64,000 nt of DNA, taken from contig JAZLFB010000280.1 of assembly GCA_045615585.1 (NCBI GenBank), positions 6,219 to 70,218 on the forward strand, read 5' to 3'. This document shows, piece after piece, positions 1-64,000 of this stretch. This DNA comes from Akkermansia sp. (GTDB lineage: Bacteria > Verrucomicrobiota > Verrucomicrobiia > Verrucomicrobiales > Akkermansiaceae). The first letter of the stretch is position 1, and every line of letters starts with the position of its first letter. A model generated the notes under the pieces. It saw nothing but the letters and a program-made list of their open reading frames with translations. It did not search any database and was not told where the DNA came from. The translations under genes were made by a program, and so were the position numbers.

Positions 1-740
1 TACTGCTCTGCCGTGGCAAAGAGTTTGTACAGAGCAAGAATGATGGAACCCTCCGTGGGTTTCGGGTCCTCCAGCGGGGTGGCATCGGTCACCACTTTCT
101 TGTTGATGAGCTTGCGCAGGGGTTTTTCTTCCCCGAAAATCGGCAGGGTGTTGCCGTAACTCTTGCTCATCTTCTGACCGTCCAAACCGGGCACAACAGC
201 CGTCACTTCGCTGATGATGGGTTCAGGCAGCTTAAACAGCTGCTCACCAAAGGTTTCATTGATTTTGCCCGCCAAGTCGCGCGTCACCTCCAAATGCTGC
301 TTCTGGTCCTTGCCCACGGGCACGGCATCGGAATCGTACAGCAGAATGTCCGCCGCCATCAGCGCGGGGTAGGCAAACAGGGCGTGAGAGGCGGCAAAGC
401 CCTTGGCCATCTTTTCCTTGTAGGAGTGGCAGCGCTCCAGCAGCCCCATCGGGCACACGGTAGAGAGAATCCACGCCAGCTCGTTCACCTCCGGCACGGC
501 AGACTGGGCAAAGAAGACCGCTTTTTCGGGATTCAGACCGCATGCCAGAAAATCCACCGCCAAGCCGCGCGTGTTCTCGCGCAGTTTTTCCGCGCTCTCC
601 ATGGTGGTCATGGCGTGGTAGTTGGCAATAAAGTAAAAGGCCTCGCCCTGCTCCTGCAAACGCACGGCGGGTTCAATGGCGCCGAAATAGTTACCGATGT
701 GGAGTTGTCCGCTGGGTTGAAGTCCGGTAAGGAATCGCAT
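1..740 (-). CDS. trpS: Tryptophanyl-tRNA synthetase (3' end runs off the window edge)
   Basis: Manual translation from ATG at 740 gives MRFLTGLQPSGQLHIGNYFGA (HIGH-type motif) and later VPGLDGQKMSKSYGN (KMSKS). Not in the ORF track because it is truncated. Confidence 0.97.
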   Translation of the reverse strand, partial: MRFLTGLQPSGQLHIGNYFGAIEPAVRLQEQGEAFYFIANYHAMTTMESAEKLRENTRGLAVDFLACGLNPEKAVFFAQSAVPEVNELAWILSTVCPMGLLERCHSYKEKMAKGFAASHALFAYPALMAADILLYDSDAVPVGKDQKQHLEVTRDLAGKINETFGEQLFKLPEPIISEVTAVVPGLDGQKMSKSYGNTLPIFGEEKPLRKLINKKVVTDATPLEDPKPTEGSIILALYKLFATAEQ

Positions 741-766
741 GTCTTATGGTGGTTGTTGTTAAAATG

Positions 767-1321
767 TCAAAGATTATCCGTTTCGGTCTGCGCCACAAGG
801 GAACGCAGGAAATTAGCCAAGCCCTCCGTGGTATGGAAGCCCTCAAGGCTGCGCAGTTTCACCCCCTCGGTATACACATAGGTGGTGGGAACTTTCGTGA
901 TACCGAACTCCTGCGCCAACAGGGGGTAGGCATCGGCATTCACCTCTACTACCTGCACTCGCCCCTGCTCCGACTTCACCAGAGCTTGCAGCGACTCGCG
1001 CATTCTCGTGCAATAATTGCACCACGGCGCGGTAAAGCACAACAAAAGGCAGCGACCGGAAACCCCGGTAACCATGCGGATATCCTCTCCCTTATACACA
1101 ACGTAAGGCTCAAAGCGAGCATCGCTGCGCAGTGAAACGGGAGTCGGTGTACTATCCTCTTTTACAAGCGTTTCCAATGCTTCTTTCTGAGGATTGGGTG
1201 CCGCCTTCGTGCCGGTCGTGAAACGCGCGGCGTGTTCACGGCGTTCCTTCTCTGACTCTCCGCAACCTGTTACCAAGGGGAAAGCCAGCAATGCAGCCAG
1301 AATGATACCGAAATTTCGCAC
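767..1321 (-). CDS. Thioredoxin-family lipoprotein
   Basis: Hydrophobic N-terminus with lipobox-like LVTGC; FTAPWCNYC active-site motif; VPT cis-Pro loop. Confidence 0.85.
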   Translation of the reverse strand: MRNFGIILAALLAFPLVTGCGESEKERREHAARFTTGTKAAPNPQKEALETLVKEDSTPTPVSLRSDARFEPYVVYKGEDIRMVTGVSGRCLLLCFTAPWCNYCTRMRESLQALVKSEQGRVQVVEVNADAYPLLAQEFGITKVPTTYVYTEGVKLRSLEGFHTTEGLANFLRSLVAQTETDNL

Positions 1322-1365
1322 GGGGCGGATTATACTACGATTAGGGGAAAGAGGGAAGACTAAAA

Positions 1366-1582
1366 AAGTTGAAGGTTGAAATTACAAAGTGCGGCACGCT
1401 GACGCGTGCAGGAGGACGATGAACGCAAGGCGTTGGCGGCAGATATAAAAAGGATTAGCGCTTAAGTATATAGGTGGAGCTTATTTGGAAGTCTTGAAAA
1501 CGCTTTGCGTTTTATTTTCATCTCTGCGGCGTCAGCCGCACGAATGTTACAATTTCAACTTTCAACCTACAACTTTCAACTT
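1366..1582. repeat. Heptamer/hairpin inverted-arm element, copy 1
   Basis: Left arm: AAGTTGA-AGGTTGA-AATT then hairpin GCACGC-TGAC-GCGTGC (1394-1409). Right arm: hairpin TGCGGC-GTCA-GCCGCA (1525-1540) then TTCAACT-type heptamers to 1582. Confidence 0.85.
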
Positions 1583-1587
1583 CTTCT

Positions 1588-4500
1588 TTACCGCGCTATC
1601 AGCGCGGTAAGGTGTTCCCTAACGGGTTTGGTGAGGCGGGCTATGCCGAAACAGGTGGCGGTGCCTTTGAGGTGGTCGTCACAGCCGGGCAGACAGCCCA
1701 GATGCTCGCGCACGGCGGCGGCCCCCGCCAACCATTCGCTGTTGGGGATGTCCGACCAATCGCGCGTGCCTTTCGTGCGGAGACGCACGGTCGGCTGCCC
1801 CGACAGGGTCAGCACGCGGCGGAAAGTACCGTCAGCCAAAGGTTCGGGCGTGTTCACCAGCGTTCCCTGTGCCAGCAGTTGCGTGATGAGTTCCGCCATG
1901 TGTCGGCGAACAGTCGGGCGCATGCCACCGGGGCAGATGTCACCTAAACGGCTCAGCAGATACGGCTCCGTCACAGGACCCTCCACCCCTACAAACGCTT
2001 GCAGCAAGCGGCGAAGTGAGGCGTCGTTCATCTCGAAAAGCGGGGGCAACAGGGTTTCGGGGCGGTATTCGCGGTACTCCTCCGCCACCAAGGGGGCGGC
2101 GGGGGCGGTACGTTCCGGCACGGGCGCGGCGGGTACAGGCGTTGCCGTTTCCGCCGCAGCACCCACCAGCTCGGGCAGTTCAGGCGGTGTGGGCGGTCCC
2201 ATCTCCATGAAGGCACGCAACTGTTTATCCAGCCGTTCGAGCACCGCATTCGGGCGGCGCCACCAGTCAATCGCCCACAGGTGAATGAGCCGCCAACCCA
2301 GACCCGACAACACGGAGGGGCGCAGCACGTCGCGATCACGCGCGGTGTTGGAAGCGGCATAAGCGGCACCGTCCAGCATGATACCCGCCAGCGTCTCACC
2401 CTCGTGTTCAGGGTGTTCCACCGCCAAATCCAAGCGATAGCCCGACACACCCACCGCCGTGCGGCAGTTCCACCCGCGTTCCTTGAGCCGCACCGCCACG
2501 GCTGCCGCCAAAGCATCGCGTTCCGCGGTTTCGGTGTGGGTCGACAGATAGGCAGCCGCCCCGCGGCGGGCGTAGTCCAAAAAGTCGTGCAAATCCGCCG
2601 CGCCGCGCGCATTCGTGCGGTTCAGGTTGATGTCCTCCGGCACCATGGAGGTGAACACGTGCATGGCACAGCGGGCACGCGTGACCGCCACGTTGAGTCG
2701 GCGCTCACCGCCGCTCATGTTCAGCGGACCGAAGTTCATGGATATCTTGCCCTTGGCATCGCGCCCGTAGGTGGTGGAGAAGTAGATGACACCGCGTTCA
2801 TCACCCTGCACGTTCTCCAGATTCTTCACGAACACGGCTTCGGGGTTATCCTCGGCAAAGTAGGGTTCCAGCGCATCATCCTTGGCGCGTTCCGCTTCCA
2901 ACATGTCCTCAATCAACGCCTGTTGCTGCACGTTAAAGGTGACAATGCCGATGCTGGTCGCCTCGGTGTAGCGGAAATCCTTGGCTTTGAGTGTCGCCAC
3001 AACATGAGCCACCAGCTGCCGCGCTTCCTCTCTGTTCACGCGCTTGGTTGCCCCGCTTTCGTAGACACCGCCCGTGTGGTGGTAGGTGAGTGCCGCATCC
3101 CGCATCATCGGCGCGGGGAAGGTGACGAGCCTGTCCTCATAATATTTTCTATTGGAGAAGGCAATCAGGCTTTCGGACTTGCTGCGGTAGTGCCATGCGA
3201 GATTCATTTCGGGGATGCCGCAGGCGCGGCATTCATCGAGAATGCTTTCCATGTCGGCCTCTACGGTGCTGTACTCATCCTCCGCCCCCTTGCTGCGGGC
3301 AAAGAAATTGGTGGGCGGCATCTGGCGGGGGTCGCCCACAATGACGGCACTCTTGCCGCGACCAATGACGCCGATGGCATCCCACACGGGAATCTGCGAC
3401 GCCTCATCGAAAATCACCACGTCGAAAGGAGCCGTCTCCGTAGTCAGGTATTGGGCAACGGAGAGCGGGCTCATCAACAGACAGGGTTTCAGCAGCGGGG
3501 TCACGTTGGGCAGCTCGCGCAGCAGGCGGCGCAACGGCATGTGGGCGCGCTGCTTGGACAGCTCGCGTTGCAGGAGAGACGTTTCCTGCCCGAACTCCGC
3601 AATCTTGGCGGCGCGGGTCGTGAGCAGGGTGCGGATATGCTCGCTCGTCTTGCGCAACAGCGCGCCGTCCTTCTCCGCAAACTCCGCCATGCGCGATTCA
3701 TGCACCTGCGGCGAGAAGTTTTTGAGCACGTCCGATGCATCCGCCACCGCCGCCACGCGCTTTTGTGCCAGTTGCAAGGCTACGGCGATTTCCAAATCCG
3801 CCGCCGCAATGCTGCCGTCGGAAAGAGCCGCTGCCATAGCACCGCAGCCCTTGGCGCGGGCGGTTTCCGCCATCCGATTCCACAGAGCCAGTTCATGCCA
3901 TTGCTCGCGCTGCGCCAGCAGAGCTTCCGCCCATGCACTCCCCTGCCCGTCGGCAGCAGCGGCAAAATCAGCCACAGGAGCAGCCAACAGGCGGGTCAGC
4001 GTCTCCTGCAACGCGGCAACGGCCGACTCATGCTGTGCCATCGTCTGCACGGCCTGTCCCACGCTGTCGGTCGGGCGGGGGATGCGTGCTTTATCCGCAG
4101 ACAGTTCCGCTAACACCTTTTCATCAGCAGGAGTCAGACGGTGCAGCAACGCCGAGTCTGCGGCGGCACGCTCGACATCGGCAGCGGTAGCCGCTTCACC
4201 CTTGCGGAAATCGGGCGGCAGCGGGCTGACATCCATAGCGTGCAGCTCCTGCAAGGCATCACGCAGGGCGACAAGGGTCGTCAAATCGTTCAGACAGTCA
4301 GGCTTGCGGGTGGTCAGAGCCTGACCTTTCAGCACGCGGGCAAGGCGGCGCATGCCGAACCAACGGACGATGAAGTTCGAGACGGACAGCTCGCGACAAT
4401 CGCGCAGCCATGCATCCAGCAGCGGCTCGGCTAACGTGCTGTCAGGGTACGGCAGGGTGAGCTTACCCCGCAACGCACGGATATGGTCGGCGCGGGAAAC

Positions 4501-7323
4501 AAGCTCCTGCAAAACAGCCATGCTTCGCCCTGCCTGTTGCGGAGCAAAGGCAAGGGTTGCCTTGTCGGGCTGCTGCATCCACGCATGAAGCACAGGGCAC
4601 AGGCGACCCATCTGTTCGCGGTCGGCGGGCAACTCGCGGTGCAGCGCATCCCCCGCAGCGGCAAGGCGGCGATTTTCCTCCGCAAAGCACTGTAACGTCT
4701 CGGCAAGCTCCGCTTCATCGGCGACCCCGCATGCCGTTCGACCGAAAGAAGCCCGCACGGCGGGCGGCACCTGCTCCGTCACACGGAAGTGGCGCACCAG
4801 CTCCCGCGCCGTCTCCGTCAACTCCGCTCGGCGTTCGCGGGTGAGCGTCACAGGGTCATCCGGCAGAGGTTGCGGCAAAGGCGTTTTGGGGGTTGAAGCC
4901 AACAGCTCCACCTCTCCGTACAGCGTGCCGCCGTCGAGGAACGGCTTGTGCATCTCACGCGGCAGCTGATTCAGGCGTTCCCGCAGGTTGGTCATGGCAT
5001 CAACCGACTCGCCCCAGCGGTCGGGTGTTTCCCCCTTGGTCACCGCCGCCACCGCAGCACGGAACTGCGCCAAGGCCTCTTTCTTGTTGGCCTTGTGGGA
5101 GTGCAGCTCCAGACAGAAATCATCCAGTCCGATGCGTTTCAGACGATGGTGTACCACCTCCAAAGCAGCGGACTTTTCCGCGACAAAGAGCACCGTCTTG
5201 CCGTGTCCGAGACAATGGGCAATCATGTTGGTGATGGTCTGGCTCTTACCTGTTCCGGGCGGGCCAATCAGCACAAAGCTCTTGCCGCGCGCAGCAGCCA
5301 ACACCGCCGAAAGCTGCGAAGAATCCGCAGAGAGCGGCGTGAAAACCTTTTCTGCCTCCACCTCGTTATCCAGCGTCGCGGGGTCGGGGAAACCGCCCTG
5401 TGCGGGGAAGGTGCTGCGTTTTTCCGCCGCAATCTGCGCCACAATGGGATTTTTCAGCAAATCGGCGCGGCGGTCTGTCAAGTCCTTCCACATCAAATGC
5501 TTGGTGAACGAGAAAGTACCCAGCGTGCAGCGTTCATCCACCTCCCAACCGGGCTGTCCGCTCACCGCCTTACGCACCATGTTGAAAATCTGCGGCACAT
5601 CCACCCCTGCTTCATCCGTGGGCAGCTCACCCTCTAATTCGGGTATCTGCAACTCGTATTCCATGCGCAGATACTCCAGCAGCGTCAGGTTGAAGCGCGA
5701 TTCCTCATCCGCCCCGCGCAGGGTAAAGCCCGCCTTGACACTCGGGCGGGTCAGCGTCACGGGAATCAGCAACAACGGCGCGTAGTAGGGCTTGTTATCC
5801 ACACCTTTGCGGTACCATTTCAGGAACCCGCATGCCAGATACAGGGTATTGGCACCGCTCTCCTCCATCTCGCGGCGGGTGGAAAGATACAGCCCCTGCA
5901 AACAGCGTTGCAGCTCCTCCTCATTCAGCGCAGCGGTCAGCTCGCGCTTGGCGAACATGGCTTCCACACAGTCCGCAATACGTTGGTGCTCGTAATCGGA
6001 CTGCCCGCCCTTGTAGTAGGTCGTCAACGCCGTCCAAAAGGTCTGCGGCAGCGGTTTCACACGGAACGCCGTGCCCTTGGACAGCACATCCTCCAGCTCG
6101 CCCACATCGGACAGCAGCAGACCGAGCTGTCGTTTACCGTCGGGATTGCAGTTGAGCAGGTTGTTGCGCAGCGATAAATCCAACAGCTTGAGCTGCCAGT
6201 TTTCCATGCGTCCGTGCGGGGCGGCGGTCACCAGAGCCTCTGCCCCCGCCGCCGCTGCCACATACTGACTGCCTGTGCCGCCCAAAATGGGGTGAATGCT
6301 ACATTCATGCCACAACAGGCGCAAATCCAAGGCGACAAAGAAATCGTCATCCGTGAGTTGCTCCAGTTCGGACAGCCCCAACTCGGCAGCATGCGCAAAC
6401 GGAGCGGGGGTACAGCCCGCTTCGCCGTTCACGGCGGTGGTTTCCAGCAACAGGATTTCCCCCTGTTTCACCAAGTTTCGCACGGTAGCCACCTGTGCCA
6501 CCTTGGGTTTCGGCAGGGCGGCGGGTTTCAACCAGATACCCAAAAAGGCGTGCCCCTCTATCAGCATCACAAGGGGGTTCAAGCCCATGCGCGACACCGC
6601 CGCCGCCAGCATCAGGGTCGAATCCAAACAGGTAGAGCACCCGCCTTTCAGGATTTGAGAGGGCGTGCGCACGCGTTGTCCTACGCCGACTTCCATCCAG
6701 CTCTTGGGCGGCAGACTGTACAGGATGTGGTAGGCCGCCATCGTATTCCACAGGGTCTGCAACTGCCCCGACAGCTGTTCTGCCGTGCCGTTGTACCCGC
6801 ACCACGCCGACGGCTCACCCGCCGCGCCCAACGCCGTCTGCGTGTCGCGCAACAGGGTTTCCACGCCCTCATCTTCGGGCAGCGTGAGGGCTGCCAACAA
6901 TTCAGGGAACTCATCCCCGCCCGCCCATGCGTTGTGAGCCAGCCAAACAAACGAGCTTTCCGCCCGCGCCAACAAACTGCCGTCAGCGGCTAACAGGCTC
7001 ACCGTCACCTTGCCCTGCTCTTCTTCCTCCAACGCCAACAGGCGGCCTTCATCAAAACGGGGGGTAGCGGGCAAACGGAACGTGACAGGCTTGCCGCCTT
7101 CAACGGTAATCCCCTCCTGCACCGTTTTCTCCACATAATCGGGGCTGTATTCTATGCAAAGGCTCACGTTCTCCAAGGTTTGAGAGGCGGTGATGCCGAT
7201 ATCCCACAGCACGGAACGACCGTTCCGCAGATAGACCAGCGAGGAAAATTTGAGCGCGGTCAGGCGAAGTTCTACATTCGACAGGGCATCGGCAGGGGGC
7301 GTGCGGGGCAGCGGCTCTTGCAT
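1588..7323 (-). CDS. DUF4011 / SF1 (DNA2-NAM7-like) helicase / Vsr-like nuclease fold / DUF3320 protein; Hhe-like defence candidate
   Basis: WQLKLLDLSLRNNLLN (DUF4011), GPPGTGKSQTI (Walker A), FDVVIFDEASQ (Walker B), VGDPRQMPP, WHYRS, ENVQGDERG, RRLNVAVTRAR, then GYRLDLAV...DG...RDRD...LGW. Confidence 0.88.
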   Translation of the reverse strand: MQEPLPRTPPADALSNVELRLTALKFSSLVYLRNGRSVLWDIGITASQTLENVSLCIEYSPDYVEKTVQEGITVEGGKPVTFRLPATPRFDEGRLLALEEEEQGKVTVSLLAADGSLLARAESSFVWLAHNAWAGGDEFPELLAALTLPEDEGVETLLRDTQTALGAAGEPSAWCGYNGTAEQLSGQLQTLWNTMAAYHILYSLPPKSWMEVGVGQRVRTPSQILKGGCSTCLDSTLMLAAAVSRMGLNPLVMLIEGHAFLGIWLKPAALPKPKVAQVATVRNLVKQGEILLLETTAVNGEAGCTPAPFAHAAELGLSELEQLTDDDFFVALDLRLLWHECSIHPILGGTGSQYVAAAAGAEALVTAAPHGRMENWQLKLLDLSLRNNLLNCNPDGKRQLGLLLSDVGELEDVLSKGTAFRVKPLPQTFWTALTTYYKGGQSDYEHQRIADCVEAMFAKRELTAALNEEELQRCLQGLYLSTRREMEESGANTLYLACGFLKWYRKGVDNKPYYAPLLLIPVTLTRPSVKAGFTLRGADEESRFNLTLLEYLRMEYELQIPELEGELPTDEAGVDVPQIFNMVRKAVSGQPGWEVDERCTLGTFSFTKHLMWKDLTDRRADLLKNPIVAQIAAEKRSTFPAQGGFPDPATLDNEVEAEKVFTPLSADSSQLSAVLAAARGKSFVLIGPPGTGKSQTITNMIAHCLGHGKTVLFVAEKSAALEVVHHRLKRIGLDDFCLELHSHKANKKEALAQFRAAVAAVTKGETPDRWGESVDAMTNLRERLNQLPREMHKPFLDGGTLYGEVELLASTPKTPLPQPLPDDPVTLTRERRAELTETARELVRHFRVTEQVPPAVRASFGRTACGVADEAELAETLQCFAEENRRLAAAGDALHRELPADREQMGRLCPVLHAWMQQPDKATLAFAPQQAGRSMAVLQELVSRADHIRALRGKLTLPYPDSTLAEPLLDAWLRDCRELSVSNFIVRWFGMRRLARVLKGQALTTRKPDCLNDLTTLVALRDALQELHAMDVSPLPPDFRKGEAATAADVERAAADSALLHRLTPADEKVLAELSADKARIPRPTDSVGQAVQTMAQHESAVAALQETLTRLLAAPVADFAAAADGQGSAWAEALLAQREQWHELALWNRMAETARAKGCGAMAAALSDGSIAAADLEIAVALQLAQKRVAAVADASDVLKNFSPQVHESRMAEFAEKDGALLRKTSEHIRTLLTTRAAKIAEFGQETSLLQRELSKQRAHMPLRRLLRELPNVTPLLKPCLLMSPLSVAQYLTTETAPFDVVIFDEASQIPVWDAIGVIGRGKSAVIVGDPRQMPPTNFFARSKGAEDEYSTVEADMESILDECRACGIPEMNLAWHYRSKSESLIAFSNRKYYEDRLVTFPAPMMRDAALTYHHTGGVYESGATKRVNREEARQLVAHVVATLKAKDFRYTEATSIGIVTFNVQQQALIEDMLEAERAKDDALEPYFAEDNPEAVFVKNLENVQGDERGVIYFSTTYGRDAKGKISMNFGPLNMSGGERRLNVAVTRARCAMHVFTSMVPEDINLNRTNARGAADLHDFLDYARRGAAAYLSTHTETAERDALAAAVAVRLKERGWNCRTAVGVSGYRLDLAVEHPEHEGETLAGIMLDGAAYAASNTARDRDVLRPSVLSGLGWRLIHLWAIDWWRRPNAVLERLDKQLRAFMEMGPPTPPELPELVGAAAETATPVPAAPVPERTAPAAPLVAEEYREYRPETLLPPLFEMNDASLRRLLQAFVGVEGPVTEPYLLSRLGDICPGGMRPTVRRHMAELITQLLAQGTLVNTPEPLADGTFRRVLTLSGQPTVRLRTKGTRDWSDIPNSEWLAGAAAVREHLGCLPGCDDHLKGTATCFGIARLTKPVREHLTALIAR

Positions 7324-7381
7324 GGGGGTAAAAGATATGGTTATTATACCGCACCTGCGGGGTCTGTCAATGAAGAAACAA

Positions 7382-7410
7382 AGGGCAGAGGTGCCGCAAC
7401 ACCCCTGCCC
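7382..7410 (-). terminator. Probable intrinsic terminator after the FKBP gene
   Basis: Imperfect stem AGGGCAG(A)GGTG / CACC(C)CTGCCCT, followed on the minus strand by TTGTTTCTTC. Confidence 0.5.
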
Positions 7411-7440
7411 TGAAAAGAATGGGTTATCGGGAAACGCGCT

Positions 7441-8292
7441 TTATTCGGGTTCCACCTCAAGACCCTGAGACTGCAACTGCTGAATCATCTCAGGCGTCAG
7501 CTGCATGGGCATGGAGGGAGCGGGACGGTCGTTCTTCTTGATGTCCGTCAGCTTGATGGTGAACACCAGCGTAGCGTTGGAGCCGATGGGACCGGGACCC
7601 TGAGGGCCGTAAGCGAGGTCGGAGGGGATGCAAACTTCCCACTCGGAGCCGATGGGCATGAGCTTCAGGGCTTCGGAGAAACCGGGCACCACCTGATTCA
7701 CAGGCATTTCGATGGGCGTTTCGGCCTTGTCGAACGTGGTGCCGTCAATGCGCTTGCCTTCGTAGGTCACCACGCAGATGGCATCCTTGCCGTCCTTCTC
7801 CTCATCGTACTTGCGACCGTCACCGGCGGTCAGCACGCGGTACTGCAGACCGGATTCCGTCTTGGTCACGCCTTCCTGCTTGCCGAATTCGGCTTGGAAA
7901 GCCTTGCCCTTTTCCAGAGCGGCAGCGGCGGCGGCTTCCTCACGCAGACGGATGGTGTCGGCAAAGGCAGACATACCGGCTTCCAGTTCTTCCTGAGACA
8001 TGGTGGGGCGCTCGCCCTTCATGCTGTCAGCCATAGCGGCAAAGAAGGTGTCCTTGTCGAAGTCGTCAATCGTGATGGTGGACACACCGGTGGAAATGTC
8101 CTGACCCATCTTGTAACCGGCAAAGTAGGAGAAAGCTTTCTTGGCCTGCTCGGCAGAGACGGGAGCGGCAGCGGGTGCAGCGGCGGGAGCAGCCTGAGCG
8201 GCGTTGCTCTCCTGAGCCTGAGAATAGCAGTAGGGAACCGCAGCGGCGGCGGCCACAAGGCCGGCAGCCATAATGATGTAGGATTTCTTCAT
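7441..8292 (-). CDS. FKBP-type peptidyl-prolyl isomerase (FkpA/Mip-like, exported)
   Basis: Signal peptide MKKSYIIMAAGLV (start 8292 preferred over the ORF-track start); TESGLQY, VVPGFSEALKLM, IPSDLAYG, IGSNATLVF motifs. Confidence 0.93.
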   Translation of the reverse strand: MKKSYIIMAAGLVAAAAAVPYCYSQAQESNAAQAAPAAAPAAAPVSAEQAKKAFSYFAGYKMGQDISTGVSTITIDDFDKDTFFAAMADSMKGERPTMSQEELEAGMSAFADTIRLREEAAAAAALEKGKAFQAEFGKQEGVTKTESGLQYRVLTAGDGRKYDEEKDGKDAICVVTYEGKRIDGTTFDKAETPIEMPVNQVVPGFSEALKLMPIGSEWEVCIPSDLAYGPQGPGPIGSNATLVFTIKLTDIKKNDRPAPSMPMQLTPEMIQQLQSQGLEVEPE

Positions 8293-8415
8293 AATAATGT
8301 AATGGGGTTCAGCGCAAAAGGGGCACAACGCCCCGCGCTGCCCCTGTTCTACAGCGAAACGACGGGGAAGTCAAGGAGATAGAAAGGCACAGGGCGGGAA
8401 ATGGATGTCATAAAG

Positions 8416-8679
8416 AAGTTTGAAGTTTGAGGTTGGAGGTTGGAAGTTTTGAGTTAGGCGCGGCTTCGCCGCGCGGAATTTTCGCCCGCGGTGCTAACAG
8501 CGACATGCCGTTTCGGTTGCCTTAGCCTGTAACACCCGAAACGCGGGTGATATGCCGTTAAATAATGTTGCCGTCTGAACTCATCGAAAGATGCAGCAAA
8601 CGCTCTGCGTTTCAGAATACTCGCACGCGCAGCGTGCCTAATTTTATACTTCCAACTTCCAACTTCCAACTTCCAACTT
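8416..8679. repeat. Heptamer/hairpin inverted-arm element, copy 2
   Basis: Left: AAGTTTG x2, AGGTTGG x2, hairpin GCGCGGC-TTC-GCCGCGC (8458-8474). Right: hairpin GCACGC-GCA-GCGTGC (8623-8637), then CTTCCAA x4 (8649-8676). Confidence 0.88.
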
Positions 8680-9240
8680 CCCCATGTACTCCTCCACGGC
8701 GGGGTGGAGCCAGCCTTGCGGCACAGGGGTACCCGCCTGTAGGGCAGCACGGATGGCAGAGGCCGAGGCGGGGTGGTCGCCGCAAAGGAAGGTACTTTGC
8801 ACTCCCTCCCTCGGTTGGGGGGCGGTGCCACGGTGGTAGACAATGAAATGCAGATGCTGCACCAGATACTCATAACGCCCCCAGCGGTGCAGCTCCTCCC
8901 ACTGGTCGGTACCCAGCAGCCAGTACAGGCGGGCGTGAGGGTAGAGCTGTGAAAAATGCTCAACCAAACGCCAGCTCCAGCTGGGCGGCGGCAGTTTCAA
9001 ATCCACATCCGAAACCTCCGCCCACGGCAGCTCCGCCGTGGCAAGGTGCAGCATCTCCAAGCGTTCCGCATCGGAGAAGCGACAGGTTTTACCCTGTTTG
9101 AAAGGGGAACAAGCGGCAGGCAGAAACAGCACCTTATCCAAGCCACAGGCGGCTTGGGCGGCGGCGGCAATGGCGGTATGCCCCGTGTGAACAGGGTCAA
9201 ACGAGCCGCCGAACAGGCAGATATGGGCCGCAGGCACCAT
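8644..9240 (-). CDS. nadD: Nicotinate-nucleotide adenylyltransferase
   Basis: FGGSFDPVHTGH, SPFK, LLGTDQ...WG and SASAIR motifs; start taken at ATG 9240. Confidence 0.93.
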   Translation of the reverse strand: MVPAAHICLFGGSFDPVHTGHTAIAAAAQAACGLDKVLFLPAACSPFKQGKTCRFSDAERLEMLHLATAELPWAEVSDVDLKLPPPSWSWRLVEHFSQLYPHARLYWLLGTDQWEELHRWGRYEYLVQHLHFIVYHRGTAPQPREGVQSTFLCGDHPASASAIRAALQAGTPVPQGWLHPAVEEYMGKLEVGSWKLEV

Positions 9241-9244
9241 GCCG

Positions 9245-9931
9245 TTACAGACCTTCGGTATCCTTGTAGGGCAGGAAACCGCCGATGGGCAGCTTGACAA
9301 ACTTCTGCTCGGGCTTCAGCTTGCGATAGTGGTTGATAAAGTCGGTCAGGTGACCGTAATTGCCGGGCTTCTTGGGAATCCCCTGCTGCCCGCAGTTCAC
9401 CAGCACGTTGAAGTGCAGTTCCGCATGCAAATGGGCGGGGAACATACCGTGATTGGTGCCGATGGTCCCCACCTGCTGCCCGCGCCCGACAATCTGACCG
9501 AGTTTCACATCAATGCGGTCAAGGTGACCGTAAAGCGACTGACAGCACAGCACTTTACCCGTGCGGGGTTCTCGAAAGGCATGGCGCACAATCACCACGT
9601 TACCCCAGCGACCGCGGGCATCGGCTGCGTATGTCACCAAGCCCATACCGATGGAGTACACGGGGTCGCCCAAATCGGAATTGCCGCCGCCGTTGCCGTT
9701 CCAGTCCTCGCCCAAGTGGCGGGGTGTCGCCAAACGCAGACCGCGCGCCTTGTAATAACCTTCGGCATTAGGCTTACCGACAGGGAAATCAAAACCATCG
9801 GCCAAAGGTACAAATGCCCATTTGCCGTCGGGCGTTTTCTTGGCCATCAGGGGTGCAGCATCTGCATTGGCGGTCAACAAGGTCACCGCCCATACCAACA
9901 ACAGCGTCAGGTGTTGCAACACGCACTTCAT
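9245..9931 (-). CDS. M23-family metallopeptidase (exported)
   Basis: Signal peptide from ATG 9931; HLGEDWN (HxxxD), YGHL and HLH zinc motifs. Confidence 0.88.
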   Translation of the reverse strand: MKCVLQHLTLLLVWAVTLLTANADAAPLMAKKTPDGKWAFVPLADGFDFPVGKPNAEGYYKARGLRLATPRHLGEDWNGNGGGNSDLGDPVYSIGMGLVTYAADARGRWGNVVIVRHAFREPRTGKVLCCQSLYGHLDRIDVKLGQIVGRGQQVGTIGTNHGMFPAHLHAELHFNVLVNCGQQGIPKKPGNYGHLTDFINHYRKLKPEQKFVKLPIGGFLPYKDTEGL

Positions 9932-10084
9932 GGGGGTATGATAACACACACACACCGCAGGCGGCAAGCATAAAGTCGTACATCTAACAAAAATGACTGA
10001 TAGAGGCAGGGCGGTTTTCTTCACTTGCCAAGCGGTGCGTTTCGCTGTACAGTAGGGGCAGTTCATTCAACGGTGCATGACAGC

Positions 10085-11014
10085 ATGAACATCGTACGCA
10101 ACCTTTGTAGCTGCATAGAGCAATCCATGGCATGGCTGATTTTAGGCTTTGCCCTGTCAGCTCTTTGGCAACCCGCCTGCGGGCTGTGGATTGAGACAGC
10201 GTGGATTACACCCTTGCTCATGGCGGTGATGTTCGGCATGGGGCTAACGCTGCGGGCGGCGGATTTCCGCCACATTCTGCTGCACCCGCGCAACGTGCTC
10301 ATCGGCTGCGCCGCGCAATTCACCATCATGCCCCTGACGGCATGGGTGCTGTGCCGTTTCTTCGCTCCCGAACCCGCCATTGCCGCAGGCATTATTCTGG
10401 TGGGCACCTGCCCCGGCGGCACCGCCAGCAATGTCATCACCTTTCTGGCAAAGGGCGATGTGCCCCTCTCTGTCTCCATGACTACGGTCAACACGCTTCT
10501 TGCACCGCTGCTCACGCCGTTCATCACATGGCTGATTCTGCGCACCACGGTCGAGGTCGATGCATGGGGCATGCTCCTTTCCATCCTACAGGTCATCATG
10601 CTGCCGCTGTCAGTCGGCTTTCTGCTGCAACATTTCTGCGGCGGCTTCGTGAAACGGCTGCTGCCTTATCTGCCTGCGTTCTCCATTCTCGCCATCTGCA
10701 CCATCATCGTCTGCGTCATTGCCCACAATGCAGAGGCGATTCGGACGGCAGGTCTCATCATTCTGCTGCCTGTTATCGCACACAATCTGCTGGGCTTTGC
10801 CTGCGGCTACAGCGTGGGTAAGGCACTGCATCTGCCCGCAGCCCAATGCAAAACCATGGCCATCGAAATCGGCATGCAGAACAGCGGGCTGGCCGTGGCA
10901 CTGGCGCACAGCGCATTCCCCGGCATACCTATGGCAGCCGTACCCGGCGCCCTGTTCAGTGTGTGGCATAACATTTCCGGCGGCACACTGGCTGCCCTCT
11001 TCAAGAGAAAATAA
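10085..11014 (+). CDS. Bile acid:sodium symporter (BASS) family transporter
   Basis: VMFGMGLTL, AQFTIMP, CPGGTASNV, IEIGMQNSGLA and FSVWHNISG motifs; multiple TM segments. Confidence 0.93.
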   Translation: MNIVRNLCSCIEQSMAWLILGFALSALWQPACGLWIETAWITPLLMAVMFGMGLTLRAADFRHILLHPRNVLIGCAAQFTIMPLTAWVLCRFFAPEPAIAAGIILVGTCPGGTASNVITFLAKGDVPLSVSMTTVNTLLAPLLTPFITWLILRTTVEVDAWGMLLSILQVIMLPLSVGFLLQHFCGGFVKRLLPYLPAFSILAICTIIVCVIAHNAEAIRTAGLIILLPVIAHNLLGFACGYSVGKALHLPAAQCKTMAIEIGMQNSGLAVALAHSAFPGIPMAAVPGALFSVWHNISGGTLAALFKRK

Positions 11015-11023
11015 GTTCGTTTC

Positions 11024-12046
11024 ATGACAATCCCCCTTTCAGATAATGCTGTCCCCCCTGTCCCCACATGGCAGGAGGCGCTGGTGCAATGGTTTCTGCA
11101 GGAGGGGCGGGATTACCCTTGGCGGCGCACTACCGACCCTTGGGCGATTCTGGTGAGCGAAATCATGCTGCAACAGACCACCATCCCCACCGTGCTGGCG
11201 CGGTATGAGGCGTGGCTGGCGCAGTTCCCCACCCCTGCCGCCCTTGCCGCCGCTACGGAGGAAGCCGCCCTGCGCTCTTGGGAGGGGCTCGGCTACTACC
11301 GCCGCGTGCGCGCCCTACAGGCGGCAGCGCGCGCCGTTGTCGGGCTGCACGGCGGGGTTTTCCCCCGCACGGAAGCCGAGATTCGCGCCCTGCCCGGCAT
11401 CGGCGATTACACGGTGGGCGCGGTGTTGAGCTTTGCCTACAACCACCCCGCCCCGCTGGTGGATGCCAACGTGTCGCGCGTGTTCGCCCGCCTGTTCAAC
11501 GATGCCACCGCCATCGACACCCCCGCAGGGCGCAAGCTTCATTGGGCATGGGCGGCGGAGCATGTCCACAGGGAAAACCCGCGGGCGTACAATTCCGCCC
11601 TCATGGAGCTGGGGCAACGCCTCTGCACCACGGGTACGCCCGACTGTCTGCTGTGTCCGATTCGCCTTTGGTGCCAAGCCAAGGCACCCGAAACGCTGCC
11701 TGTCAAGCTGCCGAAAAAGGAAACGACGGCGTTGGAGCACCACGACATCCTGCTCATCACCGACAAGGGGATTCTGCTGGAAAAACAGGCGGACGGCAAC
11801 CGCCACGCGGGCATGTACCGCCTGCCCCGCCGCTCGGCGGAAGAGGTGGCTGCCATGCCGCACCTCTGCGACCAAAAATACAGCGTGACGCGCTACAAGG
11901 TGACGCGCCACCTGCACCGCGCCCCCGCCGATACCGCCCCCCAAGCGGGTGAAGAGTGGATTCCCCTGAAAAAACTGCCGGCGATGCCGATGGCATCGCC
12001 GGACAGAAAGCTCATGGAGCGCTTCGTAACGGCTGCAAAGCCGTAA
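11024..12046 (+). CDS. mutY: A/G-specific adenine DNA glycosylase
   Basis: ILVSEIMLQQT, WEGLGYYRR, LPGIGDYT (HhH), VDANVSRV, C-X6-C-X2-C-X5-C [4Fe-4S] motif. Confidence 0.95.
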   Translation: MTIPLSDNAVPPVPTWQEALVQWFLQEGRDYPWRRTTDPWAILVSEIMLQQTTIPTVLARYEAWLAQFPTPAALAAATEEAALRSWEGLGYYRRVRALQAAARAVVGLHGGVFPRTEAEIRALPGIGDYTVGAVLSFAYNHPAPLVDANVSRVFARLFNDATAIDTPAGRKLHWAWAAEHVHRENPRAYNSALMELGQRLCTTGTPDCLLCPIRLWCQAKAPETLPVKLPKKETTALEHHDILLITDKGILLEKQADGNRHAGMYRLPRRSAEEVAAMPHLCDQKYSVTRYKVTRHLHRAPADTAPQAGEEWIPLKKLPAMPMASPDRKLMERFVTAAKP

Positions 12047-12052
12047 TCATTA

Positions 12053-12997
12053 TCAGAACACGTAGGTAGCGGTCACGGAACCCACCACGGCAAAGTTGCG
12101 GAAGGGAACCATGGTGCCGTTCTGCGTGTATGTGCGCATTTCGGACTCGGTGTTGGCCTTCATACCGCCCTTACCCAGCCAGTGGAAGCCCACGCCGGGG
12201 GTCAGAATGAAGTGCTCGTTGACGAACCAAGGCGTCTTGAGGCGCAGGAAGAAAGCCTGAGAACCGTTGCTGCAAGCGTTGTAGGCACTGTTGAAGTAAT
12301 CGGCGGTGGCGGTCATACCCAGCTCGGCGGTGGCAGCCAGTTTCACGTTATCGGGGGTACCGATGATGGGAGCCTTGGCGCGGATGTAGGGCTCGAACCA
12401 CCAACCCGTCACACCTTGGAAACTGTAGCTGGTCGTGACACCCATGTCCAGCCACTTGTAGGGGGTGAACTCGGGGTTGATGTACACTTCGTTGATGGTG
12501 GAGGCACCCTGCTTGCGGAAGTGCTTGGCAACGGCACCGAAGGGACCGCCGTGCAGGAAGAAATGACCGAAGCCAACGTTCCACTTATCCTGCTTGTAGC
12601 GGAAACCGTTCTTGATACCCAGCTCGTTTTCCAGATTGGCAACCTTAACGGGGCCCACATAACCCATGGCGCGGAAGGTGGGACCGAACTGGGCGCGGCC
12701 GTACATGTCGTGACCGGAGGAGGGAATCACGTAGGAAACGTGACCTTCAAAGCCCCACTTACCGGGAACACCCATGTCGTAGGCGTACTTGGCAGCGGCA
12801 AACTCCACACTGTCACCCTCGGCAACGGAGTGAGTAGCCACGATACCGCGGCGTTCAATGTTGGTCATGTAGCCCAGCGTAATCGAACCGGAGAAAGGAT
12901 TGGCGGCGGGCGCAGGCTGCGGGGCGGGGGCGGGAGTCTCACCGGCGCTGCAAAGGCCGGCACCCATCAGGAGGAGGGAGAACAGGGTCTTCTTCAT
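12053..12997 (-). CDS. Putative outer-membrane beta-barrel protein
   Basis: Signal peptide, Pro/Ala linker, alternating aromatic/hydrophobic strands, C-terminal ...VTATYVF (BAM-type signal). Confidence 0.7.
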   Translation of the reverse strand: MKKTLFSLLLMGAGLCSAGETPAPAPQPAPAANPFSGSITLGYMTNIERRGIVATHSVAEGDSVEFAAAKYAYDMGVPGKWGFEGHVSYVIPSSGHDMYGRAQFGPTFRAMGYVGPVKVANLENELGIKNGFRYKQDKWNVGFGHFFLHGGPFGAVAKHFRKQGASTINEVYINPEFTPYKWLDMGVTTSYSFQGVTGWWFEPYIRAKAPIIGTPDNVKLAATAELGMTATADYFNSAYNACSNGSQAFFLRLKTPWFVNEHFILTPGVGFHWLGKGGMKANTESEMRTYTQNGTMVPFRNFAVVGSVTATYVF

Positions 12998-13368
12998 TTT
13001 GTTTCTTGTGTTTCGGTTGTGGTTTCCGGCTCTCTCCCCAACTCGGCGCGGGCAGCGGCTACCACTGCCTCCGCAGCGAACTCCTCAATGCGCTTGCCGG
13101 AGCTGATAACGGCGGACAGCACCTCTGCATATTCTGCATCGGTCAGCGGCACGCCGATAGCACGGCCGCGTGAAGCACGCGGAGCATCGGGGGCTTCGGG
13201 GGTGTACGGCTTCAGGTCCTTAATCAGCGCCAACTTTCGGGCGGGGATGGGACGGGTGCCGCAGAGCCAGTTGTTGACTGTGCCCTTGCTGATGGCAAAA
13301 CGATCGGCAATCATCTGCCGGGTAATGCCCGTGGCCTTCAGCCACTCTTTCAGTTCAGAGTAAGTCAT
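12994..13368 (-). CDS. XRE/Cro-type helix-turn-helix protein
   Basis: LKEWLKATGITRQMIADRFAISKGTVNNWLCGTRPIP matches an HTH_3/XRE pattern; 4-bp ATGA overlap with the downstream gene. Confidence 0.8.
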   Translation of the reverse strand: MTYSELKEWLKATGITRQMIADRFAISKGTVNNWLCGTRPIPARKLALIKDLKPYTPEAPDAPRASRGRAIGVPLTDAEYAEVLSAVISSGKRIEEFAAEAVVAAARAELGREPETTTETQETK

Positions 13369-13376
13369 CGTCGGAA

Positions 13377-13405
13377 ACTATAACGAAACACGCCGCGTCG
13401 GACAA
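13377..13405 (-). promoter_or_regulatory. Sigma70-type promoter of the XRE gene with overlapping CGTCGGA direct repeats
   Basis: TTGTCC (13405-13400), 17 bp, TATAGT (13382-13377), 8 nt before the ATG. CGTCGGA occurs at 13369-13375 and 13396-13402. Confidence 0.55.
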
Positions 13406-13630
13406 GCCCGTATGTTGGGTTGTCTCGCAGCAACGACACTGTGAAGAATGAAAAAGCATATCAAAACTTCACGTATGATGAACCCTCTTGACCAAAGTTA
13501 GAGCATACTCTAGCTTTGCCGTACATCATAACGCGGCTATTTTCTAAGAAAAACGCGTTTTCGGCAATACCAAAGCCACTTTCAAGGGCGTGAAGTGGCA
13601 ATTTCCTGTGTCATAATTGAATGTTTCAAT

Positions 13631-14068
13631 TTAATTTTCCGCCACCAATAGGTAAAATTCCTCCGTCCGCGGGTTCACGAAAAGCGTACAGGCGGGGTTG
13701 ACGGCGGCAAAGAGGGGAGCGGCAGATGCCTGCCACCACGGCAGGGCGGACAGCTCGGCGGGCACGGCGGCAAGGGCGGTATGCTCCTGTTCCGAAAGCG
13801 GGTGAAAGGTGTAGCGTTGCAAGAGTGCCGCCGTGTCGCCCACCTCGAAGCGGGTAACGGAGCAGTAGTGACGCCCCTGCATCCGCCATGCGTGGCGAAT
13901 CGCCCCTGCATCATCGGGCAACACGGCACGTTCCGCACGCCCCAAGGAAGAAAACATCACCGCAGCGGGGTGGATGGTGCAGACAGGGCGTTGCCAAACA
14001 GTAGCCACATAGCCCGCCAACGCCACGGCGGCGGCAACACCCAACAGACAAAGGCGGCGCAGCGACAT
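13631..14068 (-). CDS. Hypothetical protein with N-terminal membrane anchor
   Basis: 145-aa ORF directly downstream of the DUF721 gene; hydrophobic N-terminus. Confidence 0.6.
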   Translation of the reverse strand: MSLRRLCLLGVAAAVALAGYVATVWQRPVCTIHPAAVMFSSLGRAERAVLPDDAGAIRHAWRMQGRHYCSVTRFEVGDTAALLQRYTFHPLSEQEHTALAAVPAELSALPWWQASAAPLFAAVNPACTLFVNPRTEEFYLLVAEN

Positions 14069-14069
14069 C

Positions 14070-14561
14070 TTACTGAATCAATTTGACGCGGGTCACGCTG
14101 CCGCTTCCCAGCGTCTCGTTCAATACGCGCACAATCTGGGGTTTCAGGCGGGTCAACTCATAGCGGGCGGCGGCGTGGCTCACGCGAATCACCGCCGTTT
14201 GGCGGGAGAGCGACACCAGCTCGGACATGCCGCTGAGCATATCGCCCACGGCCTTGTGCCATGCCTCCGCCAAGATTTCGGGTCCCAGCGTCTCTTCCTG
14301 TAGGTTCAGCTCCTGCAAGAGTTCGCCCAGCAGCGAATCCATGGTGCGGATATTGGCTTTCACATCCAGCGCGGGGCCGATGCCGAAGAAATCCGCCAGC
14401 GCCTGATCACGCTCGTCCTCCGCGCGGGTGCGGGAGCGTTCCGCGCGCTCGCTGCCATCTGCCCCGCGAATCATGGAGAAACGCGGGCGCGGCTTCTTGC
14501 GCCCCACCGACACGGAGACGGCGGTCACTTCGGGCGTTTTGCTGCGGCGGCGCGGGGGCAT
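14070..14561 (-). CDS. DUF721 / DciA-family protein
   Basis: LAEAWHKAVG...LVSLSRQTAVIRVSHAAARYEL...IVRVLNETLG...VTRVKL fits the DUF721 pattern. Confidence 0.75.
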   Translation of the reverse strand: MPPRRRSKTPEVTAVSVSVGRKKPRPRFSMIRGADGSERAERSRTRAEDERDQALADFFGIGPALDVKANIRTMDSLLGELLQELNLQEETLGPEILAEAWHKAVGDMLSGMSELVSLSRQTAVIRVSHAAARYELTRLKPQIVRVLNETLGSGSVTRVKLIQ

Positions 14562-14564
14562 GAG

Positions 14565-14603
14565 AAAAAAGCAACCCGGCAGCAGAGAGCTGCTACCGGG
14601 TTG
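14565..14603 (-). terminator. Intrinsic terminator after the ferredoxin gene
   Basis: Stem CAACCCGG.AGCAG / CTGCT.CCGGGTTG (14572-14603) with an A6 tract to its left. Confidence 0.7.
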
Positions 14604-14624
14604 AAAGGGGAATGAAACGTGGGT

Positions 14625-14858
14625 TTATTCGCCGTCGTCACCGATAGCCTGAACGGGGCAGCCCTCCATAGCTTCGGTCACCAGAGCGATTTCCTCATCA
14701 GTCTCAGGCTGCTTGACAACGATGGAAAGACCCTCGTCATCGTCGCGACCAAAGAAAGCGGGAGCGGATTCGCGGCAAAGGTCGCAGTCGATGCAGTTGC
14801 TGTCGACATAGAACTTACCGGGAACATTCTTTTCGTTTTTTTCGTCGATATCGGCCAT
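14625..14858 (-). CDS. Ferredoxin (single 3Fe/4Fe-4S cluster type)
   Basis: FYVDSNCIDCDLCRESAP...MEGCPVQAI; start at ATG 14858. Confidence 0.93.
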   Translation of the reverse strand: MADIDEKNEKNVPGKFYVDSNCIDCDLCRESAPAFFGRDDDEGLSIVVKQPETDEEIALVTEAMEGCPVQAIGDDGE

Positions 14859-14962
14859 TTTCGTGTATGGGGTGTTAACGCCCACCGCTATTTTTCACTT
14901 ATTTTTTCCAAAATGCAACCCTTTTTTATTGCAACCCTGCATTTTTCGGGCAAAATAGGGGC

Positions 14963-15556
14963 ATGCAAGAGTCCGAAACCGCCCCCGAAACAGCAACAGC
15001 CGCCGCACCGAGTTGGAAAGACGCCTTCCGCAACAAGGCGACCGCCGTGCTGGTTGCGCTGATTGCCTTCCTTGGCCTTGTTATTGTTTTCCGCAACGCC
15101 ATGCCCGGTGCCGATGGGCGCGATGCCCACACCGCTCTGCCTTGGGCGGGGGAGAACATGAGCCTCACCAAAGCCGCTGCGGTGTGGAAATCCTCCGCAG
15201 GGGATGAGCGCATGGAACTGCGCGTGGCCTACTACCCGCAGGTCACGTTGGAACTGGGCGACTGCAAGGGCGACGGCATGCTGTACCTCAACTTCTTCAG
15301 CGTCACAGGCTCTCAAATCGGTGACACGGTGAGTCTGCGCTACACCGCGCAGGGCTTTGCCCCCGCGAACAATGATTCCGTACAGGCGGGCGGCAAGACC
15401 GCCGTTGCCCGCATGGCCAAGGGTTTTGAGACAGAGGGCGACTACACCCTGCACACCATCAAGCAGGACGAGCAGCTGTGGCGCGTGGTCGTTCGCAGCC
15501 GCGCCGCGGGCGGCGAGATGCGTACGCTCGGCTACATCAGCGTTCTTCCCGAATAA
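14963..15556 (+). CDS. Hypothetical membrane-anchored protein
   Basis: One TM segment near the N-terminus; coding-like composition; directly upstream of lnt. Confidence 0.65.
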   Translation: MQESETAPETATAAAPSWKDAFRNKATAVLVALIAFLGLVIVFRNAMPGADGRDAHTALPWAGENMSLTKAAAVWKSSAGDERMELRVAYYPQVTLELGDCKGDGMLYLNFFSVTGSQIGDTVSLRYTAQGFAPANNDSVQAGGKTAVARMAKGFETEGDYTLHTIKQDEQLWRVVVRSRAAGGEMRTLGYISVLPE

Positions 15557-15574
15557 TTTTTCTGATTCACCGAC

Positions 15575-17458
15575 ATGGATACCGCTGCGCCCCGCGTTCC
15601 GCTGTTACTCCGTTGGTCTTGGCTCACCGCCCTTTTGGGCGGTGTTTTCATGGCCATGGCTTTCCCGCCCTACGACCTCGGCAATCTGGTGTGGCTGGGG
15701 CTGATGCCCCTGCTCTGCGTGCTGTGGTGCGGCAAACGCGGCTGGTGGCACAGCTTCCGCATGGGTTGGCTGTACGGCATGGGCTGGTACTGCGTGAGCT
15801 TTTGGTGGATTCACGAGGTCGGCAACGTCTTTTATATCCCCGGCTGGCTGTTCACAATAGTGGCCTTTCTGCCGCTGATGGCGGTTTACGCCGTCCTGCC
15901 CGCACTGTGGGCGGGCATCATGAACACGCTGCTGCGCCCCTCGTTGCTCCCCCTGCCCGCTGCGGGTGACAAAAAGCCCGCTGCTGCCAAAGAGGCACGC
16001 AAGGCATGGGCCTTTGCCGACATGCGCTCCACCCTGCGCAGCGCCGTGGGCGGCGGTGCCCTGTGGGTGGTGGTGGAATGGTTACGTGCCCACGGCACGC
16101 TGGGTTTCAGCTGGAACAGCATGGGCATGGCCCTATACGACGGTCTTTCCATGGTGCAATGGGCGGAGTTTGTAGGCACCGCCGCGCTCGCGTTCATCCC
16201 TGTGTGTACCTCCGTCATTCTGTGGTGCGCCGTGCGCCGCAGCTGGGTGCAGTTCCGCGCCGTGGGGCACGGCGTCTCGCCGTGGGATTTCTACGGCTGT
16301 GCCATCGTCCTTTTCGGTCTTTTTCTCGGCGGGCTTGCCCTCTCCAAAGCCTACGCCCCCGGTGTCATGATGCGCCGCGACAGCGTGATGCAGCTGCCCG
16401 TGCTGGCCATCCAGCAGAATGAGCCGCAGCAGGAGCGCATGGAGGAAGGACCCTTCCGCCCCCACCAATACGGCGTGTATCTGCGCGCCACATGGGCTGC
16501 TTTTAACGAGATTCAGCAAGACACCGTGCGCCGCGCCATGCAGAACACCGAGGTGGGGCTGACCCAACAGCTGCCCGTGTGGGTCGTGTGGCCGGAGAGT
16601 GCTTTGGGTGCCCCCCTGCACCGCAACACCGCAACGGGCAAACTGCGTGAAGATGATGCCCAAACCACAGAGGTTTTCTTAGGAAACGAAGGTCTTCCCC
16701 TTCTCCGCCAACGTGTACAGGAAATCGGCGGGCAGCCTTTCGTGCTCTTCACGGGTGCCGATGAATGGCTGTGGACACCCGATGCCGCCGCGGAGACAGG
16801 CTACCGCTACGGCGGGCTGTTCAACTCGCTGGCCGTTATTCCCGACGGCTTCGACAGCATCACCACCGTTTCCAAGCAGCACCTCATGCCCTTCGGCGAG
16901 TATGTGCCGCTGGCCAATGATGTGAAAGTGGTGGCCGACATCTACAGCCAAATGACAGGCACGCAGGTGGGCGAGGGCATCCACGCGGGTACAGGCGATG
17001 AGCCGATTGCCGTTCCTGTCCCCGGTACGGATGAAACCGTGGGCGTGATTCCCGCCATCTGCTATGAGGACACCGTGGGCGACCTGCTCACCAAGTTTGT
17101 CCGTAAAGGTCCGCAGGTGATTGTGAACGACACGAACGACGCGTGGTTTTGCGACTCCTGCTGCGGCGAGCAACAAGCCCGCAACGCCGCTTTCCGCTGC
17201 ATCGAGCTGCGCCGCCCGATGATACGCGCCGCCAACAAGGGCGTGACCTGTGCCATTGCGCCCAACGGCGCGTTCATCCACGCCCTCCGCAAAGCGGACG
17301 GCGACCCGCACACGGCAGGCTACAGCTACGCCGTGCTGCCTGTAGACCGCAACGCGGGCTTCACCCTCTACGCCCTCTTCGGCGACTGGGCGGTCATCCT
17401 CTGCGCCCTGCTCGCCGCAGGGCTGAGCATACCCGCCCTGTGCAGGAAAAAGGCTTGA
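15575..17458 (+). CDS. lnt: Apolipoprotein N-acyltransferase
   Basis: N-terminal TM bundle; nitrilase triad VVWPESA (E), KQHLMPFGEYVP (K), ICYED (C); TNDAWF and RAANKGVT. Confidence 0.93.
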   Translation: MDTAAPRVPLLLRWSWLTALLGGVFMAMAFPPYDLGNLVWLGLMPLLCVLWCGKRGWWHSFRMGWLYGMGWYCVSFWWIHEVGNVFYIPGWLFTIVAFLPLMAVYAVLPALWAGIMNTLLRPSLLPLPAAGDKKPAAAKEARKAWAFADMRSTLRSAVGGGALWVVVEWLRAHGTLGFSWNSMGMALYDGLSMVQWAEFVGTAALAFIPVCTSVILWCAVRRSWVQFRAVGHGVSPWDFYGCAIVLFGLFLGGLALSKAYAPGVMMRRDSVMQLPVLAIQQNEPQQERMEEGPFRPHQYGVYLRATWAAFNEIQQDTVRRAMQNTEVGLTQQLPVWVVWPESALGAPLHRNTATGKLREDDAQTTEVFLGNEGLPLLRQRVQEIGGQPFVLFTGADEWLWTPDAAAETGYRYGGLFNSLAVIPDGFDSITTVSKQHLMPFGEYVPLANDVKVVADIYSQMTGTQVGEGIHAGTGDEPIAVPVPGTDETVGVIPAICYEDTVGDLLTKFVRKGPQVIVNDTNDAWFCDSCCGEQQARNAAFRCIELRRPMIRAANKGVTCAIAPNGAFIHALRKADGDPHTAGYSYAVLPVDRNAGFTLYALFGDWAVILCALLAAGLSIPALCRKKA

Positions 17459-17462
17459 AGAG

Positions 17463-17722
17463 AAGTTGAAAGTTGAAGGTTGAAATTGTAGAATTCGCGT
17501 GGCTGTCGCCACGTAGATGATAAAGAAAAGCAAAGCGTTTGCAAAGGCTTTTGTCGAATCCTGAAAACTGCTATTTATATCAGGCTGTCGGGTGCAATAG
17601 CACAAGATTCCTAAACGGCGTGTTGCATTTAGCCTTGCGTTCGATAATTCCGCGCACGCAGTGCGCCTAAATTCTCACTTCCAACTTCCAACTTCCAACT
17701 TCCAACTTCCAACCTCCAACTT
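17463..17722. repeat. Heptamer/hairpin inverted-arm element, copy 3
   Basis: Left: AAGTTGA x2, AGGTTGA, hairpin CGTGGC-TGTC-GCCACG (17498-17513). Right: hairpin GCGCAC-GCA-GTGCGC (17652-17666), then CTTCCAA x5 and CCTCCAA (17678-17719). Confidence 0.88.
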
Positions 17723-17726
17723 CCCC

Positions 17727-17755
17727 TTGCTTCCCCCTCCCTTTTCCGCTATAAT
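17727..17755 (+). promoter_or_regulatory. Sigma70-type promoter of panE (probably leaderless)
   Basis: TTGCTT (17727-17732), 17 bp, TATAAT (17750-17755); the ATG lies 6 nt downstream. Confidence 0.7.
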
Positions 17756-17761
17756 GAGGGC

Positions 17762-18679
17762 ATGAAGATTGCTATTCTGGGTGCAGGGGCTTTGGGCTGT
17801 TACTACGGTGCCAAGCTGGCGGCGGCGGGCAATGATGTTACATTCATCGTCCGTTCGGCGTATGATGCCATCAAAGCCAAAGGCTTACAGGTCAACAGCG
17901 TGTACGGCAACGTGCATCTGCCCGCGCCCTCCGTCTGCCGCACCCCGCAGGAATGCGGTCCTGTCGATTTGGTCATCGTCAGTTGGAAAACCTGTAGCAA
18001 CGAACATTTCTCTACTGCCCTGCCCCCGCTGCTGAAAGAGGGGACGGAGGTTATCACCTTCCAAAACGGCATGGGCAATGCCGAAGAAATCGCCCGCTTT
18101 GTGCCTCAGCAGAACGTCTACATCGGGCTGTGCTTTGTGTGCTGCATGATGGATGAGCCGGGCATCATCACGCATCTGGAGGGCGGCAACATCCAAGTCG
18201 CCCCGCTCAGCGGCACGGAGGAAGGCGAGCAACGCGCCGCCGTCTTTGCCGAGATTCTGGAAAAAGCAGGCATCCCCGCCCGCGCCTTCCGCCATACGGA
18301 GCAGATTCTGTGGACGAAGCTCACGTGGAATATCCCCTTCAACGGTCTGTGCCTTGCTTTGGGCGGCATCAGCGTGAGACAGCTCTTCACCATGCCCGAA
18401 CAGGTAAAACGCAGCCGCGCCATCATGGAGGAAGTCTGCAAAACCGCCGAGCTGCGCGGCTTTCCCCTGCCGATGGACATCGTGGAATGGCAGATGGACC
18501 GCACCTCGAAAATGGGCGATTTCATCCCCAGCAGCGCGGTGGACTACAACCGCCGCCGCCCTGTGGAATACGAAGCCATTTGGGGCGAGCCCCTGCGCCG
18601 CGCCCACGCCGTCAACGCCCCTGTGCCGCATTGGGAGCAACTGGCCGCCGATATCCGCAGCCGCCTGAACATGAACTGA
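17762..18679 (+). CDS. panE: 2-dehydropantoate 2-reductase
   Basis: KIAILGAGALGCYYG, FQNGMG, WTKLTWNIPFNGL and PSS..D...RRPVEYEAI motifs. Confidence 0.92.
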   Translation: MKIAILGAGALGCYYGAKLAAAGNDVTFIVRSAYDAIKAKGLQVNSVYGNVHLPAPSVCRTPQECGPVDLVIVSWKTCSNEHFSTALPPLLKEGTEVITFQNGMGNAEEIARFVPQQNVYIGLCFVCCMMDEPGIITHLEGGNIQVAPLSGTEEGEQRAAVFAEILEKAGIPARAFRHTEQILWTKLTWNIPFNGLCLALGGISVRQLFTMPEQVKRSRAIMEEVCKTAELRGFPLPMDIVEWQMDRTSKMGDFIPSSAVDYNRRRPVEYEAIWGEPLRRAHAVNAPVPHWEQLAADIRSRLNMN

Positions 18680-18682
18680 ACC

Positions 18683-19588
18683 ATGCCCGCCCGCCCCATC
18701 CGCCGCCGTCTGCAACGCGCCCTCACCTGCGTGGGGGCTGCGGCGGTGTTGGCGCTGTTCGGAGCGGCGGTGCAGCCATGGACAACAACCCTGCACCAAC
18801 GCGAGCTGGCGGACGGTTTGAGCTACCCCTCCCCCAAGGTAGACAAAAAAGACGCACTCTCGCAACAGCTCTCCTTCTTCACACTGGGCGGTCTGCGCAC
18901 GCTAGCGGCGGAAGTTCTGGCCATGGATGCCACCGCCGCGTGGCTGGATAACGACTGGCCGCGCGCCCGCAAGCGTTGGGAGAGCATCACCACCCTCTGC
19001 CCGCGCCGTATCAATTATTGGGCGCGCGCCGCCCGCGATATGTCTAAGAATGCGGTGGCAGCCACCAACGCCCGCCGCGATTTGGATGCCCACGAACGCG
19101 CCGTAATGAGCCGCGATTATCTCGACACCGCCGAGAGCTTTCTGCAACGCGGCATTGCCAACAACCCGCAAAGCGCCCTGCTGCGGCTGGAGCTGGCCGC
19201 CTACTACGAGGATTTGGCGCGCCGCCCGCAGTTCGCCAAGGCGGCGGAAGCCTACCGCGATGCCGTGGCACACGGTGCCTCGCCCATGTACCTGCGCTGG
19301 GAGTTCTACAACCTGTGCCGCATCCGAGGGCGCGAGAAAGAGGCATGGGAACTCGGTCGCCGCCTGTTCAACGAGGAACGCCACCGCAGCCCCTCCCTGC
19401 GCTGTCTGCTCTTTGTGTTGCAGGCCTCCCTGCCCGACATTCCCGCCGCCGAGCGTCTGACACCCACGCAGCTGTTCAAGGACGAAGCCTCCGCCCGCCG
19501 ACAATTAAACATGTTCCGCCGCAACGACCTACGATTCCCCACGCGCGGAATCGATGCGTACCTTGCCACACCCCCCGACACCCTGTAA
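18683..19588 (+). CDS. Conserved hypothetical helical-repeat (TPR-like) membrane-anchored protein
   Basis: One TM segment, then helical repeats (AESFLQRGIANNPQSALLRLELA); co-linear with panE and xerC. Confidence 0.7.
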   Translation: MPARPIRRRLQRALTCVGAAAVLALFGAAVQPWTTTLHQRELADGLSYPSPKVDKKDALSQQLSFFTLGGLRTLAAEVLAMDATAAWLDNDWPRARKRWESITTLCPRRINYWARAARDMSKNAVAATNARRDLDAHERAVMSRDYLDTAESFLQRGIANNPQSALLRLELAAYYEDLARRPQFAKAAEAYRDAVAHGASPMYLRWEFYNLCRIRGREKEAWELGRRLFNEERHRSPSLRCLLFVLQASLPDIPAAERLTPTQLFKDEASARRQLNMFRRNDLRFPTRGIDAYLATPPDTL

Positions 19589-19590
19589 CC

Positions 19591-20496
19591 ATGCCCGCTT
19601 CTCAACGATTTTTGGCCTATCTGGAGGCCGAGCGCAACGCCTCGCCCCGCACGCTGGAGGCCTACACGCGCTCGCTCGCGCAGTTCCGCGACTGGATGGG
19701 CGAGCGCTTTGCCGCGTGGGAGAGCTGCGAGACCGATGATTTCCGCGACTGGCTGTACGAAGCGATGGAGCAAGAGCTGAAGCCCGCCACCATCCGCCTG
19801 CGTTTTGCCGCGCTGCGCTCATTCTACGTCTACCTCATGCGCCACGAGGGGCTGCCCGCCAACCCGCTTGCCGAGGTCACGCTGCCCAAGGCGCGGCACG
19901 GTCTGCCCGTGCATCTCAGCCTCAACCAAATGGAGCATCTGCTCAACCTCCCCCTGCAAATCGAGCAAGATAAGCGCAACCCCGAATGGATGCCCTACCG
20001 CGACGCGGCGATTCTGGAGCTGTTTTACTCCTGCGGCTTCCGACTCAGCGAACTGGTGAGCCTGAATGCCGACGCGCTGGAGGGCGGCGACGGCTGCGTG
20101 CGCGTGCTGGGTAAGGGGCGCAAGGTGCGCCTGGTGCCCGTGGGCGAATACGCGCGGGCGGCCATCCTCCGTTACCGCGAAATGGCGGCGTTGGAAGCAG
20201 ACGGGCCCCTCTTCGTCAGCCGCTTGGGGCGGCGCATGACAGGGCGCACCATCCAAAAGATGCTGGATAAATACCTGCAAAGCTCCGACATCCCCTTCCA
20301 CATCTCGCCGCACAAACTGCGCCACACCTTTGCCACACACCTGTTGGAAGCGGGTGCCGACCTCCGCGCCGTGCAAGAGCTGCTGGGGCATGCCTCACTC
20401 TCCACCACGCAAATCTACACCCACGTCACCAAGACGCGCATGAAAGAGGTCTACACCCAAGCCCACCCCCGCGCCCATTGGGAGGAAGAAGAGTAA
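19591..20496 (+). CDS. xerC: Tyrosine recombinase XerC/XerD
   Basis: RDAAILELFYSCGFRLSEL (R), GKGRKVR (K), HKLRHTFATHLL (HxxR), LGHASLSTTQIYTHV (H, Y); start ATG 19591. Confidence 0.88.
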   Translation: MPASQRFLAYLEAERNASPRTLEAYTRSLAQFRDWMGERFAAWESCETDDFRDWLYEAMEQELKPATIRLRFAALRSFYVYLMRHEGLPANPLAEVTLPKARHGLPVHLSLNQMEHLLNLPLQIEQDKRNPEWMPYRDAAILELFYSCGFRLSELVSLNADALEGGDGCVRVLGKGRKVRLVPVGEYARAAILRYREMAALEADGPLFVSRLGRRMTGRTIQKMLDKYLQSSDIPFHISPHKLRHTFATHLLEAGADLRAVQELLGHASLSTTQIYTHVTKTRMKEVYTQAHPRAHWEEEE

Positions 20497-20730
20497 AAAA
20501 CGCCAGTTTTGAATCATTGTCCTCCCATACGGCTGCATGAGAAATAGGGATTTGGCAAGATGATATAATCCGAAAAAGTTCTAAGCCCGAGCTTCCGCAA
20601 TTCCGCGCAACGAGTCCTTGTGTTAGCAGATGGTGCTATTGTCTCTGCTGCTCTATGGGATTTTTCCGCCTCGCTTTCGCCACCCCGCCGCCTTTCGGGT
20701 TGCATGCAACCTTGTTTGATTGTTTGTTTG

Positions 20731-20907
20731 ATAAAATCTTGCACGGGCGAAAAAGGGTATTGACTCATGCAGGGGAAGGCGGCAGCCCTGCGTTTTCTGC
20801 TACAGGCAGGGGCAGACAGACACGCTCGTGACCGCCGCGGGCGCACGCCGCTGCAACGCGCCCTTGCGGCGGGGCGGGTAGATTTAGTCCGTCAAATGCA
20901 AGGATAG
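20731..20907 (+). pseudogene. Ankyrin-repeat remnant
   Basis: Manual translation: IKSCTGEKGY*LMQGKAAALRFLLQAGADRHARDRRGRTPLQRALAAGRVDLVRQMQG*. This is about 1.5 ankyrin repeats with an in-frame TGA at 20761. Confidence 0.65.
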
Positions 20908-20942
20908 CGCCCCCTCCCTGCACCGTCTCTTCCCGCCCGAAC

Positions 20943-20983
20943 AAAAAGAACGGCCTGACCGACAAGTCAGACCGTTCTTTTTT
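20943..20983. terminator. Bidirectional intrinsic terminator
   Basis: AAAAAGAACGG.CTGAC / GTCAG.CCGTTCTTTTT inverted repeat between convergent genes. Confidence 0.75.
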
Positions 20984-21031
20984 ATCAGCGCGGGCATTGC
21001 CCGCGCCATTACTAAAACTTTATAAATTCTT

Positions 21032-22399
21032 TTAGCTGTAGGCGGATTCCACCTTCTGAGCCACGTCGCGGTAGCCGTAGTCCACCTCGTAAATAGCCTT
21101 GAGGTTTTCAAGGGATTTCTCCTTGTTGCCCTGCTCTTCGTACATCGTACCAATCATGTACAGAATTTCCTTCTTGGTCTCATCCATGGCAAGCAGCTCG
21201 CCGTTGGCTTCCTCCAACTGGCGGATGGCCATATCGACCATCTTCTTGGCGTGGTAGCACTTGCCGAGCATGAGCATGGCCTTGATGCGCAGGTTGGGGT
21301 TGGTGCGGGCGCGCTGCAAGGCGGGGATGGCCTCGGAGAACTGGTCGGCGTTGAACAGGGCTTCGCCGTACTTGAACTGCAGCTGGGCATCGGTGGGGTT
21401 GGCTTCCACGCGAGCCTTGGCATCGGCCACCACCTGAGCGGCGATTTCGGCCTTGCGGGCTGCAAGGGCGGCGGCGGCTTCCTCGTTGCCGGGGTCGGCG
21501 GCCAGCACCTGCTCGTAGTAGGCAAGCTCTGCCTGCATGGCCTTTTCGTGCATGGCCATGGCCTTGTCGTTGATGGAAACGTCGGCATTGCCGCCCAGCT
21601 GGAAGGCGTAGGCGTAGAAAGAGTAGGCGTTGGCGTAGTCTTCCATCTGCTCGTAGACGGAGGCGATATCCTTCACCACCTGCAGGTTGGCCTGATCGGC
21701 GGCGTACTGCTCGGAGAGCTGACCGAGACGGGCTTCCAACTCCGCCTTGGTAAGACCCATCTTATCCTGGCTTTCAAGGTCGGCGGTGGCGTTGGCGTTC
21801 TTCATCTTGGTGCGGAAGTCGCCCTTGCCCTCCCAGTTGCCCTGCTTCATGGAGGCGCGGGCGGCGCAATCCTTCTCACCGCGCATGGCGATGGAGTCCG
21901 TGCGGTCAATCTGAAGCACGCGGCGGTAAGTCTCGGCGGCTTCGGCAAAGTTTTCGTTCTTGATGTAGTGGTTGGCCAGCATGTGCAGGTGCTTCAGCGG
22001 GTTGGGCTGACCCTGGCAGATAGTCTCCAACGCAAAGGCGGCCAGCTGGGGCAGGTTCAGGTCGTTAGCCGCAGCAAAAAGCGCCTCGTTGGCGGTCACG
22101 GAATAGGGGTCTTTCTCCAAATCGTCCTCGATATCCACGATGGTGGCTTCGGGATTCTTGCGGGTGGTAATGCGGATACCGCCGAAGAGAGAGGAGCGGC
22201 GACCCGCATCGGGCGTGGACTTTACCTCGCAGGCGCGCAGCACCTTGCGGCCCTCAAGGAAACCGGGGGCTTTCTTAATGAGCGCCTTCAGAATGCTGAC
22301 GGCATACTTGTAGTTCTTGGTCTGAACGGCCTGCTGGGCCTTCATCCAGAGCCCCTGCTGGTCGGGGGCAAGCTGGCGATCGGTGATGATGGTAATCAT
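21032..22399 (-). CDS. Tetratricopeptide-repeat protein
   Basis: Repeated TPR-like helices (FAEAAETYRRVLQID; YGEALFNADQFSEAIPALQRA; LYMIGTMYEEQG). Confidence 0.85.
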   Translation of the reverse strand: MITIITDRQLAPDQQGLWMKAQQAVQTKNYKYAVSILKALIKKAPGFLEGRKVLRACEVKSTPDAGRRSSLFGGIRITTRKNPEATIVDIEDDLEKDPYSVTANEALFAAANDLNLPQLAAFALETICQGQPNPLKHLHMLANHYIKNENFAEAAETYRRVLQIDRTDSIAMRGEKDCAARASMKQGNWEGKGDFRTKMKNANATADLESQDKMGLTKAELEARLGQLSEQYAADQANLQVVKDIASVYEQMEDYANAYSFYAYAFQLGGNADVSINDKAMAMHEKAMQAELAYYEQVLAADPGNEEAAAALAARKAEIAAQVVADAKARVEANPTDAQLQFKYGEALFNADQFSEAIPALQRARTNPNLRIKAMLMLGKCYHAKKMVDMAIRQLEEANGELLAMDETKKEILYMIGTMYEEQGNKEKSLENLKAIYEVDYGYRDVAQKVESAYS

Positions 22400-22740
22400 G
22401 GTATGTAAGCGGGGAAAAGTGTAACGCAGAAGAGCAACGACGAAAATCGCCGATGCTTCACCAACTTTCTACCATAAAAGGAATTGCATTTCAACCACCT
22501 TTTTTAAAATTGTTGCAAAATAGGGAAGAAAAACAGGATGAATAGCTGAAGATTGAAATTGACGGCTCGCTATAAGGAAAATTATTCAGAGTATGCGACT
22601 AAGAAGAAGTTTCGTACATTTTTGGCAAAGAGCACGTCTATCTTACCGGAACAGGTTTCGGTCAATCGTACCATTTTCGGTGCTTTCCCGCGCTCGGGAC
22701 GCGCGCGCTCCGGCGCAGCGCAAAAATCACAGAAAATGGA

Positions 22741-22770
22741 TTGACATCCTCGAGGCTGAAATGATATAAG
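22741..22770 (+). promoter_or_regulatory. Sigma70-type promoter upstream of the Sel1 lipoprotein gene
   Basis: TTGACA (22741-22746), 18 bp, TATAAG (22765-22770). Confidence 0.6.
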
Positions 22771-22882
22771 AAACAAGAACTCCCGGTCAAAGGTGGCTTA
22801 TGTTTGCCCACCTCCAATCAAACGAAGGGAACAACCATGGTCGTTCCTCTATGGGGTAGCAATGCAACCACACCATTCCATC

Positions 22883-23713
22883 ATGAACACACACACTACC
22901 ACAACTCTCACCTTGACAGGGGCGGCGCTAGCCATGGTGGCCTGCACTTCCCTGCCCGGCAACATAAACAAGGGCATAGCCGAAGGCTCCCCCTACGCAT
23001 ATTACGAGGCCGGCCAGCATATCGACGCCAGCAAGGTTTCCAAAGACTGTCCGGGGCTAGTGGCGTTCCTTCTCTTCCCCGTCAACATATGCACGGGGGT
23101 TGCCGGACTCTTCCTTGGTTATGAGGGAGAGGACACCGTACGCGTACAAAATTGTTTCTATTACCGCAGCATAGCAAGCAAGAACAAGGAGGCCGCCAAG
23201 TACTACCTCAAGGGCGCCGAGCTGGGTGATGCCGACTGCATGTATGAAATGGGACGCAACTACGAGAATGGGTGGGGAGTGGCAAAGGACCAAGCGAAAG
23301 CCTATGCCTATTACACCCAAGCCGCACAGAAGGGACATGCCCAAGCGCAGGCAAAAGTTACGGTAAAATCTCCCGACAGCATCATAGGCAAGAGACTCTG
23401 CGTCAGAACCAATACCGAATGGAACGGTCTGAACACGGTGGTGAAGGACGACCTGATAACAACCGGCGATTTTTGTGTTTACATATCATACGAGAAAACG
23501 GGTCCGGACACGGCAGAACTGAACTTGTGTATGCCCGGTCCTGATAAGGCCCAAGACAACTACTACCTGCGCTTTACTGACAACCGACACGCGGTCATCA
23601 CCAAGGGATGGGCTGGTGCCGTTCAGAATATTTACAAAGGCGGACGCCTGATAGACCGCCAGTTCCAAAAACATCCGATTAAGAACATCTCAGGAACGGT
23701 TACCATCGAATAA
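22883..23713 (+). CDS. Sel1-repeat lipoprotein
   Basis: Lipobox AMVAC after ATG 22883; Sel1 repeats AAKYYLKGAELGDADCMYEMGRNYENGWGVAKDQAKAYAYYTQAAQKG. Confidence 0.82.
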   Translation: MNTHTTTTLTLTGAALAMVACTSLPGNINKGIAEGSPYAYYEAGQHIDASKVSKDCPGLVAFLLFPVNICTGVAGLFLGYEGEDTVRVQNCFYYRSIASKNKEAAKYYLKGAELGDADCMYEMGRNYENGWGVAKDQAKAYAYYTQAAQKGHAQAQAKVTVKSPDSIIGKRLCVRTNTEWNGLNTVVKDDLITTGDFCVYISYEKTGPDTAELNLCMPGPDKAQDNYYLRFTDNRHAVITKGWAGAVQNIYKGGRLIDRQFQKHPIKNISGTVTIE

Positions 23714-23799
23714 GCCCTGCCTGCCGCCCCGGTCAAAGCCTGAATAGTCCTATGAGCATTCACAGAGGATTACCGGACATAAATAGGCAGCAGGACGAT

Positions 23800-23836
23800 A
23801 AAAAACACCCATCTGACGAGAACGTCAGATGGGTGT
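23800..23836 (-). terminator. Intrinsic terminator (14-bp perfect stem)
   Basis: ACACCCATCTGACG-AGAA-CGTCAGATGGGTGT with an A tract to its left; terminates the flavodoxin gene. Confidence 0.8.
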
Positions 23837-23905
23837 CCGAAATTCCACACGGTTTTACCCGCACTTAAATTCACACTTCAAACAGCAAACATTTTCCATC
23901 CTGTT

Positions 23906-24538
23906 TCAGCGGATGAAATTGGTGGCTACCCACGGCTCACGCTTGGGGAAGGTGATACCGTTTTCCTTGCCCAGCTCAATGCATTTGAGCAGCCATGCCA
24001 TGTTGCGACCGAGGGCGCGCATGGTCTGCATGCCTTCTTCGTCCTTGCGAACATCATCGGGCGTGTAGCCATGTACCATGTTCCAGTATTGGGAGGAGAC
24101 GATGGGCATGTGGTTAATCGTAAAATACTTATTCAACTGGTCAAACGCGCCGACGGCACCGCCGCGGCGGCAACTGACGATGGCGGCACCGGGCTTACCC
24201 TTGAAGATATTGCCCTTGCCGAAGAACAGGCGGTCGCACACCGTGGTGATTTGCCCGCTCGCAGCAGCGTAATGAACAGGGGAACCGAGGATGATGCCGT
24301 CCGCCGCCTCCGCTTTCTCCAGCAGCTCGTTCACGATGTCATCCTTGCGAATGCAGCGCCCTGTTTTCACACAGTTCATACATGCCACACAGGGGGCGAC
24401 AGGCTGAATACCCAGCCACACGATTTCCGCCCCCACGCCGCAGGATTCCAGCGTGTCGGCAATTTCTTTCAGCGCAGTATAAGTGCAGCCCTCGCGGTGC
24501 GGGCTGCCGTTGAGAAGAAGAACTTTTAACGGTCTCAT
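23906..24538 (-). CDS. Iron-sulfur flavoprotein / NADPH-dependent FMN reductase (flavodoxin family)
   Basis: LLNGSPHREGCT, CVACMNCVKTGRC, GSPVHYA, SSQYWN; start ATG 24538. Confidence 0.9.
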   Translation of the reverse strand: MRPLKVLLLNGSPHREGCTYTALKEIADTLESCGVGAEIVWLGIQPVAPCVACMNCVKTGRCIRKDDIVNELLEKAEAADGIILGSPVHYAAASGQITTVCDRLFFGKGNIFKGKPGAAIVSCRRGGAVGAFDQLNKYFTINHMPIVSSQYWNMVHGYTPDDVRKDEEGMQTMRALGRNMAWLLKCIELGKENGITFPKREPWVATNFIR

Positions 24539-24659
24539 AACAAAAGATGATTTTTCGCAAGTATTATACACCGCGCCGCCACCGTTCGGCAAGCGATAAT
24601 TGCCGCCAAGGGTGCCTTTTTCTCTTGCTGCGCGGGCGGTTGGGGGCTATACTGGCACC

Positions 24660-25598
24660 ATGAATTTTACCAAGACAATGTTGCTTCTTCCCGCCGTGCT
24701 GCTTTTTGCCCCTCTGGGTGCTACGGAATGGATGACCGATTTTGACGCGGCCAAGGCGCGAGCCAAGGCGGAGAAGAAAGCGATTCTGGTTGATTTCACG
24801 GGCTCCGACTGGTGCTCTGCCTGCAAGCAGTTGCACGCCAAGGTGCTGAGCACACCTGATTTTGAAGCCTTTGCAGACAAGAATTTCGTGCTGCTGGAGG
24901 TGGATGTTCCCATGCACCCCACCTTCGGTGAGGAGCAGTTGAAGAAGAACAAGGCGCTGGTCAAGCAGTTCCATGTGCAGGGATTCCCGACGCTGCTGGT
25001 GCTGTCACCCGAAGGCAGGGTGGCGGGCGGCTTTGTGGGGGCGCGTTCTTCCTTTGTCTCTACCCAGGGGATTCTGGAGGCAGGGCTGGCGAATGTGAAG
25101 GTATTATCTAAGGCGGACAAGACGAAGGATGCCGCCAAAAAGGCCGAGCGACTGTCGCGCGTGTACCGCAGCTTGGGAGAGGATATCCGCCCCTGTGCCG
25201 CCGAGTTGCGAGAGGAGATGATGGCAGCCGCCCCCGATAACGCCGCTGCGCTTGCCCATGAAAAAGAGGTAGAGCGCCAACGGCAGGAGATGGGTGCCGA
25301 CACGGTGACGCTCTACAACAAAACGCCGCAGCAGATGCAGGAGCTGGTGCAGAAGTACGAAGGCAGCGTCTACCCTGAAAACCGCTTGGCGTTCCTGCAA
25401 ATCAAGATGACCGCCCTACTCTTCAATGCCGAGTCAGTGGCGGATTTGGAACAGGCTAAGGCAACGCTCTTGCAGGATGCCGCCCCCCTGCCCGACAAGG
25501 AGCCTGTGCTCGAACAAATCAACCGCCAGTTTGCCGACCCCGCCACCCTGCTGCAACGCATGCAGGAGTTCAAAAAGGAGCTGCAACAGCAACAATAG
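24660..25598 (+). CDS. Exported thioredoxin-family protein
   Basis: Signal peptide; VDFTGSDWCSACK and GFPTL motifs; helical C-terminal extension. Confidence 0.85.
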   Translation: MNFTKTMLLLPAVLLFAPLGATEWMTDFDAAKARAKAEKKAILVDFTGSDWCSACKQLHAKVLSTPDFEAFADKNFVLLEVDVPMHPTFGEEQLKKNKALVKQFHVQGFPTLLVLSPEGRVAGGFVGARSSFVSTQGILEAGLANVKVLSKADKTKDAAKKAERLSRVYRSLGEDIRPCAAELREEMMAAAPDNAAALAHEKEVERQRQEMGADTVTLYNKTPQQMQELVQKYEGSVYPENRLAFLQIKMTALLFNAESVADLEQAKATLLQDAAPLPDKEPVLEQINRQFADPATLLQRMQEFKKELQQQQ

Positions 25599-25771
25599 CG
25601 CGCCGTCTGCCACGGTGGAAACCGCATCGGTTTTGACGAAGGTTTTAAATCGGACCGGGAAGCGAAGTTCTGCAAGCACAGTATCTCAGCAGAAGCTGTG
25701 GAACGCGTGCCGCAAGAGTACATGGCAGCGGGGTACCCTGTCTACCGCACCGACAGATAAAACAGAGGCTT

Positions 25772-26488
25772 TCACGCGAGGCTGTTCAGGCTCCACCCCT
25801 CATCGCCGTGGTAAATCATGCGGCGGGTCATGCCGCCGTCTATGCAAATGTTTTCACCCGTGATGAAGCCCGCCTTGTCGGAGCAGAGGAAGAGCACCAT
25901 CTCGGCAATATCCGCAGGGGTGCCGACGCGCCCTGCGGGCTGCTGGGCGGCATCTGCCCCGCCGTGGGAAACGCCCAGTGTTTCAATCCACCCCGGTGAA
26001 ACGGAATTCACGCGCACCCGCCCGCCCAGCGACACTGCCAAAGCATGAGTGAGCGCGCCAATGCCGCCCTTGGCTGCCGTATAACTCTCCGTCTGCGCTT
26101 GGCTCATGCGGTCGCGGGAGGAGGCGATATTGACTATGGAACTGCCCGCCGCCATGTGCGGGGCAAAGAGTTTCGCCAGATAAAAAGGAGCTGTCACCCC
26201 CACGGCAAGAGCGTAAGAAAATTCTTCGTAGCTGCATGCGTCAAGCCCTTTCATCAAAGGCAGCGCATTGTTAATCAGGCAATCCACGCGACCGTACTCC
26301 GCCAACACGGCGGCGGCAAATTGTTCCAGCACGCTTTTCTCCGCCAAATCGCCCACAAACGTGACACCGTCGCCCGCTTGCTTATCAATCACGCAGACAC
26401 GCGCGCCTTCCTGCGCGAATCGTTGCGCCATCGCCCGCCCGATACCCTGTGCACCGCCTGTAATCACCACTACTTTATCCTGAAACAT
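25772..26488 (-). CDS. Short-chain dehydrogenase/reductase
   Basis: TGGAQGIG, LINNA, YTAAKGG (YxxxK), VNSVSPGWI. Confidence 0.93.
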   Translation of the reverse strand: MFQDKVVVITGGAQGIGRAMAQRFAQEGARVCVIDKQAGDGVTFVGDLAEKSVLEQFAAAVLAEYGRVDCLINNALPLMKGLDACSYEEFSYALAVGVTAPFYLAKLFAPHMAAGSSIVNIASSRDRMSQAQTESYTAAKGGIGALTHALAVSLGGRVRVNSVSPGWIETLGVSHGGADAAQQPAGRVGTPADIAEMVLFLCSDKAGFITGENICIDGGMTRRMIYHGDEGWSLNSLA

Positions 26489-26606
26489 GCCCTCAGTTTA
26501 CGGAAAAACGCCGCACGCGTCAATGTTAATGAAAGATTACCCTTCCTTAGGAGGGGGTAGAAATGCCCCGGCAAATGGGGATTTGTCGCTCAGATGCACT
26601 CTATCA

Positions 26607-28208
26607 TCAAAAGTCTCGCCCCCAAGTTTCCCGGCGTGCCGCCGTCAACAAAGCCTCATTTTTATATTCCTCCGACAAACCTACCTCGGCAGGCACGGCG
26701 CCAAAGCCCAGCAACAGGCGGGCTATGCGGTCCTGTGCGGGGCGTTTGCCCTGCACCGCCGCCAAGGGGGAGGGTTCAACATTGGGGTTGGCGCCGTAAC
26801 GCAACAGAGTGTAGACCATCTGCTCATCTTCCCGCTCACAGGCGATACGCAGGGCGGATTTACCCGCAAGGTTGCACGCATCGGGCGAAACGCCGCGCGA
26901 CAGAGCGTTGGAAACCTCCGCATCCAAGCCGTATGCCACGGCATTCAGGAACAGGCAGGGCAGCATCTCGCGGTTGCCGATGGGGTCCGCCAAGGGAAAC
27001 GTCTCCCGCAGCAAGCGCCACACTACAGCTGGCGGCGTTTCGTCAGACTCGGCATCCTTGGCTTCGTTTTCCGCATACTCCCAATCAGATTCAAAGATTT
27101 CATCGATGATGCAGAAGGGATGCGCCCCTTTCGCCAACAGAATCCGCACCGTCTCCGCATCATTGTTCCAAATAGCCTCAGACAGGGGACCGTTACCCGA
27201 ATAGCCATCGTACGCCGTCGCATCCACCCCCAGTTCCAACAAGCGGTCAAAGACGTTGCGCGAGCAACTGTCGTAGGCATAATACAAGACGTTTCTGCCG
27301 TCAACATCACAGACATGCGGATTGGCCCCCGCCGCCAACAGCAGCGAGACAAGCTCATCATCTCCGCCCGCCGCAGCTTCTATCAAAGGGGTGCAACCAT
27401 ACGCATCACCCACCGAGGGGTCAGCGCCGTATTGCAACAGCAACTTGGCCAACGTGAGCCTTAAAGCTTTATCCCCGCACAGGCTGCATACCGAAAACAG
27501 CGCAGAGTCGGCACCATGTTCCGCAGGCTTATTCGGGTCTACGCCCGCCCGAAGCAATTTTTCCGTCAGCGCAACATCGGCCTTATCGACGGCGGCGGAA
27601 AGAGCAGTCTCCGGGGTCGCAGCCGTTATGCCCGCCGCCGACAACTCAGGTTGCAGGCGTGCGTAAGCGTCGGCATCCCAAATCGGCGCGCGGCGCAGCA
27701 GCACGCGCTCGCAATCGCGCAGCCAAGCCTTTTCCTCTGCCTCCTGCGTCTCCGCTGTCAGGCGGCGGCAGAAAACAAGCGGCGTTTCGCCCGCGGCATT
27801 CACGGCGGCAGGGTTCGCCCCGTGCTTCAACAGCCAGTCAATCGTTTCCGGTTTGCGAGCTTTCACCGCCAAATGCAGCGGCGCTTCACCCTGCGGCGTG
27901 GGGGTCAGCACATCGGGCTGCGACCAAAATTTCTCCAAGCACCATACAGAAAAGCAAAGCACCGCCGTCTGAAAAGCCGTTTCACCGTTTCGGGCTTTCA
28001 CAGCCACATCAGCCCCCTGCTCTATCAGCGTTCGGGCAATGTAGGTATTATGCCGCAGAGCCTCAATCAACAAAAACTCGCCGCTTGCCGCGCGGCTGTT
28101 CGGCGAAAGGCCCCGCGACAACAAATGCTGCAACAATTCGGCATCGTCGTAACGGAGAGCATCCTCAAACGTAAGGTCATAGGTAGGGTAATGTGTCTTG
28201 GTGTTCAT
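26607..28208 (-). CDS. Multi-ankyrin-repeat protein
   Basis: About 10 ankyrin-like units (GETAFQTA, GEAPLHLA, GETPLVF, GCTPLIEAAAGG, GRNVLYYA, GKSALRIAC); start ATG 28208. Confidence 0.88.
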   Translation of the reverse strand: MNTKTHYPTYDLTFEDALRYDDAELLQHLLSRGLSPNSRAASGEFLLIEALRHNTYIARTLIEQGADVAVKARNGETAFQTAVLCFSVWCLEKFWSQPDVLTPTPQGEAPLHLAVKARKPETIDWLLKHGANPAAVNAAGETPLVFCRRLTAETQEAEEKAWLRDCERVLLRRAPIWDADAYARLQPELSAAGITAATPETALSAAVDKADVALTEKLLRAGVDPNKPAEHGADSALFSVCSLCGDKALRLTLAKLLLQYGADPSVGDAYGCTPLIEAAAGGDDELVSLLLAAGANPHVCDVDGRNVLYYAYDSCSRNVFDRLLELGVDATAYDGYSGNGPLSEAIWNNDAETVRILLAKGAHPFCIIDEIFESDWEYAENEAKDAESDETPPAVVWRLLRETFPLADPIGNREMLPCLFLNAVAYGLDAEVSNALSRGVSPDACNLAGKSALRIACEREDEQMVYTLLRYGANPNVEPSPLAAVQGKRPAQDRIARLLLGFGAVPAEVGLSEEYKNEALLTAARRETWGRDF

Positions 28209-28370
28209 AGGGAGCAAGCGAATTGTAGTCTGATGAGGAGAAAAAGGCAAGCGGAAAACCTGAGTCACGCGCGTGTATCATCCGTTTTCGCCCTCTTTAG
28301 TCTTGAAATCGGGTGTCTATATGTTACCATAGGGGCACACCACCTCATCCCTAACCAACACCCGAAAGCG

Positions 28371-30332
28371 ATGATTTCTCCCCACATTCTCGCCGCTATC
28401 CGCACCGACATGGACACCTGTGCCGATGTGCTCTGCGAATGTCTGTGTGCCGCCGATATCTACACCGAGGGCGGCTACCACACCCCGCTCATGCTGGATA
28501 CGATGAATTTTCTGCTCTGCATTGCCGCAGCAGACGGCGAAATCTCCGTGCAGGAGAGGGAGCAGATAGCCGCGCTGTTCGATTATGATTTCTCGGCAGA
28601 TGAATGGACGGCTTACATGGATGAGCGAGGTATTTCCGACCGCAGTTTTCTGAAAAACGTTCCCTATTCCTACAATCTGCTCCTCTTGGCGGAGAAGAAG
28701 TGCAACTTCGGCAGCCATCCCACCCGCCTCTACACCGACCTCATGAACAGCGTGAGCCGCCACATGCTGCTGGCAGACGGCAAAGCCGACCGCTGCGAAC
28801 GCGAGGTGCGCGACAGCTACCTCCTCACCCTGACGGATGCCGCCTACCAACAACTGCCTGTGCCGTGGGAAGATGCCGCCCTACCCTCCCGCACAGCAGA
28901 GGATGCACAGGACACCAAGGGACGAATCGAGGAAACGCCTGATTTAAACGAAATCAACAGCAGTTTGCAGGAGTTGGCGAAAGCCATGGAGGAATTGGAA
29001 GGAATCGGTCTGTTGAAAAACAACGAACAATCGCCGAAAGAAATTCTGCTGGGCGGGGTGCGCGATTTTCTCTGCCGTCTGGCCGCCGCCGATGGAGAGA
29101 TTGAAGCATGGGAAGCAGTGCTCATCAACCGCTTAATCGGGGTGAAAGAGAACTCTTTCTCTCTGACATGGCGAGCGAAGAAATTGTATCGCAACGGCAG
29201 GGTAACGAACCCCGTGCCGGAGCTTCTCAAAGTTCTGACACGGCTCGACAAGATGTTCATGGCATCCAACCCATCGATAGGTAAAGGCTTATTGACGGCT
29301 TTCGCCGAACTCGGTCACTCATTTCTAAGCGCGAAAGGTTATGTTACGGATGAGGAAGCGGAATGTTATCTGAACAGCATCAGGCGCATGGAGCATTTTT
29401 ACTACGAAGAAAACTTCCCTGATATTGAATACACCCCCAGCGTCACCAAGCCGATTGAAACAAAACCCGCTCCGAACAAAGCGGATGACCGCCGCACCAT
29501 CGGCAAGGCAACAGGCGGGCACAGCGGCAATCTTGACTCTCTGTTGAAAGAGCTGGACGAACTGACGGGGCTGGAGTCCGTGAAAGCGGAGGTACGCACC
29601 CTTGTACACTTACAGGAGATGCAGCGCCAGCGCCGCCGCGAGGGCTTGCAACCACTCACGCTCTCTAACCACCTTGTGTTCAGCGGCAATCCCGGCACAG
29701 GCAAAACCACCGTGGCGCGTCTGCTGGCATCGATTTACTACCATCTCGGTATTCTGAAAGATGACAAGCTTACGGAGGTTGACCGCTCCGGGCTGGTGGG
29801 CGGCTATGTGGGGCAGACCGCCATCAAGGTGCAGGAGGTGATAGACAAAGCCCGCGGCGGCATTCTCTTTATTGACGAAGCCTACACCCTTGCCCCGAAA
29901 GGCAGCGGCAATGACTACGGACAGGAGGCTATCGACACGCTCCTAAAGGCCATGGAAGACCACCGCGACGAGCTCATTGTCATTGTGGCGGGGTACACCA
30001 AGCCGATGGAGCGTTTTATCGCGTCGAACCCCGGGTTGAAATCGCGCTTCAGCAAATACCTGCATTTCTCCGACTACAATGCCGAGGAGCTGCTGGACAT
30101 TTTCCGCCGCTTCTGCCGCAAAAACGACTATACCCTCACCCCCGAAGCCGAACAGGCGGCAGCCGCACAAATGCAGCAACTTTACAACGAGCGCGGGGAG
30201 GACTTTGCCAACGCGCGTGATGTACGCAACATCTTTGAGCGCGTCATCAGCCGCCAAGCGGGTCGTCTGTTCAACATGCCGCAGGCAGACAAAGCCGCGC
30301 TCACCCTCATCACCGCCGCCGATTTTGAGTAA
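28371..30332 (+). CDS. TerB-like-repeat + CbbX/SpoVK-family AAA+ ATPase
   Basis: N-terminal IAAADGEISVQE / LADGKADRCE / LAAADGEIEAWE motifs; C-terminal GNPGTGKTTVARL, ILFIDEAY, NPGLKSRF, FANARDVRN. Start ATG 28371 (the ORF-track start at 27516 overlaps the ankyrin gene). Confidence 0.85.
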   Translation: MISPHILAAIRTDMDTCADVLCECLCAADIYTEGGYHTPLMLDTMNFLLCIAAADGEISVQEREQIAALFDYDFSADEWTAYMDERGISDRSFLKNVPYSYNLLLLAEKKCNFGSHPTRLYTDLMNSVSRHMLLADGKADRCEREVRDSYLLTLTDAAYQQLPVPWEDAALPSRTAEDAQDTKGRIEETPDLNEINSSLQELAKAMEELEGIGLLKNNEQSPKEILLGGVRDFLCRLAAADGEIEAWEAVLINRLIGVKENSFSLTWRAKKLYRNGRVTNPVPELLKVLTRLDKMFMASNPSIGKGLLTAFAELGHSFLSAKGYVTDEEAECYLNSIRRMEHFYYEENFPDIEYTPSVTKPIETKPAPNKADDRRTIGKATGGHSGNLDSLLKELDELTGLESVKAEVRTLVHLQEMQRQRRREGLQPLTLSNHLVFSGNPGTGKTTVARLLASIYYHLGILKDDKLTEVDRSGLVGGYVGQTAIKVQEVIDKARGGILFIDEAYTLAPKGSGNDYGQEAIDTLLKAMEDHRDELIVIVAGYTKPMERFIASNPGLKSRFSKYLHFSDYNAEELLDIFRRFCRKNDYTLTPEAEQAAAAQMQQLYNERGEDFANARDVRNIFERVISRQAGRLFNMPQADKAALTLITAADFE

Positions 30333-30454
30333 AGCGAGAGCGAGAAGCGAGTTCTACCCCGACAAAGCGTCGTTTTGGGGCGAAATTGTCAACTTTGCGC
30401 TTCACAAACGGCGAAAAAACGTGTAGTATGAGCGCGTACACTATGGCTATCATC

Positions 30455-31759
30455 ATGCAAAAAACTCTGGCGAAGTGCGCTTCTATCGCCGGCACTTCCT
30501 TGCACACGGGCAAACCCGTCAACATGACCATCAAGCCTGCGGATGTGAACACGGGTCTGATGTTCCGCCGCGTTGATTTGCCTGACAAACCTTTCATTCC
30601 CGCCTCTGCCGCCAAGGTGCAGACGGTGGAACGCGCTACCTCCCTTGCCGAAGGTTCGGTGAAGGTACACACGGTGGAGCACATCCTGTCCGCCCTCACG
30701 GGTATGGGTGTCGATAACGCCATCATCGAGATGGATGCCAGCGAGCCCCCCATCGGTGACGGTTCCGCCCGCCCCTTTGTCAAGATGATTAAGCAGGCCG
30801 GGATTGTGGAGCAGGATACCCCCTGCGATATCTGGGGTATCAGCGAGCCCATTGAGGTGGTGAACAAAAACGGCTCCCGCATCGTGATTATGCCCGGCAA
30901 GGGCTTTTCCGTATCCGTCACCGCCGTGGGTCCGCAGGGTCGCGTAACGCAGTTCTTCCACTCCGAAATCACCCCCGAAACCTACGAAAAGGAACTGGCG
31001 GATGCCCGCACCTTCTGTTTCTACGAGGATATCCAGCCGCTGCTGGAGAAAGGTCTTATTCAGGGCGGCACGCTGGACAACGCCATTGTGATTAAGGGGG
31101 ATGAATACCTTTGCGCGGGCGGTCTGCGCCACCACAACGAATGTGCCCGCCACAAGGCGATGGACATGATCGGCGACCTGATTCTGAACGGCCGCCGCAT
31201 CAACGGCCACGTGATTGCCATCATGCCCGGCCACGGCATCAACACCGCCATGGCGGCCAAGCTGCAACAGAAGTTCGAGAGCATGGAGGCCATGCGACCC
31301 AAGCCCTTCATCTTCCCCGAGGGCAACTCCATGCTCGACACCACCGAGGTGCTCAAGCTGCTGCCCCACCGTTACCCCTTCCTGCTGGTTGACCGCATCC
31401 TCGGTTTCGAGGGCGAGAACAAGTGCATCGGTCAAAAGAACCTGACGATGAACGAGCTGTTCTTCCAAGGTCACTTCCCCGGTCACCCTGTGATGCCCGG
31501 TGTGTTGCAGCTGGAAGCCATGGCACAGGTTGGCTCTATCCTCATGCTCCGCATGCCCGAAAACCAGGGCAAAATCGGTTATTTCATGAGTGCCGACAAG
31601 GTGAAGTGGCGCAAGCCTGTCACCCCCGGCGATGTGCTGATTATCGAGACCGAACTCACGAAGCTCCGCGGCGCCATCGGCGTGGCGCAGGCTCGCTGCC
31701 TTGTCAACGGCGAGATTACCTGTGAGGCCGAGCTCAAATTTATGGTGCAGGACCGCTGA
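30455..31759 (+). CDS. lpxC-fabZ: Bifunctional LpxC-FabZ
   Basis: QKTL...GTSLHTG, TVEHILSAL and RHKAMDMIGDL (LpxC); LLPHRYPFLLVDR and HFPGHPVMPGVLQLEAMAQ (FabZ). Alternative starts at 30428 or 30443. Confidence 0.95.
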   Translation: MQKTLAKCASIAGTSLHTGKPVNMTIKPADVNTGLMFRRVDLPDKPFIPASAAKVQTVERATSLAEGSVKVHTVEHILSALTGMGVDNAIIEMDASEPPIGDGSARPFVKMIKQAGIVEQDTPCDIWGISEPIEVVNKNGSRIVIMPGKGFSVSVTAVGPQGRVTQFFHSEITPETYEKELADARTFCFYEDIQPLLEKGLIQGGTLDNAIVIKGDEYLCAGGLRHHNECARHKAMDMIGDLILNGRRINGHVIAIMPGHGINTAMAAKLQQKFESMEAMRPKPFIFPEGNSMLDTTEVLKLLPHRYPFLLVDRILGFEGENKCIGQKNLTMNELFFQGHFPGHPVMPGVLQLEAMAQVGSILMLRMPENQGKIGYFMSADKVKWRKPVTPGDVLIIETELTKLRGAIGVAQARCLVNGEITCEAELKFMVQDR

Positions 31760-31796
31760 GTTTTTCACCAAAACAAAAAAAAATGCAGAACGGTGC

Positions 31797-31824
31797 TTGA
31801 CATACGCCGTTTTTCAGGTATCAT
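31797..31824 (+). promoter_or_regulatory. Sigma70-type promoter of the rpmH operon
   Basis: TTGACA (31797-31802), 16 bp, TATCAT (31819-31824), preceded by an A-rich tract. Confidence 0.7.
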
Positions 31825-31886
31825 ATCCGTCCCGACCGTTATCTGCGGGAAGGACGAAACCATTTCACAAAACACAATAACAGATT

Positions 31887-32069
31887 ATGAGCAAGAGAAC
31901 ATACCAGCCTTCCAAGCGCTGCCGTAAGCGCCAGTTCGGTTTCCGCGCCCGCATGGCTTCCAAGTCCGGTCGCGCCATCCTCGCCCGTCGTCGTGCCAAG
32001 GGTCGCAAGCGTCTGCTGCCCAAGGGTGCAGAGGTGCACTACAAGCGCCACACCATCCAGCACGGCTAA
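31887..32069 (+). CDS. rpmH: 50S ribosomal protein L34
   Basis: [22 protein letters not shown]...[14 protein letters not shown]. Confidence 0.97.
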
Positions 32070-32151
32070 AGAACGGCCTGTCACACGGGGGTCGGTGCTC
32101 TTTTTGAGGTTACGCCGCCCCCTGTGCGAAGGAATAAACGCCCTGTCTACG

Positions 32152-32571
32152 ATGCAGCTGACACGGTGCCAAACCATGAAGCGAGCTTATGAGTTCGCCA
32201 TGGTACGCGCCCAAGGCTCATCCCAAGCAGGGCGTTTTCTTGTGCTCAGTCTCTGCCCGCAACCGCGCGGCAAGATGACAGGCACAGGGGGCGTTGAGGC
32301 GGCAGAAGAGGCCGTGCGGGAATCCCGCTTCGGCATCATTACCACCAAGCGGCTGGGACATGCGGTGACCCGCGTGTTGCTGCGCCGCCGCGTGCGCGAG
32401 ATTCTGCGGCAGCACGGTGAGCCCCTTGCCAAGGGGTTTTACGTGGTCGTCATCCCCCGCTACACCGCCGCCAAGGCCACCTACGCCGAACTGGAGAAAG
32501 ATTTTCAAAAACTGCTGCGCCGCGCCCTGCCCAAGCAGAAAGCGGCGGCACAACCCGCACAGGTATCATGA
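32152..32571 (+). CDS. rnpA: Ribonuclease P protein component
   Basis: [21 protein letters not shown] motif; position between rpmH and yidD; start ATG 32152. Confidence 0.92.
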
Positions 32572-32846
32572 TGAAATGGCTGGTCATTGCCCCTGTGCGC
32601 TTTTACAAACGTTTTATCAGCCGCCCGCTGCATGTGTTAGCGGGTCCTATGGGCGGGTGTCGCTACACCCCCACCTGCTCTACCTACTTCATTCAGGCCG
32701 TGGAGATTCACGGTGCTCTTAAAGGCTCTCTCATGGGCATTTGGCGCATTCTGCGCTGCAACCCTTGGGGCGGCTGCGGGTACGACCCCGTTCCGCCCCG
32801 CAAAGACAAGAACGAACCATCTTCCGATAACCCCGACAACCCCTAA
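32568..32846 (+). CDS. yidD: Membrane protein insertion efficiency factor
   Basis: [10 protein letters not shown]...HG..KG...[16 protein letters not shown]. Confidence 0.95.
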
Positions 32847-32873
32847 CCGATAACCCCCATCCCAAGTTAAATC

Positions 32874-34796
32874 ATGGATAAAAAAGCATGGATTGTGGTG
32901 ACCATCTGCACGCTGCTGTTGGCAGGGCAATGGTACATGATGAATGAACAGCGCAAGGAGGAGGCCGCCAAGGCTGCTACCGAACAGGCAGCTGCCCCCG
33001 AAGCCGCCGCCACGGAGACACAGGCCGCAACGGAAACGCCCGCCGCGCCCGCTGCCGAAACGGCTGCCGCCCCCACCACGGAAGCCCCCGCCGCCGAGGA
33101 AATTTCTGCCGAAAAGCCCGAAATCATTGCCACCCTCACGGGTAAGCTGCCTGACGGCACGGCAGTGGCACGCTACGACTTCCGCGACATCGGCGGCAGC
33201 GTTTCCGGCGTCACCATGCTGGGCAAGGCCATCAACAGCACCAAGCCGGAGCTGCATCAGGACGTGGTGCTGAACAGCGCCGCGCAGCAGGGTATCGGCA
33301 CGCTGATGTTCAACCTGAACGGCACGCCCAAGTTCGACACCGCCAAGTACAGCGTCCTTGCCGAGCAGACGAACGACAAGCAGGTCACGCTGGTGGGGCG
33401 CGCGGGCAACCTCATCATCCGCAAGATTTACACCCTGAAGCCCCTGCAACAGGGTGAGGACACCATCGAGGGCAATGCCTATGTGCTTGACCTGAAGATT
33501 GATGTACAGAACACCGCCGCCACCGCACAGGAAGCCGCTAACTGGGGGCTTTACGCAGGTGCCATGGGTCCGCTGTCCACCTCCGACAGCTACTACAACC
33601 ACTACGTCCGTTTAGAGGACAACAGCTTCAGCAAGGAGAACGCGGGCAGTTTCCGCCCATGGTTCGGCCGCGCCAAAGACCACGAGCTGGTGACCGATGC
33701 CAAGGATTTGGAATGGGTGGGTACCATGAACCAGTACTACGCCACCATCGTGCAGCCCGCCAAGAACTGCGCCACCAACACCTACTACGCCGCGCCCTTC
33801 AAGTTCAACCAGCCTGTCACGAATGCCGAGGTCGAGGGGCTTGAAGCTGCCGTGGGCATGCCCGCTTTCACCCTCTCGCCCAAGACGGAGGGCATGCAGG
33901 GCGGGCAGCAGAGCTTCTCTTACTCCATCTTCATGGGTCCCAAGCTGAACCTGATGCTCAACGACATGACGGGTGAGTTCCGCAAGCTGGACCGCGTGAT
34001 GGACTACTCCTTCGTCACGCCCATCAGCTACGCGATGAACTGGCTCATCAACAAGCTGTACCTGTTGTTCGGCAACTGGGGCTGGTCCATCGTGGCCATG
34101 ACCTTTGTGGTGCGTCTGCTCATTTGGCCGCTGTACCGCAAGAGCTACTACAGCATGAAGCGCATGAGCCTGTTGCAGCCCAAGATTCAGGAGCTGAAGG
34201 ACAAGTACGGCAACGACAACCAGAAGGTGCAGGTGGAGATGATGAACCTGTACCGCGAATACGGCATCAACCCCACGGCGGGCTGTCTGCCCATGATGTT
34301 GCAGATGCCCATCTTCCTTGCCTTCTTCTGGATGCTGCAAACCGCCGCCGAGTTCCGCGGCGCACCTTGGATGGGTTGGGTGACCGACCTGTCGCAGATG
34401 GACACCGTGGCCACGCTGCCCATCATGGGGCATGAGCTGCCCATCAACATTCTGCCCATCATCATGGCGTTCTCCATGCTGTTCATGATGCGCATGACCC
34501 CCACCCCCGCGGGTGCCGACAACATGCAGGTAAAAATCATGCGCTGGATGCCGCTGATGTTCTTCTTCTTCTGCTACACCTACGGCAGCGCCCTCGCCCT
34601 GTACTGGACGACCACGAACATCATCTCCATCATCCAGACCCTCATCATCCGCCGCATGCCGATGCCTGAGCTGGAGAAGGTTACCAAGAAGAAGGGGCAT
34701 AAAAAATCCTTCTTCGAAAAGATGATGGATGCCCAGCAGAAAGCATTGGACGAGCAGCAACGCCAAGCGGGCATGCGCAACGTTACCAAGAAGTAA
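32874..34796 (+). CDS. yidC: Membrane protein insertase
   Basis: GNWGWSIVAMTFVVRLLIWPL, NP.AGCLPMMLQMPIF, WVTDLSQMD, SALALYW. Confidence 0.96.
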   Translation: MDKKAWIVVTICTLLLAGQWYMMNEQRKEEAAKAATEQAAAPEAAATETQAATETPAAPAAETAAAPTTEAPAAEEISAEKPEIIATLTGKLPDGTAVARYDFRDIGGSVSGVTMLGKAINSTKPELHQDVVLNSAAQQGIGTLMFNLNGTPKFDTAKYSVLAEQTNDKQVTLVGRAGNLIIRKIYTLKPLQQGEDTIEGNAYVLDLKIDVQNTAATAQEAANWGLYAGAMGPLSTSDSYYNHYVRLEDNSFSKENAGSFRPWFGRAKDHELVTDAKDLEWVGTMNQYYATIVQPAKNCATNTYYAAPFKFNQPVTNAEVEGLEAAVGMPAFTLSPKTEGMQGGQQSFSYSIFMGPKLNLMLNDMTGEFRKLDRVMDYSFVTPISYAMNWLINKLYLLFGNWGWSIVAMTFVVRLLIWPLYRKSYYSMKRMSLLQPKIQELKDKYGNDNQKVQVEMMNLYREYGINPTAGCLPMMLQMPIFLAFFWMLQTAAEFRGAPWMGWVTDLSQMDTVATLPIMGHELPINILPIIMAFSMLFMMRMTPTPAGADNMQVKIMRWMPLMFFFFCYTYGSALALYWTTTNIISIIQTLIIRRMPMPELEKVTKKKGHKKSFFEKMMDAQQKALDEQQRQAGMRNVTKK

Positions 34797-34829
34797 CGCC
34801 CCTGCCCTAACAAGCGCACAAGCTTCCCC

Positions 34830-34862
34830 AAGCCCCGCAGAGCCGACTCTGCGGGGCTTTTC
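34830..34862 (+). terminator. Intrinsic terminator after yidC
   Basis: AAGCCCCGCAGAG-CCGA-CTCTGCGGGGCTT followed by T's. Confidence 0.8.
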
Positions 34863-34912
34863 GTTGCCGCCGAACGCGCGATTTTCCCGCGTCAGCACTA
34901 ACAAAAAAGGGC

Positions 34913-34941
34913 GTGACAAGCGGGGGCGGCGGTGGTATAAT
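34913..34941 (+). promoter_or_regulatory. Sigma70-type promoter of nadB
   Basis: GTGACA, 17 bp, TATAAT, with an extended TG. Confidence 0.65.
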
Positions 34942-34966
34942 CGCCCGCGTTATTTTCTGCGCTAAG

Positions 34967-36565
34967 ATGATTACATCTGATTTCCTAGTGATCGGCAGCG
35001 GCGTGGCGGGCCTCAGTTTTGCCCTGCGCGCCGCCGAACACGGCAAGGTGGTTGTCCTTTGCAAGAGCGACCCCCTTGTCTCCAGCTCGGCCAAAGCCCA
35101 AGGCGGTATCGCCGCCGTGATGGATAAAAACGACACCTTTGAAGAACACGTTGCCGACACGCTGGATGCAGGCGCAGGCCTGTGCGACGAAGCGGCGGTA
35201 CGCACCATTGTGACGGAAGCCCCCGAAGCGATTGAGGAGCTGCTGTCTTGGGGTGTGGATTTCGACATGGAGAAAGACGGCGAGTTTGAGCTGGGTCGCG
35301 AGGGCGGTCACGGCAAGCGCCGCATTCTGCACGCCAAGGACACCACGGGTCTGGAAATCAGCACCAAGCTGCTGCGTTGCGCGCAACAGCACCCGAACAT
35401 CACCCTGCTGGATCACCGCATCGCCATCGACTTTATCACCACCGCCAAGCTGGGCTGCGTGACGGAAGACCGCGTGCTGGGCGCCTATGTGCTGAACCCC
35501 GCCACGGGCGAGGTGGACATCTTCCGCAGCGACCGCATCATGCTCGCCACGGGCGGCACGGGGCGCGTGTACATGTACACCACCAACCCCTCCACCGCCA
35601 CGGGTGACGGCGTAGCGATGGCATGGCGCGCGGGTGCCTGCGTCTCCAATCTGGAGTTCGTGCAGTTCCACCCCACCACGTTCTACAACCCCAAGAGCAG
35701 CGACCGCGACGGTCTGACCTTCCTCATCTCCGAAGCCGTGCGCGGCGAGGGCGGTATTCTCAAGGGGCCGGACGGCAAGGAGTTCATGCAGAAGTATGAC
35801 CCCCGCAAGAGCCTTGCCCCGCGCGACATTGTGGCACGCGCCATCAACAGCGAGATTCTGCGCACCGGCCACCCCTGCATGTATCTGGACATGACGCACA
35901 AGCCCAAGGGTTTCATGGCCGAGCGTTTCCCCTACATCTACGAAACATGCAAGAGCTACGGAGTGGATGCTGAGACGGATATGATTCCCGTTGTGCCCTC
36001 CGCCCACTACCAGTGCGGCGGCGTTCAGACCGACACCAACGGTCAGTCCACCCTGCGCGGGCTGTTTGTGGCGGGTGAAACAGGCTGCACAGGTCTGCAC
36101 GGTGCCAACCGTCTGGCCAGCAACTCGCTGCTGGAATGTGTGGTTATCACCAAACGCGCCCTTGCCAAGATGCTGACAACCCTGCCGCTGGCTCATGCGG
36201 TGGATGAATACCCCATCCCCGAATGGAAGCACGGCGAAAAGGCCGAGCGCGACGACCTTGCCATCCTCTACCACTGCTGGGATGAAGTGCGCCGCACCAT
36301 GACGGACTACGTGAGCATTGTGCGCACCAACCATCGTTTGCAGCGTGCCGCCGCGCGTCTCCGCAACATCAACCGCGAAATCAACGAGTATTACTGGGGC
36401 TACCGCGTCACGCCGGAAATCATCGACCTGCGTAACCTTGCCCTCACCGCTTCGCTGATTGTGGACTGCGCCATCCGCCGTCAGGAATCCCGCGGGCTGC
36501 ACTACACGCTGGATGCCCCCGACAAGCTGCCTGTGGCCCGACCCAGCGTGCTGCACAACTCGTAA
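34967..36565 (+). CDS. nadB: L-aspartate oxidase
   Basis: VIGSGVAGL, AQGGIA, REGGHG..RILH, QFHPT, LISEAVRGEG, HYQCGG, GLHGANRLASNSLLE. Confidence 0.95.
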   Translation: MITSDFLVIGSGVAGLSFALRAAEHGKVVVLCKSDPLVSSSAKAQGGIAAVMDKNDTFEEHVADTLDAGAGLCDEAAVRTIVTEAPEAIEELLSWGVDFDMEKDGEFELGREGGHGKRRILHAKDTTGLEISTKLLRCAQQHPNITLLDHRIAIDFITTAKLGCVTEDRVLGAYVLNPATGEVDIFRSDRIMLATGGTGRVYMYTTNPSTATGDGVAMAWRAGACVSNLEFVQFHPTTFYNPKSSDRDGLTFLISEAVRGEGGILKGPDGKEFMQKYDPRKSLAPRDIVARAINSEILRTGHPCMYLDMTHKPKGFMAERFPYIYETCKSYGVDAETDMIPVVPSAHYQCGGVQTDTNGQSTLRGLFVAGETGCTGLHGANRLASNSLLECVVITKRALAKMLTTLPLAHAVDEYPIPEWKHGEKAERDDLAILYHCWDEVRRTMTDYVSIVRTNHRLQRAAARLRNINREINEYYWGYRVTPEIIDLRNLALTASLIVDCAIRRQESRGLHYTLDAPDKLPVARPSVLHNS

Positions 36566-36582
36566 CCCCCTGCTCTTTCGCC

Positions 36583-37503
36583 ATGCGACGTTTCTTCCCC
36601 CTGCTTCTGCTGCCGTATCTGCTCTCGGGCGCTCCCGCCTTTGCTGCGGGGTCCTCGAATAGCAGCAACGCCGGCAAACTGGTGTCACGCGTCACCTCAC
36701 CCACCCGCAAAGAGCTGGCAGAGGAGAATCTGCGCACAGCTGCCATCAAGGCAGGGCCCCTGAAACCCACGCTCGACCAGAGCCACCGTCGAAACTTCCC
36801 CGACCCCAAGAAGCAGCCGCAGACGAGCCGACTGGGTGTCTACCCTTGGCATTTCGACATCACCGCCACCTACTTCTTCATCGGCGAGCTGGCCACCAAG
36901 CGCAACCCTACGCCCAACACCGCCAGCAGCTGGGACAGCCAGTGGGATGACAACTACGGCGGCTACGATGACCCCGACCCAGCCCACCGAGACCCCGTGA
37001 CGTTTGCCCCTAAAGGTTTCACCCCGCAGCTCAATCCCTTCTACGTTGCCCTTCCCTACAACGACATTGAAAGAGGCGGTCCCAAGCCCGAAGCCGAAAA
37101 GGTCATTCCGTGGTATGTGCGCGACAAAGAAGGCAAGTACGAATCCGTCTGCCGCGGCATGTGGGTGCAGATTTACTACAACGGGCGTTACTGCTATGCC
37201 CAGTGGGAGGACTGCGGTCCCTTTGTGACCGATGACTGGGAATACGTCTTCCAAGGTGCGCGCCCCAAGAACAAATCGAATCAGGAAGCGGGCATCGACA
37301 TTTCCCCCGCCGTGCGCGACTATCTGGGTATACCCGGCGGCATGGCAAAAGTACATTGGCGCTTTGTGGAATTCCCGTTGGTACCGGGCGGTCCCTGGGC
37401 GCGATACGGCAAAGACAATCCCTTTGTCAACCCTGCGCTTAAGCAAGCCATTCAGAAATATCGCTTCTACCAGCTTAAAAAGCGCTCCGGCAAGAAGAGA
37501 TAA
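36583..37503 (+). CDS. Exported protein with probable double-psi beta-barrel (RlpA/expansin-like) domain
   Basis: Signal peptide; YVALPY...YAQWEDCGP...GIDISPAVRDYL resembles a DPBB fold. Confidence 0.6.
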   Translation: MRRFFPLLLLPYLLSGAPAFAAGSSNSSNAGKLVSRVTSPTRKELAEENLRTAAIKAGPLKPTLDQSHRRNFPDPKKQPQTSRLGVYPWHFDITATYFFIGELATKRNPTPNTASSWDSQWDDNYGGYDDPDPAHRDPVTFAPKGFTPQLNPFYVALPYNDIERGGPKPEAEKVIPWYVRDKEGKYESVCRGMWVQIYYNGRYCYAQWEDCGPFVTDDWEYVFQGARPKNKSNQEAGIDISPAVRDYLGIPGGMAKVHWRFVEFPLVPGGPWARYGKDNPFVNPALKQAIQKYRFYQLKKRSGKKR

Positions 37504-37510
37504 AGTTGAA

Positions 37511-37552
37511 AAACAGAGCGGGCGGACAGTAACCTGTCCGCCCTTTCTGTTT
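37511..37552. terminator. Bidirectional terminator between convergent genes
   Basis: GGGCGGACAG-TAAC-CTGTCCGCCC flanked by AAACAGA / TCTGTTT. Confidence 0.75.
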
Positions 37553-37579
37553 GAAGTGGTTTTCTCGTTCGGTGTTCCT

Positions 37580-38293
37580 TTACCCCTTGTTCACCTGTCG
37601 CAGGGTGGCGGGCTGTTGCTCTTTCAGGTTCAGCGTGCATTGCAAGCGGTGGGTGCCTTTCTGCAATTTCAAAAACACGGTGTACACGCCGCGCAGCTCG
37701 GTCACAACGTTGTAGGAAGTGAAGAACGCATCCAAGCCCTTTCCGTCCGCCAGCCAAGCGGCATCAACGGCATCGTTCCTGATATCCTCCACCACCAGAC
37801 TGAACAGGTAATAGCCGTCCTGCGGGACGGAAAAAGACACCTCTGTTTTCCACCACGCCTCCCCCGCAGGCGCCCATACCACCTCATGCCCCTGAACCAA
37901 GTCGGGAAGGACTGCCCCGCTGTCGTTCAACGGCGGCAGCCCCTGCCCCATGCGGCGGCGGTACAGCGCCATGCCGTTCCACAGAGAAAACGCCCAGTCC
38001 ACAAGAATACGGAACGCCCCGCAGAGCAGCCAGAACCGCCAGACATACACGTCATAGGGGGAATCAAACAAGGTAAGCCCCAGCCCCACGGCCAGCATGA
38101 GGATGCTCAACACCCCCAACGGCAACAGCATACCCATCACCGCCAGCATGAGCAGCATGAGCGGATTCAGCGGCGTTTTCCGCAGCAAATCACGCCGCGC
38201 CATGCGCTGCCACAGTTGTGCCAGCTCACGCTGCGTGCTCTCGGCATGACCGCCGTGCCGCAGTTCCGCCGCGCCGCCTTTACCCTGACTCAT
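37580..38293 (-). CDS. Hypothetical membrane protein
   Basis: Two to three TM segments and a soluble C-terminal beta domain; last gene of a three-gene minus-strand unit. Confidence 0.65.
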   Translation of the reverse strand: MSQGKGGAAELRHGGHAESTQRELAQLWQRMARRDLLRKTPLNPLMLLMLAVMGMLLPLGVLSILMLAVGLGLTLFDSPYDVYVWRFWLLCGAFRILVDWAFSLWNGMALYRRRMGQGLPPLNDSGAVLPDLVQGHEVVWAPAGEAWWKTEVSFSVPQDGYYLFSLVVEDIRNDAVDAAWLADGKGLDAFFTSYNVVTELRGVYTVFLKLQKGTHRLQCTLNLKEQQPATLRQVNKG

Positions 38294-38298
38294 AGCTG

Positions 38299-39336
38299 CT
38301 AGTTGACCTTGATGTTGCGGTTGGCCTTATCCTCGCGCTTCTTTTCTTCGCGCTTGTTCTTTTCGTACTGCTTGCGCTTATCCTTGTTGGCGCGGCGTTT
38401 CTTGGCGGCATCCTTGTCGGGCTTGGCGTCGCCCCATAGCGTCAGAATACTGGGGCTGAGCTTGCCTGTGCGCGTCTCGCCGTCCAAGCGGATGTTGGCA
38501 CGAATCAGGTTTTTGAGCTGCGTGGGCGGCACGGCTTCCTGCCGGCTCAGACCGATGAGCAGGTTGTACGCCGCCTGTCGGTCGGCGTTGCGATACGCCT
38601 TATCTTGGAAGATTTTGGTCGCCTCGCGCTTCACCAAGCCCATATCAGGCTCAAAACCGGGCGTCAGGAAACCGTCCTTCGTCTCCATCATCTTGTACAG
38701 AAACTCCTCGCGCGGCTTGAAGGTGTTGCGGCGAATGGCCCCCGTCTTGTCGTCGGGGTCGGCCTCCTTAATGGCATCCAGCAGCGAATCAGGGTGCTTG
38801 ATGGGCAGATCGCTCACATCGCGCAGCACCTCCGCTTTCTTGATACCGCTCAAACCGTTGGCCTGTTCCATCAGCTCGTTGCGCTTGCGCAGCAGCTCCA
38901 GATTTTTGCGGATATTCTCCACACCGACTTCACCCTTGCCTGTACCCAAATCATCCGTACCCGCCAAATCGGCGTACAGGTGGCCATCGGCATCCAGCAT
39001 CATCACGCGGGGGCAGAACGAGAAACCGGGCATGGACAGCGAGCCGCGGGCGTCCGCCAATTCGGGGTCTGCCTTAGAGGCATCCTGATACAGCGGCACC
39101 GCCACCAACGCGGCATCACCCGCGGCGGCTTCCACCTCCGCCGACTTCCAGAACGACTTGAGCATCTTGGTGCTGCGCGTGTTCCAGTCAGGGCCGTAGA
39201 CGTAGACCATCACGCCGTCAGGCCCTGCCGCCTTGAGAGCCTCATCGTAGGTCTTGGCACGCATGGCGGCATCCGCCGTCTGCAACAGGGGCAGCGACAA
39301 CAGCGCAGCGGCAAAAAGGTTAATGGCTCTTTTCAT
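38299..39336 (-). CDS. Exported thioredoxin-like-fold protein lacking CxxC
   Basis: Signal peptide; MRAKTYDEALKAA...VMVYVYGPDW and P.VMMLDADG mirror the 24660 thioredoxin, but NTRS replaces CxxC. Confidence 0.6.
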   Translation of the reverse strand: MKRAINLFAAALLSLPLLQTADAAMRAKTYDEALKAAGPDGVMVYVYGPDWNTRSTKMLKSFWKSAEVEAAAGDAALVAVPLYQDASKADPELADARGSLSMPGFSFCPRVMMLDADGHLYADLAGTDDLGTGKGEVGVENIRKNLELLRKRNELMEQANGLSGIKKAEVLRDVSDLPIKHPDSLLDAIKEADPDDKTGAIRRNTFKPREEFLYKMMETKDGFLTPGFEPDMGLVKREATKIFQDKAYRNADRQAAYNLLIGLSRQEAVPPTQLKNLIRANIRLDGETRTGKLSPSILTLWGDAKPDKDAAKKRRANKDKRKQYEKNKREEKKREDKANRNIKVN

Positions 39337-42232
39337 AAATGTGGAAAGCGTTGAAGTTCAGGCTGGCATTACCGCCCTGAGAGGTGGTGCTGACACGCAC
39401 ATACTTGGCGGTGGGGGGCATCTTATCAAACTCCAGGCGGTGGTAGCCCTTGTTGCCCGCATCGGGCAGCGACATCAGCGTCTCCCACGTCTCGCCGTCG
39501 GAGGACACCTCCAGCACGCCGCCCTTGGGACCGGCGGGCGCCATCACAATGCAGCCGATGGTGGCTCGCTTGGGCAGAATGACTTTCAGGTACTCCGTCT
39601 TGGAGGATTCCGTCTGAATCTTGCCGCCGCGCGGGGTCAGCGCCGCTGCGTGCTGAATGATGTGCTTCTCATCATCACCATAGGTGCTCAGCTGCAGCAT
39701 CGCGCCCTCGGAAATCAGCTTGCCCTTGTATTCGGGGATGTCGGGCAGCGACACCTGCGGGGTCTGCCCCACCGCCGCCGTGTACTTGTGGAACAGCTTT
39801 TCATCCCCCAGCATTTCGGCGGACTGAATCATGGCGGCCAGCACCATCTCGCGGTCCTCACAGGTTTCCATGTCCTTGTCCACAGCCTCCAGGAAACGCT
39901 TGGACATGGGCTTGTTCTCCGTCATCACGTTGTTGACCGCCCACACCAGCATCTGGTGGAAATGCGGCTTCTTCATCATGGTTTCGCGCACCATGTCAAG
40001 GTACTTCTGCTTGTGGACGGTGGACTTATCCAACGCCTTGAACTGCGTATCGAGCACGCGCTCGTACTTCCAGCCCTTGTCGTCAATCTCGTCCAAGTTG
40101 GCAAAGAACTCCTCATACGTCTCCAGCTTCTTGGCGGGGGCGCGGAACAGGGGCAGCATGGAGGGGTACACCTCCTCCATCAGGTAATCACCCGCGCGGG
40201 CGGGGTGCTTGGGGATGAGCGCCGTGCAGAGGTTGTGGTGCAGCGCCTGCCACATGGCGGGGTTGCGCTTCAGCTTCTTTTCCACCGCGCCCATGTACAC
40301 GCGCCACACAGGCAGGTTGAGGGGCTGAATCGCCAGCGACATCTCATAGAGCTTCACGGCATCCTTGGTGTTGCGGCGTTCCACCATCACGCTGGCCAGC
40401 GAGCCGATGAGCTGCGAGCGGCGCGTCTTGTCCTTTTCCTGATACATGGCGGTCATCATCTGGAACGCGCTCCATGAATACTCACCGCCGAAGGACCAGT
40501 GCGGCGTGTGCTTCTCGCTCACGCTGTTGCAGCAATGCCACTGACCGTCCAGATACACGGTGTAGGCACAGTGACCGGGTTCGCCCATTGTGACGGCGGG
40601 CACGCCGTTGGAAACGGCACCCGTGGTACCGAAGTGCGACAGACCGCCGCACACGGCACCGATATCGCGCGTCATCTTGGCCATGTTGTTGGGGTAAATG
40701 ACCTTGTAAGGCTCGTAATACTTGGAGCTGAAAATCACATCACCGAACTCGTTGAGCGGCAGATACGGCACGCGCCCCGCCAAGCCCTTGTACTGTTCAT
40801 CGGGCACGGAGCAGTTATCGCGCGCCCAGCGCATGGTGGTGGCACTGCCGAAGGCGTTTTCACCCTTCCAACCGCCGATGAAGTGCAGCAGCCAGTCGGG
40901 CTGCTTCCAGAACGAGCTATTGAGCAAGTCCTGCTCAATGCCCTCGGCAAACAGCAGATAACGCTCTACCGCCAACATGTAAATGCTGCCCTTTTCCTGA
41001 CGGCGTGCGCCGCGCTTCTTTTCGGGCTGGGGCATGCCGATGGATTCGTACTTGTCCATCTCGGCTTCCGTCAGCTCCTTGCCGTCGGCATACCAGCCGT
41101 TGCGGGCGAACTCCACGGCAATGGCGGCGGCCATGCGTTCCTTCATCTTCTCCTGTGCCTCGGTGGTGTCGGGGCGGTCTTTGCGCTTCAAATCGGCAGC
41201 GCGGAACTCCGCCACCATCGCCAGAGCCACTTCGGGCTTGGTCATTTCACCATCGTACACAAAGCTGCCGCACCATGCGGAGTTGTTGAGCAGCTTCGAC
41301 AAATCCTTGCACACGGCGGGGTCGCGCATCACGATACCCAGCTGGTTCAGGTCGGCACGGTTGAGCAGCTCCCACTGGGCCACCATCAGGCAGTTTTCGG
41401 GGTCGCTCAAAAAGCGTTCCACATTGCCCTCATCCACATGGCGCAGGCGGCTGCGGATGGCGGAAGAAAGGCGCTGTTTCAGCACGCGGGGCTGTTTCCA
41501 CTCCTGCCCCGTGCTGCTCTTCTGCACCACCACGACCTCCTCAGGGATGGGTTCTTCTTCCTCCTCCGCTTCGGGTTCGGGCTCCGGTTCGGGTTCGTCC
41601 GTCTTTTCGGGTTCAGGTTCGGGTTCGTCCTCGCGCTGCCAGTCATCCACCGTCACCTTTTTCTGCGGCTTCTTCTCTGCCTTCACCACGGGTTTCTCCG
41701 CAGGGGGAGGCGGGGGATTCAATAGCTTGTACAGGTAGATACCGCCGCCGATGAGCACCGCCAGAATAATGAGCCACAGCCAACCGGGTACACCGCCGCC
41801 GGAGTTGTTACGCAGCGTGCGGGCGCGCGGGTCAATGGGGTGGGCAATACCGCGGCGCACCGCCTTGCGGGGGGCAGCGGCGGGCACCTCTCCCTGCGGG
41901 GCGGGCGCGGCGGCTTCCGCAGGGGCGGCATCGGGTACTTCGGCCAGCGTCAGGCTGTTATGCCCCACGGTGTAAACCACCCCCGGCTGCATCAGTTCCG
42001 CCTGTACGGCACGTTCCCCCTGCTGCACGCCGTTGGAGGAACCGAGGTCGGAAATCTGCACGCCCTCCTCCGTTGTGATGACGGAGCAATGCACGGCGGA
42101 CAGGCTTTCATCCTCTGCCAAGGCAATTTCACATTCAGGCGAACGCCCGATACGGTAGCCGGAACCCACCTCCTCTCCCAAGGGATAAAGAAGCGTTTCT
42201 CCGGCGCTGTTGGTTACACTTAAGGCTTTCAT
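39320..42232 (-). CDS. FHA-domain membrane protein with transglutaminase-like core and C-terminal discoidin-like domain
   Basis: IGRSPECEIAL...LSAVHC...DLGSSNG (FHA), one TM helix, PE-rich linker, AVCGGLSH...PGHCAY, C-terminal LEVSSDGETWETL...AKYVRV. Confidence 0.75.
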   Translation of the reverse strand: MKALSVTNSAGETLLYPLGEEVGSGYRIGRSPECEIALAEDESLSAVHCSVITTEEGVQISDLGSSNGVQQGERAVQAELMQPGVVYTVGHNSLTLAEVPDAAPAEAAAPAPQGEVPAAAPRKAVRRGIAHPIDPRARTLRNNSGGGVPGWLWLIILAVLIGGGIYLYKLLNPPPPPAEKPVVKAEKKPQKKVTVDDWQREDEPEPEPEKTDEPEPEPEPEAEEEEEPIPEEVVVVQKSSTGQEWKQPRVLKQRLSSAIRSRLRHVDEGNVERFLSDPENCLMVAQWELLNRADLNQLGIVMRDPAVCKDLSKLLNNSAWCGSFVYDGEMTKPEVALAMVAEFRAADLKRKDRPDTTEAQEKMKERMAAAIAVEFARNGWYADGKELTEAEMDKYESIGMPQPEKKRGARRQEKGSIYMLAVERYLLFAEGIEQDLLNSSFWKQPDWLLHFIGGWKGENAFGSATTMRWARDNCSVPDEQYKGLAGRVPYLPLNEFGDVIFSSKYYEPYKVIYPNNMAKMTRDIGAVCGGLSHFGTTGAVSNGVPAVTMGEPGHCAYTVYLDGQWHCCNSVSEKHTPHWSFGGEYSWSAFQMMTAMYQEKDKTRRSQLIGSLASVMVERRNTKDAVKLYEMSLAIQPLNLPVWRVYMGAVEKKLKRNPAMWQALHHNLCTALIPKHPARAGDYLMEEVYPSMLPLFRAPAKKLETYEEFFANLDEIDDKGWKYERVLDTQFKALDKSTVHKQKYLDMVRETMMKKPHFHQMLVWAVNNVMTENKPMSKRFLEAVDKDMETCEDREMVLAAMIQSAEMLGDEKLFHKYTAAVGQTPQVSLPDIPEYKGKLISEGAMLQLSTYGDDEKHIIQHAAALTPRGGKIQTESSKTEYLKVILPKRATIGCIVMAPAGPKGGVLEVSSDGETWETLMSLPDAGNKGYHRLEFDKMPPTAKYVRVSTTSQGGNASLNFNAFHIYEKSH

Positions 42233-42437
42233 GGCGGTCTTTCGGGCAGCGAATACAACGCTGCGGTGGCTCATAGTGTAACACTAGCACAAAACAGGCG
42301 GAAAAGCAACAGAGAAAGTGACCGCAGCTCCCGCAAAAGAGAAAACAATGTTTTTGCGCTGCTGCCTTAAACTTTTCCTTGCACGGCGGGGGGATAGTTG
42401 TTAGTATAGACAGACCGAAAACTTTCTTTTCTCTGCT

Positions 42438-44096
42438 ATGAGCGAACATGATTCTCCCCCCCGTTATCTGATTGCCCTCGGCGGTGTGGCTGCTTTTGCT
42501 GCTGCGGGTCTGTTTGTGAGTCACCAAGCCGTCACCTGCATAGAGCACGGCAACAATGCCCCCATTGAGCACGGTGCCGTTGCCGCCCAACAGGCGGACA
42601 TGCTGCTGGAATACAAGTGTGCCGACTGCCACGGTGCGAATGCCGCACCGAATCCCCTGCTCGACAAGCTGTCGGGCGGCTTGCAGAGCGAGCATATCGC
42701 CAACGCCCGCAAGGCCTTTACACTGGAGCCGCAGCCCGAAATCCGCAGCGGGCTGGTGGATTACGTGAAGATGAGCCGCGTGCTGGACACCCGCCGCATG
42801 CCCCCCGCCTCGTACACCGCCGTGCATATCGGCAAGCGTCTGACACCCTTTGACGTTTCCATTCTGCGCAACCGCTACACCAAGGAGGGCGCCGTTCTGC
42901 GCTCCTTTGCCCCTGTGCAGCATGTCGGCCTTGTCGAAACACCTTGGGAAGCCGCCCGCATTCAGCTGGGGCACCACCTGTACAACGATACGCGCCTTTC
43001 CACCGACAACACGGTGGCCTGTGCCACCTGCCATGACCTCCGCAAAGGCGGCACGGACAACAAGTCCAAGTCCGACGGCGTGCGCGGGGCGGACGGCAAG
43101 CCCTTGCAGGGCGGCGTGAACGCACCCACCGTGTTCAATGCGGCGGGGCACATCCGCCAGTTCTGGGACGGCCGCGCCGCCGACCTCAAGGAACAGGCGG
43201 GCGGGCCTCCCCTGAACCCCGTGGAGATGGGCTACAGCAAGCCCGAAGACTGGCAGGCCATTGCCGAGAAACTGGCACAAACGCCCGAATTGGCGGCTCT
43301 CTTTGCCTATGTGTACGGTGAGCAGGGTATCACGGGCGAAACGATTACCGATGCCATTGCCGCCTACGAAAAGACGCTTGTCACGCCCGATTCCGTGTTT
43401 GACCTCTACCTGAAAGGCAACGAGGACGCCCTCAACGATGAACAGAAGCAGGGGCTTTCCGACTTTGTCCGTCTCGGTTGCTCCACCTGCCATGCGGGTC
43501 CTGCCATGGGCGGTCTGAGCTTCGAGAACATCAACACCCACGGCGACCTGCGTGAGCTTGCTACCAAGAACGTGAGCGGCGGTCACGGCGACCGCACGCC
43601 CGATGCCACCTGCACCACCTGCCACGAGCAGGACGAAGTGCCCGCAGCCCCCGCCCCCTATGTGGACGGTGCCCACGGTCTTGCGGATTTCACCAAGAAC
43701 CCCGCCCACACGGATATGTTCCGTGTGCCCACGCTGCGTAACGTGGCGCTCACCGCCCCCTACTTCCACACCGGCACGGTAGAGAAGCTGGAGGATGCCG
43801 TGCGTATCATGATTGCCACGCAGAACGGCACCACGCCCAAGGACGAGGAAGTGGCGAACATCACCGCTTTCCTGAAAACGCAGACAGGCTCGCTGAACGG
43901 CACCCCGCTGGAGCAGCTGACGGCGGAGGAAATCAAGCCCCGCCCCCTTCAGCCGAACGCCGCGCAGCCGGTGGGTATGTCCATCTCTCTGGAGAACGGC
44001 AAAGTCACCCGCACCGAGTATTTCTCTGACGGTCACACGGAGGTGACGGAAACCACGGTCACACAGCCCGCACCGCAGGAGGGGAGCGCCGAATGA
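42438..44096 (+). CDS. Cytochrome c peroxidase with N-terminal haem-binding domain (YhjA/Ccp-like)
   Basis: CADCH, CATCH, CSTCH and CTTCH; NAPTVFNA, QFWDGRAADL, FRVPTLRNVALTAPYFH. Confidence 0.9.
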   Translation: MSEHDSPPRYLIALGGVAAFAAAGLFVSHQAVTCIEHGNNAPIEHGAVAAQQADMLLEYKCADCHGANAAPNPLLDKLSGGLQSEHIANARKAFTLEPQPEIRSGLVDYVKMSRVLDTRRMPPASYTAVHIGKRLTPFDVSILRNRYTKEGAVLRSFAPVQHVGLVETPWEAARIQLGHHLYNDTRLSTDNTVACATCHDLRKGGTDNKSKSDGVRGADGKPLQGGVNAPTVFNAAGHIRQFWDGRAADLKEQAGGPPLNPVEMGYSKPEDWQAIAEKLAQTPELAALFAYVYGEQGITGETITDAIAAYEKTLVTPDSVFDLYLKGNEDALNDEQKQGLSDFVRLGCSTCHAGPAMGGLSFENINTHGDLRELATKNVSGGHGDRTPDATCTTCHEQDEVPAAPAPYVDGAHGLADFTKNPAHTDMFRVPTLRNVALTAPYFHTGTVEKLEDAVRIMIATQNGTTPKDEEVANITAFLKTQTGSLNGTPLEQLTAEEIKPRPLQPNAAQPVGMSISLENGKVTRTEYFSDGHTEVTETTVTQPAPQEGSAE

Positions 44097-44863
44097 TTCG
44101 ATTCTCCGTTCTTGCCAGCAGCAGCAAAGGCAACTGCACCGTTGTTTCCGATGGCGAAACACATATCCTTGTGGATGCGGGCATCAGCGCCACGCGCATC
44201 CGCAAGGGTCTGGCGGAGTGCGGCTTGGCGGTGTCCGACCTGTCGGGCATCTTCATCACGCACGAGCACCAAGACCACCTGTGCGGGCTGGGCATTCTCT
44301 CCAAAAAGGACAGTCTGCACCTGTACTGCAGCCGCTACCTCTCCCCCGACCTGAAAGCCATGGCTGCCAAGGTGAGCTTCACCTTTGTGGAGCCGGGGGC
44401 GACCATCCAAGCGGGCAGCATCCGCGTCACGCCGTTCAGCACCGCGCACGATGCGATTGACCCGCTGGGCTACCTGTTTGAAAGCGGCGGCACCAAGCTG
44501 GGCTATGTGACGGACACGGGCCACATCATGCGCGAGGTACCCCCGCTGCTCGCGGGGGTGGACGCGCTGTATCTGGAATCGAACTACGACCCCAAAATGC
44601 TGGCGGATTCGGGGCGGTCCTACGCCCTTATCGAGCGCATTGCGGGCAAGTGGGGGCACCTGTCCAATGAGCAGGCGTGCGAATTCATCCGCACCGTCGG
44701 GCACCCCGCCCTGCAACACGTGGTGCTGGCGCACATCAGCCCCGAATGTAACACACCCGAAAAAGCCCGCGCCGCCATGACCGCTACCTTGGCGGACTTA
44801 AACCTGCCCACCGCCCTGCACTGCGCCCCCATGGCCACCCGTCTGCCGTGGATTGAGCTATGA
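44093..44863 (+). CDS. MBL-fold metallo-hydrolase (YycJ/WalJ-like)
   Basis: LASSSKGNC, THEHQDH, TAHDAIDP, ESNYD, GHLSN, AHIS.ECN. Confidence 0.9.
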   Translation: MIRFSVLASSSKGNCTVVSDGETHILVDAGISATRIRKGLAECGLAVSDLSGIFITHEHQDHLCGLGILSKKDSLHLYCSRYLSPDLKAMAAKVSFTFVEPGATIQAGSIRVTPFSTAHDAIDPLGYLFESGGTKLGYVTDTGHIMREVPPLLAGVDALYLESNYDPKMLADSGRSYALIERIAGKWGHLSNEQACEFIRTVGHPALQHVVLAHISPECNTPEKARAAMTATLADLNLPTALHCAPMATRLPWIEL

Positions 44864-44886
44864 TAACGCAAGGAGAAATGAAGAGC

Positions 44887-45055
44887 TACAGCATTTGAAA
44901 TGCTGTAATGGTTTTGGTGCTGCATTGATTATTAAAAATTAATGTGTTAGACTTTTTTCGGAATGCGATTTATGTTGCCGAAATGCTGATTGATTTTGTT
45001 GTAAAAGCTTAATAATTAGTTTGCTCTGTTGCCTACAGCATTTCAAATACTGTAG
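44887..45055. promoter_or_regulatory. Two copies of a 21-bp palindrome
   Basis: TACAGCATTT-G-AAATGCTGTA (44887-44907, perfect) and TACAGCATTT-C-AAATACTGTA (45034-45054, one mismatch). Confidence 0.6.
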
Positions 45056-45147
45056 GCACAGATAACAATTCCCGGAGTACCATCCCGGAAGAAGCATGGA
45101 ACATATCATACGATGACGGCAATGTACTGAAAGGCATTGCCATTATT

Positions 45148-46173
45148 TTGATGTTTATCCATCATGCCTTTCTTTCAAACAATTGGTACATTTTTTCACC
45201 TTCACTTCCTGATTCTTATTTATTTTTGGGAAAGGCTTTTAAATTCTGCGTTCCGATTTTCGCTTTTCTTTCAGGCTGGTTCTACGCAAAACGAAAAGAT
45301 AGAGGTATTGGCTATTCTATCAAAAAAGCCTTGCGATTCTACTTTTTCTATATAATATCTTTTCTGTTTATTTCCGCACTTGCCGTCGGTTGCTGCCACT
45401 GGCGCCCCTCGTTGGATACAATTACGCAAGATCTTTTTCCCGTAGGGAATCTTAATTTAATGGTTTTCTGCTGGTATGTAACCTTTTTCCCGATTATTCT
45501 GATTACTTTCTCGATCTTAGACGCAGGGGAGCGACATCTTCCCCGTTACCTCAAATTATTTTTTACTTTTACCATTATATCTGCCGTCTGCAGTCTGGCA
45601 TTCCCACTCGGTTATTATTTTTTCGATACCCAAAAATACGCATTGGTAGAATGTTCTTTCTGGATTCCCTGTGCCGTAGTCGGCTTCTACCTCTCCAAAA
45701 GCAAACGCTTATCCGCCTTATGCAATTTCTCCCAAAGAAAAAGCATATATGTGACACTCCTTGGTTTTATTGTTGTATACCTAACATTACGCTGCTGGGG
45801 GCATTTTGCCTCACGGACGTTTACCCATCCCATTATCACGAACTACTTTTCCTGTCTTTTATGGGGAACCGGCTTCCGGCATGGTGTGGTTGATTCGGTC
45901 ACAATTATTACACTCATGTTGCTGGTTAATCGGCTAAAATGGGAAGGCCTACGCTACGTTCTCCGTTTTCTCGGCAAATTATCCATGAATCTATGGTTTA
46001 CGCATTGCCTTTTCTTCTCATCTGTTACGAAAGCGTTTTTTCAGCCTTTTATGACTTTCATTCCCCATCCGATTAGTTATCCGATATTAATGATGCTCCT
46101 CTGTATTCCCCCTGCCCTCTTTTTGCAGCGAGTTCAGCAATATTTTGCTAAAAAGCTTCCATTCCTTCACTAA
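45148..46173 (+). CDS. Acyltransferase-3 (OafA-like) membrane O-acyltransferase; AT-rich; true start lies further upstream
   Basis: The frame is open upstream as ...ISYDDGNVLKGIAIILMFIHH; VPIFAFLSGW motif; about 10 TM segments; markedly AT-rich. Confidence 0.85.
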   Translation: MMFIHHAFLSNNWYIFSPSLPDSYLFLGKAFKFCVPIFAFLSGWFYAKRKDRGIGYSIKKALRFYFFYIISFLFISALAVGCCHWRPSLDTITQDLFPVGNLNLMVFCWYVTFFPIILITFSILDAGERHLPRYLKLFFTFTIISAVCSLAFPLGYYFFDTQKYALVECSFWIPCAVVGFYLSKSKRLSALCNFSQRKSIYVTLLGFIVVYLTLRCWGHFASRTFTHPIITNYFSCLLWGTGFRHGVVDSVTIITLMLLVNRLKWEGLRYVLRFLGKLSMNLWFTHCLFFSSVTKAFFQPFMTFIPHPISYPILMMLLCIPPALFLQRVQQYFAKKLPFLH

Positions 46174-46320
46174 ACAGATTAGATTCTTCGTTCTCGGCAA
46201 ACACTCATCAAATCTCCTTCGAGGAATAAGATTTTTGTGGCAAAACGAAAAAAAAGCTCGCCAACTTTCGGCGCAGCCGCTATAATACAGAACGAACGAT
46301 AACCCATCTGCACCAAGACC

Positions 46321-46587
46321 ATGATTACGAAAAAGCTCTCCATTCTCAATAAGCTCGGAATCCACGCCCGCCCCGCCGCCCAGTTTGTGCGCGTTGCGAG
46401 CCGCTTCGAGTCTGATGTCACCGTGGAGAAAGATGATGAATCCGTGGATGGTAAGAGTATCATGGGTCTGATGATGCTGGCCGTGGGTTGGGGTGCGGAA
46501 ATCACCGTCACCGCCGAAGGTCCCGACGAAGCGGAAACCATCAAAGCCTTGGAAGAACTCATCCAAAGCAAGTTCGGGGAGGAATAA
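46321..46587 (+). CDS. ptsH: Phosphocarrier protein HPr
   Basis: GIHARPAA (His15) and DGKSIMGLMMLA (Ser46). Confidence 0.96.
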   Translation: MITKKLSILNKLGIHARPAAQFVRVASRFESDVTVEKDDESVDGKSIMGLMMLAVGWGAEITVTAEGPDEAETIKALEELIQSKFGEE

Positions 46588-46647
46588 GCCCCGACTGCGC
46601 GGGGGTTCCCGACACAGAACACCTCACTTCACCGCCGCCGCACCCGC

Positions 46648-48399
46648 ATGAGCACCAACCACGAACGCCGTCTTTCGGGGCAACCTGTCTCCCCCGGCAT
46701 TGCCATGGGCGTGCTGCGGGTGGAAGCCCGCGGTTGCCCCGCCCCGCCCGCCCACGCCATTACCCCCGTCGATTTTGAAAAAGAGTGGGAGCGTTTTGAA
46801 GCTGCCATTGACCGCACGGAGCGCGAGCTGAACGCCCTGAAAGAGCGCGTGGAAACAATCTCCGGCGCGGCGGAAGCCGCCATCTTCGATGCCCACCTGC
46901 TCTTTCTGCGCGACCGCACCATCCTGAGCCGCCTCAACAAAGAGCTGCCCAAGCGCTTGCAGAACATCGAATCGGTGTACTACGCCGTGGTGCAAAACTT
47001 TATGGAGGTCATCCGCCGTGTGGACGACCCCTATCTGCGTTCCCGCGCGGTGGATATTGCCGACGTGCTGCAACGCGTGCTGAAAAACATGGCACCGCAG
47101 GAAATCACGGACACCCTCTCCGACAAGGGTGCCCCGCCCTGCGTGTTGGCCGCCTACGACCTTGCACCCAGCGACACCGCCGACCTTGACCCCAAGCGCG
47201 TGCTGGGCTTTGTCACGGAGATGGGCTCTGCCGTGTCGCACACCGCCATTCTCGCCCGCTCACTGGGGCTGCCCGCCGTGGTAGCCGTGCCGCGGCTGGT
47301 GATGGATTCCCGCCAAGGGCAGTACGCCATTCTGGACGGCTACAGCGGCCAAATCATCCTGAACCCCACGGAGGAGACGCTGGAGCACTACCGCACCCTG
47401 CAAGCGGAAAAGACCGAGGCGTATGAAACGCTGGTGAACATGAAGGATTTGCCCTCCGTCACGCAGGACGGTCGCCACATCCGCCTGGCCGCCAACGTGG
47501 AGTTTGCCCACGAGTACGAAGCCGTGAAACGCTGCGGCGCAGAGGGCGTTGGCCTGTTCCGTACGGAGTTTTTCCTGTTGGGCGGCGACAAGCTGCCCGA
47601 TGAAGAAGCGCAGTACCAACACTACCGCAAGCTGGTGGAAAGCTGTGCCCCGCACGAGGTGATTTTCCGCACGCTCGATTCGGGCGGTGACAAGCTCCCC
47701 TTTGAGGTGCTGGAGGAGAAAGAGGACAACCCCTTCCTCGGCTGGCGCGGCATCCGCGTATCGCTGAGCCGCCCCGAAATTTTCAAGGTGCAGCTGCGCG
47801 CCATTCTGCGCGCGTCCGCCCACGGCAAGGTGGGGGTCATGTTCCCGATGGTGTCGGGGCTGACCGAGGTGAAAGACTGCCACCGCCTGTTGGAAGAATG
47901 CCGCAACGAGCTGCGCGAACGCGGGCTGGCGTTCGATGAGCAGATGCGCGTGGGTATCATGATTGAGGTACCCAGCGCCGCCATGATGGCCGATGTCCTT
48001 GCCCGCCATGTGGATTTCTTCTCCATCGGCACCAACGATTTGACGCAGTACACCATTGCAGTGGACCGTGTGAACTACCGCGTGGCAAGCATGTTCCGCC
48101 CCACGCATCCCGGTGTTATCCGGCTCATGCACCACACCATCGGCGCGGGCATCCCCACTGCCATCTGCGGAGAAATGGGCGGAGATATCACCCTGCTGCC
48201 GCTGCTGGTGGGTTTGGGGGCTACGGAGCTTTCCGTGGGTACGCATCTGCTGCCGCTGGTGCGCTTCGGCATCCGCCACCTGAACTATGCGGAATGTCAG
48301 ACCATGGCAGAAAAAGCCCTGCAAGCGGGCGACAGCTACACCATCCGCGCCCTGTCCAAAGAGGTGGCTCTGCGCTCCTACCCCACCCTGTTCGATTAA
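46648..48399 (+). CDS. ptsI: PEP-protein phosphotransferase (PTS enzyme I)
   Basis: SHTAILARSLGLP (phospho-His), GVGLFRTEF, ENPFLG.RGIR-like motif, MIEVPSA, SIGTNDL.QY, ICGEM. Confidence 0.95.
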   Translation: MSTNHERRLSGQPVSPGIAMGVLRVEARGCPAPPAHAITPVDFEKEWERFEAAIDRTERELNALKERVETISGAAEAAIFDAHLLFLRDRTILSRLNKELPKRLQNIESVYYAVVQNFMEVIRRVDDPYLRSRAVDIADVLQRVLKNMAPQEITDTLSDKGAPPCVLAAYDLAPSDTADLDPKRVLGFVTEMGSAVSHTAILARSLGLPAVVAVPRLVMDSRQGQYAILDGYSGQIILNPTEETLEHYRTLQAEKTEAYETLVNMKDLPSVTQDGRHIRLAANVEFAHEYEAVKRCGAEGVGLFRTEFFLLGGDKLPDEEAQYQHYRKLVESCAPHEVIFRTLDSGGDKLPFEVLEEKEDNPFLGWRGIRVSLSRPEIFKVQLRAILRASAHGKVGVMFPMVSGLTEVKDCHRLLEECRNELRERGLAFDEQMRVGIMIEVPSAAMMADVLARHVDFFSIGTNDLTQYTIAVDRVNYRVASMFRPTHPGVIRLMHHTIGAGIPTAICGEMGGDITLLPLLVGLGATELSVGTHLLPLVRFGIRHLNYAECQTMAEKALQAGDSYTIRALSKEVALRSYPTLFD

Positions 48400-48402
48400 G
48401 CC

Positions 48403-49227
48403 ATGCGCTTGGCGGTTCTCATCAACACCTGCGATAAGTTTGCTGACTGCTGGGAGCCGTTTTGTACCCTCTGGGCGCAGTACGGCATACCGAACAGCCG
48501 CCTGTACCTGAACACCGAGCGGGCGGATTTCTCATTCGCGGGCTTAGATGTTACCCCCCTCCGTGTCTGCACAACACACCATTGGAACGCCAAACGCCCG
48601 CCCGCATGGGGCTGGTGTACCGCCCGCGCCTTAGAAGCCATCGATGCCGACATCATCCTCTACATGCAAGAGGATTATTTTCTCAACACCCCTGCAGATG
48701 CCGCCCGCATTACCGAGCTGGTGCAGCTGATGCAGCAAGAAACGAGCATCGACTGCATCCACCTGACGGAATGCGGCATCACCCGCACCGAGCCGTGCGC
48801 ATACGAGGGCTTGCTGCGCGGGCGCAGGGATGACGACTGTTTCGCCTCGCTGCAAGCCGCCCTGTGGCGCAAGAGCACCATGCAGGCCCTGCTGTTGGAA
48901 CATGAGAGCGGCTGGGATTGGGAGTACTGGGCCGCCCGCCGAGCCAAGAAACGCGACTGCGGCTTCTATGTGGCAGCCCCCCAAGCGGGGCGCTACCCGA
49001 TGTGCTACCTGTTCACAGGCATCATTCAGGGCAAGTGGTACCGCCCCGTGGTCAAGCTGTTTGCCGCCCACGGCATCAACGTCGATTTCAGCCGCCGCGG
49101 CTTTTACGAAGGACCATTCGGGCGCAAAGAGGGGCGCGTACTTGCCTATCACCTCTGCCATCTGCGGGCATGTTGGGTGACGTTCCGCATGAAATTTCTC
49201 AATTTCCGCAGCATGCGCGCTCGTTGA
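48403..49227 (+). CDS. Putative GT-A-fold glycosyltransferase-like protein
   Basis: LAVLINTCDKFADCWEPF N-terminus, ILYMQEDYFL (DxD-like), SLQAALWRK, GIIQGKW. Confidence 0.6.
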   Translation: MRLAVLINTCDKFADCWEPFCTLWAQYGIPNSRLYLNTERADFSFAGLDVTPLRVCTTHHWNAKRPPAWGWCTARALEAIDADIILYMQEDYFLNTPADAARITELVQLMQQETSIDCIHLTECGITRTEPCAYEGLLRGRRDDDCFASLQAALWRKSTMQALLLEHESGWDWEYWAARRAKKRDCGFYVAAPQAGRYPMCYLFTGIIQGKWYRPVVKLFAAHGINVDFSRRGFYEGPFGRKEGRVLAYHLCHLRACWVTFRMKFLNFRSMRAR

Positions 49228-49292
49228 AATTCTGATGATTTCCCCTCTTTTTTCACTTGCCCGCAGCAGCTTGTTTGGGGTAGAATACCGAC

Positions 49293-49853
49293 ATGCAATG
49301 TATCATCAGCAGCGGAGTGCCGCAGGCACAGCAACTGACGCACGATTGGTACGGTCATGCGGTCGCGCAGCCTGTTCACTTCAGTTTCAGCATAGAGGAC
49401 GACGCATTGGTGTTCCGAGCTTGGCAGAATGCCGCCGTCTCCCTGCCGACCTATGCTGTGCCGGGGGCGTTCACCGAAAAGCTGTGGATGTATGATGTAG
49501 CGGAGTTCTTTATCGCCGCAGCAGACGGCAGCCGCTACATGGAGTTCAACCTCTGCCCCAACGGTGCTTGGTGGGCCTGTGTGTTCGGGGCACCCCGCGC
49601 TGCCGACCCCGCCTTTGCCGCGCCCAAAGGGGTAACAACAACGGGGGCCGCTACGCCTGCGGGCTGGCGCGCAGCCGCCCGCATTCCGCTGGCAGAGCTG
49701 GCTGCCATGGGGATTGAGCCGCAGCACTGCCGCCTTGCCGCCACCGCCATTCTGAACAGCCCTGATTATCTCTTTCTGACCACGGCGGAGGACGTGAGCG
49801 GCGAGCCTGACTTCCACCGCCCGCACGCTTGGCCCGCCGCCCTGCTCTCCTAA
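49293..49853 (+). CDS. Hypothetical protein (DOMON/CBM9-like)
   Basis: LW..DVAEFFI...RYMEFNLCPNGAWW...PDFHRP pattern. Confidence 0.55.
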   Translation: MQCIISSGVPQAQQLTHDWYGHAVAQPVHFSFSIEDDALVFRAWQNAAVSLPTYAVPGAFTEKLWMYDVAEFFIAAADGSRYMEFNLCPNGAWWACVFGAPRAADPAFAAPKGVTTTGAATPAGWRAAARIPLAELAAMGIEPQHCRLAATAILNSPDYLFLTTAEDVSGEPDFHRPHAWPAALLS

Positions 49854-49875
49854 CGCTCCACCCCTGAATTTTCTC

Positions 49876-50367
49876 ATGAAACCCGCCGACAAAACCAACG
49901 TGATGCGCACGCTGGAGCAGAAAAAGATTCCCTACGAGAGCTACACCTACGAGAGCGAGGGAGCCATCACGGGGCTGGAGGTTGCGGAAAAACTGAACCA
50001 AGACCCCGCACAGGTATTTAAGACGCTGGTTACCACAGGAAAAAGCACACAGCACTATGTCTTTGTGATTCCTGTGGGCGCGGGGCTTGATTTGAAAAAA
50101 GCGGCCAAAGCAGTCGGTGAAAAATCACTCGAGATGCTGAAACAAAAGGATTTACTGCCGCTCACGGGCTACATTCACGGCGGCTGCTCCCCCATCGGCA
50201 TGAAAAAGGCTTTCCGCACCACCATCGACAGCACAGCAGCCGACTTTGACAGCATTATCTTTTCAGGCGGACGCATCGGGCTGCAGGTACAGGTGCGGTT
50301 GGAGGATTTGTCCAAGCTGGTGCGTTTTCAATTGGCTGATATTACCACGGGGCTGATTCATAACTGA
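49876..50367 (+). CDS. ybaK: Cys-tRNA(Pro) deacylase
   Basis: KTNVMR.LE, VFKTLVT, TGYIHGGCSPIGMKK, SGGRIGLQV. Confidence 0.93.
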   Translation: MKPADKTNVMRTLEQKKIPYESYTYESEGAITGLEVAEKLNQDPAQVFKTLVTTGKSTQHYVFVIPVGAGLDLKKAAKAVGEKSLEMLKQKDLLPLTGYIHGGCSPIGMKKAFRTTIDSTAADFDSIIFSGGRIGLQVQVRLEDLSKLVRFQLADITTGLIHN

Positions 50368-50503
50368 ACCGCCATCGGCACGGTGGTTGACATTTCTCAA
50401 TTTCCCTTGCATTTCCAAGGGTTTTTGTACAATTTTTTACACATTTCAGGCTTGCATTTTGATAACATTTATGCTCTAATTCGCGTCGTACGTTCTTCAG
50501 GTC

Positions 50504-51007
50504 ATGCAATATACGATTTCAGCTCTGTCGCGCGCCACAGGTCTATCGCTGCACACGCTCCGCTTTTACGAAAAAGAGGGGCTGCTGCGTTATGTGGAGC
50601 GCACGGCGGGCGGGCGCCGAGTGTACGGTGAGGCCAGCTTGGGCTGTCTGATGGGTGTCATTACGCTGAAACAGGCGGGCATGACCCTACCACAGATTAA
50701 GGAATTGTTTGATGAAACCCGCGAGGGTGCAAAGACGCAAGAGAGCGTAGAGACGCTGCAAAGCCGTTTCAACATGATTATGGAAGCCCGTGAGCAGATG
50801 CAGAAGAAGCTCGAAGAAATCACCCGCGGGCTGGAGTTGCTCAATTTCTTTGTTGAGGGCGGCAAAAAAGCCATGGAAGCCGCACGCCAAGGCAAAAACG
50901 CCGCCGAGGTATTCCCCTTCTTCACGAAAGAGGGCATCCTCAATATGCGATTCTCCCGCGACAGCGAGGGCAAGCTTGAGGCAACCATCCCCGCAAGCGC
51001 CAAGTAA
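50504..51007 (+). CDS. MerR-family transcriptional regulator
   Basis: YTISALSRATGLSLHTLRFYEKEGLL...GGRRVY...LKQAGMTLPQIKE. Confidence 0.92.
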   Translation: MQYTISALSRATGLSLHTLRFYEKEGLLRYVERTAGGRRVYGEASLGCLMGVITLKQAGMTLPQIKELFDETREGAKTQESVETLQSRFNMIMEAREQMQKKLEEITRGLELLNFFVEGGKKAMEAARQGKNAAEVFPFFTKEGILNMRFSRDSEGKLEATIPASAK

Positions 51008-51315
51008 CAGTCTATTGGGCTCTGTTTTATCCGCCAACTTCATTCGGTTGCCGTTCCATTGGCGGGCGAAGGTGCTTTTTATACAGTTAAGGCTTGGGGA
51101 CATGCCTTGGCATGGCTGCGGGAGGGGTATTGTTTGCGCCGTATTTTCATGCATCAAACTACCCGCGTCTTAACGTGCAACCACCCTTGTAGATGGTACA
51201 CATGCTCCCATACGTCTGCAACGGCAGGTCACATGAACAGCTGCTCGAAACAAGGGAAAGCGAGGCAAAGCATTAAGCAACTATTCTCCCACTCGCGAAA
51301 TTTTCCTGTATAAAC

Positions 51316-53196
51316 TTAACGTTTGCCGGGCTCATTCCGTTTAGGGCAAGGTCCTTGGTATGGCTTCACCTCACGAGATGACAAATCTAACGTAGCATCG
51401 TAATCTTTCGTATTGATGCCGAAAATACCCAACAAGGTATGGAACAAATGTTCATGGGCCGTTCTCACTCCTTGGTGGCTGCGCAACTGCTCCAACGCTT
51501 CCTTGTAATGGGGATTTAACGACTCGAATTCGGGAGAAGCGATAATAAAAAACGGAACATAGCAACCGGAAGTGGAATGATATACCGACGCGCTTTCTAT
51601 GCTTCCACGGGTCCAATAGCCGTCATCACCCAAATAATCGCCATGGTCACTCATATAAATATACAGGTACGGTCTGCCCTGTAGAGGTTCCAGAAGCCGA
51701 TGAATAAATTCATCAGTATAATGAATCGTGCAATCATAGGCATTATTCATATTGGCTGCCACTGCAGGATTTTCAGCGGGCGCGTCATTGGCAGACGGCG
51801 GAGTCACAGGAGTAAACGGTGGATTCTGTTTATCATAACCGGTGTAATAAGCATGACTGCCATTGTTGTTCAGCAAAACGAAAACGTTATCTTTGCTGTT
51901 CTTTTTTTCCTCCAGCCATCGGGAAGCCGCTTCTTGCTGCAGCATGGGCATGCCACCGATTTCTTCCACTTTTTTACAGCATCGGGCAAACCGACCGGCC
52001 TCTGCAGCGAACAACGAAAATCCGGAAGTCGAAATTGCATGATGCATCCAAAAAGAAGCACATTCAAACCCGGAATGGGCGAAATAATCCATAATACCGC
52101 CGGAAGTCGCCTGCGTCGTCTCATCCTCTTCATATCCGATAGCCCTGCGAGCGTTAGTTAACATAGTCAACACGGCAACATCCGTCGATTTAGCGCTGGA
52201 AATACACTCCGGGAAATTAACCATACCGGAGCAAGAGTTCAGCCACGGTGTTGTATTGCGTTTATACCCGTTAAATGCCATACGATCTGCTCGCACGCTT
52301 TCCCCGACATGCAAAATACAGATAACACCCTGATTCTTCCATTCGTCAGGCATATCCGCCTGAATATTTTCATATGAAGGGATAGCTTTGACTGAAGCTC
52401 TTACCCGCATAACCTCCTTGATTGCATTCTTGCAGTCCTGCCCCAAATTTTCCATCGCACCAAGCGGCCAAAATCTCTTAGGGCTTATACGCACATGCTG
52501 CTCTAATATTTGAAAAAAGATAAAAAAGGCAGCAAGAGAAAGACACCCGGTATTGAAAAGCGTCAGCCGAGATTCTTTTCTGATGACACGATAGATGAGA
52601 AAATACCCCGCAGCCCATGATGTTGAAAATGCAAGTATGAGCAACACAATATTTGCTGGTGTAAGATATCTCAACGCATCTGTTTTCGTGGTCGCCAAAA
52701 CCTGTGCAAGATTCGATGAATCCAACACAATTCCCATACAATCTGCAGCAAAAATGATGCAGGAGAAGAACAAAATACAGGTAAATATTATGGTACTGAA
52801 CCGCCCCATAAGCATAACAAAGATACATGCCCACCCCAGCAGGAAAAGCATACTGAACGGCAGTAAAAACAGATCAGGGAAATCATGTTGAAAAAGCATG
52901 GACAATAAAACAAAAGCGGCAAAAAGGCGAAGGACGGCACTTCTGCCCGGCAGCAATTTCCGCTCAAATCTGCGACATATAAAAACGGATACACCGCTCA
53001 GCACAGAAAACAAAAGAACAACGCAGGGATTATATAACAATTTAACAGTAACGCGCTGAACGCTCTGAAGGCGGGCATAAACTGCATCTTCAGGCAAAAA
53101 AGCAAACGTAACCAAAGCCGATAACAGAAGCAGCAGAAAGAAAGGGGAAAGGAATAAATTATACCCCTTTTTAACGTCAGAGAGAAAAGAAAACAT
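51316..53196 (-). CDS. Phosphoethanolamine transferase (EptA/CptA-like); AT-rich
   Basis: N-terminal TM bundle; LHVGESVRAD, SSAKST (catalytic Thr), NNNGSH, YDCTIHYTD, SDHGD. Confidence 0.88.
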   Translation of the reverse strand: MFSFLSDVKKGYNLFLSPFFLLLLLSALVTFAFLPEDAVYARLQSVQRVTVKLLYNPCVVLLFSVLSGVSVFICRRFERKLLPGRSAVLRLFAAFVLLSMLFQHDFPDLFLLPFSMLFLLGWACIFVMLMGRFSTIIFTCILFFSCIIFAADCMGIVLDSSNLAQVLATTKTDALRYLTPANIVLLILAFSTSWAAGYFLIYRVIRKESRLTLFNTGCLSLAAFFIFFQILEQHVRISPKRFWPLGAMENLGQDCKNAIKEVMRVRASVKAIPSYENIQADMPDEWKNQGVICILHVGESVRADRMAFNGYKRNTTPWLNSCSGMVNFPECISSAKSTDVAVLTMLTNARRAIGYEEDETTQATSGGIMDYFAHSGFECASFWMHHAISTSGFSLFAAEAGRFARCCKKVEEIGGMPMLQQEAASRWLEEKKNSKDNVFVLLNNNGSHAYYTGYDKQNPPFTPVTPPSANDAPAENPAVAANMNNAYDCTIHYTDEFIHRLLEPLQGRPYLYIYMSDHGDYLGDDGYWTRGSIESASVYHSTSGCYVPFFIIASPEFESLNPHYKEALEQLRSHQGVRTAHEHLFHTLLGIFGINTKDYDATLDLSSREVKPYQGPCPKRNEPGKR

Positions 53197-53307
53197 GACA
53201 AGGCAAGACTATCAAACACGATAGTTGGCGTCAAGTCTTTTCACCGCTTCTATCTTCGTTCTATTTTCGTTATTCTGTAGCTCACATCTCCAACCGCGAC
53301 GCAGCCG

Positions 53308-54516
53308 CTAGCGCAGCATGTTGAGGGCGCGGGTGGTGGCAGAGAGGGCGCGTTGGATGTCTTCTTCCGTGACAGAGAGAGCTATGGAGTAGCGCGTGGT
53401 GCCGGTAATGCCCTGTGACTGCATGAAAGGTTGGCAGCAGTGGTGACCGGTACGGACGGCAATGCCCATTTGGTCAAGCAGGGTGCCGAGGTCGTAGTGG
53501 TGAACACCGGGAACAACGATGGAGACGAGCGAACCGCGCGGGGTGCGGGGGCCGAGAATTTGCACGCCGTCGATGGCTCTCAACCCATCGTAGAGCATGG
53601 CGGTGAGGCGTTGCTCGTAGGCGTCTATCTTCTCTAAGCCGATGCTCTGCACCCACTCAATAGCCTTACCCAGCACAATGTTGCCGCCGATATTGGGCGT
53701 ACCCGCCTCATACTTGAAGGGCAGCTCGTTGTAGGTGGTTTTGGCAAAGGTGACTTCGGCAATCATTTCGCCGCCGCCCTGCCACGGGGGCAGTTGCGAC
53801 AGAATTTCCTCCCTGCCCCAAAGCGCGCCTGTGCCGGTGGGAGCGTAGATTTTATGCCCTGAAAAGGCGTAGAAATCGCAGCCGAGGCTCTGCACATCCA
53901 CCGCCGTGTGGGCGGTGCTTTGCGCGCCGTCCACCAGCACCAGCGTGTCGGGGTTGTTGCGCTTGGCGGCGGCAATAATCTCGCGCACTGGGTTGACCGC
54001 CCCCAGCGCGTTGGAGATGTACGGCACCGCCACCAGCTTGGTGTGCGGGGTGAGCATGGAGAGGTACGTCTCCATGTCGAAAGTCAGTTCCGCCGTCAAC
54101 GGGATGGGGCGCAGGGTTGCACCGACACGCCCGCAGAGCATTTGCCACGGCACGATGTTGGAGTGGTGCGCATCGGTGGTGACCAGCACTTCATCCCCTG
54201 CCCCGATAAGCCCCGACAGGCAGAGGGTCTGCGCCACCAGATTGATACCCATGGTGGTGCCTGCGGTAAAGATAATCTCCTTGGCGCTGCGGGCATTCAG
54301 GAAGCGCGCGACCGTCTCACGCGCCTGTTCATGCTGCTCCGTAGCGATACGGCTCAAATAATGCGCACCGCGGTGGATATTGGCATTGCTGTGGCGGTAA
54401 AACTCTTCCGCTGCGTCCAGCACACAAAACGGCTTTTGCGTTGTCGCCGCAGAGTCAAGATAGACAATAGGCTTGCCTTTGGAGTCAGTTAATTTCGGGA
54501 AAGAATCAACAAACAT
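53308..54516 (-). CDS. sufS: SufS-family cysteine desulfurase
   Basis: VYLDSAATTQKP, ANIHRGAH, HHSNIVPW, FSGHKIY, AVRTGHHC. Confidence 0.95.
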   Translation of the reverse strand: MFVDSFPKLTDSKGKPIVYLDSAATTQKPFCVLDAAEEFYRHSNANIHRGAHYLSRIATEQHEQARETVARFLNARSAKEIIFTAGTTMGINLVAQTLCLSGLIGAGDEVLVTTDAHHSNIVPWQMLCGRVGATLRPIPLTAELTFDMETYLSMLTPHTKLVAVPYISNALGAVNPVREIIAAAKRNNPDTLVLVDGAQSTAHTAVDVQSLGCDFYAFSGHKIYAPTGTGALWGREEILSQLPPWQGGGEMIAEVTFAKTTYNELPFKYEAGTPNIGGNIVLGKAIEWVQSIGLEKIDAYEQRLTAMLYDGLRAIDGVQILGPRTPRGSLVSIVVPGVHHYDLGTLLDQMGIAVRTGHHCCQPFMQSQGITGTTRYSIALSVTEEDIQRALSATTRALNMLR

Positions 54517-54541
54517 GGAATCATCCTCTTTGTTCCTTCAG

Positions 54542-54608
54542 GCGCGGGCCAAGCCCGCGCGGAACTTGAACTTTATAAATTATAAATTATAAATTCTAAA
54601 TTATAAAT
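54542..54608. repeat. Solo heptamer/hairpin arm (AT-rich variant)
   Basis: Hairpin GCGCGGGC-CAA-GCCCGCGC (54542-54560), then TTATAAA x3, TTCTAAA, TTATAAA (54573-54607), ending 2 nt before a stop codon. Confidence 0.8.
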
Positions 54609-54609
54609 C

Positions 54610-56013
54610 TCATTCCGGCTTAATGTGTTCCGCCATGCGGTAGGCGGCTTCGGGCACATACTCCTTCCACTGCTCATCACCCGACTGAATCATGCGGATA
54701 ATGTCGCGCGGGGTTTGGAAGAGGAGTTTCTGGTTGAAGTACGGCACCTCAATCACGTTGCCGCTTTCACGCAGGTGGCGGTAGAGGTAGTGGTAGGCTT
54801 CGGGCACGCGGTAGGTGCCGGCAGTCACAAACTCACCTGTCTTGCGGTTAATCCACGGCGTGACGTAGAACTTGGTCTTGTTGCGGAAGATAAGCCCCAT
54901 GCTGGTGAGAATACCGCCGGGGGTGTTCTCCGCCCACTTGTCCTTAAACAGTTCGTTGAGCAAGCCGATGGAGAGAGCAATGGCAATCGGCTCCTTCGTA
55001 AAGCTGTTGAGCAGCGCGGAAATCTTGTCAAAGTGCGTGATGTTCGTCACCATCACCGTCTTACCCATAGCGGCAAGGGCGTCGGCACGGTCCATGAAGT
55101 CCAGCAAATCAACATCACCGCTGCCGTGCAGGAGGTTGGAAAGGGAGATTTCGCAGATGTCGACGGAGCGCTTTTGCTGCTCTTCCGTCAGGCTTTCAAA
55201 GAACTTGGCACGCACGCTGTCCATCATCTCCAGATGGATGTTGCAGAGCGGCAGGAAAGAGCCGCGCATCAGCACGATGGGACGCTTGTAAAGCAAGTCG
55301 GCAGGCTGGGCAACAGTGCCGTCGGGGCAGAACATGGTGGCTTCACTCTGACCGCTGCGCACGAGCTGCAACGCCAGAATGCGGTTATCGAACATGCTGA
55401 AACCGTGCCCGCTGAACTTCATGTAGTCGATTTCGTAGAACGCGCGGTCAAGGTTTTCGCCCACGGCTTCCACGAATTCATCCATGTGGTCGCGCTTGTA
55501 GAAGAGAGCGTGCAGCACGTTCACGCCGATGATACCAAGCACGCGCATTTGGAAATCGTGGTCGGGGATGAGGAGACGGACGTGCATCACGAAGTCGCTG
55601 GGGGGCAGCTCGGGCTTCAGCTGGAAACGCACGCCAATCCACGCAAACCACGGGCCGTTGTCGCGGTAGCCCTTGCATTTCACGGTGTTACAGAAGGCAA
55701 AGAAGCAGGTATCAGCCCCGCGCTTTTCGCTGAGACGGTCAACCACCTTGGCGTATTCGGATTCCATCATCTGCTCCAGACGCTCCTCAGACACATAGCG
55801 GCGGGCGGTGCCGTACAGGGAGTCGCTGACGGTCATATCGTAGGCCGAGATGGTCTTGGCCACGGTGCCCGCTGCGCCGCCGGCACGGAAGAACCAGTTG
55901 GCTGTTTCCTGACCCGCGCCGATTTCAGCAAAGGAGCCGTAGAGTTTTTTATCGAGATTGATGGTGAGGGCCTTTTCCTGTGTGGCGGCCAGTGTTTGAG
56001 TTTCGGAGGACAT
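54610..56013 (-). CDS. Conserved protein with C-terminal nucleotidyltransferase-like fold
   Basis: KAL.INLD..YGSFAEIGAGQE..FF.AGGAAGTVAKT.SAYDM N-terminus; RPIVLMRGSFLP..NIH in the C-terminal half. Confidence 0.7.
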   Translation of the reverse strand: MSSETQTLAATQEKALTINLDKKLYGSFAEIGAGQETANWFFRAGGAAGTVAKTISAYDMTVSDSLYGTARRYVSEERLEQMMESEYAKVVDRLSEKRGADTCFFAFCNTVKCKGYRDNGPWFAWIGVRFQLKPELPPSDFVMHVRLLIPDHDFQMRVLGIIGVNVLHALFYKRDHMDEFVEAVGENLDRAFYEIDYMKFSGHGFSMFDNRILALQLVRSGQSEATMFCPDGTVAQPADLLYKRPIVLMRGSFLPLCNIHLEMMDSVRAKFFESLTEEQQKRSVDICEISLSNLLHGSGDVDLLDFMDRADALAAMGKTVMVTNITHFDKISALLNSFTKEPIAIALSIGLLNELFKDKWAENTPGGILTSMGLIFRNKTKFYVTPWINRKTGEFVTAGTYRVPEAYHYLYRHLRESGNVIEVPYFNQKLLFQTPRDIIRMIQSGDEQWKEYVPEAAYRMAEHIKPE

Positions 56014-56049
56014 GGGAAGGAAATGGGATTTAAAATTTATATCATGCTT

Positions 56050-58653
56050 TTATTCCGTTTTCAGCGGCACCAGCGGCAGATAACGCATGGGGCGGGGCGG
56101 GGTCAGATTAATGGTGCAGTCAACGTTGGCAGAGGTCTCTTCTGCCGTGCTGACGGCAGAGCTGTCGGTAACTTCTTCTGCGGTGGCACCGTTGCTCACC
56201 AAATCATCTGCATCTTTGTACCGGGGGTGCAGTTCTGTTTCACAGCCGTAGGGGTCGGTACCCACCAAAGGACCGGACTTAGGCAGAATGGGAAGCACGG
56301 CCAACACGCGGGAGGAGGACATTTGCCCCACCCCCAAATCAAGGAAATCGGCCAGCGAGGGGCTGCCGTCGCCGTGTACGCCGCAGTGACCGAGCGTCAC
56401 ATCACCCTTCGGGAAATACTCGCGGTAGGTGTGGCGCACATAGGTGGCCTTGCCGTTTTCCATCACCGGTTCAAAGCAGAAATTGGTAGCAAGCTGTCCC
56501 GATGAGGTGCAGATTTCAACCTCCTCCGTATCGGCAGGCATGGGGATGGGTTCATCACCGTAATCGGCTGCCTTGGCCGCTTGGAACACGGCGCTCATAA
56601 TAGGCGCACAGGTGTCAGAGGCAAACGCCTGCGGGTAAATGGGCATGCGGTCGTTCAGGTACCCCATCCAGATACCGCAGGTGATACTGCTGTTGTAGGC
56701 AAAGAGGGCATTATTCGAAAAATCATAGTTGGTGCCGGTCTTGACGGCACCGTTGAAATCCTGCGGCAGCATGGGGCGCACGCGCTGGGCGCTGCCTTTC
56801 TCCATCGATTCGCGCATGATGCTGTGCAGGCGGAAAGCCGTGCACGGGGTAGCACAGTTCACCTTGGTCTTATTAACGGCGTGCTTGTTCTCCCACAGAA
56901 TCTTGCCGTTGCTGTCGGTAATTTTGGCAATGACATAGGGTGCCACGGGGCGGGTGCCTACGTTGGGGAAAACGGTATAGGCCATCGTCATCTCTTTGAG
57001 CGAGACCGGTTCTGCGCCGAGATAAACGCGGGGGTAATACTGCGGGCGAGCCTCGGTGCTGTTGGGGTTGCGGGCGGGCGGGGTGATACCCACACGTTCA
57101 AGCGTGTCGCAGTAATCCTTGGCGCCTTTCTGCGGGTGAGAACCCAGCGCAATTCCCAAGCGGGCAGAAGCGGCAATCTTTGACCATTCCAAGGCTTGAC
57201 GGGCGGTCACGGAATCCAGATAGCGCCCCTTTTCCACCTCCATACCCCATTCACCGAGAATACCTTCGCTGCCGCCGATACCTGTCAGGCGGTTGTCCAT
57301 AGCGTCATCCACCAGACGGGAACAAGGGGTATAGCCGTTATCGAAGGCGCACATGTAGAGAAAGGGCAGCATGGCGGTGCCCACGGGGCTGCGACCCGAT
57401 TCAATGATATCAAAGTTATCACGCTCGAAACTGCGACCGCCCACATAAGCCAGCACACCGCCCGTCTTGTTCTCCACCACATACACGGCACCGTCAAGAT
57501 AACGATGCCGGGCAAAGCGGGGGTCAGAGGTCTGACTGAACTTAACATGCTTGTAATCAGGGCGCTGTTCGATGTTTGCCAACTGCTCTTTGAGCGCGCT
57601 TTCTGCGGCTCTCTGCAACGAGGCGTCAATCGTGGTATAAATCTTGATACCGCGGCTCTTGATGATTTCCTCACCGCGCTGCGGGTTCTGGAAAATACCG
57701 ATAGCCTGTTGCTGCACCAAAGCGTGCAGGAACGATGTGTTGCGGCGGAGAGGCTTGGGGTTCAAATCCAACGGCTGCTCTTTCACTCGGGCGGCCTCAC
57801 CCGCCGTCAGCATACCGGAGCGCGCCATACGGTCCACCACGTCATTACGCCATTTGCGGTTAAGCTCGGGATTCTTAACAGGGTTGTAATTCTCCGGGTT
57901 CTTAATCAAGGCAGCGATACTGGCAGCCTCGCGCACGGTGAGGTCGGCAGGCTCTTTGCCGTAATACCCCAATGCAGCAGAGCGGATACCGTAGTAACCG
58001 CGACCGAAGTAAATGCGGTTCAGGTAGAACTCCATGATTTGCTGCTTGTCATACTTATCCTCAATGCGCATGGCAAGGAAGATTTCGACAATTTTACGCT
58101 CGTAGCGGCTGCCGCCGATAGCGGCGGTGCGTGCCTCCAAATCATAAGCATTGCGGGCCAGCTGCTGGGTGATGGTCGAGGCACCCTGGTTGGCATCGCC
58201 GTGGCGCAGAACGGCCTCTTTAGCGGCGCGGGCAATACCCATAGGGTCGAAACCGTGGTGTGTCCAGAACGTTTTATCCTCCTGTGCCACCAAGGCGTCA
58301 ATCATGCTGCGGGAGATTTTGTCGTAGGTAACGTAGCTGCGGTTTTCATCGTAGATACGCCCGATTTCCTCCTGATTGCGGTCGTAGATAATGCAGGGGT
58401 GGTCAAGGTTGTTAATGTCCTCCAAATCGAACTCATCCGCCCATTTCTGATATTTGGCGGTCACAGTCAAAAAGACGGCATAGCCCAAGCAGGCCATCAC
58501 AAGAGCGGTAACGGACCCCACCACAAAGCAACGCCAGAGAATGCTGCGCACCCAGCCGCCGAAGGTTCGGCGCTGGTCATTTTTCTGCCCCGATTTGCGG
58601 CGTCGGCCTCTGGCAGCCTTACGCTTATTCTGAAACTCGTTTAAATCATCCAT
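56050..58653 (-). CDS. Class A PBP (GT51 transglycosylase plus degenerate transpeptidase domain)
   Basis: EDKTFWTHHGFD, GASTITQQLARN, RKIVE and YLNRIYFG are intact; KTGT is present but SxxK reads GTAML. Confidence 0.88.
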   Translation of the reverse strand: MDDLNEFQNKRKAARGRRRKSGQKNDQRRTFGGWVRSILWRCFVVGSVTALVMACLGYAVFLTVTAKYQKWADEFDLEDINNLDHPCIIYDRNQEEIGRIYDENRSYVTYDKISRSMIDALVAQEDKTFWTHHGFDPMGIARAAKEAVLRHGDANQGASTITQQLARNAYDLEARTAAIGGSRYERKIVEIFLAMRIEDKYDKQQIMEFYLNRIYFGRGYYGIRSAALGYYGKEPADLTVREAASIAALIKNPENYNPVKNPELNRKWRNDVVDRMARSGMLTAGEAARVKEQPLDLNPKPLRRNTSFLHALVQQQAIGIFQNPQRGEEIIKSRGIKIYTTIDASLQRAAESALKEQLANIEQRPDYKHVKFSQTSDPRFARHRYLDGAVYVVENKTGGVLAYVGGRSFERDNFDIIESGRSPVGTAMLPFLYMCAFDNGYTPCSRLVDDAMDNRLTGIGGSEGILGEWGMEVEKGRYLDSVTARQALEWSKIAASARLGIALGSHPQKGAKDYCDTLERVGITPPARNPNSTEARPQYYPRVYLGAEPVSLKEMTMAYTVFPNVGTRPVAPYVIAKITDSNGKILWENKHAVNKTKVNCATPCTAFRLHSIMRESMEKGSAQRVRPMLPQDFNGAVKTGTNYDFSNNALFAYNSSITCGIWMGYLNDRMPIYPQAFASDTCAPIMSAVFQAAKAADYGDEPIPMPADTEEVEICTSSGQLATNFCFEPVMENGKATYVRHTYREYFPKGDVTLGHCGVHGDGSPSLADFLDLGVGQMSSSRVLAVLPILPKSGPLVGTDPYGCETELHPRYKDADDLVSNGATAEEVTDSSAVSTAEETSANVDCTINLTPPRPMRYLPLVPLKTE

Positions 58654-58747
58654 TTCGCTGCCCTTAACTCTAGCACAAAGCAAGCATCATGGCAAGAACG
58701 AAGAAACGGAATAAGCGGGAGAAAGTTGTTACCGCCAATAGAGCAAA

Positions 58748-59086
58748 TCGACAAATGGGGAGTTTGTAGGGATGTTTGAAGTTTGATGTTTGATGTTTGA
58801 AGTATAAAGTTCGCCGCGCTACGCGCGGTAGATTCCTTGCTCCACGCTTACTGCCCCGCCGCTGAAAAGCGGCGGATTTACCCCGTATTAAACCAAGCTT
58901 TTTACCGAAGCCATGCTACGCGCTTTGCGTTACCCGCATTTCGGGTGAAACATCACAATGTTCCATAACGGTGGGCGAGTTCCGCTCTGCGGTCTGAAAT
59001 TCCCGCACGCCGCAGGCGTGCCTAAATTTGCACATCAAACTTCAAACATCAAACTTCAAACATTTCGACAAATCCCCATTTATCGA
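58748..59086. repeat. Heptamer/hairpin inverted-arm element, copy 4 (about 85-bp imperfect terminal inverted repeats)
   Basis: Left: TCGACAAATGGGGAGTTTGTAGGG, (A/T)GTTTGA-type heptamers, hairpin CCGCGC-TAC-GCGCGG (58814-58828). Right: hairpin GCACGCC-GCA-GGCGTGC (59005-59021), TCAAAC(A/T) heptamers, TTCGACAAATCCCCATTTATCGA. Confidence 0.9.
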
Positions 59087-59175
59087 CGAGCGCCCAATCC
59101 CCCGCACCCGATGTGCGCCGCAATTCAACTTTTCCCGCGCTTGCCACCGCCGCCGTTTCATGCTACCATAGAGCC

Positions 59176-59574
59176 ATGCCTTACAAGAGTTTTGAAGCTG
59201 CGGTGGATGCCGTGATGCAGCGGCACCCCGAATACGCCCCCGACGCCTACGCCTTTATGCGGGCGGCGTTGGATGAGACGAGCCGCAAGGTGGTGACACC
59301 CGACCGCACGCCGCATCTCTCTGCCGAAGAGCTGTATCTGGGCTTCTGCGCCTATGCGCTGGAGGAGTTCGGACCGATGGCGGCGGCGGTAATGGAACAT
59401 TGGGGCATCAGCACTTCCTCCGACGTGGGGGCGATTGTGTACAACCTGATTGAAGTGGGCGTGTTCGGCAAGCAGTCGGGCGACACCCGAGAACAGTTTG
59501 ACGGACTGGCCCCGCTGACCGCGCTCCTGAACGCGCCTTACGAACCCGAAACCAAGAAAAAACGTCGCAAATGA
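59176..59574 (+). CDS. Minf_1886-like Verrucomicrobia/Planctomycetes conserved protein
   Basis: YAPDAYAF...HLSAEEL..G...A..EFGPMA..V.EHWGI.TSSDVG.IVYNLIEVGVFGKQ.GD..E.F. Confidence 0.8.
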   Translation: MPYKSFEAAVDAVMQRHPEYAPDAYAFMRAALDETSRKVVTPDRTPHLSAEELYLGFCAYALEEFGPMAAAVMEHWGISTSSDVGAIVYNLIEVGVFGKQSGDTREQFDGLAPLTALLNAPYEPETKKKRRK

Positions 59575-60617
59575 ACAATGCTATGACAGGGAGCCAACTT
59601 CACTGGCCCGCCGAATGGGAACCGCAGGAAGCCGTCTGGATTTCCTGGCCGCACCGCGAAGATTTGTGGCAGGGCGGCTTGCAGGAGCTGCTGGGTCGCT
59701 ACGCCGACCTTGCCGCCGCCATTGCGCCGCAGGCACAGGTGCGCATCAACGCCGCCGCCACCCTGCACCGCTCCATTGCCGATGTACTGCTGCGCCGCGG
59801 GCTGCGCGAGGGCGAGTTCAAGCTCTACGACCACCCCACGGATGACGTGTGGTGCCGCGACCACGGCGGTATTTTCGTGCGCCGCGAGGACGGCGGCATG
59901 CAGCTGGCGGACTGGACGTTCAACGCTTGGGGCGGTAAGTTTGCCCCGTGGGATAAGGACAACGGCATCCCCACCTGCATGGCGAAGAGTCTGGGCCTGC
60001 CACAGCTCTCCAGCAAGTTGATTTTGGAGGGCGGCGCGATTGAGGGCAACGGCGAGGGGCTGATTCTGACCACGGAGGCCGTGCTGCTGAACCCCAACCG
60101 CAACCCCGGTGTCACCAAGGCGGAGATTGAAGCCGAGCTGCACCGCATGATGGGCACCAAGCAGGTGTTCTGGCTGGGCAAGGGCATTGAGGGCGACGAC
60201 ACGGACGGTCACATTGACGACATGGTGCGCTTTGTGAATGCCGAGGCGGTGGTGTCCATCACGGAGCCTGACCCGCACTCCCCCCACTACCGCAATCTGG
60301 CGGAAAACAACGAGCGTTTGCAGGATTTACGCACGCCCGCGGGGCATAAGGTGGAGGTGATTCCCCTGCCCATGCCGCAGCCGCTGGTGGCAGAGGACTG
60401 GCGCTTGGAGCAGCTGCCCGCCAGCTACGCCAATTTCCTGATTTGCAATGAGGCAGTGATTGTTCCCATCTTCATGCAGGAGAAGGAAGACGACCGCGGG
60501 CTGGGCATTCTGCGCGAAGCCTTCCCCGGCAAGCAAGTGGTGGGTATCGATGCCCGTCGCCTCGTGATTGAGGGCGGCGCCATCCACTGCATCACCCAGC
60601 AACAGCCCCGCGCCTGA
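59571..60617 (+). CDS. aguA: Agmatine deiminase
   Basis: PAEWEPQ, WCRDHG, FNAWGGK, EGGAIE.NG, DDTDGHID, ASYANF, GGAIHCITQQQP. Confidence 0.93.
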   Translation: MNNAMTGSQLHWPAEWEPQEAVWISWPHREDLWQGGLQELLGRYADLAAAIAPQAQVRINAAATLHRSIADVLLRRGLREGEFKLYDHPTDDVWCRDHGGIFVRREDGGMQLADWTFNAWGGKFAPWDKDNGIPTCMAKSLGLPQLSSKLILEGGAIEGNGEGLILTTEAVLLNPNRNPGVTKAEIEAELHRMMGTKQVFWLGKGIEGDDTDGHIDDMVRFVNAEAVVSITEPDPHSPHYRNLAENNERLQDLRTPAGHKVEVIPLPMPQPLVAEDWRLEQLPASYANFLICNEAVIVPIFMQEKEDDRGLGILREAFPGKQVVGIDARRLVIEGGAIHCITQQQPRA

Positions 60618-60720
60618 TTATCAGGCACCCCGCAGTCTCCTGCTTCTGCATTTTCGCAGCAAAAAAAGAACGCATCTTTCCTTGCAGAGATGCGGGAAAT
60701 ATGCTAGACTGTCCATTGAA

Positions 60721-62565
60721 ATGGGCAGACTCTCACGGCAGATACGGTTTGGGTGGAAAGCGATTAAAACGACCTTCTCGCAGGGTCGCATTGATTTACT
60801 GCCCGCGCGGCACGATGTGAAGAGCTACACCTTCCGCAAAGCGGGGCGCGATTTGAAAGCCGCCACCGATGTAGCGCTGGTGGGTCTGCCGCAGGGCATG
60901 GCCTTTGCCGCCATGGCGGGGTTGGACAGCATCTACGGCATCATGGCCGCCACGGTCGGCACCTTTATCGCCCCTCTGTTCACGCGCTGTTCACTCACCG
61001 TCAGCGGTCCCTCCAACGCAACGGCGTTCATGTTGGCGAGCTTCTTTCTGGCAGCGCACCCGGGCATCCACGGACACCCCGAAATCTTTGTGCCGCTCAT
61101 TGTGTTCCTTGCAGGCGTGCTGTGTGTTATCGGTTCGTTCATCAAGGCCACGGAGATGCTGCAATTTGTGAGCCGCAGCGTGCTGGTGGGCTACATCACG
61201 GGTGCCGCCACGCTCATCATTGCCAGTCAGCTGCGCTATGTGATGGGTATCAACGACATTCACGCGGGGTCGTCCTTCTTCTCCATGACCTCGGCCATTT
61301 TCGAGAATCTGGACAAGGCGGAGTGGCAGCCGATGGTGCTGGGTGCGCTCTCCTTCCTGCTCTTCATCCCGCTGAAAAAATATTTCAAGTTCCTGCCGAC
61401 CTTCGCCATCATTCTGCTGCTGATGAGTGTGCTCAACTGGGTGCTCTGTCAGCCGTGGTCGGGCGCCATGTTCACCGATGTCCGCATGCTGCGCGATTTC
61501 ACCATGGCCGACCTCACCTGCCGCGCGCCCGAGCTGGGGCATCTGCCGGGGCATATTACAGAGTTGGTACCCATCGTGGTCGGTATCGCGTTCCTTTCCA
61601 CATTGGAGCAGACGGTGATGAGCAAGACCATCTCCGCCAAAACAGGTGAACAGCTGAACCTGAATCAAGATACCTTTGCCGTAGGCATGGCCAACATCGG
61701 CTCGGCGTTCACCACCTCGCTGCCATGCTCAGCCTCGCTCACGCGTTCCGCCCTCAACTACAACAGCGGGGCGGCCACGCGCTTTTCGGGAGTCATCTGC
61801 GGTTTGCTCTGCCTGGGTATCACCTTTATTCTGGCGTACTTCCCCCTCATTTCCTACATTCCGCACAGCGTGCTGGCTGCGCTGGTGCTTGCCAATGCAG
61901 TGTCGCTGTACGATAAAAAGCTCCTGCGTATCTGTTTCCTCAGCACACCGGGAGATGCCGCCGTGCTCCTCATCACCTTTGTGGCGGCGTTGCTGTTGCC
62001 GCTGCACTTCGCCATTTTCGTGGGCGTAGTGATTTCCGTCTCACTCTTCCTGCGCAAAGCCGCCAAGCCCGAGCTGGTGGAATACACGCTGGACGACCGC
62101 GGCGCGCTGACCCAACTGCATGACCAAGAGGCCCGTCTGCCGCAGATTTCCATCGTGCACGTGGAGGGCGACCTCTTCTTCGGCGCGGCAGATTTGTTCC
62201 GCCGCCAAGTGAGCCGCATTACAGAGGATAAAAATCTGGCCGTAGTGGTGCTGCGCATGCGCAACGCCCGCAATCTCGATGCCACCGCCGTCTGCGCCTT
62301 GGAAGAGCTGATTAAATTCATGCGCGAGCACGGTCGCCACCTCATCATCTCGGGCGCGGGGCGCGAGGTGTACCGTATCCTCAAAAAGAGCGGCGTGCTG
62401 GATGTGTTGCAGGAGGGCTGCGGCGAGGGCGAGAGCAACATCTTCCTTGTAGAGCCGAAGAACCCCAACCTGTCCACGGGCAAGGCTCTCAAGCGCGCTC
62501 AAAAGCTGCTGGGTACCAAGCGTGCGGATATCTCCATCTACACCACAGAGAACAGGAGGGACTGA
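60721..62565 (+). CDS. SulP-family anion transporter with STAS domain
   Basis: LPQGMAFA..AG, SGP, SLTRSALN.NSGA.TR, and C-terminal EGDLFFGAAD...LDATA STAS motifs. Confidence 0.92.
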   Translation: MGRLSRQIRFGWKAIKTTFSQGRIDLLPARHDVKSYTFRKAGRDLKAATDVALVGLPQGMAFAAMAGLDSIYGIMAATVGTFIAPLFTRCSLTVSGPSNATAFMLASFFLAAHPGIHGHPEIFVPLIVFLAGVLCVIGSFIKATEMLQFVSRSVLVGYITGAATLIIASQLRYVMGINDIHAGSSFFSMTSAIFENLDKAEWQPMVLGALSFLLFIPLKKYFKFLPTFAIILLLMSVLNWVLCQPWSGAMFTDVRMLRDFTMADLTCRAPELGHLPGHITELVPIVVGIAFLSTLEQTVMSKTISAKTGEQLNLNQDTFAVGMANIGSAFTTSLPCSASLTRSALNYNSGAATRFSGVICGLLCLGITFILAYFPLISYIPHSVLAALVLANAVSLYDKKLLRICFLSTPGDAAVLLITFVAALLLPLHFAIFVGVVISVSLFLRKAAKPELVEYTLDDRGALTQLHDQEARLPQISIVHVEGDLFFGAADLFRRQVSRITEDKNLAVVVLRMRNARNLDATAVCALEELIKFMREHGRHLIISGAGREVYRILKKSGVLDVLQEGCGEGESNIFLVEPKNPNLSTGKALKRAQKLLGTKRADISIYTTENRRD

Positions 62566-62688
62566 TTTTGACTGTCTGTCACCCTGCCGACGTCTTTTTT
62601 TGAACGCAACGGCGGGAAATGTGTCAACAAGACAGGCGGCACTTGCCAGAAGTGCCGCCGCGTGATAAACTGACGGGCAGAAAATACC

Positions 62689-63672
62689 ATGAATACGCAG
62701 GAACTCAGTGAGCAGATTGCCGCCAAATCCGCTTGGGTCATCGCGGTCAAGCGCGAAATGTCCAAAGTGGTGGTGGGGCAGCAGCAGTTGGTGAACAGAC
62801 TTATCCTCTCGCTCCTCTGCAAGGGGCATGTGTTGCTGGAGGGTGTTCCCGGTCTTGCCAAGACCCTTTCCGTGAAAGCCCTTGCGGGTACCATGCAGGC
62901 GGCGTTCTCCCGCATTCAGTTCACGCCCGACCTGCTGCCCGCCGACTTGCTGGGCACCATGATTTACAACCCTGAGGAGCGCCGATTCTCCGCCAAGAAA
63001 GGTCCCGTGTTCGCCAATCTGATTCTGGCGGACGAAATCAACCGCGCCCCCGCCAAGGTGCAGAGCGCCCTGCTGGAAGCCATGCAGGAACGCCAAGTCA
63101 CGCTGGGTGAAACCAGCTACGACCTGCCCAATCCTTTCTTAGTACTGGCTACGCAGAACCCCATTGAACAGGAGGGCACCTACCAGTTGCCCGAAGCCCA
63201 GCTCGACCGCTTCCTCTTCAAAGTGATGGTGGATTACCCCACCCGCGATGAGGAAATCAAGGTGTTGGAGATGATGAGCAGCACGGAAGCCGCCCCGCAG
63301 ACCACCCCCGTGGTGACGGTGGAGGACATCGAGGAATCCCGCGCGCTCATGAACGCCATTTACATTGACCCCGCGGTGCAGAACTACATTGTGGATTTGG
63401 TACGCGCCACCCGCGCCCCCGAACGCGTGGATGCCCGCTTGGCCGGCATGGTGCGCGCGGGTGCGTCGCCCCGTGCTTCCATCAACTTTGCGCTGGCTGC
63501 CAAGGCGCTTGCCTTCACCCGCCAACGCGCCCACGTCACCCCGCAGGATGTCAAGGACCTCGCCCACGACATTCTGCGCCACCGCATTCTGCTGTCCTAC
63601 GAGGCGGAGGCCGCCAACAAGACCGCAGACAACGTGATTGACAGCATTCTCTCCAAGGTTCCCGTTCCGTAA
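62689..63672 (+). CDS. MoxR-family AAA+ ATPase
   Basis: HVLLEGVPGLAKT, RIQFTPDLLPADL, LADEINRAPAKVQSALLEAM, ATQNPIEQEGTY.LPEAQLDRF. Confidence 0.95.
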   Translation: MNTQELSEQIAAKSAWVIAVKREMSKVVVGQQQLVNRLILSLLCKGHVLLEGVPGLAKTLSVKALAGTMQAAFSRIQFTPDLLPADLLGTMIYNPEERRFSAKKGPVFANLILADEINRAPAKVQSALLEAMQERQVTLGETSYDLPNPFLVLATQNPIEQEGTYQLPEAQLDRFLFKVMVDYPTRDEEIKVLEMMSSTEAAPQTTPVVTVEDIEESRALMNAIYIDPAVQNYIVDLVRATRAPERVDARLAGMVRAGASPRASINFALAAKALAFTRQRAHVTPQDVKDLAHDILRHRILLSYEAEAANKTADNVIDSILSKVPVP

Positions 63673-63687
63673 ACCGCTGCATCCGTC

Positions 63688-64000
63688 ATGGATAAAACGC
63701 AGGAAATCATGCAGAAAGTGCGCCGCATCGAGTTGCAGGCGCGCCGCCTGACCACGGCAACCTTTGCGGGGCAGTACCGCTCGGGTTTCCGAGGACAGGG
63801 GCTTGATTTCGATGATTTCCGCGAGTACATGCCGGGGGATGACCCCCGCTTTATCGACTGGAAAGTAACCGCCCGCACAGGCACGCCCTACGTCCGCACC
63901 TTCCGTGAGGAGCGTGAACAGGTGCTGCTGTTGGCGGTGGATACCAGCGCCTCCATGAACTACGCCAGCGCGGGGGTGACGGACACCAAGCTGGAGTACG
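63688..64000 (+). CDS. DUF58 domain protein (MoxR partner; truncated by the window edge)
   Basis: Manual translation: MDKTQEIMQKVRRIEL...G.YRS.FRG.GLDF.DFREY.PGDD.R.IDWKVTAR. Confidence 0.92.
   Translation, partial: MDKTQEIMQKVRRIELQARRLTTATFAGQYRSGFRGQGLDFDDFREYMPGDDPRFIDWKVTARTGTPYVRTFREEREQVLLLAVDTSASMNYASAGVTDTKLEY

Follow-up and report, generated by a model that had tools for sequence, protein, structure and literature searches.

A non-coding repeat family with inverted heptamer arrays and covarying hairpins, probably multiplied in one uncultured Akkermansiaceae lineage

The stretch of DNA analyzed here, 64 kb in its entirety and referred to as the window, contains four complete elements (E1 to E4) and two solo arms, and all six loci are intergenic. 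The elements are probably a non-coding, non-autonomous and foldable repeat family that has multiplied in one uncultured Akkermansiaceae lineage and that belongs to a class of cassettes bounded by heptamer arrays. Close strains differ in the family by the gain or loss of entire elements; it is present in multiple copies, and its arms also occur singly. Four elements with a common layout had been described in the original prediction, and each was present where it had been placed; both solo arms had been missed. The loci and their parts are as follows.

1367-1583: E1, complete element, both arms class B
1368-1381: E1 left array, GTTGAAG GTTGAAA
1394-1409: E1 left GC hairpin, GCACGC TGAC GCGTGC
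1422-1434: E1 left inner hairpin
1497-1513: E1 right inner hairpin
1525-1540: E1 right GC hairpin, TGCGGC GTCA GCCGCA
1553-1583: E1 right array
8415-8681: E2, complete element, both arms class A
8415-8449: E2 left array
8458-8474: E2 left GC hairpin, GCGCGGC TTC GCCGCGC
8598-8612: E2 right inner hairpin, AAACGC TCT GCGTTT
8623-8637: E2 right GC hairpin, GCACGC GCA GCGTGC
8648-8681: E2 right array
17460-17724: E3, complete element, left arm class B, right arm class A
17461-17485: E3 left array
17498-17513: E3 left GC hairpin, CGTGGC TGTC GCCACG
about 17530-17542: E3 left inner hairpin
17652-17666: E3 right GC hairpin, GCGCAC GCA GTGCGC
17677-17724: E3 right array
23833-23891, plus strand: decayed solo arm, class A, found with a covariance model; it consists of GAAATTCC, an unpaired GC hairpin, the linker CTTAAATTCACAC, and TTCAAAC AGCAAAC (23877-23890)
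54542-54608, plus strand: solo arm
54542-54560: GC hairpin of this solo arm, GCGCGGGC CAA GCCCGCGC, followed by an 11-nt linker
54573-54608: array of this solo arm, (TTATAAA)x5
58745-59090: E4, complete element, with the outer inverted repeat AAATGGGGAnTTTGT
58771-58811: E4 left array
58814-58828: E4 left GC hairpin, CCGCGC TAC GCGCGG
58982-58992: E4 right inner hairpin
59005-59021: E4 right GC hairpin, GCACGCC GCA GGCGTGC
59032-59063: E4 right array

The elements are non-coding, measure approximately 220-345 bp, and consist of two arms inverted about a variable core. Each arm is approximately 80-90 nt long and reads, from the core outward, as a conserved mini-hairpin, an AT-rich spacer, a variable GC hairpin, and then a linker of 12 nt that leads to 2-7 heptamers in a terminal array. 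The inner hairpin is conserved in sequence, as (A)ACGC-YYT-GCGT(T), and the GC hairpins have stems of 6-8 bp and loops of 3-4 nt. The linker from the GC hairpin to the first heptamer had been predicted to be AT-rich and 10-16 nt long; its length is held more tightly, eight arms having 12 nt and two having 11 nt. The arms form two classes, A and B, and E3 and E4 are chimeras of both.

A pattern scan for two or more consecutive NTYMAAC units returned exactly eight arrays in the 64 kb, and these make up four inverted pairs (1368-1381/1553-1566 in E1, 8418-8445/8650-8677 in E2, 17465-17485/17679-17720 in E3, and 58774-58801/59034-59061 in E4), in agreement with Tandem Repeats Finder and with the outward arrays, mirrored at both ends, of the original prediction. 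Arms of 60-82 nt were 74-80% complementary both within and between elements, so that terminal inverted repeats are present; the inverted repeat of E4 reaches beyond its arrays. The motif (A/T)GGGGA lies directly outside several arrays. As the original prediction had noted, there was no target-site duplication: comparison of filled and empty alleles of E2 and E3 revealed no direct duplication, and the flanks of these two elements are, if anything, inverted (GAAGTT / AACTTC). All four elements were predicted to fold into a long terminal stem with local hairpins, at z values of -3.5 to -10 (-4.2, -5.3, and -3.5 for the RNA folds of E1, E2, and E3, and -10 for the DNA fold of E4). Rfam 15 gave no match at the gathering threshold and none within the elements at E values up to 5. 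CRISPR, integron attC sites, retron msr/msd, and chance or assembly artefact were considered as identities for the elements and rejected.

No rRNA was found in the window, and all loci lie between protein-coding genes. E1 lies between a helicase stop codon (1588-1590, minus strand) and a thioredoxin start (1321). Gene ends are altered by the elements, as in nadD (minus strand, stop at 8644-8646), where the final 9 codons and the stop come from the right array and linker of E2, giving NadD a 9-residue tail read from the array. E3 begins 2 nt past the lnt stop codon, and its other end adjoins the upstream side of a panE promoter-like site. E4 is flanked by a divergent PBP1 gene (start 58683) and an ORF at 59113.

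The original prediction had proposed a count of paired and solo arms, which in the window comes to four pairs and two solo arms. Only 1 nt separates the array end of the TTATAAA solo arm from the stop codon of a minus-strand gene (54610-56013), and a contig of a relative (L123) opens with an arm of the same heptamer type. The decayed arm sits between an FMN-reductase stop codon (23906, minus strand) and the terminator hairpin of that gene (23806-23837), and it scored 28.9 bits (E 4.7e-6, filters off) against a covariance model that was built from five class A arms and that does not pick up the class B arms or the TTATAAA arm.

In the GC hairpins of 12 arms, ten read directly and two at contig ends of relatives, 72 of 72 core pairs were Watson-Crick, with 8 distinct stems and no G-T pair. 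Pairs were counted by script on hand-registered stems because MAFFT lost the hairpin register. When the 3' halves were dealt among arms, the mean was 40.6 pairs, and 72 was reached in 0 of 10,000 permutations. The left and right GC hairpins of one element have only 1-2 of 6 positions in common and are therefore not simply inverted-repeat copies of each other. On the outward-reading strand, the loop has the form G-N(1-2)-A, with G..A in 11 of the 12 arms, and its closing pair is always C-G; the stem sequence is free and, in the 12 arms counted, its pairing always perfect. Five loops are cGNAg triloops (GCA three times, GAA, and GTA), and at its foot the hairpin has C...C(T/G)AA, with no GTAG or CGTC tetranucleotide. 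These counts uphold the compensatory stem changes that had been claimed from the stems at 8623, 17652, 1525, and 17498, all four of which read as quoted, and the same is true of the five triloops. As a natural case, the GC hairpin is unusually clean: pairing is selected but sequence is free, and the loop is strand-specific. It offers a concrete handle toward finding the enzyme that reads the elements.

Read depth over the elements was 3-18x that of the flanks in four related gut metagenomes (200-920 compared to approximately 50 in run X1, 58 compared to 7 in run X7, and 894 compared to approximately 80 in run X3). Many contigs have an arm in common and then diverge into unrelated sequence; the repeats break short-read assemblies, and relatives' contigs stop at the arrays. 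Arms also occurred in the metatranscriptome of a relative, on 21 contigs, and 19 of these continue into other loci, although these data are unstranded and thin and may contain DNA; two metatranscriptomes contained approximately 5% of the sampled words. A scan of metagenome contigs with an arm-specific pattern gave 3 matches, all unrelated, and the PanE of the window had no exact match among protein records.

Comparison of the orthologous junctions, which the original prediction had proposed, yielded alleles lacking E1, E2, E3, and E4 in related metagenomes. Run X5 contains an allele without 1367-1583 (E1), run X1 one without 8421-8673 (E2), and runs X5 and X3 contain alleles without 58755-59130 (E4). 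The allele without E3 was read directly on a contig (L129) of a strain whose PanE is 98% identical, and the same joint was present in runs X1 and X7; the lnt-panE spacer without E3 measures 45 nt, and promoter takes up 35 of these. The nadD junction of a 94% relative holds a different, decayed element. Both the E2-less and the E3-less alleles retain CAACTTCCCC, an 8-10-mer that otherwise occurs only in arrays within the window. Given this retention and the (A/T)GGGGA outside the arrays, the alleles may be internal palindrome deletions rather than unoccupied sites. The "empty" alleles may thus be deletion footprints, which would prove loss and not insertion. NadD orthologues were compared to date CAACTTCC relative to E2, and their C-terminal tails were too variable. 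Two contigs of 20 kb each with PanE orthologues at approximately 70% identity (L125 and L128) held no arrays; synteny upstream of panE is kept only in the closest strains, so the junction comparison works within the lineage only.

No transposase, as the original prediction had reported, and no reverse transcriptase, RAYT, or four-helix-bundle gene was found among approximately 48 scanned ORFs of the window, and Y1_Tnp had no match among them. A search of the window for a template repeat, a variable repeat, or a reverse transcriptase was likewise negative. A four-helix-bundle profile made from 11 proteins (hmmsearch, six frames) found nothing in the elements, the best match in the window (E 0.5) being elsewhere. 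With no mobilizing gene in the window, the elements are non-autonomous. The original prediction, a structure-selected and non-autonomous element relying on a factor that is encoded elsewhere, gains support from the further copies, the solo arms, the empty alleles, the covariation, and the absence of a mobilizing gene from the window. Further copies, covariation, and presence/absence polymorphism, whose absence would have counted against that prediction, were all found. No transposition event, donor copy, or mobilizing enzyme was seen.

Four-helix-bundle or IVS-protein genes between paired arms had also been anticipated, and this held for the heptamer arrays but not for the GC hairpins. "IVS protein" four-helix-bundle genes from other phyla were bracketed by short tandem arrays at 11 of 11 sampled loci, with a period of 7 in nine and 8 in two and with inverted arrays in at least 10 of the 11; the GC-hairpin module was present in none of the 11. 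Because these cassettes from other phyla lack the module, the class link rests on architecture, not homology. At one locus (L139) the cassette lies within an LSU rRNA gene and is a true 23S rRNA intervening sequence with a heptamer terminal stem. Many others lie outside rRNA, between neighboring genes of an operon such as cas6 and cas4, cas10 and cmr3, or the RNR subunit genes, and the heptamers in other phyla vary (GGTGACA, GTAGGGA, AAAAGCT). A scan of other genomes with a 3.5-heptamer pattern gave at least 119 arrays in many phyla, the source lineage not being among the matches listed. An inverted partner within 1 kb was present for 20 of the 119 listed arrays compared to 0 in shuffled controls, and many array pairs in these genomes have interiors of only 11-86 nt. 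Among the 119 listed loci and the window, a four-helix-bundle ORF was present at one (L081) by jackhmmer and profile search, and a search of viral contigs with a four-helix-bundle protein gave no match. The bracketing of IVS-protein genes by short tandem arrays, mostly heptamers, in rRNA and in operons alike, is a simple regularity of which no description was found in the searchable literature. If the bracketing holds at scale, it connects a large orphan protein family with rRNA intervening sequences and with cyanobacterial STRR arrays, whose mobility would all become testable.

On our reading, the window elements belong to the four-helix-bundle cassette architecture but bear hairpins and have no ORF. 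In this wider, cross-phylum class, inverted heptamer arrays would delimit the cassettes. The four-helix-bundle "IVS protein" gene would be the best-known cargo, and that of the window elements would be non-coding hairpin modules. The two arrays would pair, and a single strand, either a read-through transcript or unwound DNA, would fold so that a long terminal stem closes a multi-hairpin core, as in 23S rRNA intervening sequences. If the terminal stem were cut by RNase III, a step borrowed from those sequences, the insert would be removed from RNA. With excision of this kind, an insertion at a gene end or between cistrons would do no harm, and the elements sit at such sites. The GC hairpin would provide a handle to a structure-specific enzyme whose gene lies elsewhere. 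That the stem sequence is irrelevant while the loop is strand-specific suggests that a folded single strand or a cruciform is what the enzyme recognizes.

Other explanations were weighed against this one. The elements could be REP/BIME-like repeats that serve the host as 3'-end stabilizers, weak terminators, or insulators, selected by the host and spread only incidentally. The intergenic position of all six loci and the strongly stable folds would suit such a role, as would the distance of 0-4 nt between array end and upstream stop codon at four loci (approximately 15 nt, before a real terminator, at a fifth) and the terminator-like scores of 8623-8637 and 1497-1513. However, the element is absent at all four junctions in close strains, which means that no locus needs it; most GC hairpins lack a T-run behind the hairpin, only 2 hairpins of any kind in the elements pass the terminator scan, and terminator-like sites in the region numbered 24 compared to 22.7 in shuffles. 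Proximity to stop codons can also be explained by the scarcity of other neutral space, as in the 45-nt lnt-panE spacer. We regard this explanation as unlikely, although a host-serving role can coexist with a selfish origin. It is improbable that the elements are decayed IVS-protein cassettes in which the arrays outlasted deletion of the ORF and the interior is degenerate filler. The outer architecture does match that of the 11 of 11 four-helix-bundle cassettes, and the interiors of 11-86 nt in other genomes would fit, but the four-helix-bundle profile finds nothing in any frame of an element (best E in the window 0.5, elsewhere), the GC hairpins are perfectly maintained, and the interiors are ordered, with inner hairpin, spacer, GC hairpin, and 12-nt linker common to arms at different loci.

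The arrays might instead be promoters, the heptamer approximating a -35 (TTGAAA, TTGGAA, TTTGAA) and the linker a -10, firing inward from each arm so that the core, transcribed from both sides, yields a small or antisense RNA. Inward promoter-like sites occur at 17466-17494 (TTGAAA-17-TAGAAT, 10/12) and 8669-8641 (TTGGAA-17-TAAAAT), 4 of 14 promoter-like sites in 20 kb fall inside elements that occupy less than 4% of that stretch, and (TTATAAA)n is a repeated TATAAT on the other strand. Yet E1 left, E2 left, and E4 right have, by eye, no acceptable -10 or spacing, the heptamer is free to vary between copies and between phyla (again GGTGACA, GTAGGGA, and AAAAGCT), and there is neither an Rfam match nor a conserved core; we give this explanation little credence. 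Diversity-generating retroelements (DGRs) use the protein Avd, a four-helix-bundle relative, together with a reverse transcriptase, and the GC hairpins could act as a DGR-target hairpin or cruciform, with the elements moved or rewritten via cDNA. The window stems, at 6-8 bp, are GC-rich and free in sequence with strand-specific G..A loops, beside GC-rich stems of 7-10 bp and strand-specific GRNA loops in DGR targets, and the array architecture is common to genes of the Avd-related family. The 4-nt GRNA consensus, however, fits only 2 of the 12 loops (GACA and GAAA), most being triloops, and the window has no reverse transcriptase, template repeat, or variable repeat; a link to retroelements is highly improbable.

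The reading that we prefer, a non-autonomous and foldable repeat family of the heptamer-cassette class, documents an abundant gained-or-lost repeat family in a gut Akkermansiaceae lineage. A broader proposal, which we consider rather doubtful, is that inverted arrays of tandem repeats of approximately 7 nt mark a single widespread class of mobile cassettes, not described so far and mobilized by the four-helix-bundle protein or a partner enzyme of it. Its members would be 23S rRNA intervening sequences, four-helix-bundle genes in Cyanobacteria, Bacteroidota, and others, and the Akkermansiaceae elements, and the substrate of the mobilizer would be folded nucleic acid, with GC hairpins and their G..A loops as the mark. 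The four-helix-bundle IVS protein is a relative of the DGR accessory protein Avd. If true, the proposal would explain the role of IVS elements and of the PF05635 family, a question open since about 1990.

Like REP/BIME/REPIN sequences, the window family is extragenic, high-copy, and hairpin-forming, occurs as inverted pairs (REPINs) and singly, and is non-autonomous, the former being thought to rely on a single-copy enzyme that recognizes folded single-stranded DNA. In contrast, REPs have a GTAG or CGTC head at the hairpin foot where the window family has C...C(T/G)AA, their stems are family-specific imperfect palindromes rather than perfect stems of 8 sequences, and they lack terminal heptamer arrays; a RAYT gene in the same genome is expected where REPs occur, and none was found among the approximately 48 scanned window ORFs. 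Bacterial MITEs are similarly small, non-coding, multi-copy, intergenic, and strain-variable, with inverted ends. However, their target-site duplication has no counterpart here, and their ends are a fixed inverted repeat and not tandem arrays of variable unit and number; unlike MITEs, the window family has left and right subterminal hairpins that differ in sequence and no parent insertion sequence in the window. Cyanobacterial STRR and Beggiatoaceae TAACTGA repeats are intergenic tandem heptamers with a variable unit, found in Cyanobacteria and Bacteroidetes and of unknown function (PMC4679880). They are described as direct repeats near start codons, whereas the window arrays are inverted pairs, and those accounts report no inverted pairing, hairpin modules, or four-helix-bundle link.

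The DGR target hairpin has a GC-rich stem of 7-10 bp with free sequence, required pairing, and a strand-specific GRNA loop (PMC3240598). As in the window GC hairpins, pairing matters and sequence does not, and the loop begins with G and ends with A; the window stems are shorter, however, with loops mostly of 3 nt, and the DGR hairpin occupies just one site, at the 3' end of a gene, whereas the window elements are dispersed repeats. In Coxiella, the stem region of the rRNA intervening sequence contains tandem heptamers, and RNase III cleaves the intervening sequence (PMC4990558). Such cleavage is documented for rRNA intervening sequences and not for the window elements. S23p cassettes have an ORF and the window elements neither an ORF nor a trace of one; rRNA intervening sequences sit in a 23S rRNA helix and the window elements between protein-coding genes; and the window elements have a two-hairpin subterminal module that is missing from the sampled four-helix-bundle cassettes. 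23S rRNA IVS/S23p (PF05635) cassettes and the window elements nevertheless share inverted tandem-heptamer ends that pair as a long stem enclosing a short interior, a heptamer sequence that changes from copy to copy, and sites at which RNA-level excision would be harmless.

We scanned the 64-kb window mechanically for runs of at least two NTYMAAC units and found exactly eight arrays, the same ones returned by Tandem Repeats Finder. The arrays formed four pairs, with GTTNNAN units on the left side and NTYMAAC units on the right. On re-reading, the four elements lay at the same coordinates as in the original prediction, and the stems, compensatory swaps, and five cGNAg triloops quoted there were all correct. 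The observation could be extended by two solo arms, the decayed one detected with a class A covariance model with filters off. The family members in the window, with arm classes (A or B) for the complete elements, are as follows.

E1, 1367..1583: complete element, arms B/B
E2, 8415..8681: complete element, arms A/A
E3, 17460..17724: complete element, B/A chimera
E4, 58745..59090: complete element, B/A chimera
54542-54608: solo arm, hairpin GCGCGGGC-CAA-GCCCGCGC, then (TTATAAA)5
23833-23891: decayed solo arm, 28.9 bits, E 5e-6

Eight arms aligned in one orientation, from core to end, showed that the arm is modular and ordered, with a length of about 80-90 nt. Two classes were distinguished by spacer and linker.

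Part 1, core side: inner hairpin, sequence conserved, (A)ACGC-YYT-GCGT(T)
Part 2: AT-rich spacer, 11-14 nt
Part 3: GC hairpin, stem of 6-8 bp, loop of 3-4 nt
Part 4: linker starting C(T/G)AA, 12 nt in eight arms
Part 5, outer end: heptamer array

Three or more heptamer types (TTCCAAC, TTCAAAC, and TTTATAA) occurred in class A arms (L123, a relative's contig, positions 1-100, and other relatives' contig ends), so the heptamer unit is independent of arm class. Short-read contigs of relatives frequently ended in or beside arrays.

Covariation of the GC hairpin was assessed in 12 arms, ten read directly and two taken from relatives' contig ends. The six core pairs were Watson-Crick in 72/72 cells; G-T pairs were absent, and eight different stems occurred. 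When the 3' halves were dealt among the arms, the mean was 40.6 pairs and none of 10,000 permutations reached 72. The loop-closing pair was C-G in every arm, and in 11 of the 12 the outward-reading strand of the loop was G-N(1-2)-A. Left and right hairpins within one element had just 1-2 of 6 stem positions in common and are therefore not inverted-repeat copies of each other; each GC hairpin is maintained as its own palindrome. Wobble pairs are lacking and the loop is strand-specific; from this we infer that a factor recognizing folded DNA or a cruciform fits better than selection on RNA only.

The best public sequencing runs were gut and faecal metagenomes with about 40% of the sampled words, and none contained the window itself. 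Homologues of the flanking proteins carried the names Akkermansia or Akkermansiaceae. Contigs of four related runs (X1, X3, X5, and X7) were mapped onto the window. Depth over the elements was 3-18 times the flanking depth; at E4 it was 922 compared to approximately 50 in X1, 894 compared to approximately 80 in X3, and 58 compared to 7 in X7. Many contigs of relatives matched an arm and then continued into unrelated sequence, and copies beyond the window are thus present. Other contigs joined the two flanks without the element:

E1-less joint: 1366 to 1584, run X5
E2-less joint: 8420 to 8674, run X1
E3-less joint: 17454 to 17717, runs X1 and X7
E4-less joint: 58754 to 59131, runs X5 and X3

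Presence is therefore polymorphic at the trx|helicase, fkbp|nadD, lnt|panE, and pbp junctions. A contig (L129) from a strain with a 98% identical PanE had ...AAAAAGGCGTGAATCAACTTCCCCTTGCTTCC... in place of the window's 257-bp element E3, and the nadD|fkbp junction of a relative with 94% NadD identity held a different, decayed element. Taken together, these data indicate that the family is multi-copy and that close strains differ by the gain or loss of entire members; copy number and flank diversity show that it has multiplied. At the E4 locus (58755-59130), the 376 bp absent in relatives exceed the array-bounded part. E4 has an additional outer inverted repeat, AAATGGGGAnTTTGT, and 59064-59130 are absent in relatives as well; E4 is possibly composite or nested.

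CAACTTCCCC was retained in both the E2-less and E3-less alleles, and CAACTTCC was confined, within the window, to the E2 and E3 arrays. The E2-less allele was GAAGTT-A-CAACTTC, a stub of the stem base. An (A/T)GGGGA motif lay immediately outside the arrays of E2, E3, and E4. These results allow more than one scenario. The element could insert beside sequence resembling its own heptamer. Alternatively, the empty alleles could be internal deletions of a long palindrome with its base left behind. NadD orthologues were compared for the history of the E2 junction, and their C-terminal tails varied freely.

The window is ordinary chromosome (rnpA, yidC, lpxC-fabZ, nadB, ptsI, lnt, panE, nadD, a class A PBP, and others). 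A scan of roughly 48 of its ORFs found no transposase, as originally noted, and also no reverse transcriptase, RAYT, or four-helix-bundle gene. The single tyrosine recombinase (19315-20496) was syntenic with panE in relatives as well and looks like a housekeeping Xer. All six loci were intergenic, and for E1, E2, E3, and the solo arm at 54542-54608 an array ended at a distance of 0-4 nt from the incoming gene's stop codon. Without E3, lnt and panE are separated by 45 nt, 35 of them taken up by a promoter-like site, so the position of E3 may be the sole tolerated one. NadD (8644-8683, minus strand) ended in ...EEYMGKLEVGSWKLEV*, with the E2 heptamer array and linker supplying its last nine residues and stop. 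Its 94% orthologue ended in ...EEYIKRKLNV*, encoded by heptamer-like DNA here too. Repeat elements are therefore rewriting the NadD C-terminal tail.

Several neighboring features were also recorded. The panE promoter-like site (17727-17764) is TTGCTT-17 nt-TATAAT, with the -10 ending 6 nt upstream of the ATG, and a relative's RNA contig started at 17758; the panE mRNA is therefore probably leaderless. An RNA contig of the FKBP gene likewise stopped at 8324, which lies 4 nt from the start listed for that gene. The 1911-residue product of the gene at 1588-7323 (minus strand) combines DUF4011, superfamily 1 helicase (AAA_11/AAA_12), and MTES_1575 restriction-endonuclease-like domains and resembles a helicase-nuclease of the defence type. 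At 7370-7343 the gene has a perfect promoter-like site, TTGACA-16-TATAAT, and a 7-bp GC hairpin (1590-1608) immediately outside E1 is formed by the final six codons. A period-6 repeat of TTCGGG (41570-41627, about 10 copies), within the gene for a 984-residue FHA-domain protein (39320-42274, minus strand), is presumably a coding low-complexity tract. In an Akkermansia sp. MAG from goat caecum (L038:3168-3400), a GTTTAAA/GTTTGAA heptamer array was followed by four tandem units, each of GTGAAATT plus a perfect GC hairpin with differing stems (GCCC, GCTCGC, AAGC, and GCCCCGC). This GAAATT-plus-hairpin unit resembles the class A arm and may be a REP-like module common to Akkermansiaceae.

In the predicted fold of every element, as RNA or DNA, the two arrays formed a long terminal stem closing the core and the GC hairpins stayed local (z-scores of -4.2 for E1, -5.3 for E2, -3.5 for E3, and -10 for E4). 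Among 21 RNA contigs of a relative that carried arms, 19 continued into other loci.

Searching species-representative genomes for 3.5 heptamers gave at least 119 arrays, the hosts among the matches listed being mainly Bacteroidota, Verrucomicrobiota, Cyanobacteria, Chloroflexota, and Acidobacteriota. An inverted partner lay within 1 kb for 20 of the 119 arrays among the matches listed, compared to 0 in shuffled controls. Interiors of these 20 pairs were 11-86 nt in 19 and 445 nt in one (L081), the latter an ORF of the four-helix-bundle family, the "23S rRNA intervening sequence protein" (PF05635, E 1e-33). Starting from the protein, a tblastn search of plasmids produced 28 records; in all ten that were retrieved, the ORF was bracketed by short tandem arrays, inverted in nine. 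The exception, L135 (Pseudanabaena, 276-975), had direct ORF-adjacent arrays, AAAAGCT and AAAAGCC, each in 14-16 copies, with a GCTTTTA x11 array in inverted orientation farther upstream. The array period in the eleven cassettes, including L081, was 7 in nine and 8 in two, and each cassette had a unit of its own (GGTGACA, GTAGGGA, GGGTGTA, AAAAGCT, GGGAAAA, GGCAGAA, GAGGACG, and others). The Azospirillum cassette (L139) was located within an LSU rRNA gene and is thus a true intervening sequence (IVS). In cyanobacterial plasmid records (L131, L134, L135, and L132), cassettes lay between cas6 and cas4 (Anabaena sp. 90 and Pseudanabaena galeata), cas10 and cmr3 (Picosynechococcus), and the ribonucleotide reductase beta and alpha genes (Nostoc edaphicum). 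For the Coxiella IVS, tandem heptamers in the stem region, strain-variable in number, and cutting of the stem by RNase III have been reported (PMC4990558). The searched literature held no account of array-bracketing of four-helix-bundle genes as a general rule. The suggested connection to IVS proteins thus held for the arrays around such genes elsewhere, but the window elements had no trace of the ORF and the sampled cassettes no GC-hairpin module, so the link is one of architecture only. There is a modest chance that the family leads to a much larger unrecognised class.

The best-supported reading is a structure-constrained, non-autonomous mobile repeat, as originally proposed: the arms are modular, pairing is kept while sequence is free, the loop is strand-specific, the family is multi-copy with gain or loss as units, no mobilising gene is nearby, and a relative's transcripts contain arms. 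Chance or an assembly artefact was excluded. A REP-like function serving the host is possible, although the element is dispensable at every locus. Decayed four-helix-bundle cassettes are improbable, given the absent ORF trace and the ordered interiors. Slightly less probable still are inward-facing promoters in the arms; 4 of 14 promoter-like sites are located in elements, yet several arms are without a usable -10 and the heptamer unit is free to vary throughout the class. For the mobile repeat, the array stem could be processed like an rRNA IVS, which would make insertions at gene ends harmless, and an enzyme encoded elsewhere would read the GC hairpin as a folded strand.

No match to known families was found among those tested. 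The target hairpin of diversity-generating retroelements (DGR) has a GC stem that must pair but whose sequence is free, with a GRNA loop on one strand (PMC3240598). The GC hairpin in the window resembles it, with a stem of free sequence but kept pairing and a strand-specific loop; however, just 2 of 12 loops in the window family fit the GRNA consensus, and no reverse transcriptase is in view in the window. The DGR accessory protein Avd is related to the four-helix-bundle family, and PF22296 bAvd also matches the L081 protein; the DGR connection is a lead rather than a result. The parts of the element are precedented in MITE and REPIN behaviour, IVS and STRR arrays, and DGR-like hairpins.

What the first reader, a model, noticed from the sequence alone, without database searches (positions are those of the whole stretch)
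58748..59086. Most complete copy: about 85-bp imperfect terminal inverted repeats resembling a MITE between divergent genes
Left arm: TCGACAAATGGGGAGTTTGTAGGGATGTTTGAAGTTTGATGTTTGATGTTTGAAG. Reverse complement of the right arm: TCGATAAATGGGGATTTGTCGAAATGTTTGAAGTTTGATGTTTGAAGTTTGATG. They align over the whole length, so the inverted repeat extends about 25 bp beyond the heptamers. The element occupies most of the gap between the divergent PBP1A and Minf_1886-like genes. This outer segment is the best candidate for a true element end.
Basis: seen in the sequence. Interest (0 to 1): 0.65.

Follow-up and report, generated by a model that had tools for sequence, protein, structure and literature searches.

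The report
Heptamer-armed foldback repeat with palindromic caps
The 339-base stretch between two back-to-back genes is a gene-less, hairpin-forming copy of a large family of small inserted repeats in this gut Akkermansia-type genome. Its outermost bases are a conserved palindromic "cap" that also ends other repeat families here and in a few related species.

Summary
Window 58748-58827 and 59008-59086 form an imperfect inverted repeat of about 80 nt: outer palindrome, heptamer array, A/T linker, GC mini-hairpin. The whole element folds far better than shuffles (z -12 as RNA, -10 as DNA).

It is one copy of a modular repeat superfamily.
- This 3.39-Mb genome holds about 137 heptamer arms. 81 of 129 have an inverted partner on the hairpin side.
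- The outer motif ACAAATCCCCATTT occurs 29 times exactly, with 122 hits at up to 2 mismatches.
- Two other copies share this core at 97-100% identity, and their similarity stops right after CCCCATTT.
- Relatives show empty orthologous sites for other family members.
- Within the genus the motifs are patchy: the outer motif is in 17 of 151 genomes, arrays in 26 of 151.

The MITE reading is partly supported.
- There is no target duplication at the outer motif.
- In better-preserved copies the cap lies just inside IS4-type tips with 9-bp duplications, and a roughly 1.5-kb IS4-family IS with the same tips has at least 10 copies.
- The focal copy lacks recognisable IS4 tips, and most heptamer elements lack both the tips and the cap.
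- All three four-helix-bundle (23S-rRNA-IVS-protein) genes lie inside such elements.

How the elements move is unresolved. Interest is moderate.

The parts
58748..58769 (.). Left outer palindrome (cap): TCGACAAATGGGGAGTTTGTAG, with a 1-nt insertion relative to the consensus
   Evidence: The consensus of 81 genomic ends is the 9-6-9 palindrome CTCGACAAA-TCCCCA-TTTGTCGAG.
58771..58811 (+). Left heptamer array (GTTTGAW x 5.4; 14-nt super-period)
   Evidence: Tandem Repeats Finder; pattern statistics.
58814..58830 (.). Left GC mini-hairpin. In arm orientation it reads ACCGCGC-GTA-GCGCGGC, a GNA triloop.
   Evidence: 100 of 134 arms genome-wide have a GC stem of at least 6 bp placed 9-14 nt from the array, against 5-10% in controls.
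58831..59005 (.). Core: a chain of small hairpins (CCGCCGC-TGAAAA-GCGGCGG, ACGCGCTTTGCGT, ACCCGCATTTCGGGT, CCGCTCTGCGG). It has no ORF, no promoter-like site and no Rfam match.
   Evidence: It is 97% identical over 228 nt to C325:8917-9144 and 100% over 62 nt to C317:1-62.
59006..59022 (.). Right GC mini-hairpin GCACGCC-GCA-GGCGTGC, followed by the linker CTAAATTTG (59023-59031)
59032..59063 (+). Right heptamer array (ACATCAA/ACTTCAA; 14-nt unit x 2.3, 100% match)
59065..59086 (.). Right outer palindrome (cap): TCGACAAATCCCCATTTATCGA
   Evidence: Similarity to copies C325 and C317 ends after CCCCATTT.
58722..58747 (.). Possible decayed IS4-type tip (GTTACCGCCAATAGAGCAAA against CATTACCATCCCATAGAGC...). 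The match is suggestive only.
   Evidence: alignment score 14 against 11 +/- 2.3 for shuffles, which is not significant.
8415..8681 (.). Second complete family member in the window (arrays, hairpins and core; no outer motif)
17463..17724 (.). Third complete family member in the window (no outer motif)
1460..1582 (+). Half element: sub-terminal segment, hairpin, linker and TTTCAAC array
54542..54608 (-). Solo arm (TTATAAA array, linker, hairpin) inserted in an operon junction that is empty in 58 of 58 relatives
26573..26661 (.). 89-bp mini-element bounded by two inverted outer motifs, without arrays
20515..20670 (+). 'Empty shell' MITE: short IS4-type left arm, a single outer motif and a roughly 105-nt right arm ending in CTCTATGGGAT, with no cargo

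Best explanation
The focal sequence is a gene-less, non-autonomous copy of a modular foldback repeat, a 'heptamer-armed hairpin element'. It reached this intergenic site as DNA and now lies upstream of, and outside, the two divergent promoters.

Anatomy (shown): two inverted end modules, each reading outer palindrome, heptamer array, A/T-rich linker, GC mini-hairpin with a GNA triloop. They surround a core built of small hairpins.

Shown:
- The family is abundant in this genome and patchy across the genus.
- Members are insertions relative to orthologous sites in relatives.
- Near-identical copies of this very core sit at other loci, and their homology ends at the outer palindrome.
- The palindrome (consensus CTCGACAAA-TCCCCA-TTTGTCGAG) caps several otherwise unrelated repeat families here and in other species.

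Inferred: the palindromic cap is the end recognised by whatever moves or exchanges these units.

The only mobilising enzyme with positive evidence is an IS4-family DDE transposase. Its 16-19-nt tips (CATTRCCATCCCATAGAG) lie 8-12 nt outside the cap in about a third of ends. In two intact composites these tips are flanked by 9-bp target duplications, and one of those composites carries a heptamer element between two caps. I therefore read capped heptamer elements as cargo that can ride in IS4-type MITE shells.

The focal copy has no recognisable IS4 tips, so it is probably immobile by that route. It more likely arrived by an event whose junction was the cap itself, either recombination at the palindrome or an unidentified enzyme.

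Full-length relatives of the family carry a four-helix-bundle (TIGR02436, 23S-rRNA-IVS protein) gene in place of the core. The short copies therefore look like deletion derivatives of that kind of element.
For: Architecture and statistics:
- The focal anatomy and its significance rest.
- The genome holds 137 period-7 arrays, each preceded by a hairpin and linker.
- 81 of 129 arms have an inverted partner 40-420 nt inward, against 3 of 127 outward.
- 100 of 134 arms have a GC hairpin, with 23 distinct stems and mostly GCA/GTA/GAA loops, against 5-10% in controls.

Mobility:
- C325 and C317 carry the same core at 97-100% identity with different flanks.
- G055 has a roughly 200-nt element where the own genome reads TGAcaaccATG.
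- The solo arm at 54542-54608 is absent from 58 of 58 relatives.
- Distribution is patchy: outer motif in 17 of 151 genomes, arrays in 26 of 151.

Cap as the end:
- 122 hits at up to 2 mismatches cap both array and non-array families.
- Information content drops after ATTT.
- In G100 the same cap ends other families, and the flanks diverge immediately after it.

IS4 link:
- The IS ends sit at 20 contig ends and the transposase is DDE/IS4 family.
- Complete copies of about 1.5 kb occur in G107 and G128.
- Matching a-end and b-end flanks shows a 9-bp target duplication (reading of the sequences).
- C181:18460-19165 has a 9 of 9 duplication and C203:5066-5439 an 8 of 9 duplication with heptamer cargo.
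- 30 of 82 capped ends have an IS4 tip within 145 nt outward, against 0.8% of random windows.
- An empty shell lies at window 20515-20670.

Four-helix-bundle link:
- All 3 TIGR02436 genes sit inside array-hairpin elements, as does G113:C87.
- All 26 array-bearing genomes have the gene, against 78 of 125 others.
Against: - There is no target duplication at the cap boundary, so no transposition footprint for the unit that ends there.
- The flanks of the focal copy do not match IS4-type arms above chance.
- Most heptamer elements, including the other two in the window and the G055 operon insertion, have neither a cap nor IS4 tips. IS4 therefore cannot explain the spread of the family as a whole.
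- Copy numbers do not scale. G100 has 19 caps and 0 exact IS4 tips, and G055 has 48 caps and 1 tip.
- Several genomes have plain arrays without hairpins or cores, so arrays can also arise by simple slippage.
- No reads or same-species genomes could be examined, so there is no direct evidence of current mobility, excision or inversion.
- The co-occurrence tests are not corrected for phylogeny.
Confidence: 0.6

Rival explanations
1. This is a classical MITE in the strict sense: an internal-deletion derivative of the IS4-family IS, moved in trans by its transposase. The true ends would be the IS4 tips, and the outer motif and heptamer arrays would be only sub-terminal sequence. The focal copy would then be an old MITE whose tips have decayed.
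For: - The tips are identical to the IS ends, and two intact composites show 9-bp duplications.
- IS4 tips are 40-fold enriched next to caps.
- An empty shell MITE exists in the window.
- Presence of the cap and presence of the tip are associated across genomes (p = 0.002, uncorrected).
Against: - The interior of near-identical copies is 97-100% conserved, yet the sequence beyond the cap is unrelated between them. Decay cannot erase the tips while the core stays intact.
- The focal flanks are not significantly tip-like.
- G100 has many caps but no exact tip.
- Most heptamer elements lack tips.
Confidence: 0.2
2. This is an IVS-type element. Heptamer-armed hairpins would be the intergenic form of the selfish elements that interrupt 23S rRNA and carry the S23p four-helix-bundle gene. 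They would spread by an unknown mechanism that depends on that protein or a host factor. Once transcribed, the arms would pair into a long duplex cut by RNase III, so insertions in operons would be tolerated. The cap would be a lineage-specific addition.
For: - All three TIGR02436 genes of the genome lie between array-hairpin arms, and their sub-terminal segments (GCGCTTTGCGT..., GGCTATTAGCTTCGC...) recur in the gene-less copies.
- G113 shows the same arrangement.
- Arrays occur only in genomes that have the gene (26 of 26, p = 2e-5).
- Insertions sit in tight operon junctions.
- The arms form a stem of about 60 bp when folded as RNA.
- The Coxiella burnetii IVS is a 428-nt selfish element with an S23p ORF, excised by RNase III (PMC4990558).
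Against: - The four-helix-bundle protein has no known catalytic activity.
- 78 genomes have the gene but no arrays of the type searched.
- There is no expression or cleavage data.
- This reading does not explain the cap or the IS4 tips.
Confidence: 0.15
3. This is an invertible or exchangeable cassette. The two caps would be inverted core sites (9-6-9 with an asymmetric spacer) for a site-specific recombinase that flips or swaps the segment between the divergent genes.
For: - The site has the geometry of a recombinase core site, and its spacer is inverted between the two ends.
- In near-identical copies the inner half-site travels with the core while the outer half-site differs.
- A shell with a single site exists.
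Against: - There is no promoter-like sequence inside the segment.
- No recombinase has been linked to it.
- No read evidence could be obtained.
- Integration through a single crossover would give directly repeated sites, not inverted ones.
Confidence: 0.04
4. This is a REP/BIME- or REPIN-type host palindrome maintained by a RAYT (Y1 HUH) transposase.
For: The interior is a mosaic of GC hairpin modules. GNA triloops are typical of stable single-stranded DNA hairpins (the stability of d(GCGAAGC)-type loops is from my own knowledge).
Against: The 99.75%-complete genome has no Y1_Tnp (PF01797) match, while the control genomes scored.
Confidence: 0.01

Closest known systems
MITEs derived from IS4-family insertion sequences
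   Same: Small, gene-less and multi-copy, with long inverted ends that fold back. In intact composites the terminal 16-19 nt equal the IS tips and are flanked by the same 9-bp duplication as the IS.
   Different: - The focal copy and most family members lack those tips.
- The conserved end is a palindromic cap internal to the tips.
- The arms are tandem heptamer arrays plus a mini-hairpin.
- No duplication flanks the cap.
23S rRNA intervening sequences carrying the S23p / four-helix-bundle ORF (Coxiella burnetii IVS, PMC4990558; Leptospira IVS from my own knowledge)
   Same: A short selfish insertion bounded by inverted repeats that form a long stem. Full-length members carry a TIGR02436 gene.
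   Different: - Here the elements lie between protein genes, not in rRNA.
- The arms are heptamer arrays.
- Most copies have lost the ORF.
- RNase III processing was not tested.
Heptameric intergenic repeats: STRR of heterocystous cyanobacteria (my own knowledge) and GGGAATC / GGGGAYT repeats of Xanthomonas and Nostoc (PMC4692102)
   Same: Tandem 7-nt units, strongly intergenic, close to gene ends, and variable between relatives.
   Different: Here the arrays come as inverted pairs with a fixed hairpin-and-linker grammar around a core. They are A/C-rich rather than G-rich, and some carry a conserved palindromic cap.
REP / BIME / REPIN elements with RAYT
   Same: Dispersed intergenic mosaics of GC-rich hairpin modules. 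Stem sequences vary while pairing is kept.
   Different: There is no RAYT in the genome, and heptamer arrays and the cap have no counterpart in REP elements.
pdif modules of Acinetobacter plasmids (my own knowledge)
   Same: Discrete cargo segments bounded by inverted palindromic recombination-type sites. The same cargo is found in different contexts, with homology ending at the site.
   Different: The site sequence is unrelated to dif. No Xer or other recombinase is implicated, and the elements are chromosomal, non-coding and far smaller.

Membership tests
MITE (non-autonomous DDE element) | Small size (<~600 bp) with no transposase ORF | tested here: met
   339 bp. The only ORF at or above 60 aa touching the element (58958..59215, 85 aa) starts inside its right part and runs out through the promoter of the Minf_1886 gene. 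The core copies in C325 and C317 carry no gene.
MITE (non-autonomous DDE element) | Terminal inverted repeats | tested here: met
   Imperfect inverted repeat of about 80 nt.
MITE (non-autonomous DDE element) | Multiple dispersed copies and insertion polymorphism | tested here: met
   3 copies of this core, about 137 arms, and empty orthologous sites for other members. The focal site itself could not be compared.
MITE (non-autonomous DDE element) | Target-site duplication flanking the ends | tested here: not met
   At the cap boundary direct flank matches average 2.2 of 6 across 14 elements. A 9-bp duplication is seen only around IS4-type tips in C181 and C203.
MITE (non-autonomous DDE element) | Ends match the ends of an autonomous IS in the same genome | tested here: inconclusive
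   Met for composites with the CTATGGGATGGYAATG tips. Not met for the focal copy. No IS ending in the cap was found.
IS4-family insertion sequence (candidate partner) | DDE_Tnp_1 / IS4 transposase, short terminal inverted repeats, 9-bp duplication | tested here: met
   PF01609 at 76 bits. NF033592 at 225 bits against a cut-off of 115. Terminal repeat CATTRCCATCCCATAG. 9-bp duplications are seen from matched contig ends and in G107.
IVS-type / four-helix-bundle heptamer-armed hairpin element | Inverted arms flanking a TIGR02436 (PF05635) gene in full-length members | tested here: met
   3 of 3 such genes in the genome lie between array-hairpin arms. The focal copy is gene-less.
IVS-type / four-helix-bundle heptamer-armed hairpin element | Transcribed stem processed by RNase III | not testable with these tools
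Only the predicted stem of about 60 bp is available.
REP/BIME/REPIN | Cognate RAYT (Y1 HUH transposase) in the genome | tested here: not met
   PF01797 gave 0 matches while the controls were positive.
Inverton (invertible promoter) | Promoter inside the segment flanked by inverted repeats | tested here: not met
   No sigma-70-like site lies between 58748 and 59086. Both promoters lie outside.
Inverton (invertible promoter) | Both orientations present in reads | not testable with these tools
Known structured RNA (Rfam, including the Gut-1 motif) | Covariance-model match | tested here: not met
   No hit at the gathering threshold in the window. No hit at E <= 1 on the focal locus and four related loci.

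The most novel reading that the evidence does not exclude
The 9-6-9 palindromic cap would be a dedicated recombination or recognition site, conserved across several Akkermansia-lineage species. It would let heptamer-armed hairpin cargo be inserted into, exchanged between or flipped within pre-existing capped sites, including the shells of IS4-type MITEs. The inner half-site would travel with the cargo and the outer half-site would stay with the recipient. These elements would be the intergenic form of the four-helix-bundle (S23p/IVS) selfish element. That would give both bacterial heptamer repeats and rRNA intervening sequences a concrete, testable mobility site.
Probability: 0.15. Interest if true: 0.8.

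Novelty: new variant of a known kind. Interest (0 to 1): 0.55.

Why it matters
Intergenic heptamer repeats (STRR and similar) and the four-helix-bundle 'IVS protein' elements have been known for decades, but no mechanism of spread has been established. This genome offers an unusually readable case.
- The same hairpin-and-array grammar occurs with a sharply bounded, cross-species conserved palindromic cap.
- It sits next to a recently active IS4 element whose tips and 9-bp duplications frame some copies.
- Empty and filled sites are available for comparison.

Together these give concrete substrates for binding and transposition assays. On the practical side, these repeats account for much of the fragmentation of Akkermansia-type MAGs, since contigs break at them. 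They also mark synteny breakpoints and sit in operon junctions and next to promoters of housekeeping genes such as PBP1A and suf. They may therefore affect expression and genome rearrangement in a lineage closely related to a much-studied gut genus.

Tried and rejected
- Rfam: nothing at the gathering threshold on the window or at E <= 1 on five element loci.
- RAYT/IS200 partner: no Y1_Tnp in the genome.
- Target duplication at the outer motif: absent on average. The ATCGAC repeat at this copy is not general.
- IS4-type arms beyond the focal caps: not above shuffles.
- Empty site at the focal locus: impossible. PBP1A and the Minf_1886 gene are not neighbours in any relative examined.
- Exact-protein look-up of the Minf_1886 protein to find same-species contigs: not on record.
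- Promoter inside the element (inverton idea): none found.
- Arrays as promoter-linked UP-like modules: arms face gene 5' ends and 3' ends equally (50 against 51, crude gene calls). Only 20 of 135 arms have a strict sigma-70 site within 80 nt outward, so I read this as simple intergenic location.
- Literature: no paper combining Akkermansia with 'miniature inverted-repeat' was relevant. The searches for STRR/MITE and for IVS/four-helix-bundle gave only general context.
- An IS bounded by the cap itself: no pair of caps lies 0.7-3 kb apart.

Full report
**1. The observation**

A gapped alignment joins them into one inverted repeat of about 80 nt, 58748-58827 against the reverse complement of 59008-59086.

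Read inward from each end, the arm has five parts:
- a palindromic outer motif: TCGACAAATGGGGAGTTTGTAG on the left, TCGACAAATCCCCATTTATCGA on the right;
- a heptamer array: 58771-58811 and 59032-59063;
- an A/T-rich linker;
- a GC mini-hairpin: 58814-58830 and 59006-59022;
- then the 175-nt core of small hairpins.

None of this is chance. The heptamer pattern has 8 hits against 0.05 expected. The 16-mer has 6 hits at up to 3 mismatches against 0.66 expected, 2 of them exact. The element folds at z = -12 as RNA and z = -10 as DNA, with a terminal stem of about 60 bp.

The neighbours are as stated. One is a class A PBP whose ATG is at 58653 on the minus strand. The other is a Minf_1886-family protein (TIGR04138) starting at 59176. 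Both sigma-70-like promoters lie outside the element, and no promoter-like or terminator-like site lies inside it.

**2. The family in this genome**

The window is C280:6219-70218 of a 3.39-Mb, 335-contig assembly with 57% GC. Its nearest public relatives are Akkermansia and Akkermansiaceae MAGs from herbivore guts, at about 65-74% PBP1A identity.

A period-7 scan finds 137 arrays. Nearly all are preceded by the same grammar of GC hairpin, 9-14-nt linker (CTAAATTT, CGAACTT, CTAACTC) and an array of about 30 nt. The units are ACTTCCA, TTTCAAC, ACATCAA, ATCGTAC or TTATAAA.

- Arms come in inverted pairs. 81 of 129 have a partner 40-420 nt on the hairpin side, against 3 of 127 on the outer side. 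The GT-rich array is always on the left and the CA-rich array on the right.
- 100 of 134 arms have a GC stem of at least 6 bp at the expected place, against 5% for shuffles and 10.5% for random genomic 45-mers. There are 23 different stem sequences, and the loops are mostly GCA, GTA or GAA. Pairing is therefore kept while the sequence changes.
- Arms face gene 5' ends and 3' ends equally often, and often abut the stop or start codon (crude gene calls).
- The window holds two more complete members (8415-8681, 17463-17724), a half element (about 1460-1582) and a solo arm (54542-54608).

**3. Are they insertions?**

Yes, for the family as a whole.

- The focal core (58823-59050) recurs at C325:8917-9144 (97% over 228 nt) and at C317:1-62 (100%). 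Both have different flanks.
- A related species, G055, has an element of about 200 nt between the stop of one gene and the ATG of the next. At that site the own genome has only TGAcaaccATG.
- The solo arm at 54542-54608 lies in a gene junction that is tiny, mostly an overlapping TGATG, in 58 of 58 relatives.
- Across 151 genomes of the genus, arrays of this type occur in 26 and the outer motif in 17. Counts range from 1 to 48.

The focal site itself cannot be compared. In relatives PBP1A is preceded by another gene (the orthologue of own C199:3418-4845) and a 60-80-nt promoter region. The Minf_1886 gene there is paired with a different divergent gene (the orthologue of own C20:15797-16441). 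In the own genome that orthologue abuts another heptamer element, at C20:15507-15725. The focal element therefore sits at a synteny breakpoint. Three relatives (L009, L019, L021) independently carry a heptamer element or arm upstream of PBP1A.

**4. The outer motif**

ACAAATCCCCATTT has 29 exact copies and 122 hits at up to 2 mismatches, some of them chance hits. It caps heptamer arms. It also caps several families that have no arrays, where a hairpin of the GCGCGGC-nnn-GCCGCGC type is followed by about 20 nt and then the motif. Among these are long palindromic elements of 450-700 bp.

The consensus of 81 ends is the palindrome CTCGACAAA-TCCCCA-TTTGTCGAG. Information is high through ...CCCCATTT, modest over the next TCGA, and near zero beyond. 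In the three near-identical copies of the focal core, similarity ends exactly after CCCCATTT. In another species, G100, the same cap ends other families with other heptamers, and the flanks again diverge immediately.

No target duplication flanks the cap. Direct flank matches average 2.2 of 6 and inverted matches 2.5 of 6. The ATCGAC/ATCGAC repeat at the focal copy is the single perfect case, and it is what a palindromic site would give anyway.

The view that it behaves like a DDE-type MITE end is not.

**5. A second layer: IS4-type tips**

Beyond the cap, many ends continue as GTCGA-nnn-GCTCTATGGGATGGCAATG. The same 16-19 nt terminate a multi-copy IS whose two ends sit at 20 contig ends.

- Its transposase fragments are DDE_Tnp_1.
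- Complete copies of about 1.5 kb in G107 and G128 encode a 450-aa IS4-family transposase (NF033592, 225 bits).
- Matching the flanks of opposite ends on different contigs shows 9-bp duplications: ATTATAAAT, GATACAAAA, AATCAATTA (my reading). G107 shows ATTTTCTTC / ATTTTCTGC.
- Several insertions lie inside AT-rich heptamer arrays.

Two intact composites have these tips at both ends with 9-bp duplications. C181:18460-19165 has a 9 of 9 match. C203:5066-5439 has an 8 of 9 match and carries an ATCGTAC-type heptamer element between two caps.

30 of 82 capped ends have a tip within 145 nt outward, against 0.8% of random windows. A shell with tips, one cap and no cargo lies at window 20515-20670.

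There are limits to this link. The focal flanks are not tip-like above chance. Most heptamer elements have neither cap nor tip. Copy numbers do not scale across genomes: G100 has 19 caps and 0 exact tips, and G055 has 48 caps and 1. Presence and absence are positively associated, but the test is not corrected for phylogeny.

**6. Link to four-helix-bundle genes**

All three TIGR02436 / PF05635 genes of the genome lie between array-linker-hairpin arms: C241:2968-3530, C121:17330-17892 and C121:19010-19565. The sub-terminal segments on their 3' side are the same as those in the gene-less copies. G113 shows the same arrangement.

All 26 array-bearing genomes have the gene, against 78 of 125 others (p = 2e-5, uncorrected). 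The gene family is the one found in 23S-rRNA intervening sequences, which are selfish elements bounded by a stem cut by RNase III (PMC4990558).

I reached this link before reading the scan's earlier notes. Those notes describe the same association in other phyla. They are leads, not evidence.

**7. What was excluded**

- No Rfam family matches.
- There is no RAYT or Y1 transposase.
- There is no internal promoter.
- No IS is bounded by the cap itself.

**8. Verdict**

The finding is a real and fairly complete copy of a modular foldback repeat. Its outer palindrome is a genuine, cross-species conserved terminal module.

The label 'MITE' fits the form: small, gene-less, long inverted ends, many copies, insertion polymorphism in the family. 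Two defining tests fail at this copy. There is no target duplication at the cap, and there are no IS-matching tips.

My best reading, at 0.6, is a capped heptamer-armed hairpin element. Such elements can ride in IS4-type MITE shells, but this copy last moved or was exchanged at the cap itself, by a mechanism not yet identified.

Nothing like this is described for Akkermansia in the papers searched. In kind, it is a new variant of known repeat classes: MITE and foldback elements, IVS-type elements and heptamer repeats.

Noticed in passing
window 54542-54608: A solo arm (TTATAAA array, linker, GC hairpin, then an SD-like AAAGAGGA) sits between the stop of a 467-aa gene and the ATG of a SufS-like gene. 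In 58 of 58 relatives this junction is at most about 50 nt, mostly an overlapping TGATG. The arm is therefore an insertion into a tight operon junction.
   Followed up: yes
window 20515-20670: A roughly 155-bp 'empty shell' MITE. It has a short IS4-type left arm, a single copy of the outer motif (AAATAGGGATTTGG) and a roughly 105-nt right arm with the AAAAGTTCTAAGCCC motif, ending in CTCTATGGGAT. There is no cargo.
   Followed up: partly
genome contig C280:1-140 (about 6 kb upstream of the window start) and 19 other contig ends: An IS4-family IS of about 1.5 kb with at least 10 identical copies breaks the assembly. Matched ends show 9-bp duplications, and several copies are inserted inside AT-rich heptamer arrays.
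   Followed up: yes
genome C241:2968-3530; C121:17330-17892; C121:19010-19565: All three four-helix-bundle (TIGR02436, 23S-rRNA-IVS protein) genes of the genome are enclosed by array-linker-hairpin arms. The arrays abut the neighbouring genes' stop and start codons, for example ...TTTCAACTTT-ATG of a gene whose N-terminus (MATAIKIIVGLGNPGRDY) looks like peptidyl-tRNA hydrolase.
   Followed up: partly
window 58654-59175 compared with relatives (L001-L060, L094-L099): The PBP1A / Minf_1886 junction is a synteny breakpoint. The ancestral neighbours of both genes are elsewhere in this genome, and one of them lies next to another heptamer element (C20:15507-15725). Three relatives independently have heptamer elements or arms upstream of PBP1A.
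   Followed up: partly
genome C181:18506-19040; C145:590-1060; C36:43978-44480: Capped palindromic cargo of 450-530 bp with long, GC-rich internal inverted repeats (for example GGCGGGTTGCATTACGCCCCCCATAACCCTGCCGAATGGCAGGGTGG). There is no Rfam match and its function is unknown.
   Followed up: partly
L073, L077, L080 (G148, G113, G128): Some related species carry very long plain heptamer arrays (97-180 nt) between genes, without the hairpin or core. One ends 4 nt before a start codon. Arrays can therefore exist and expand on their own.
   Followed up: no
window 26573-26661: An 89-bp mini-element bounded by two inverted outer motifs without arrays. It lies just after a gene that the first-stage notes call an ankyrin-repeat gene.
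   Followed up: partly
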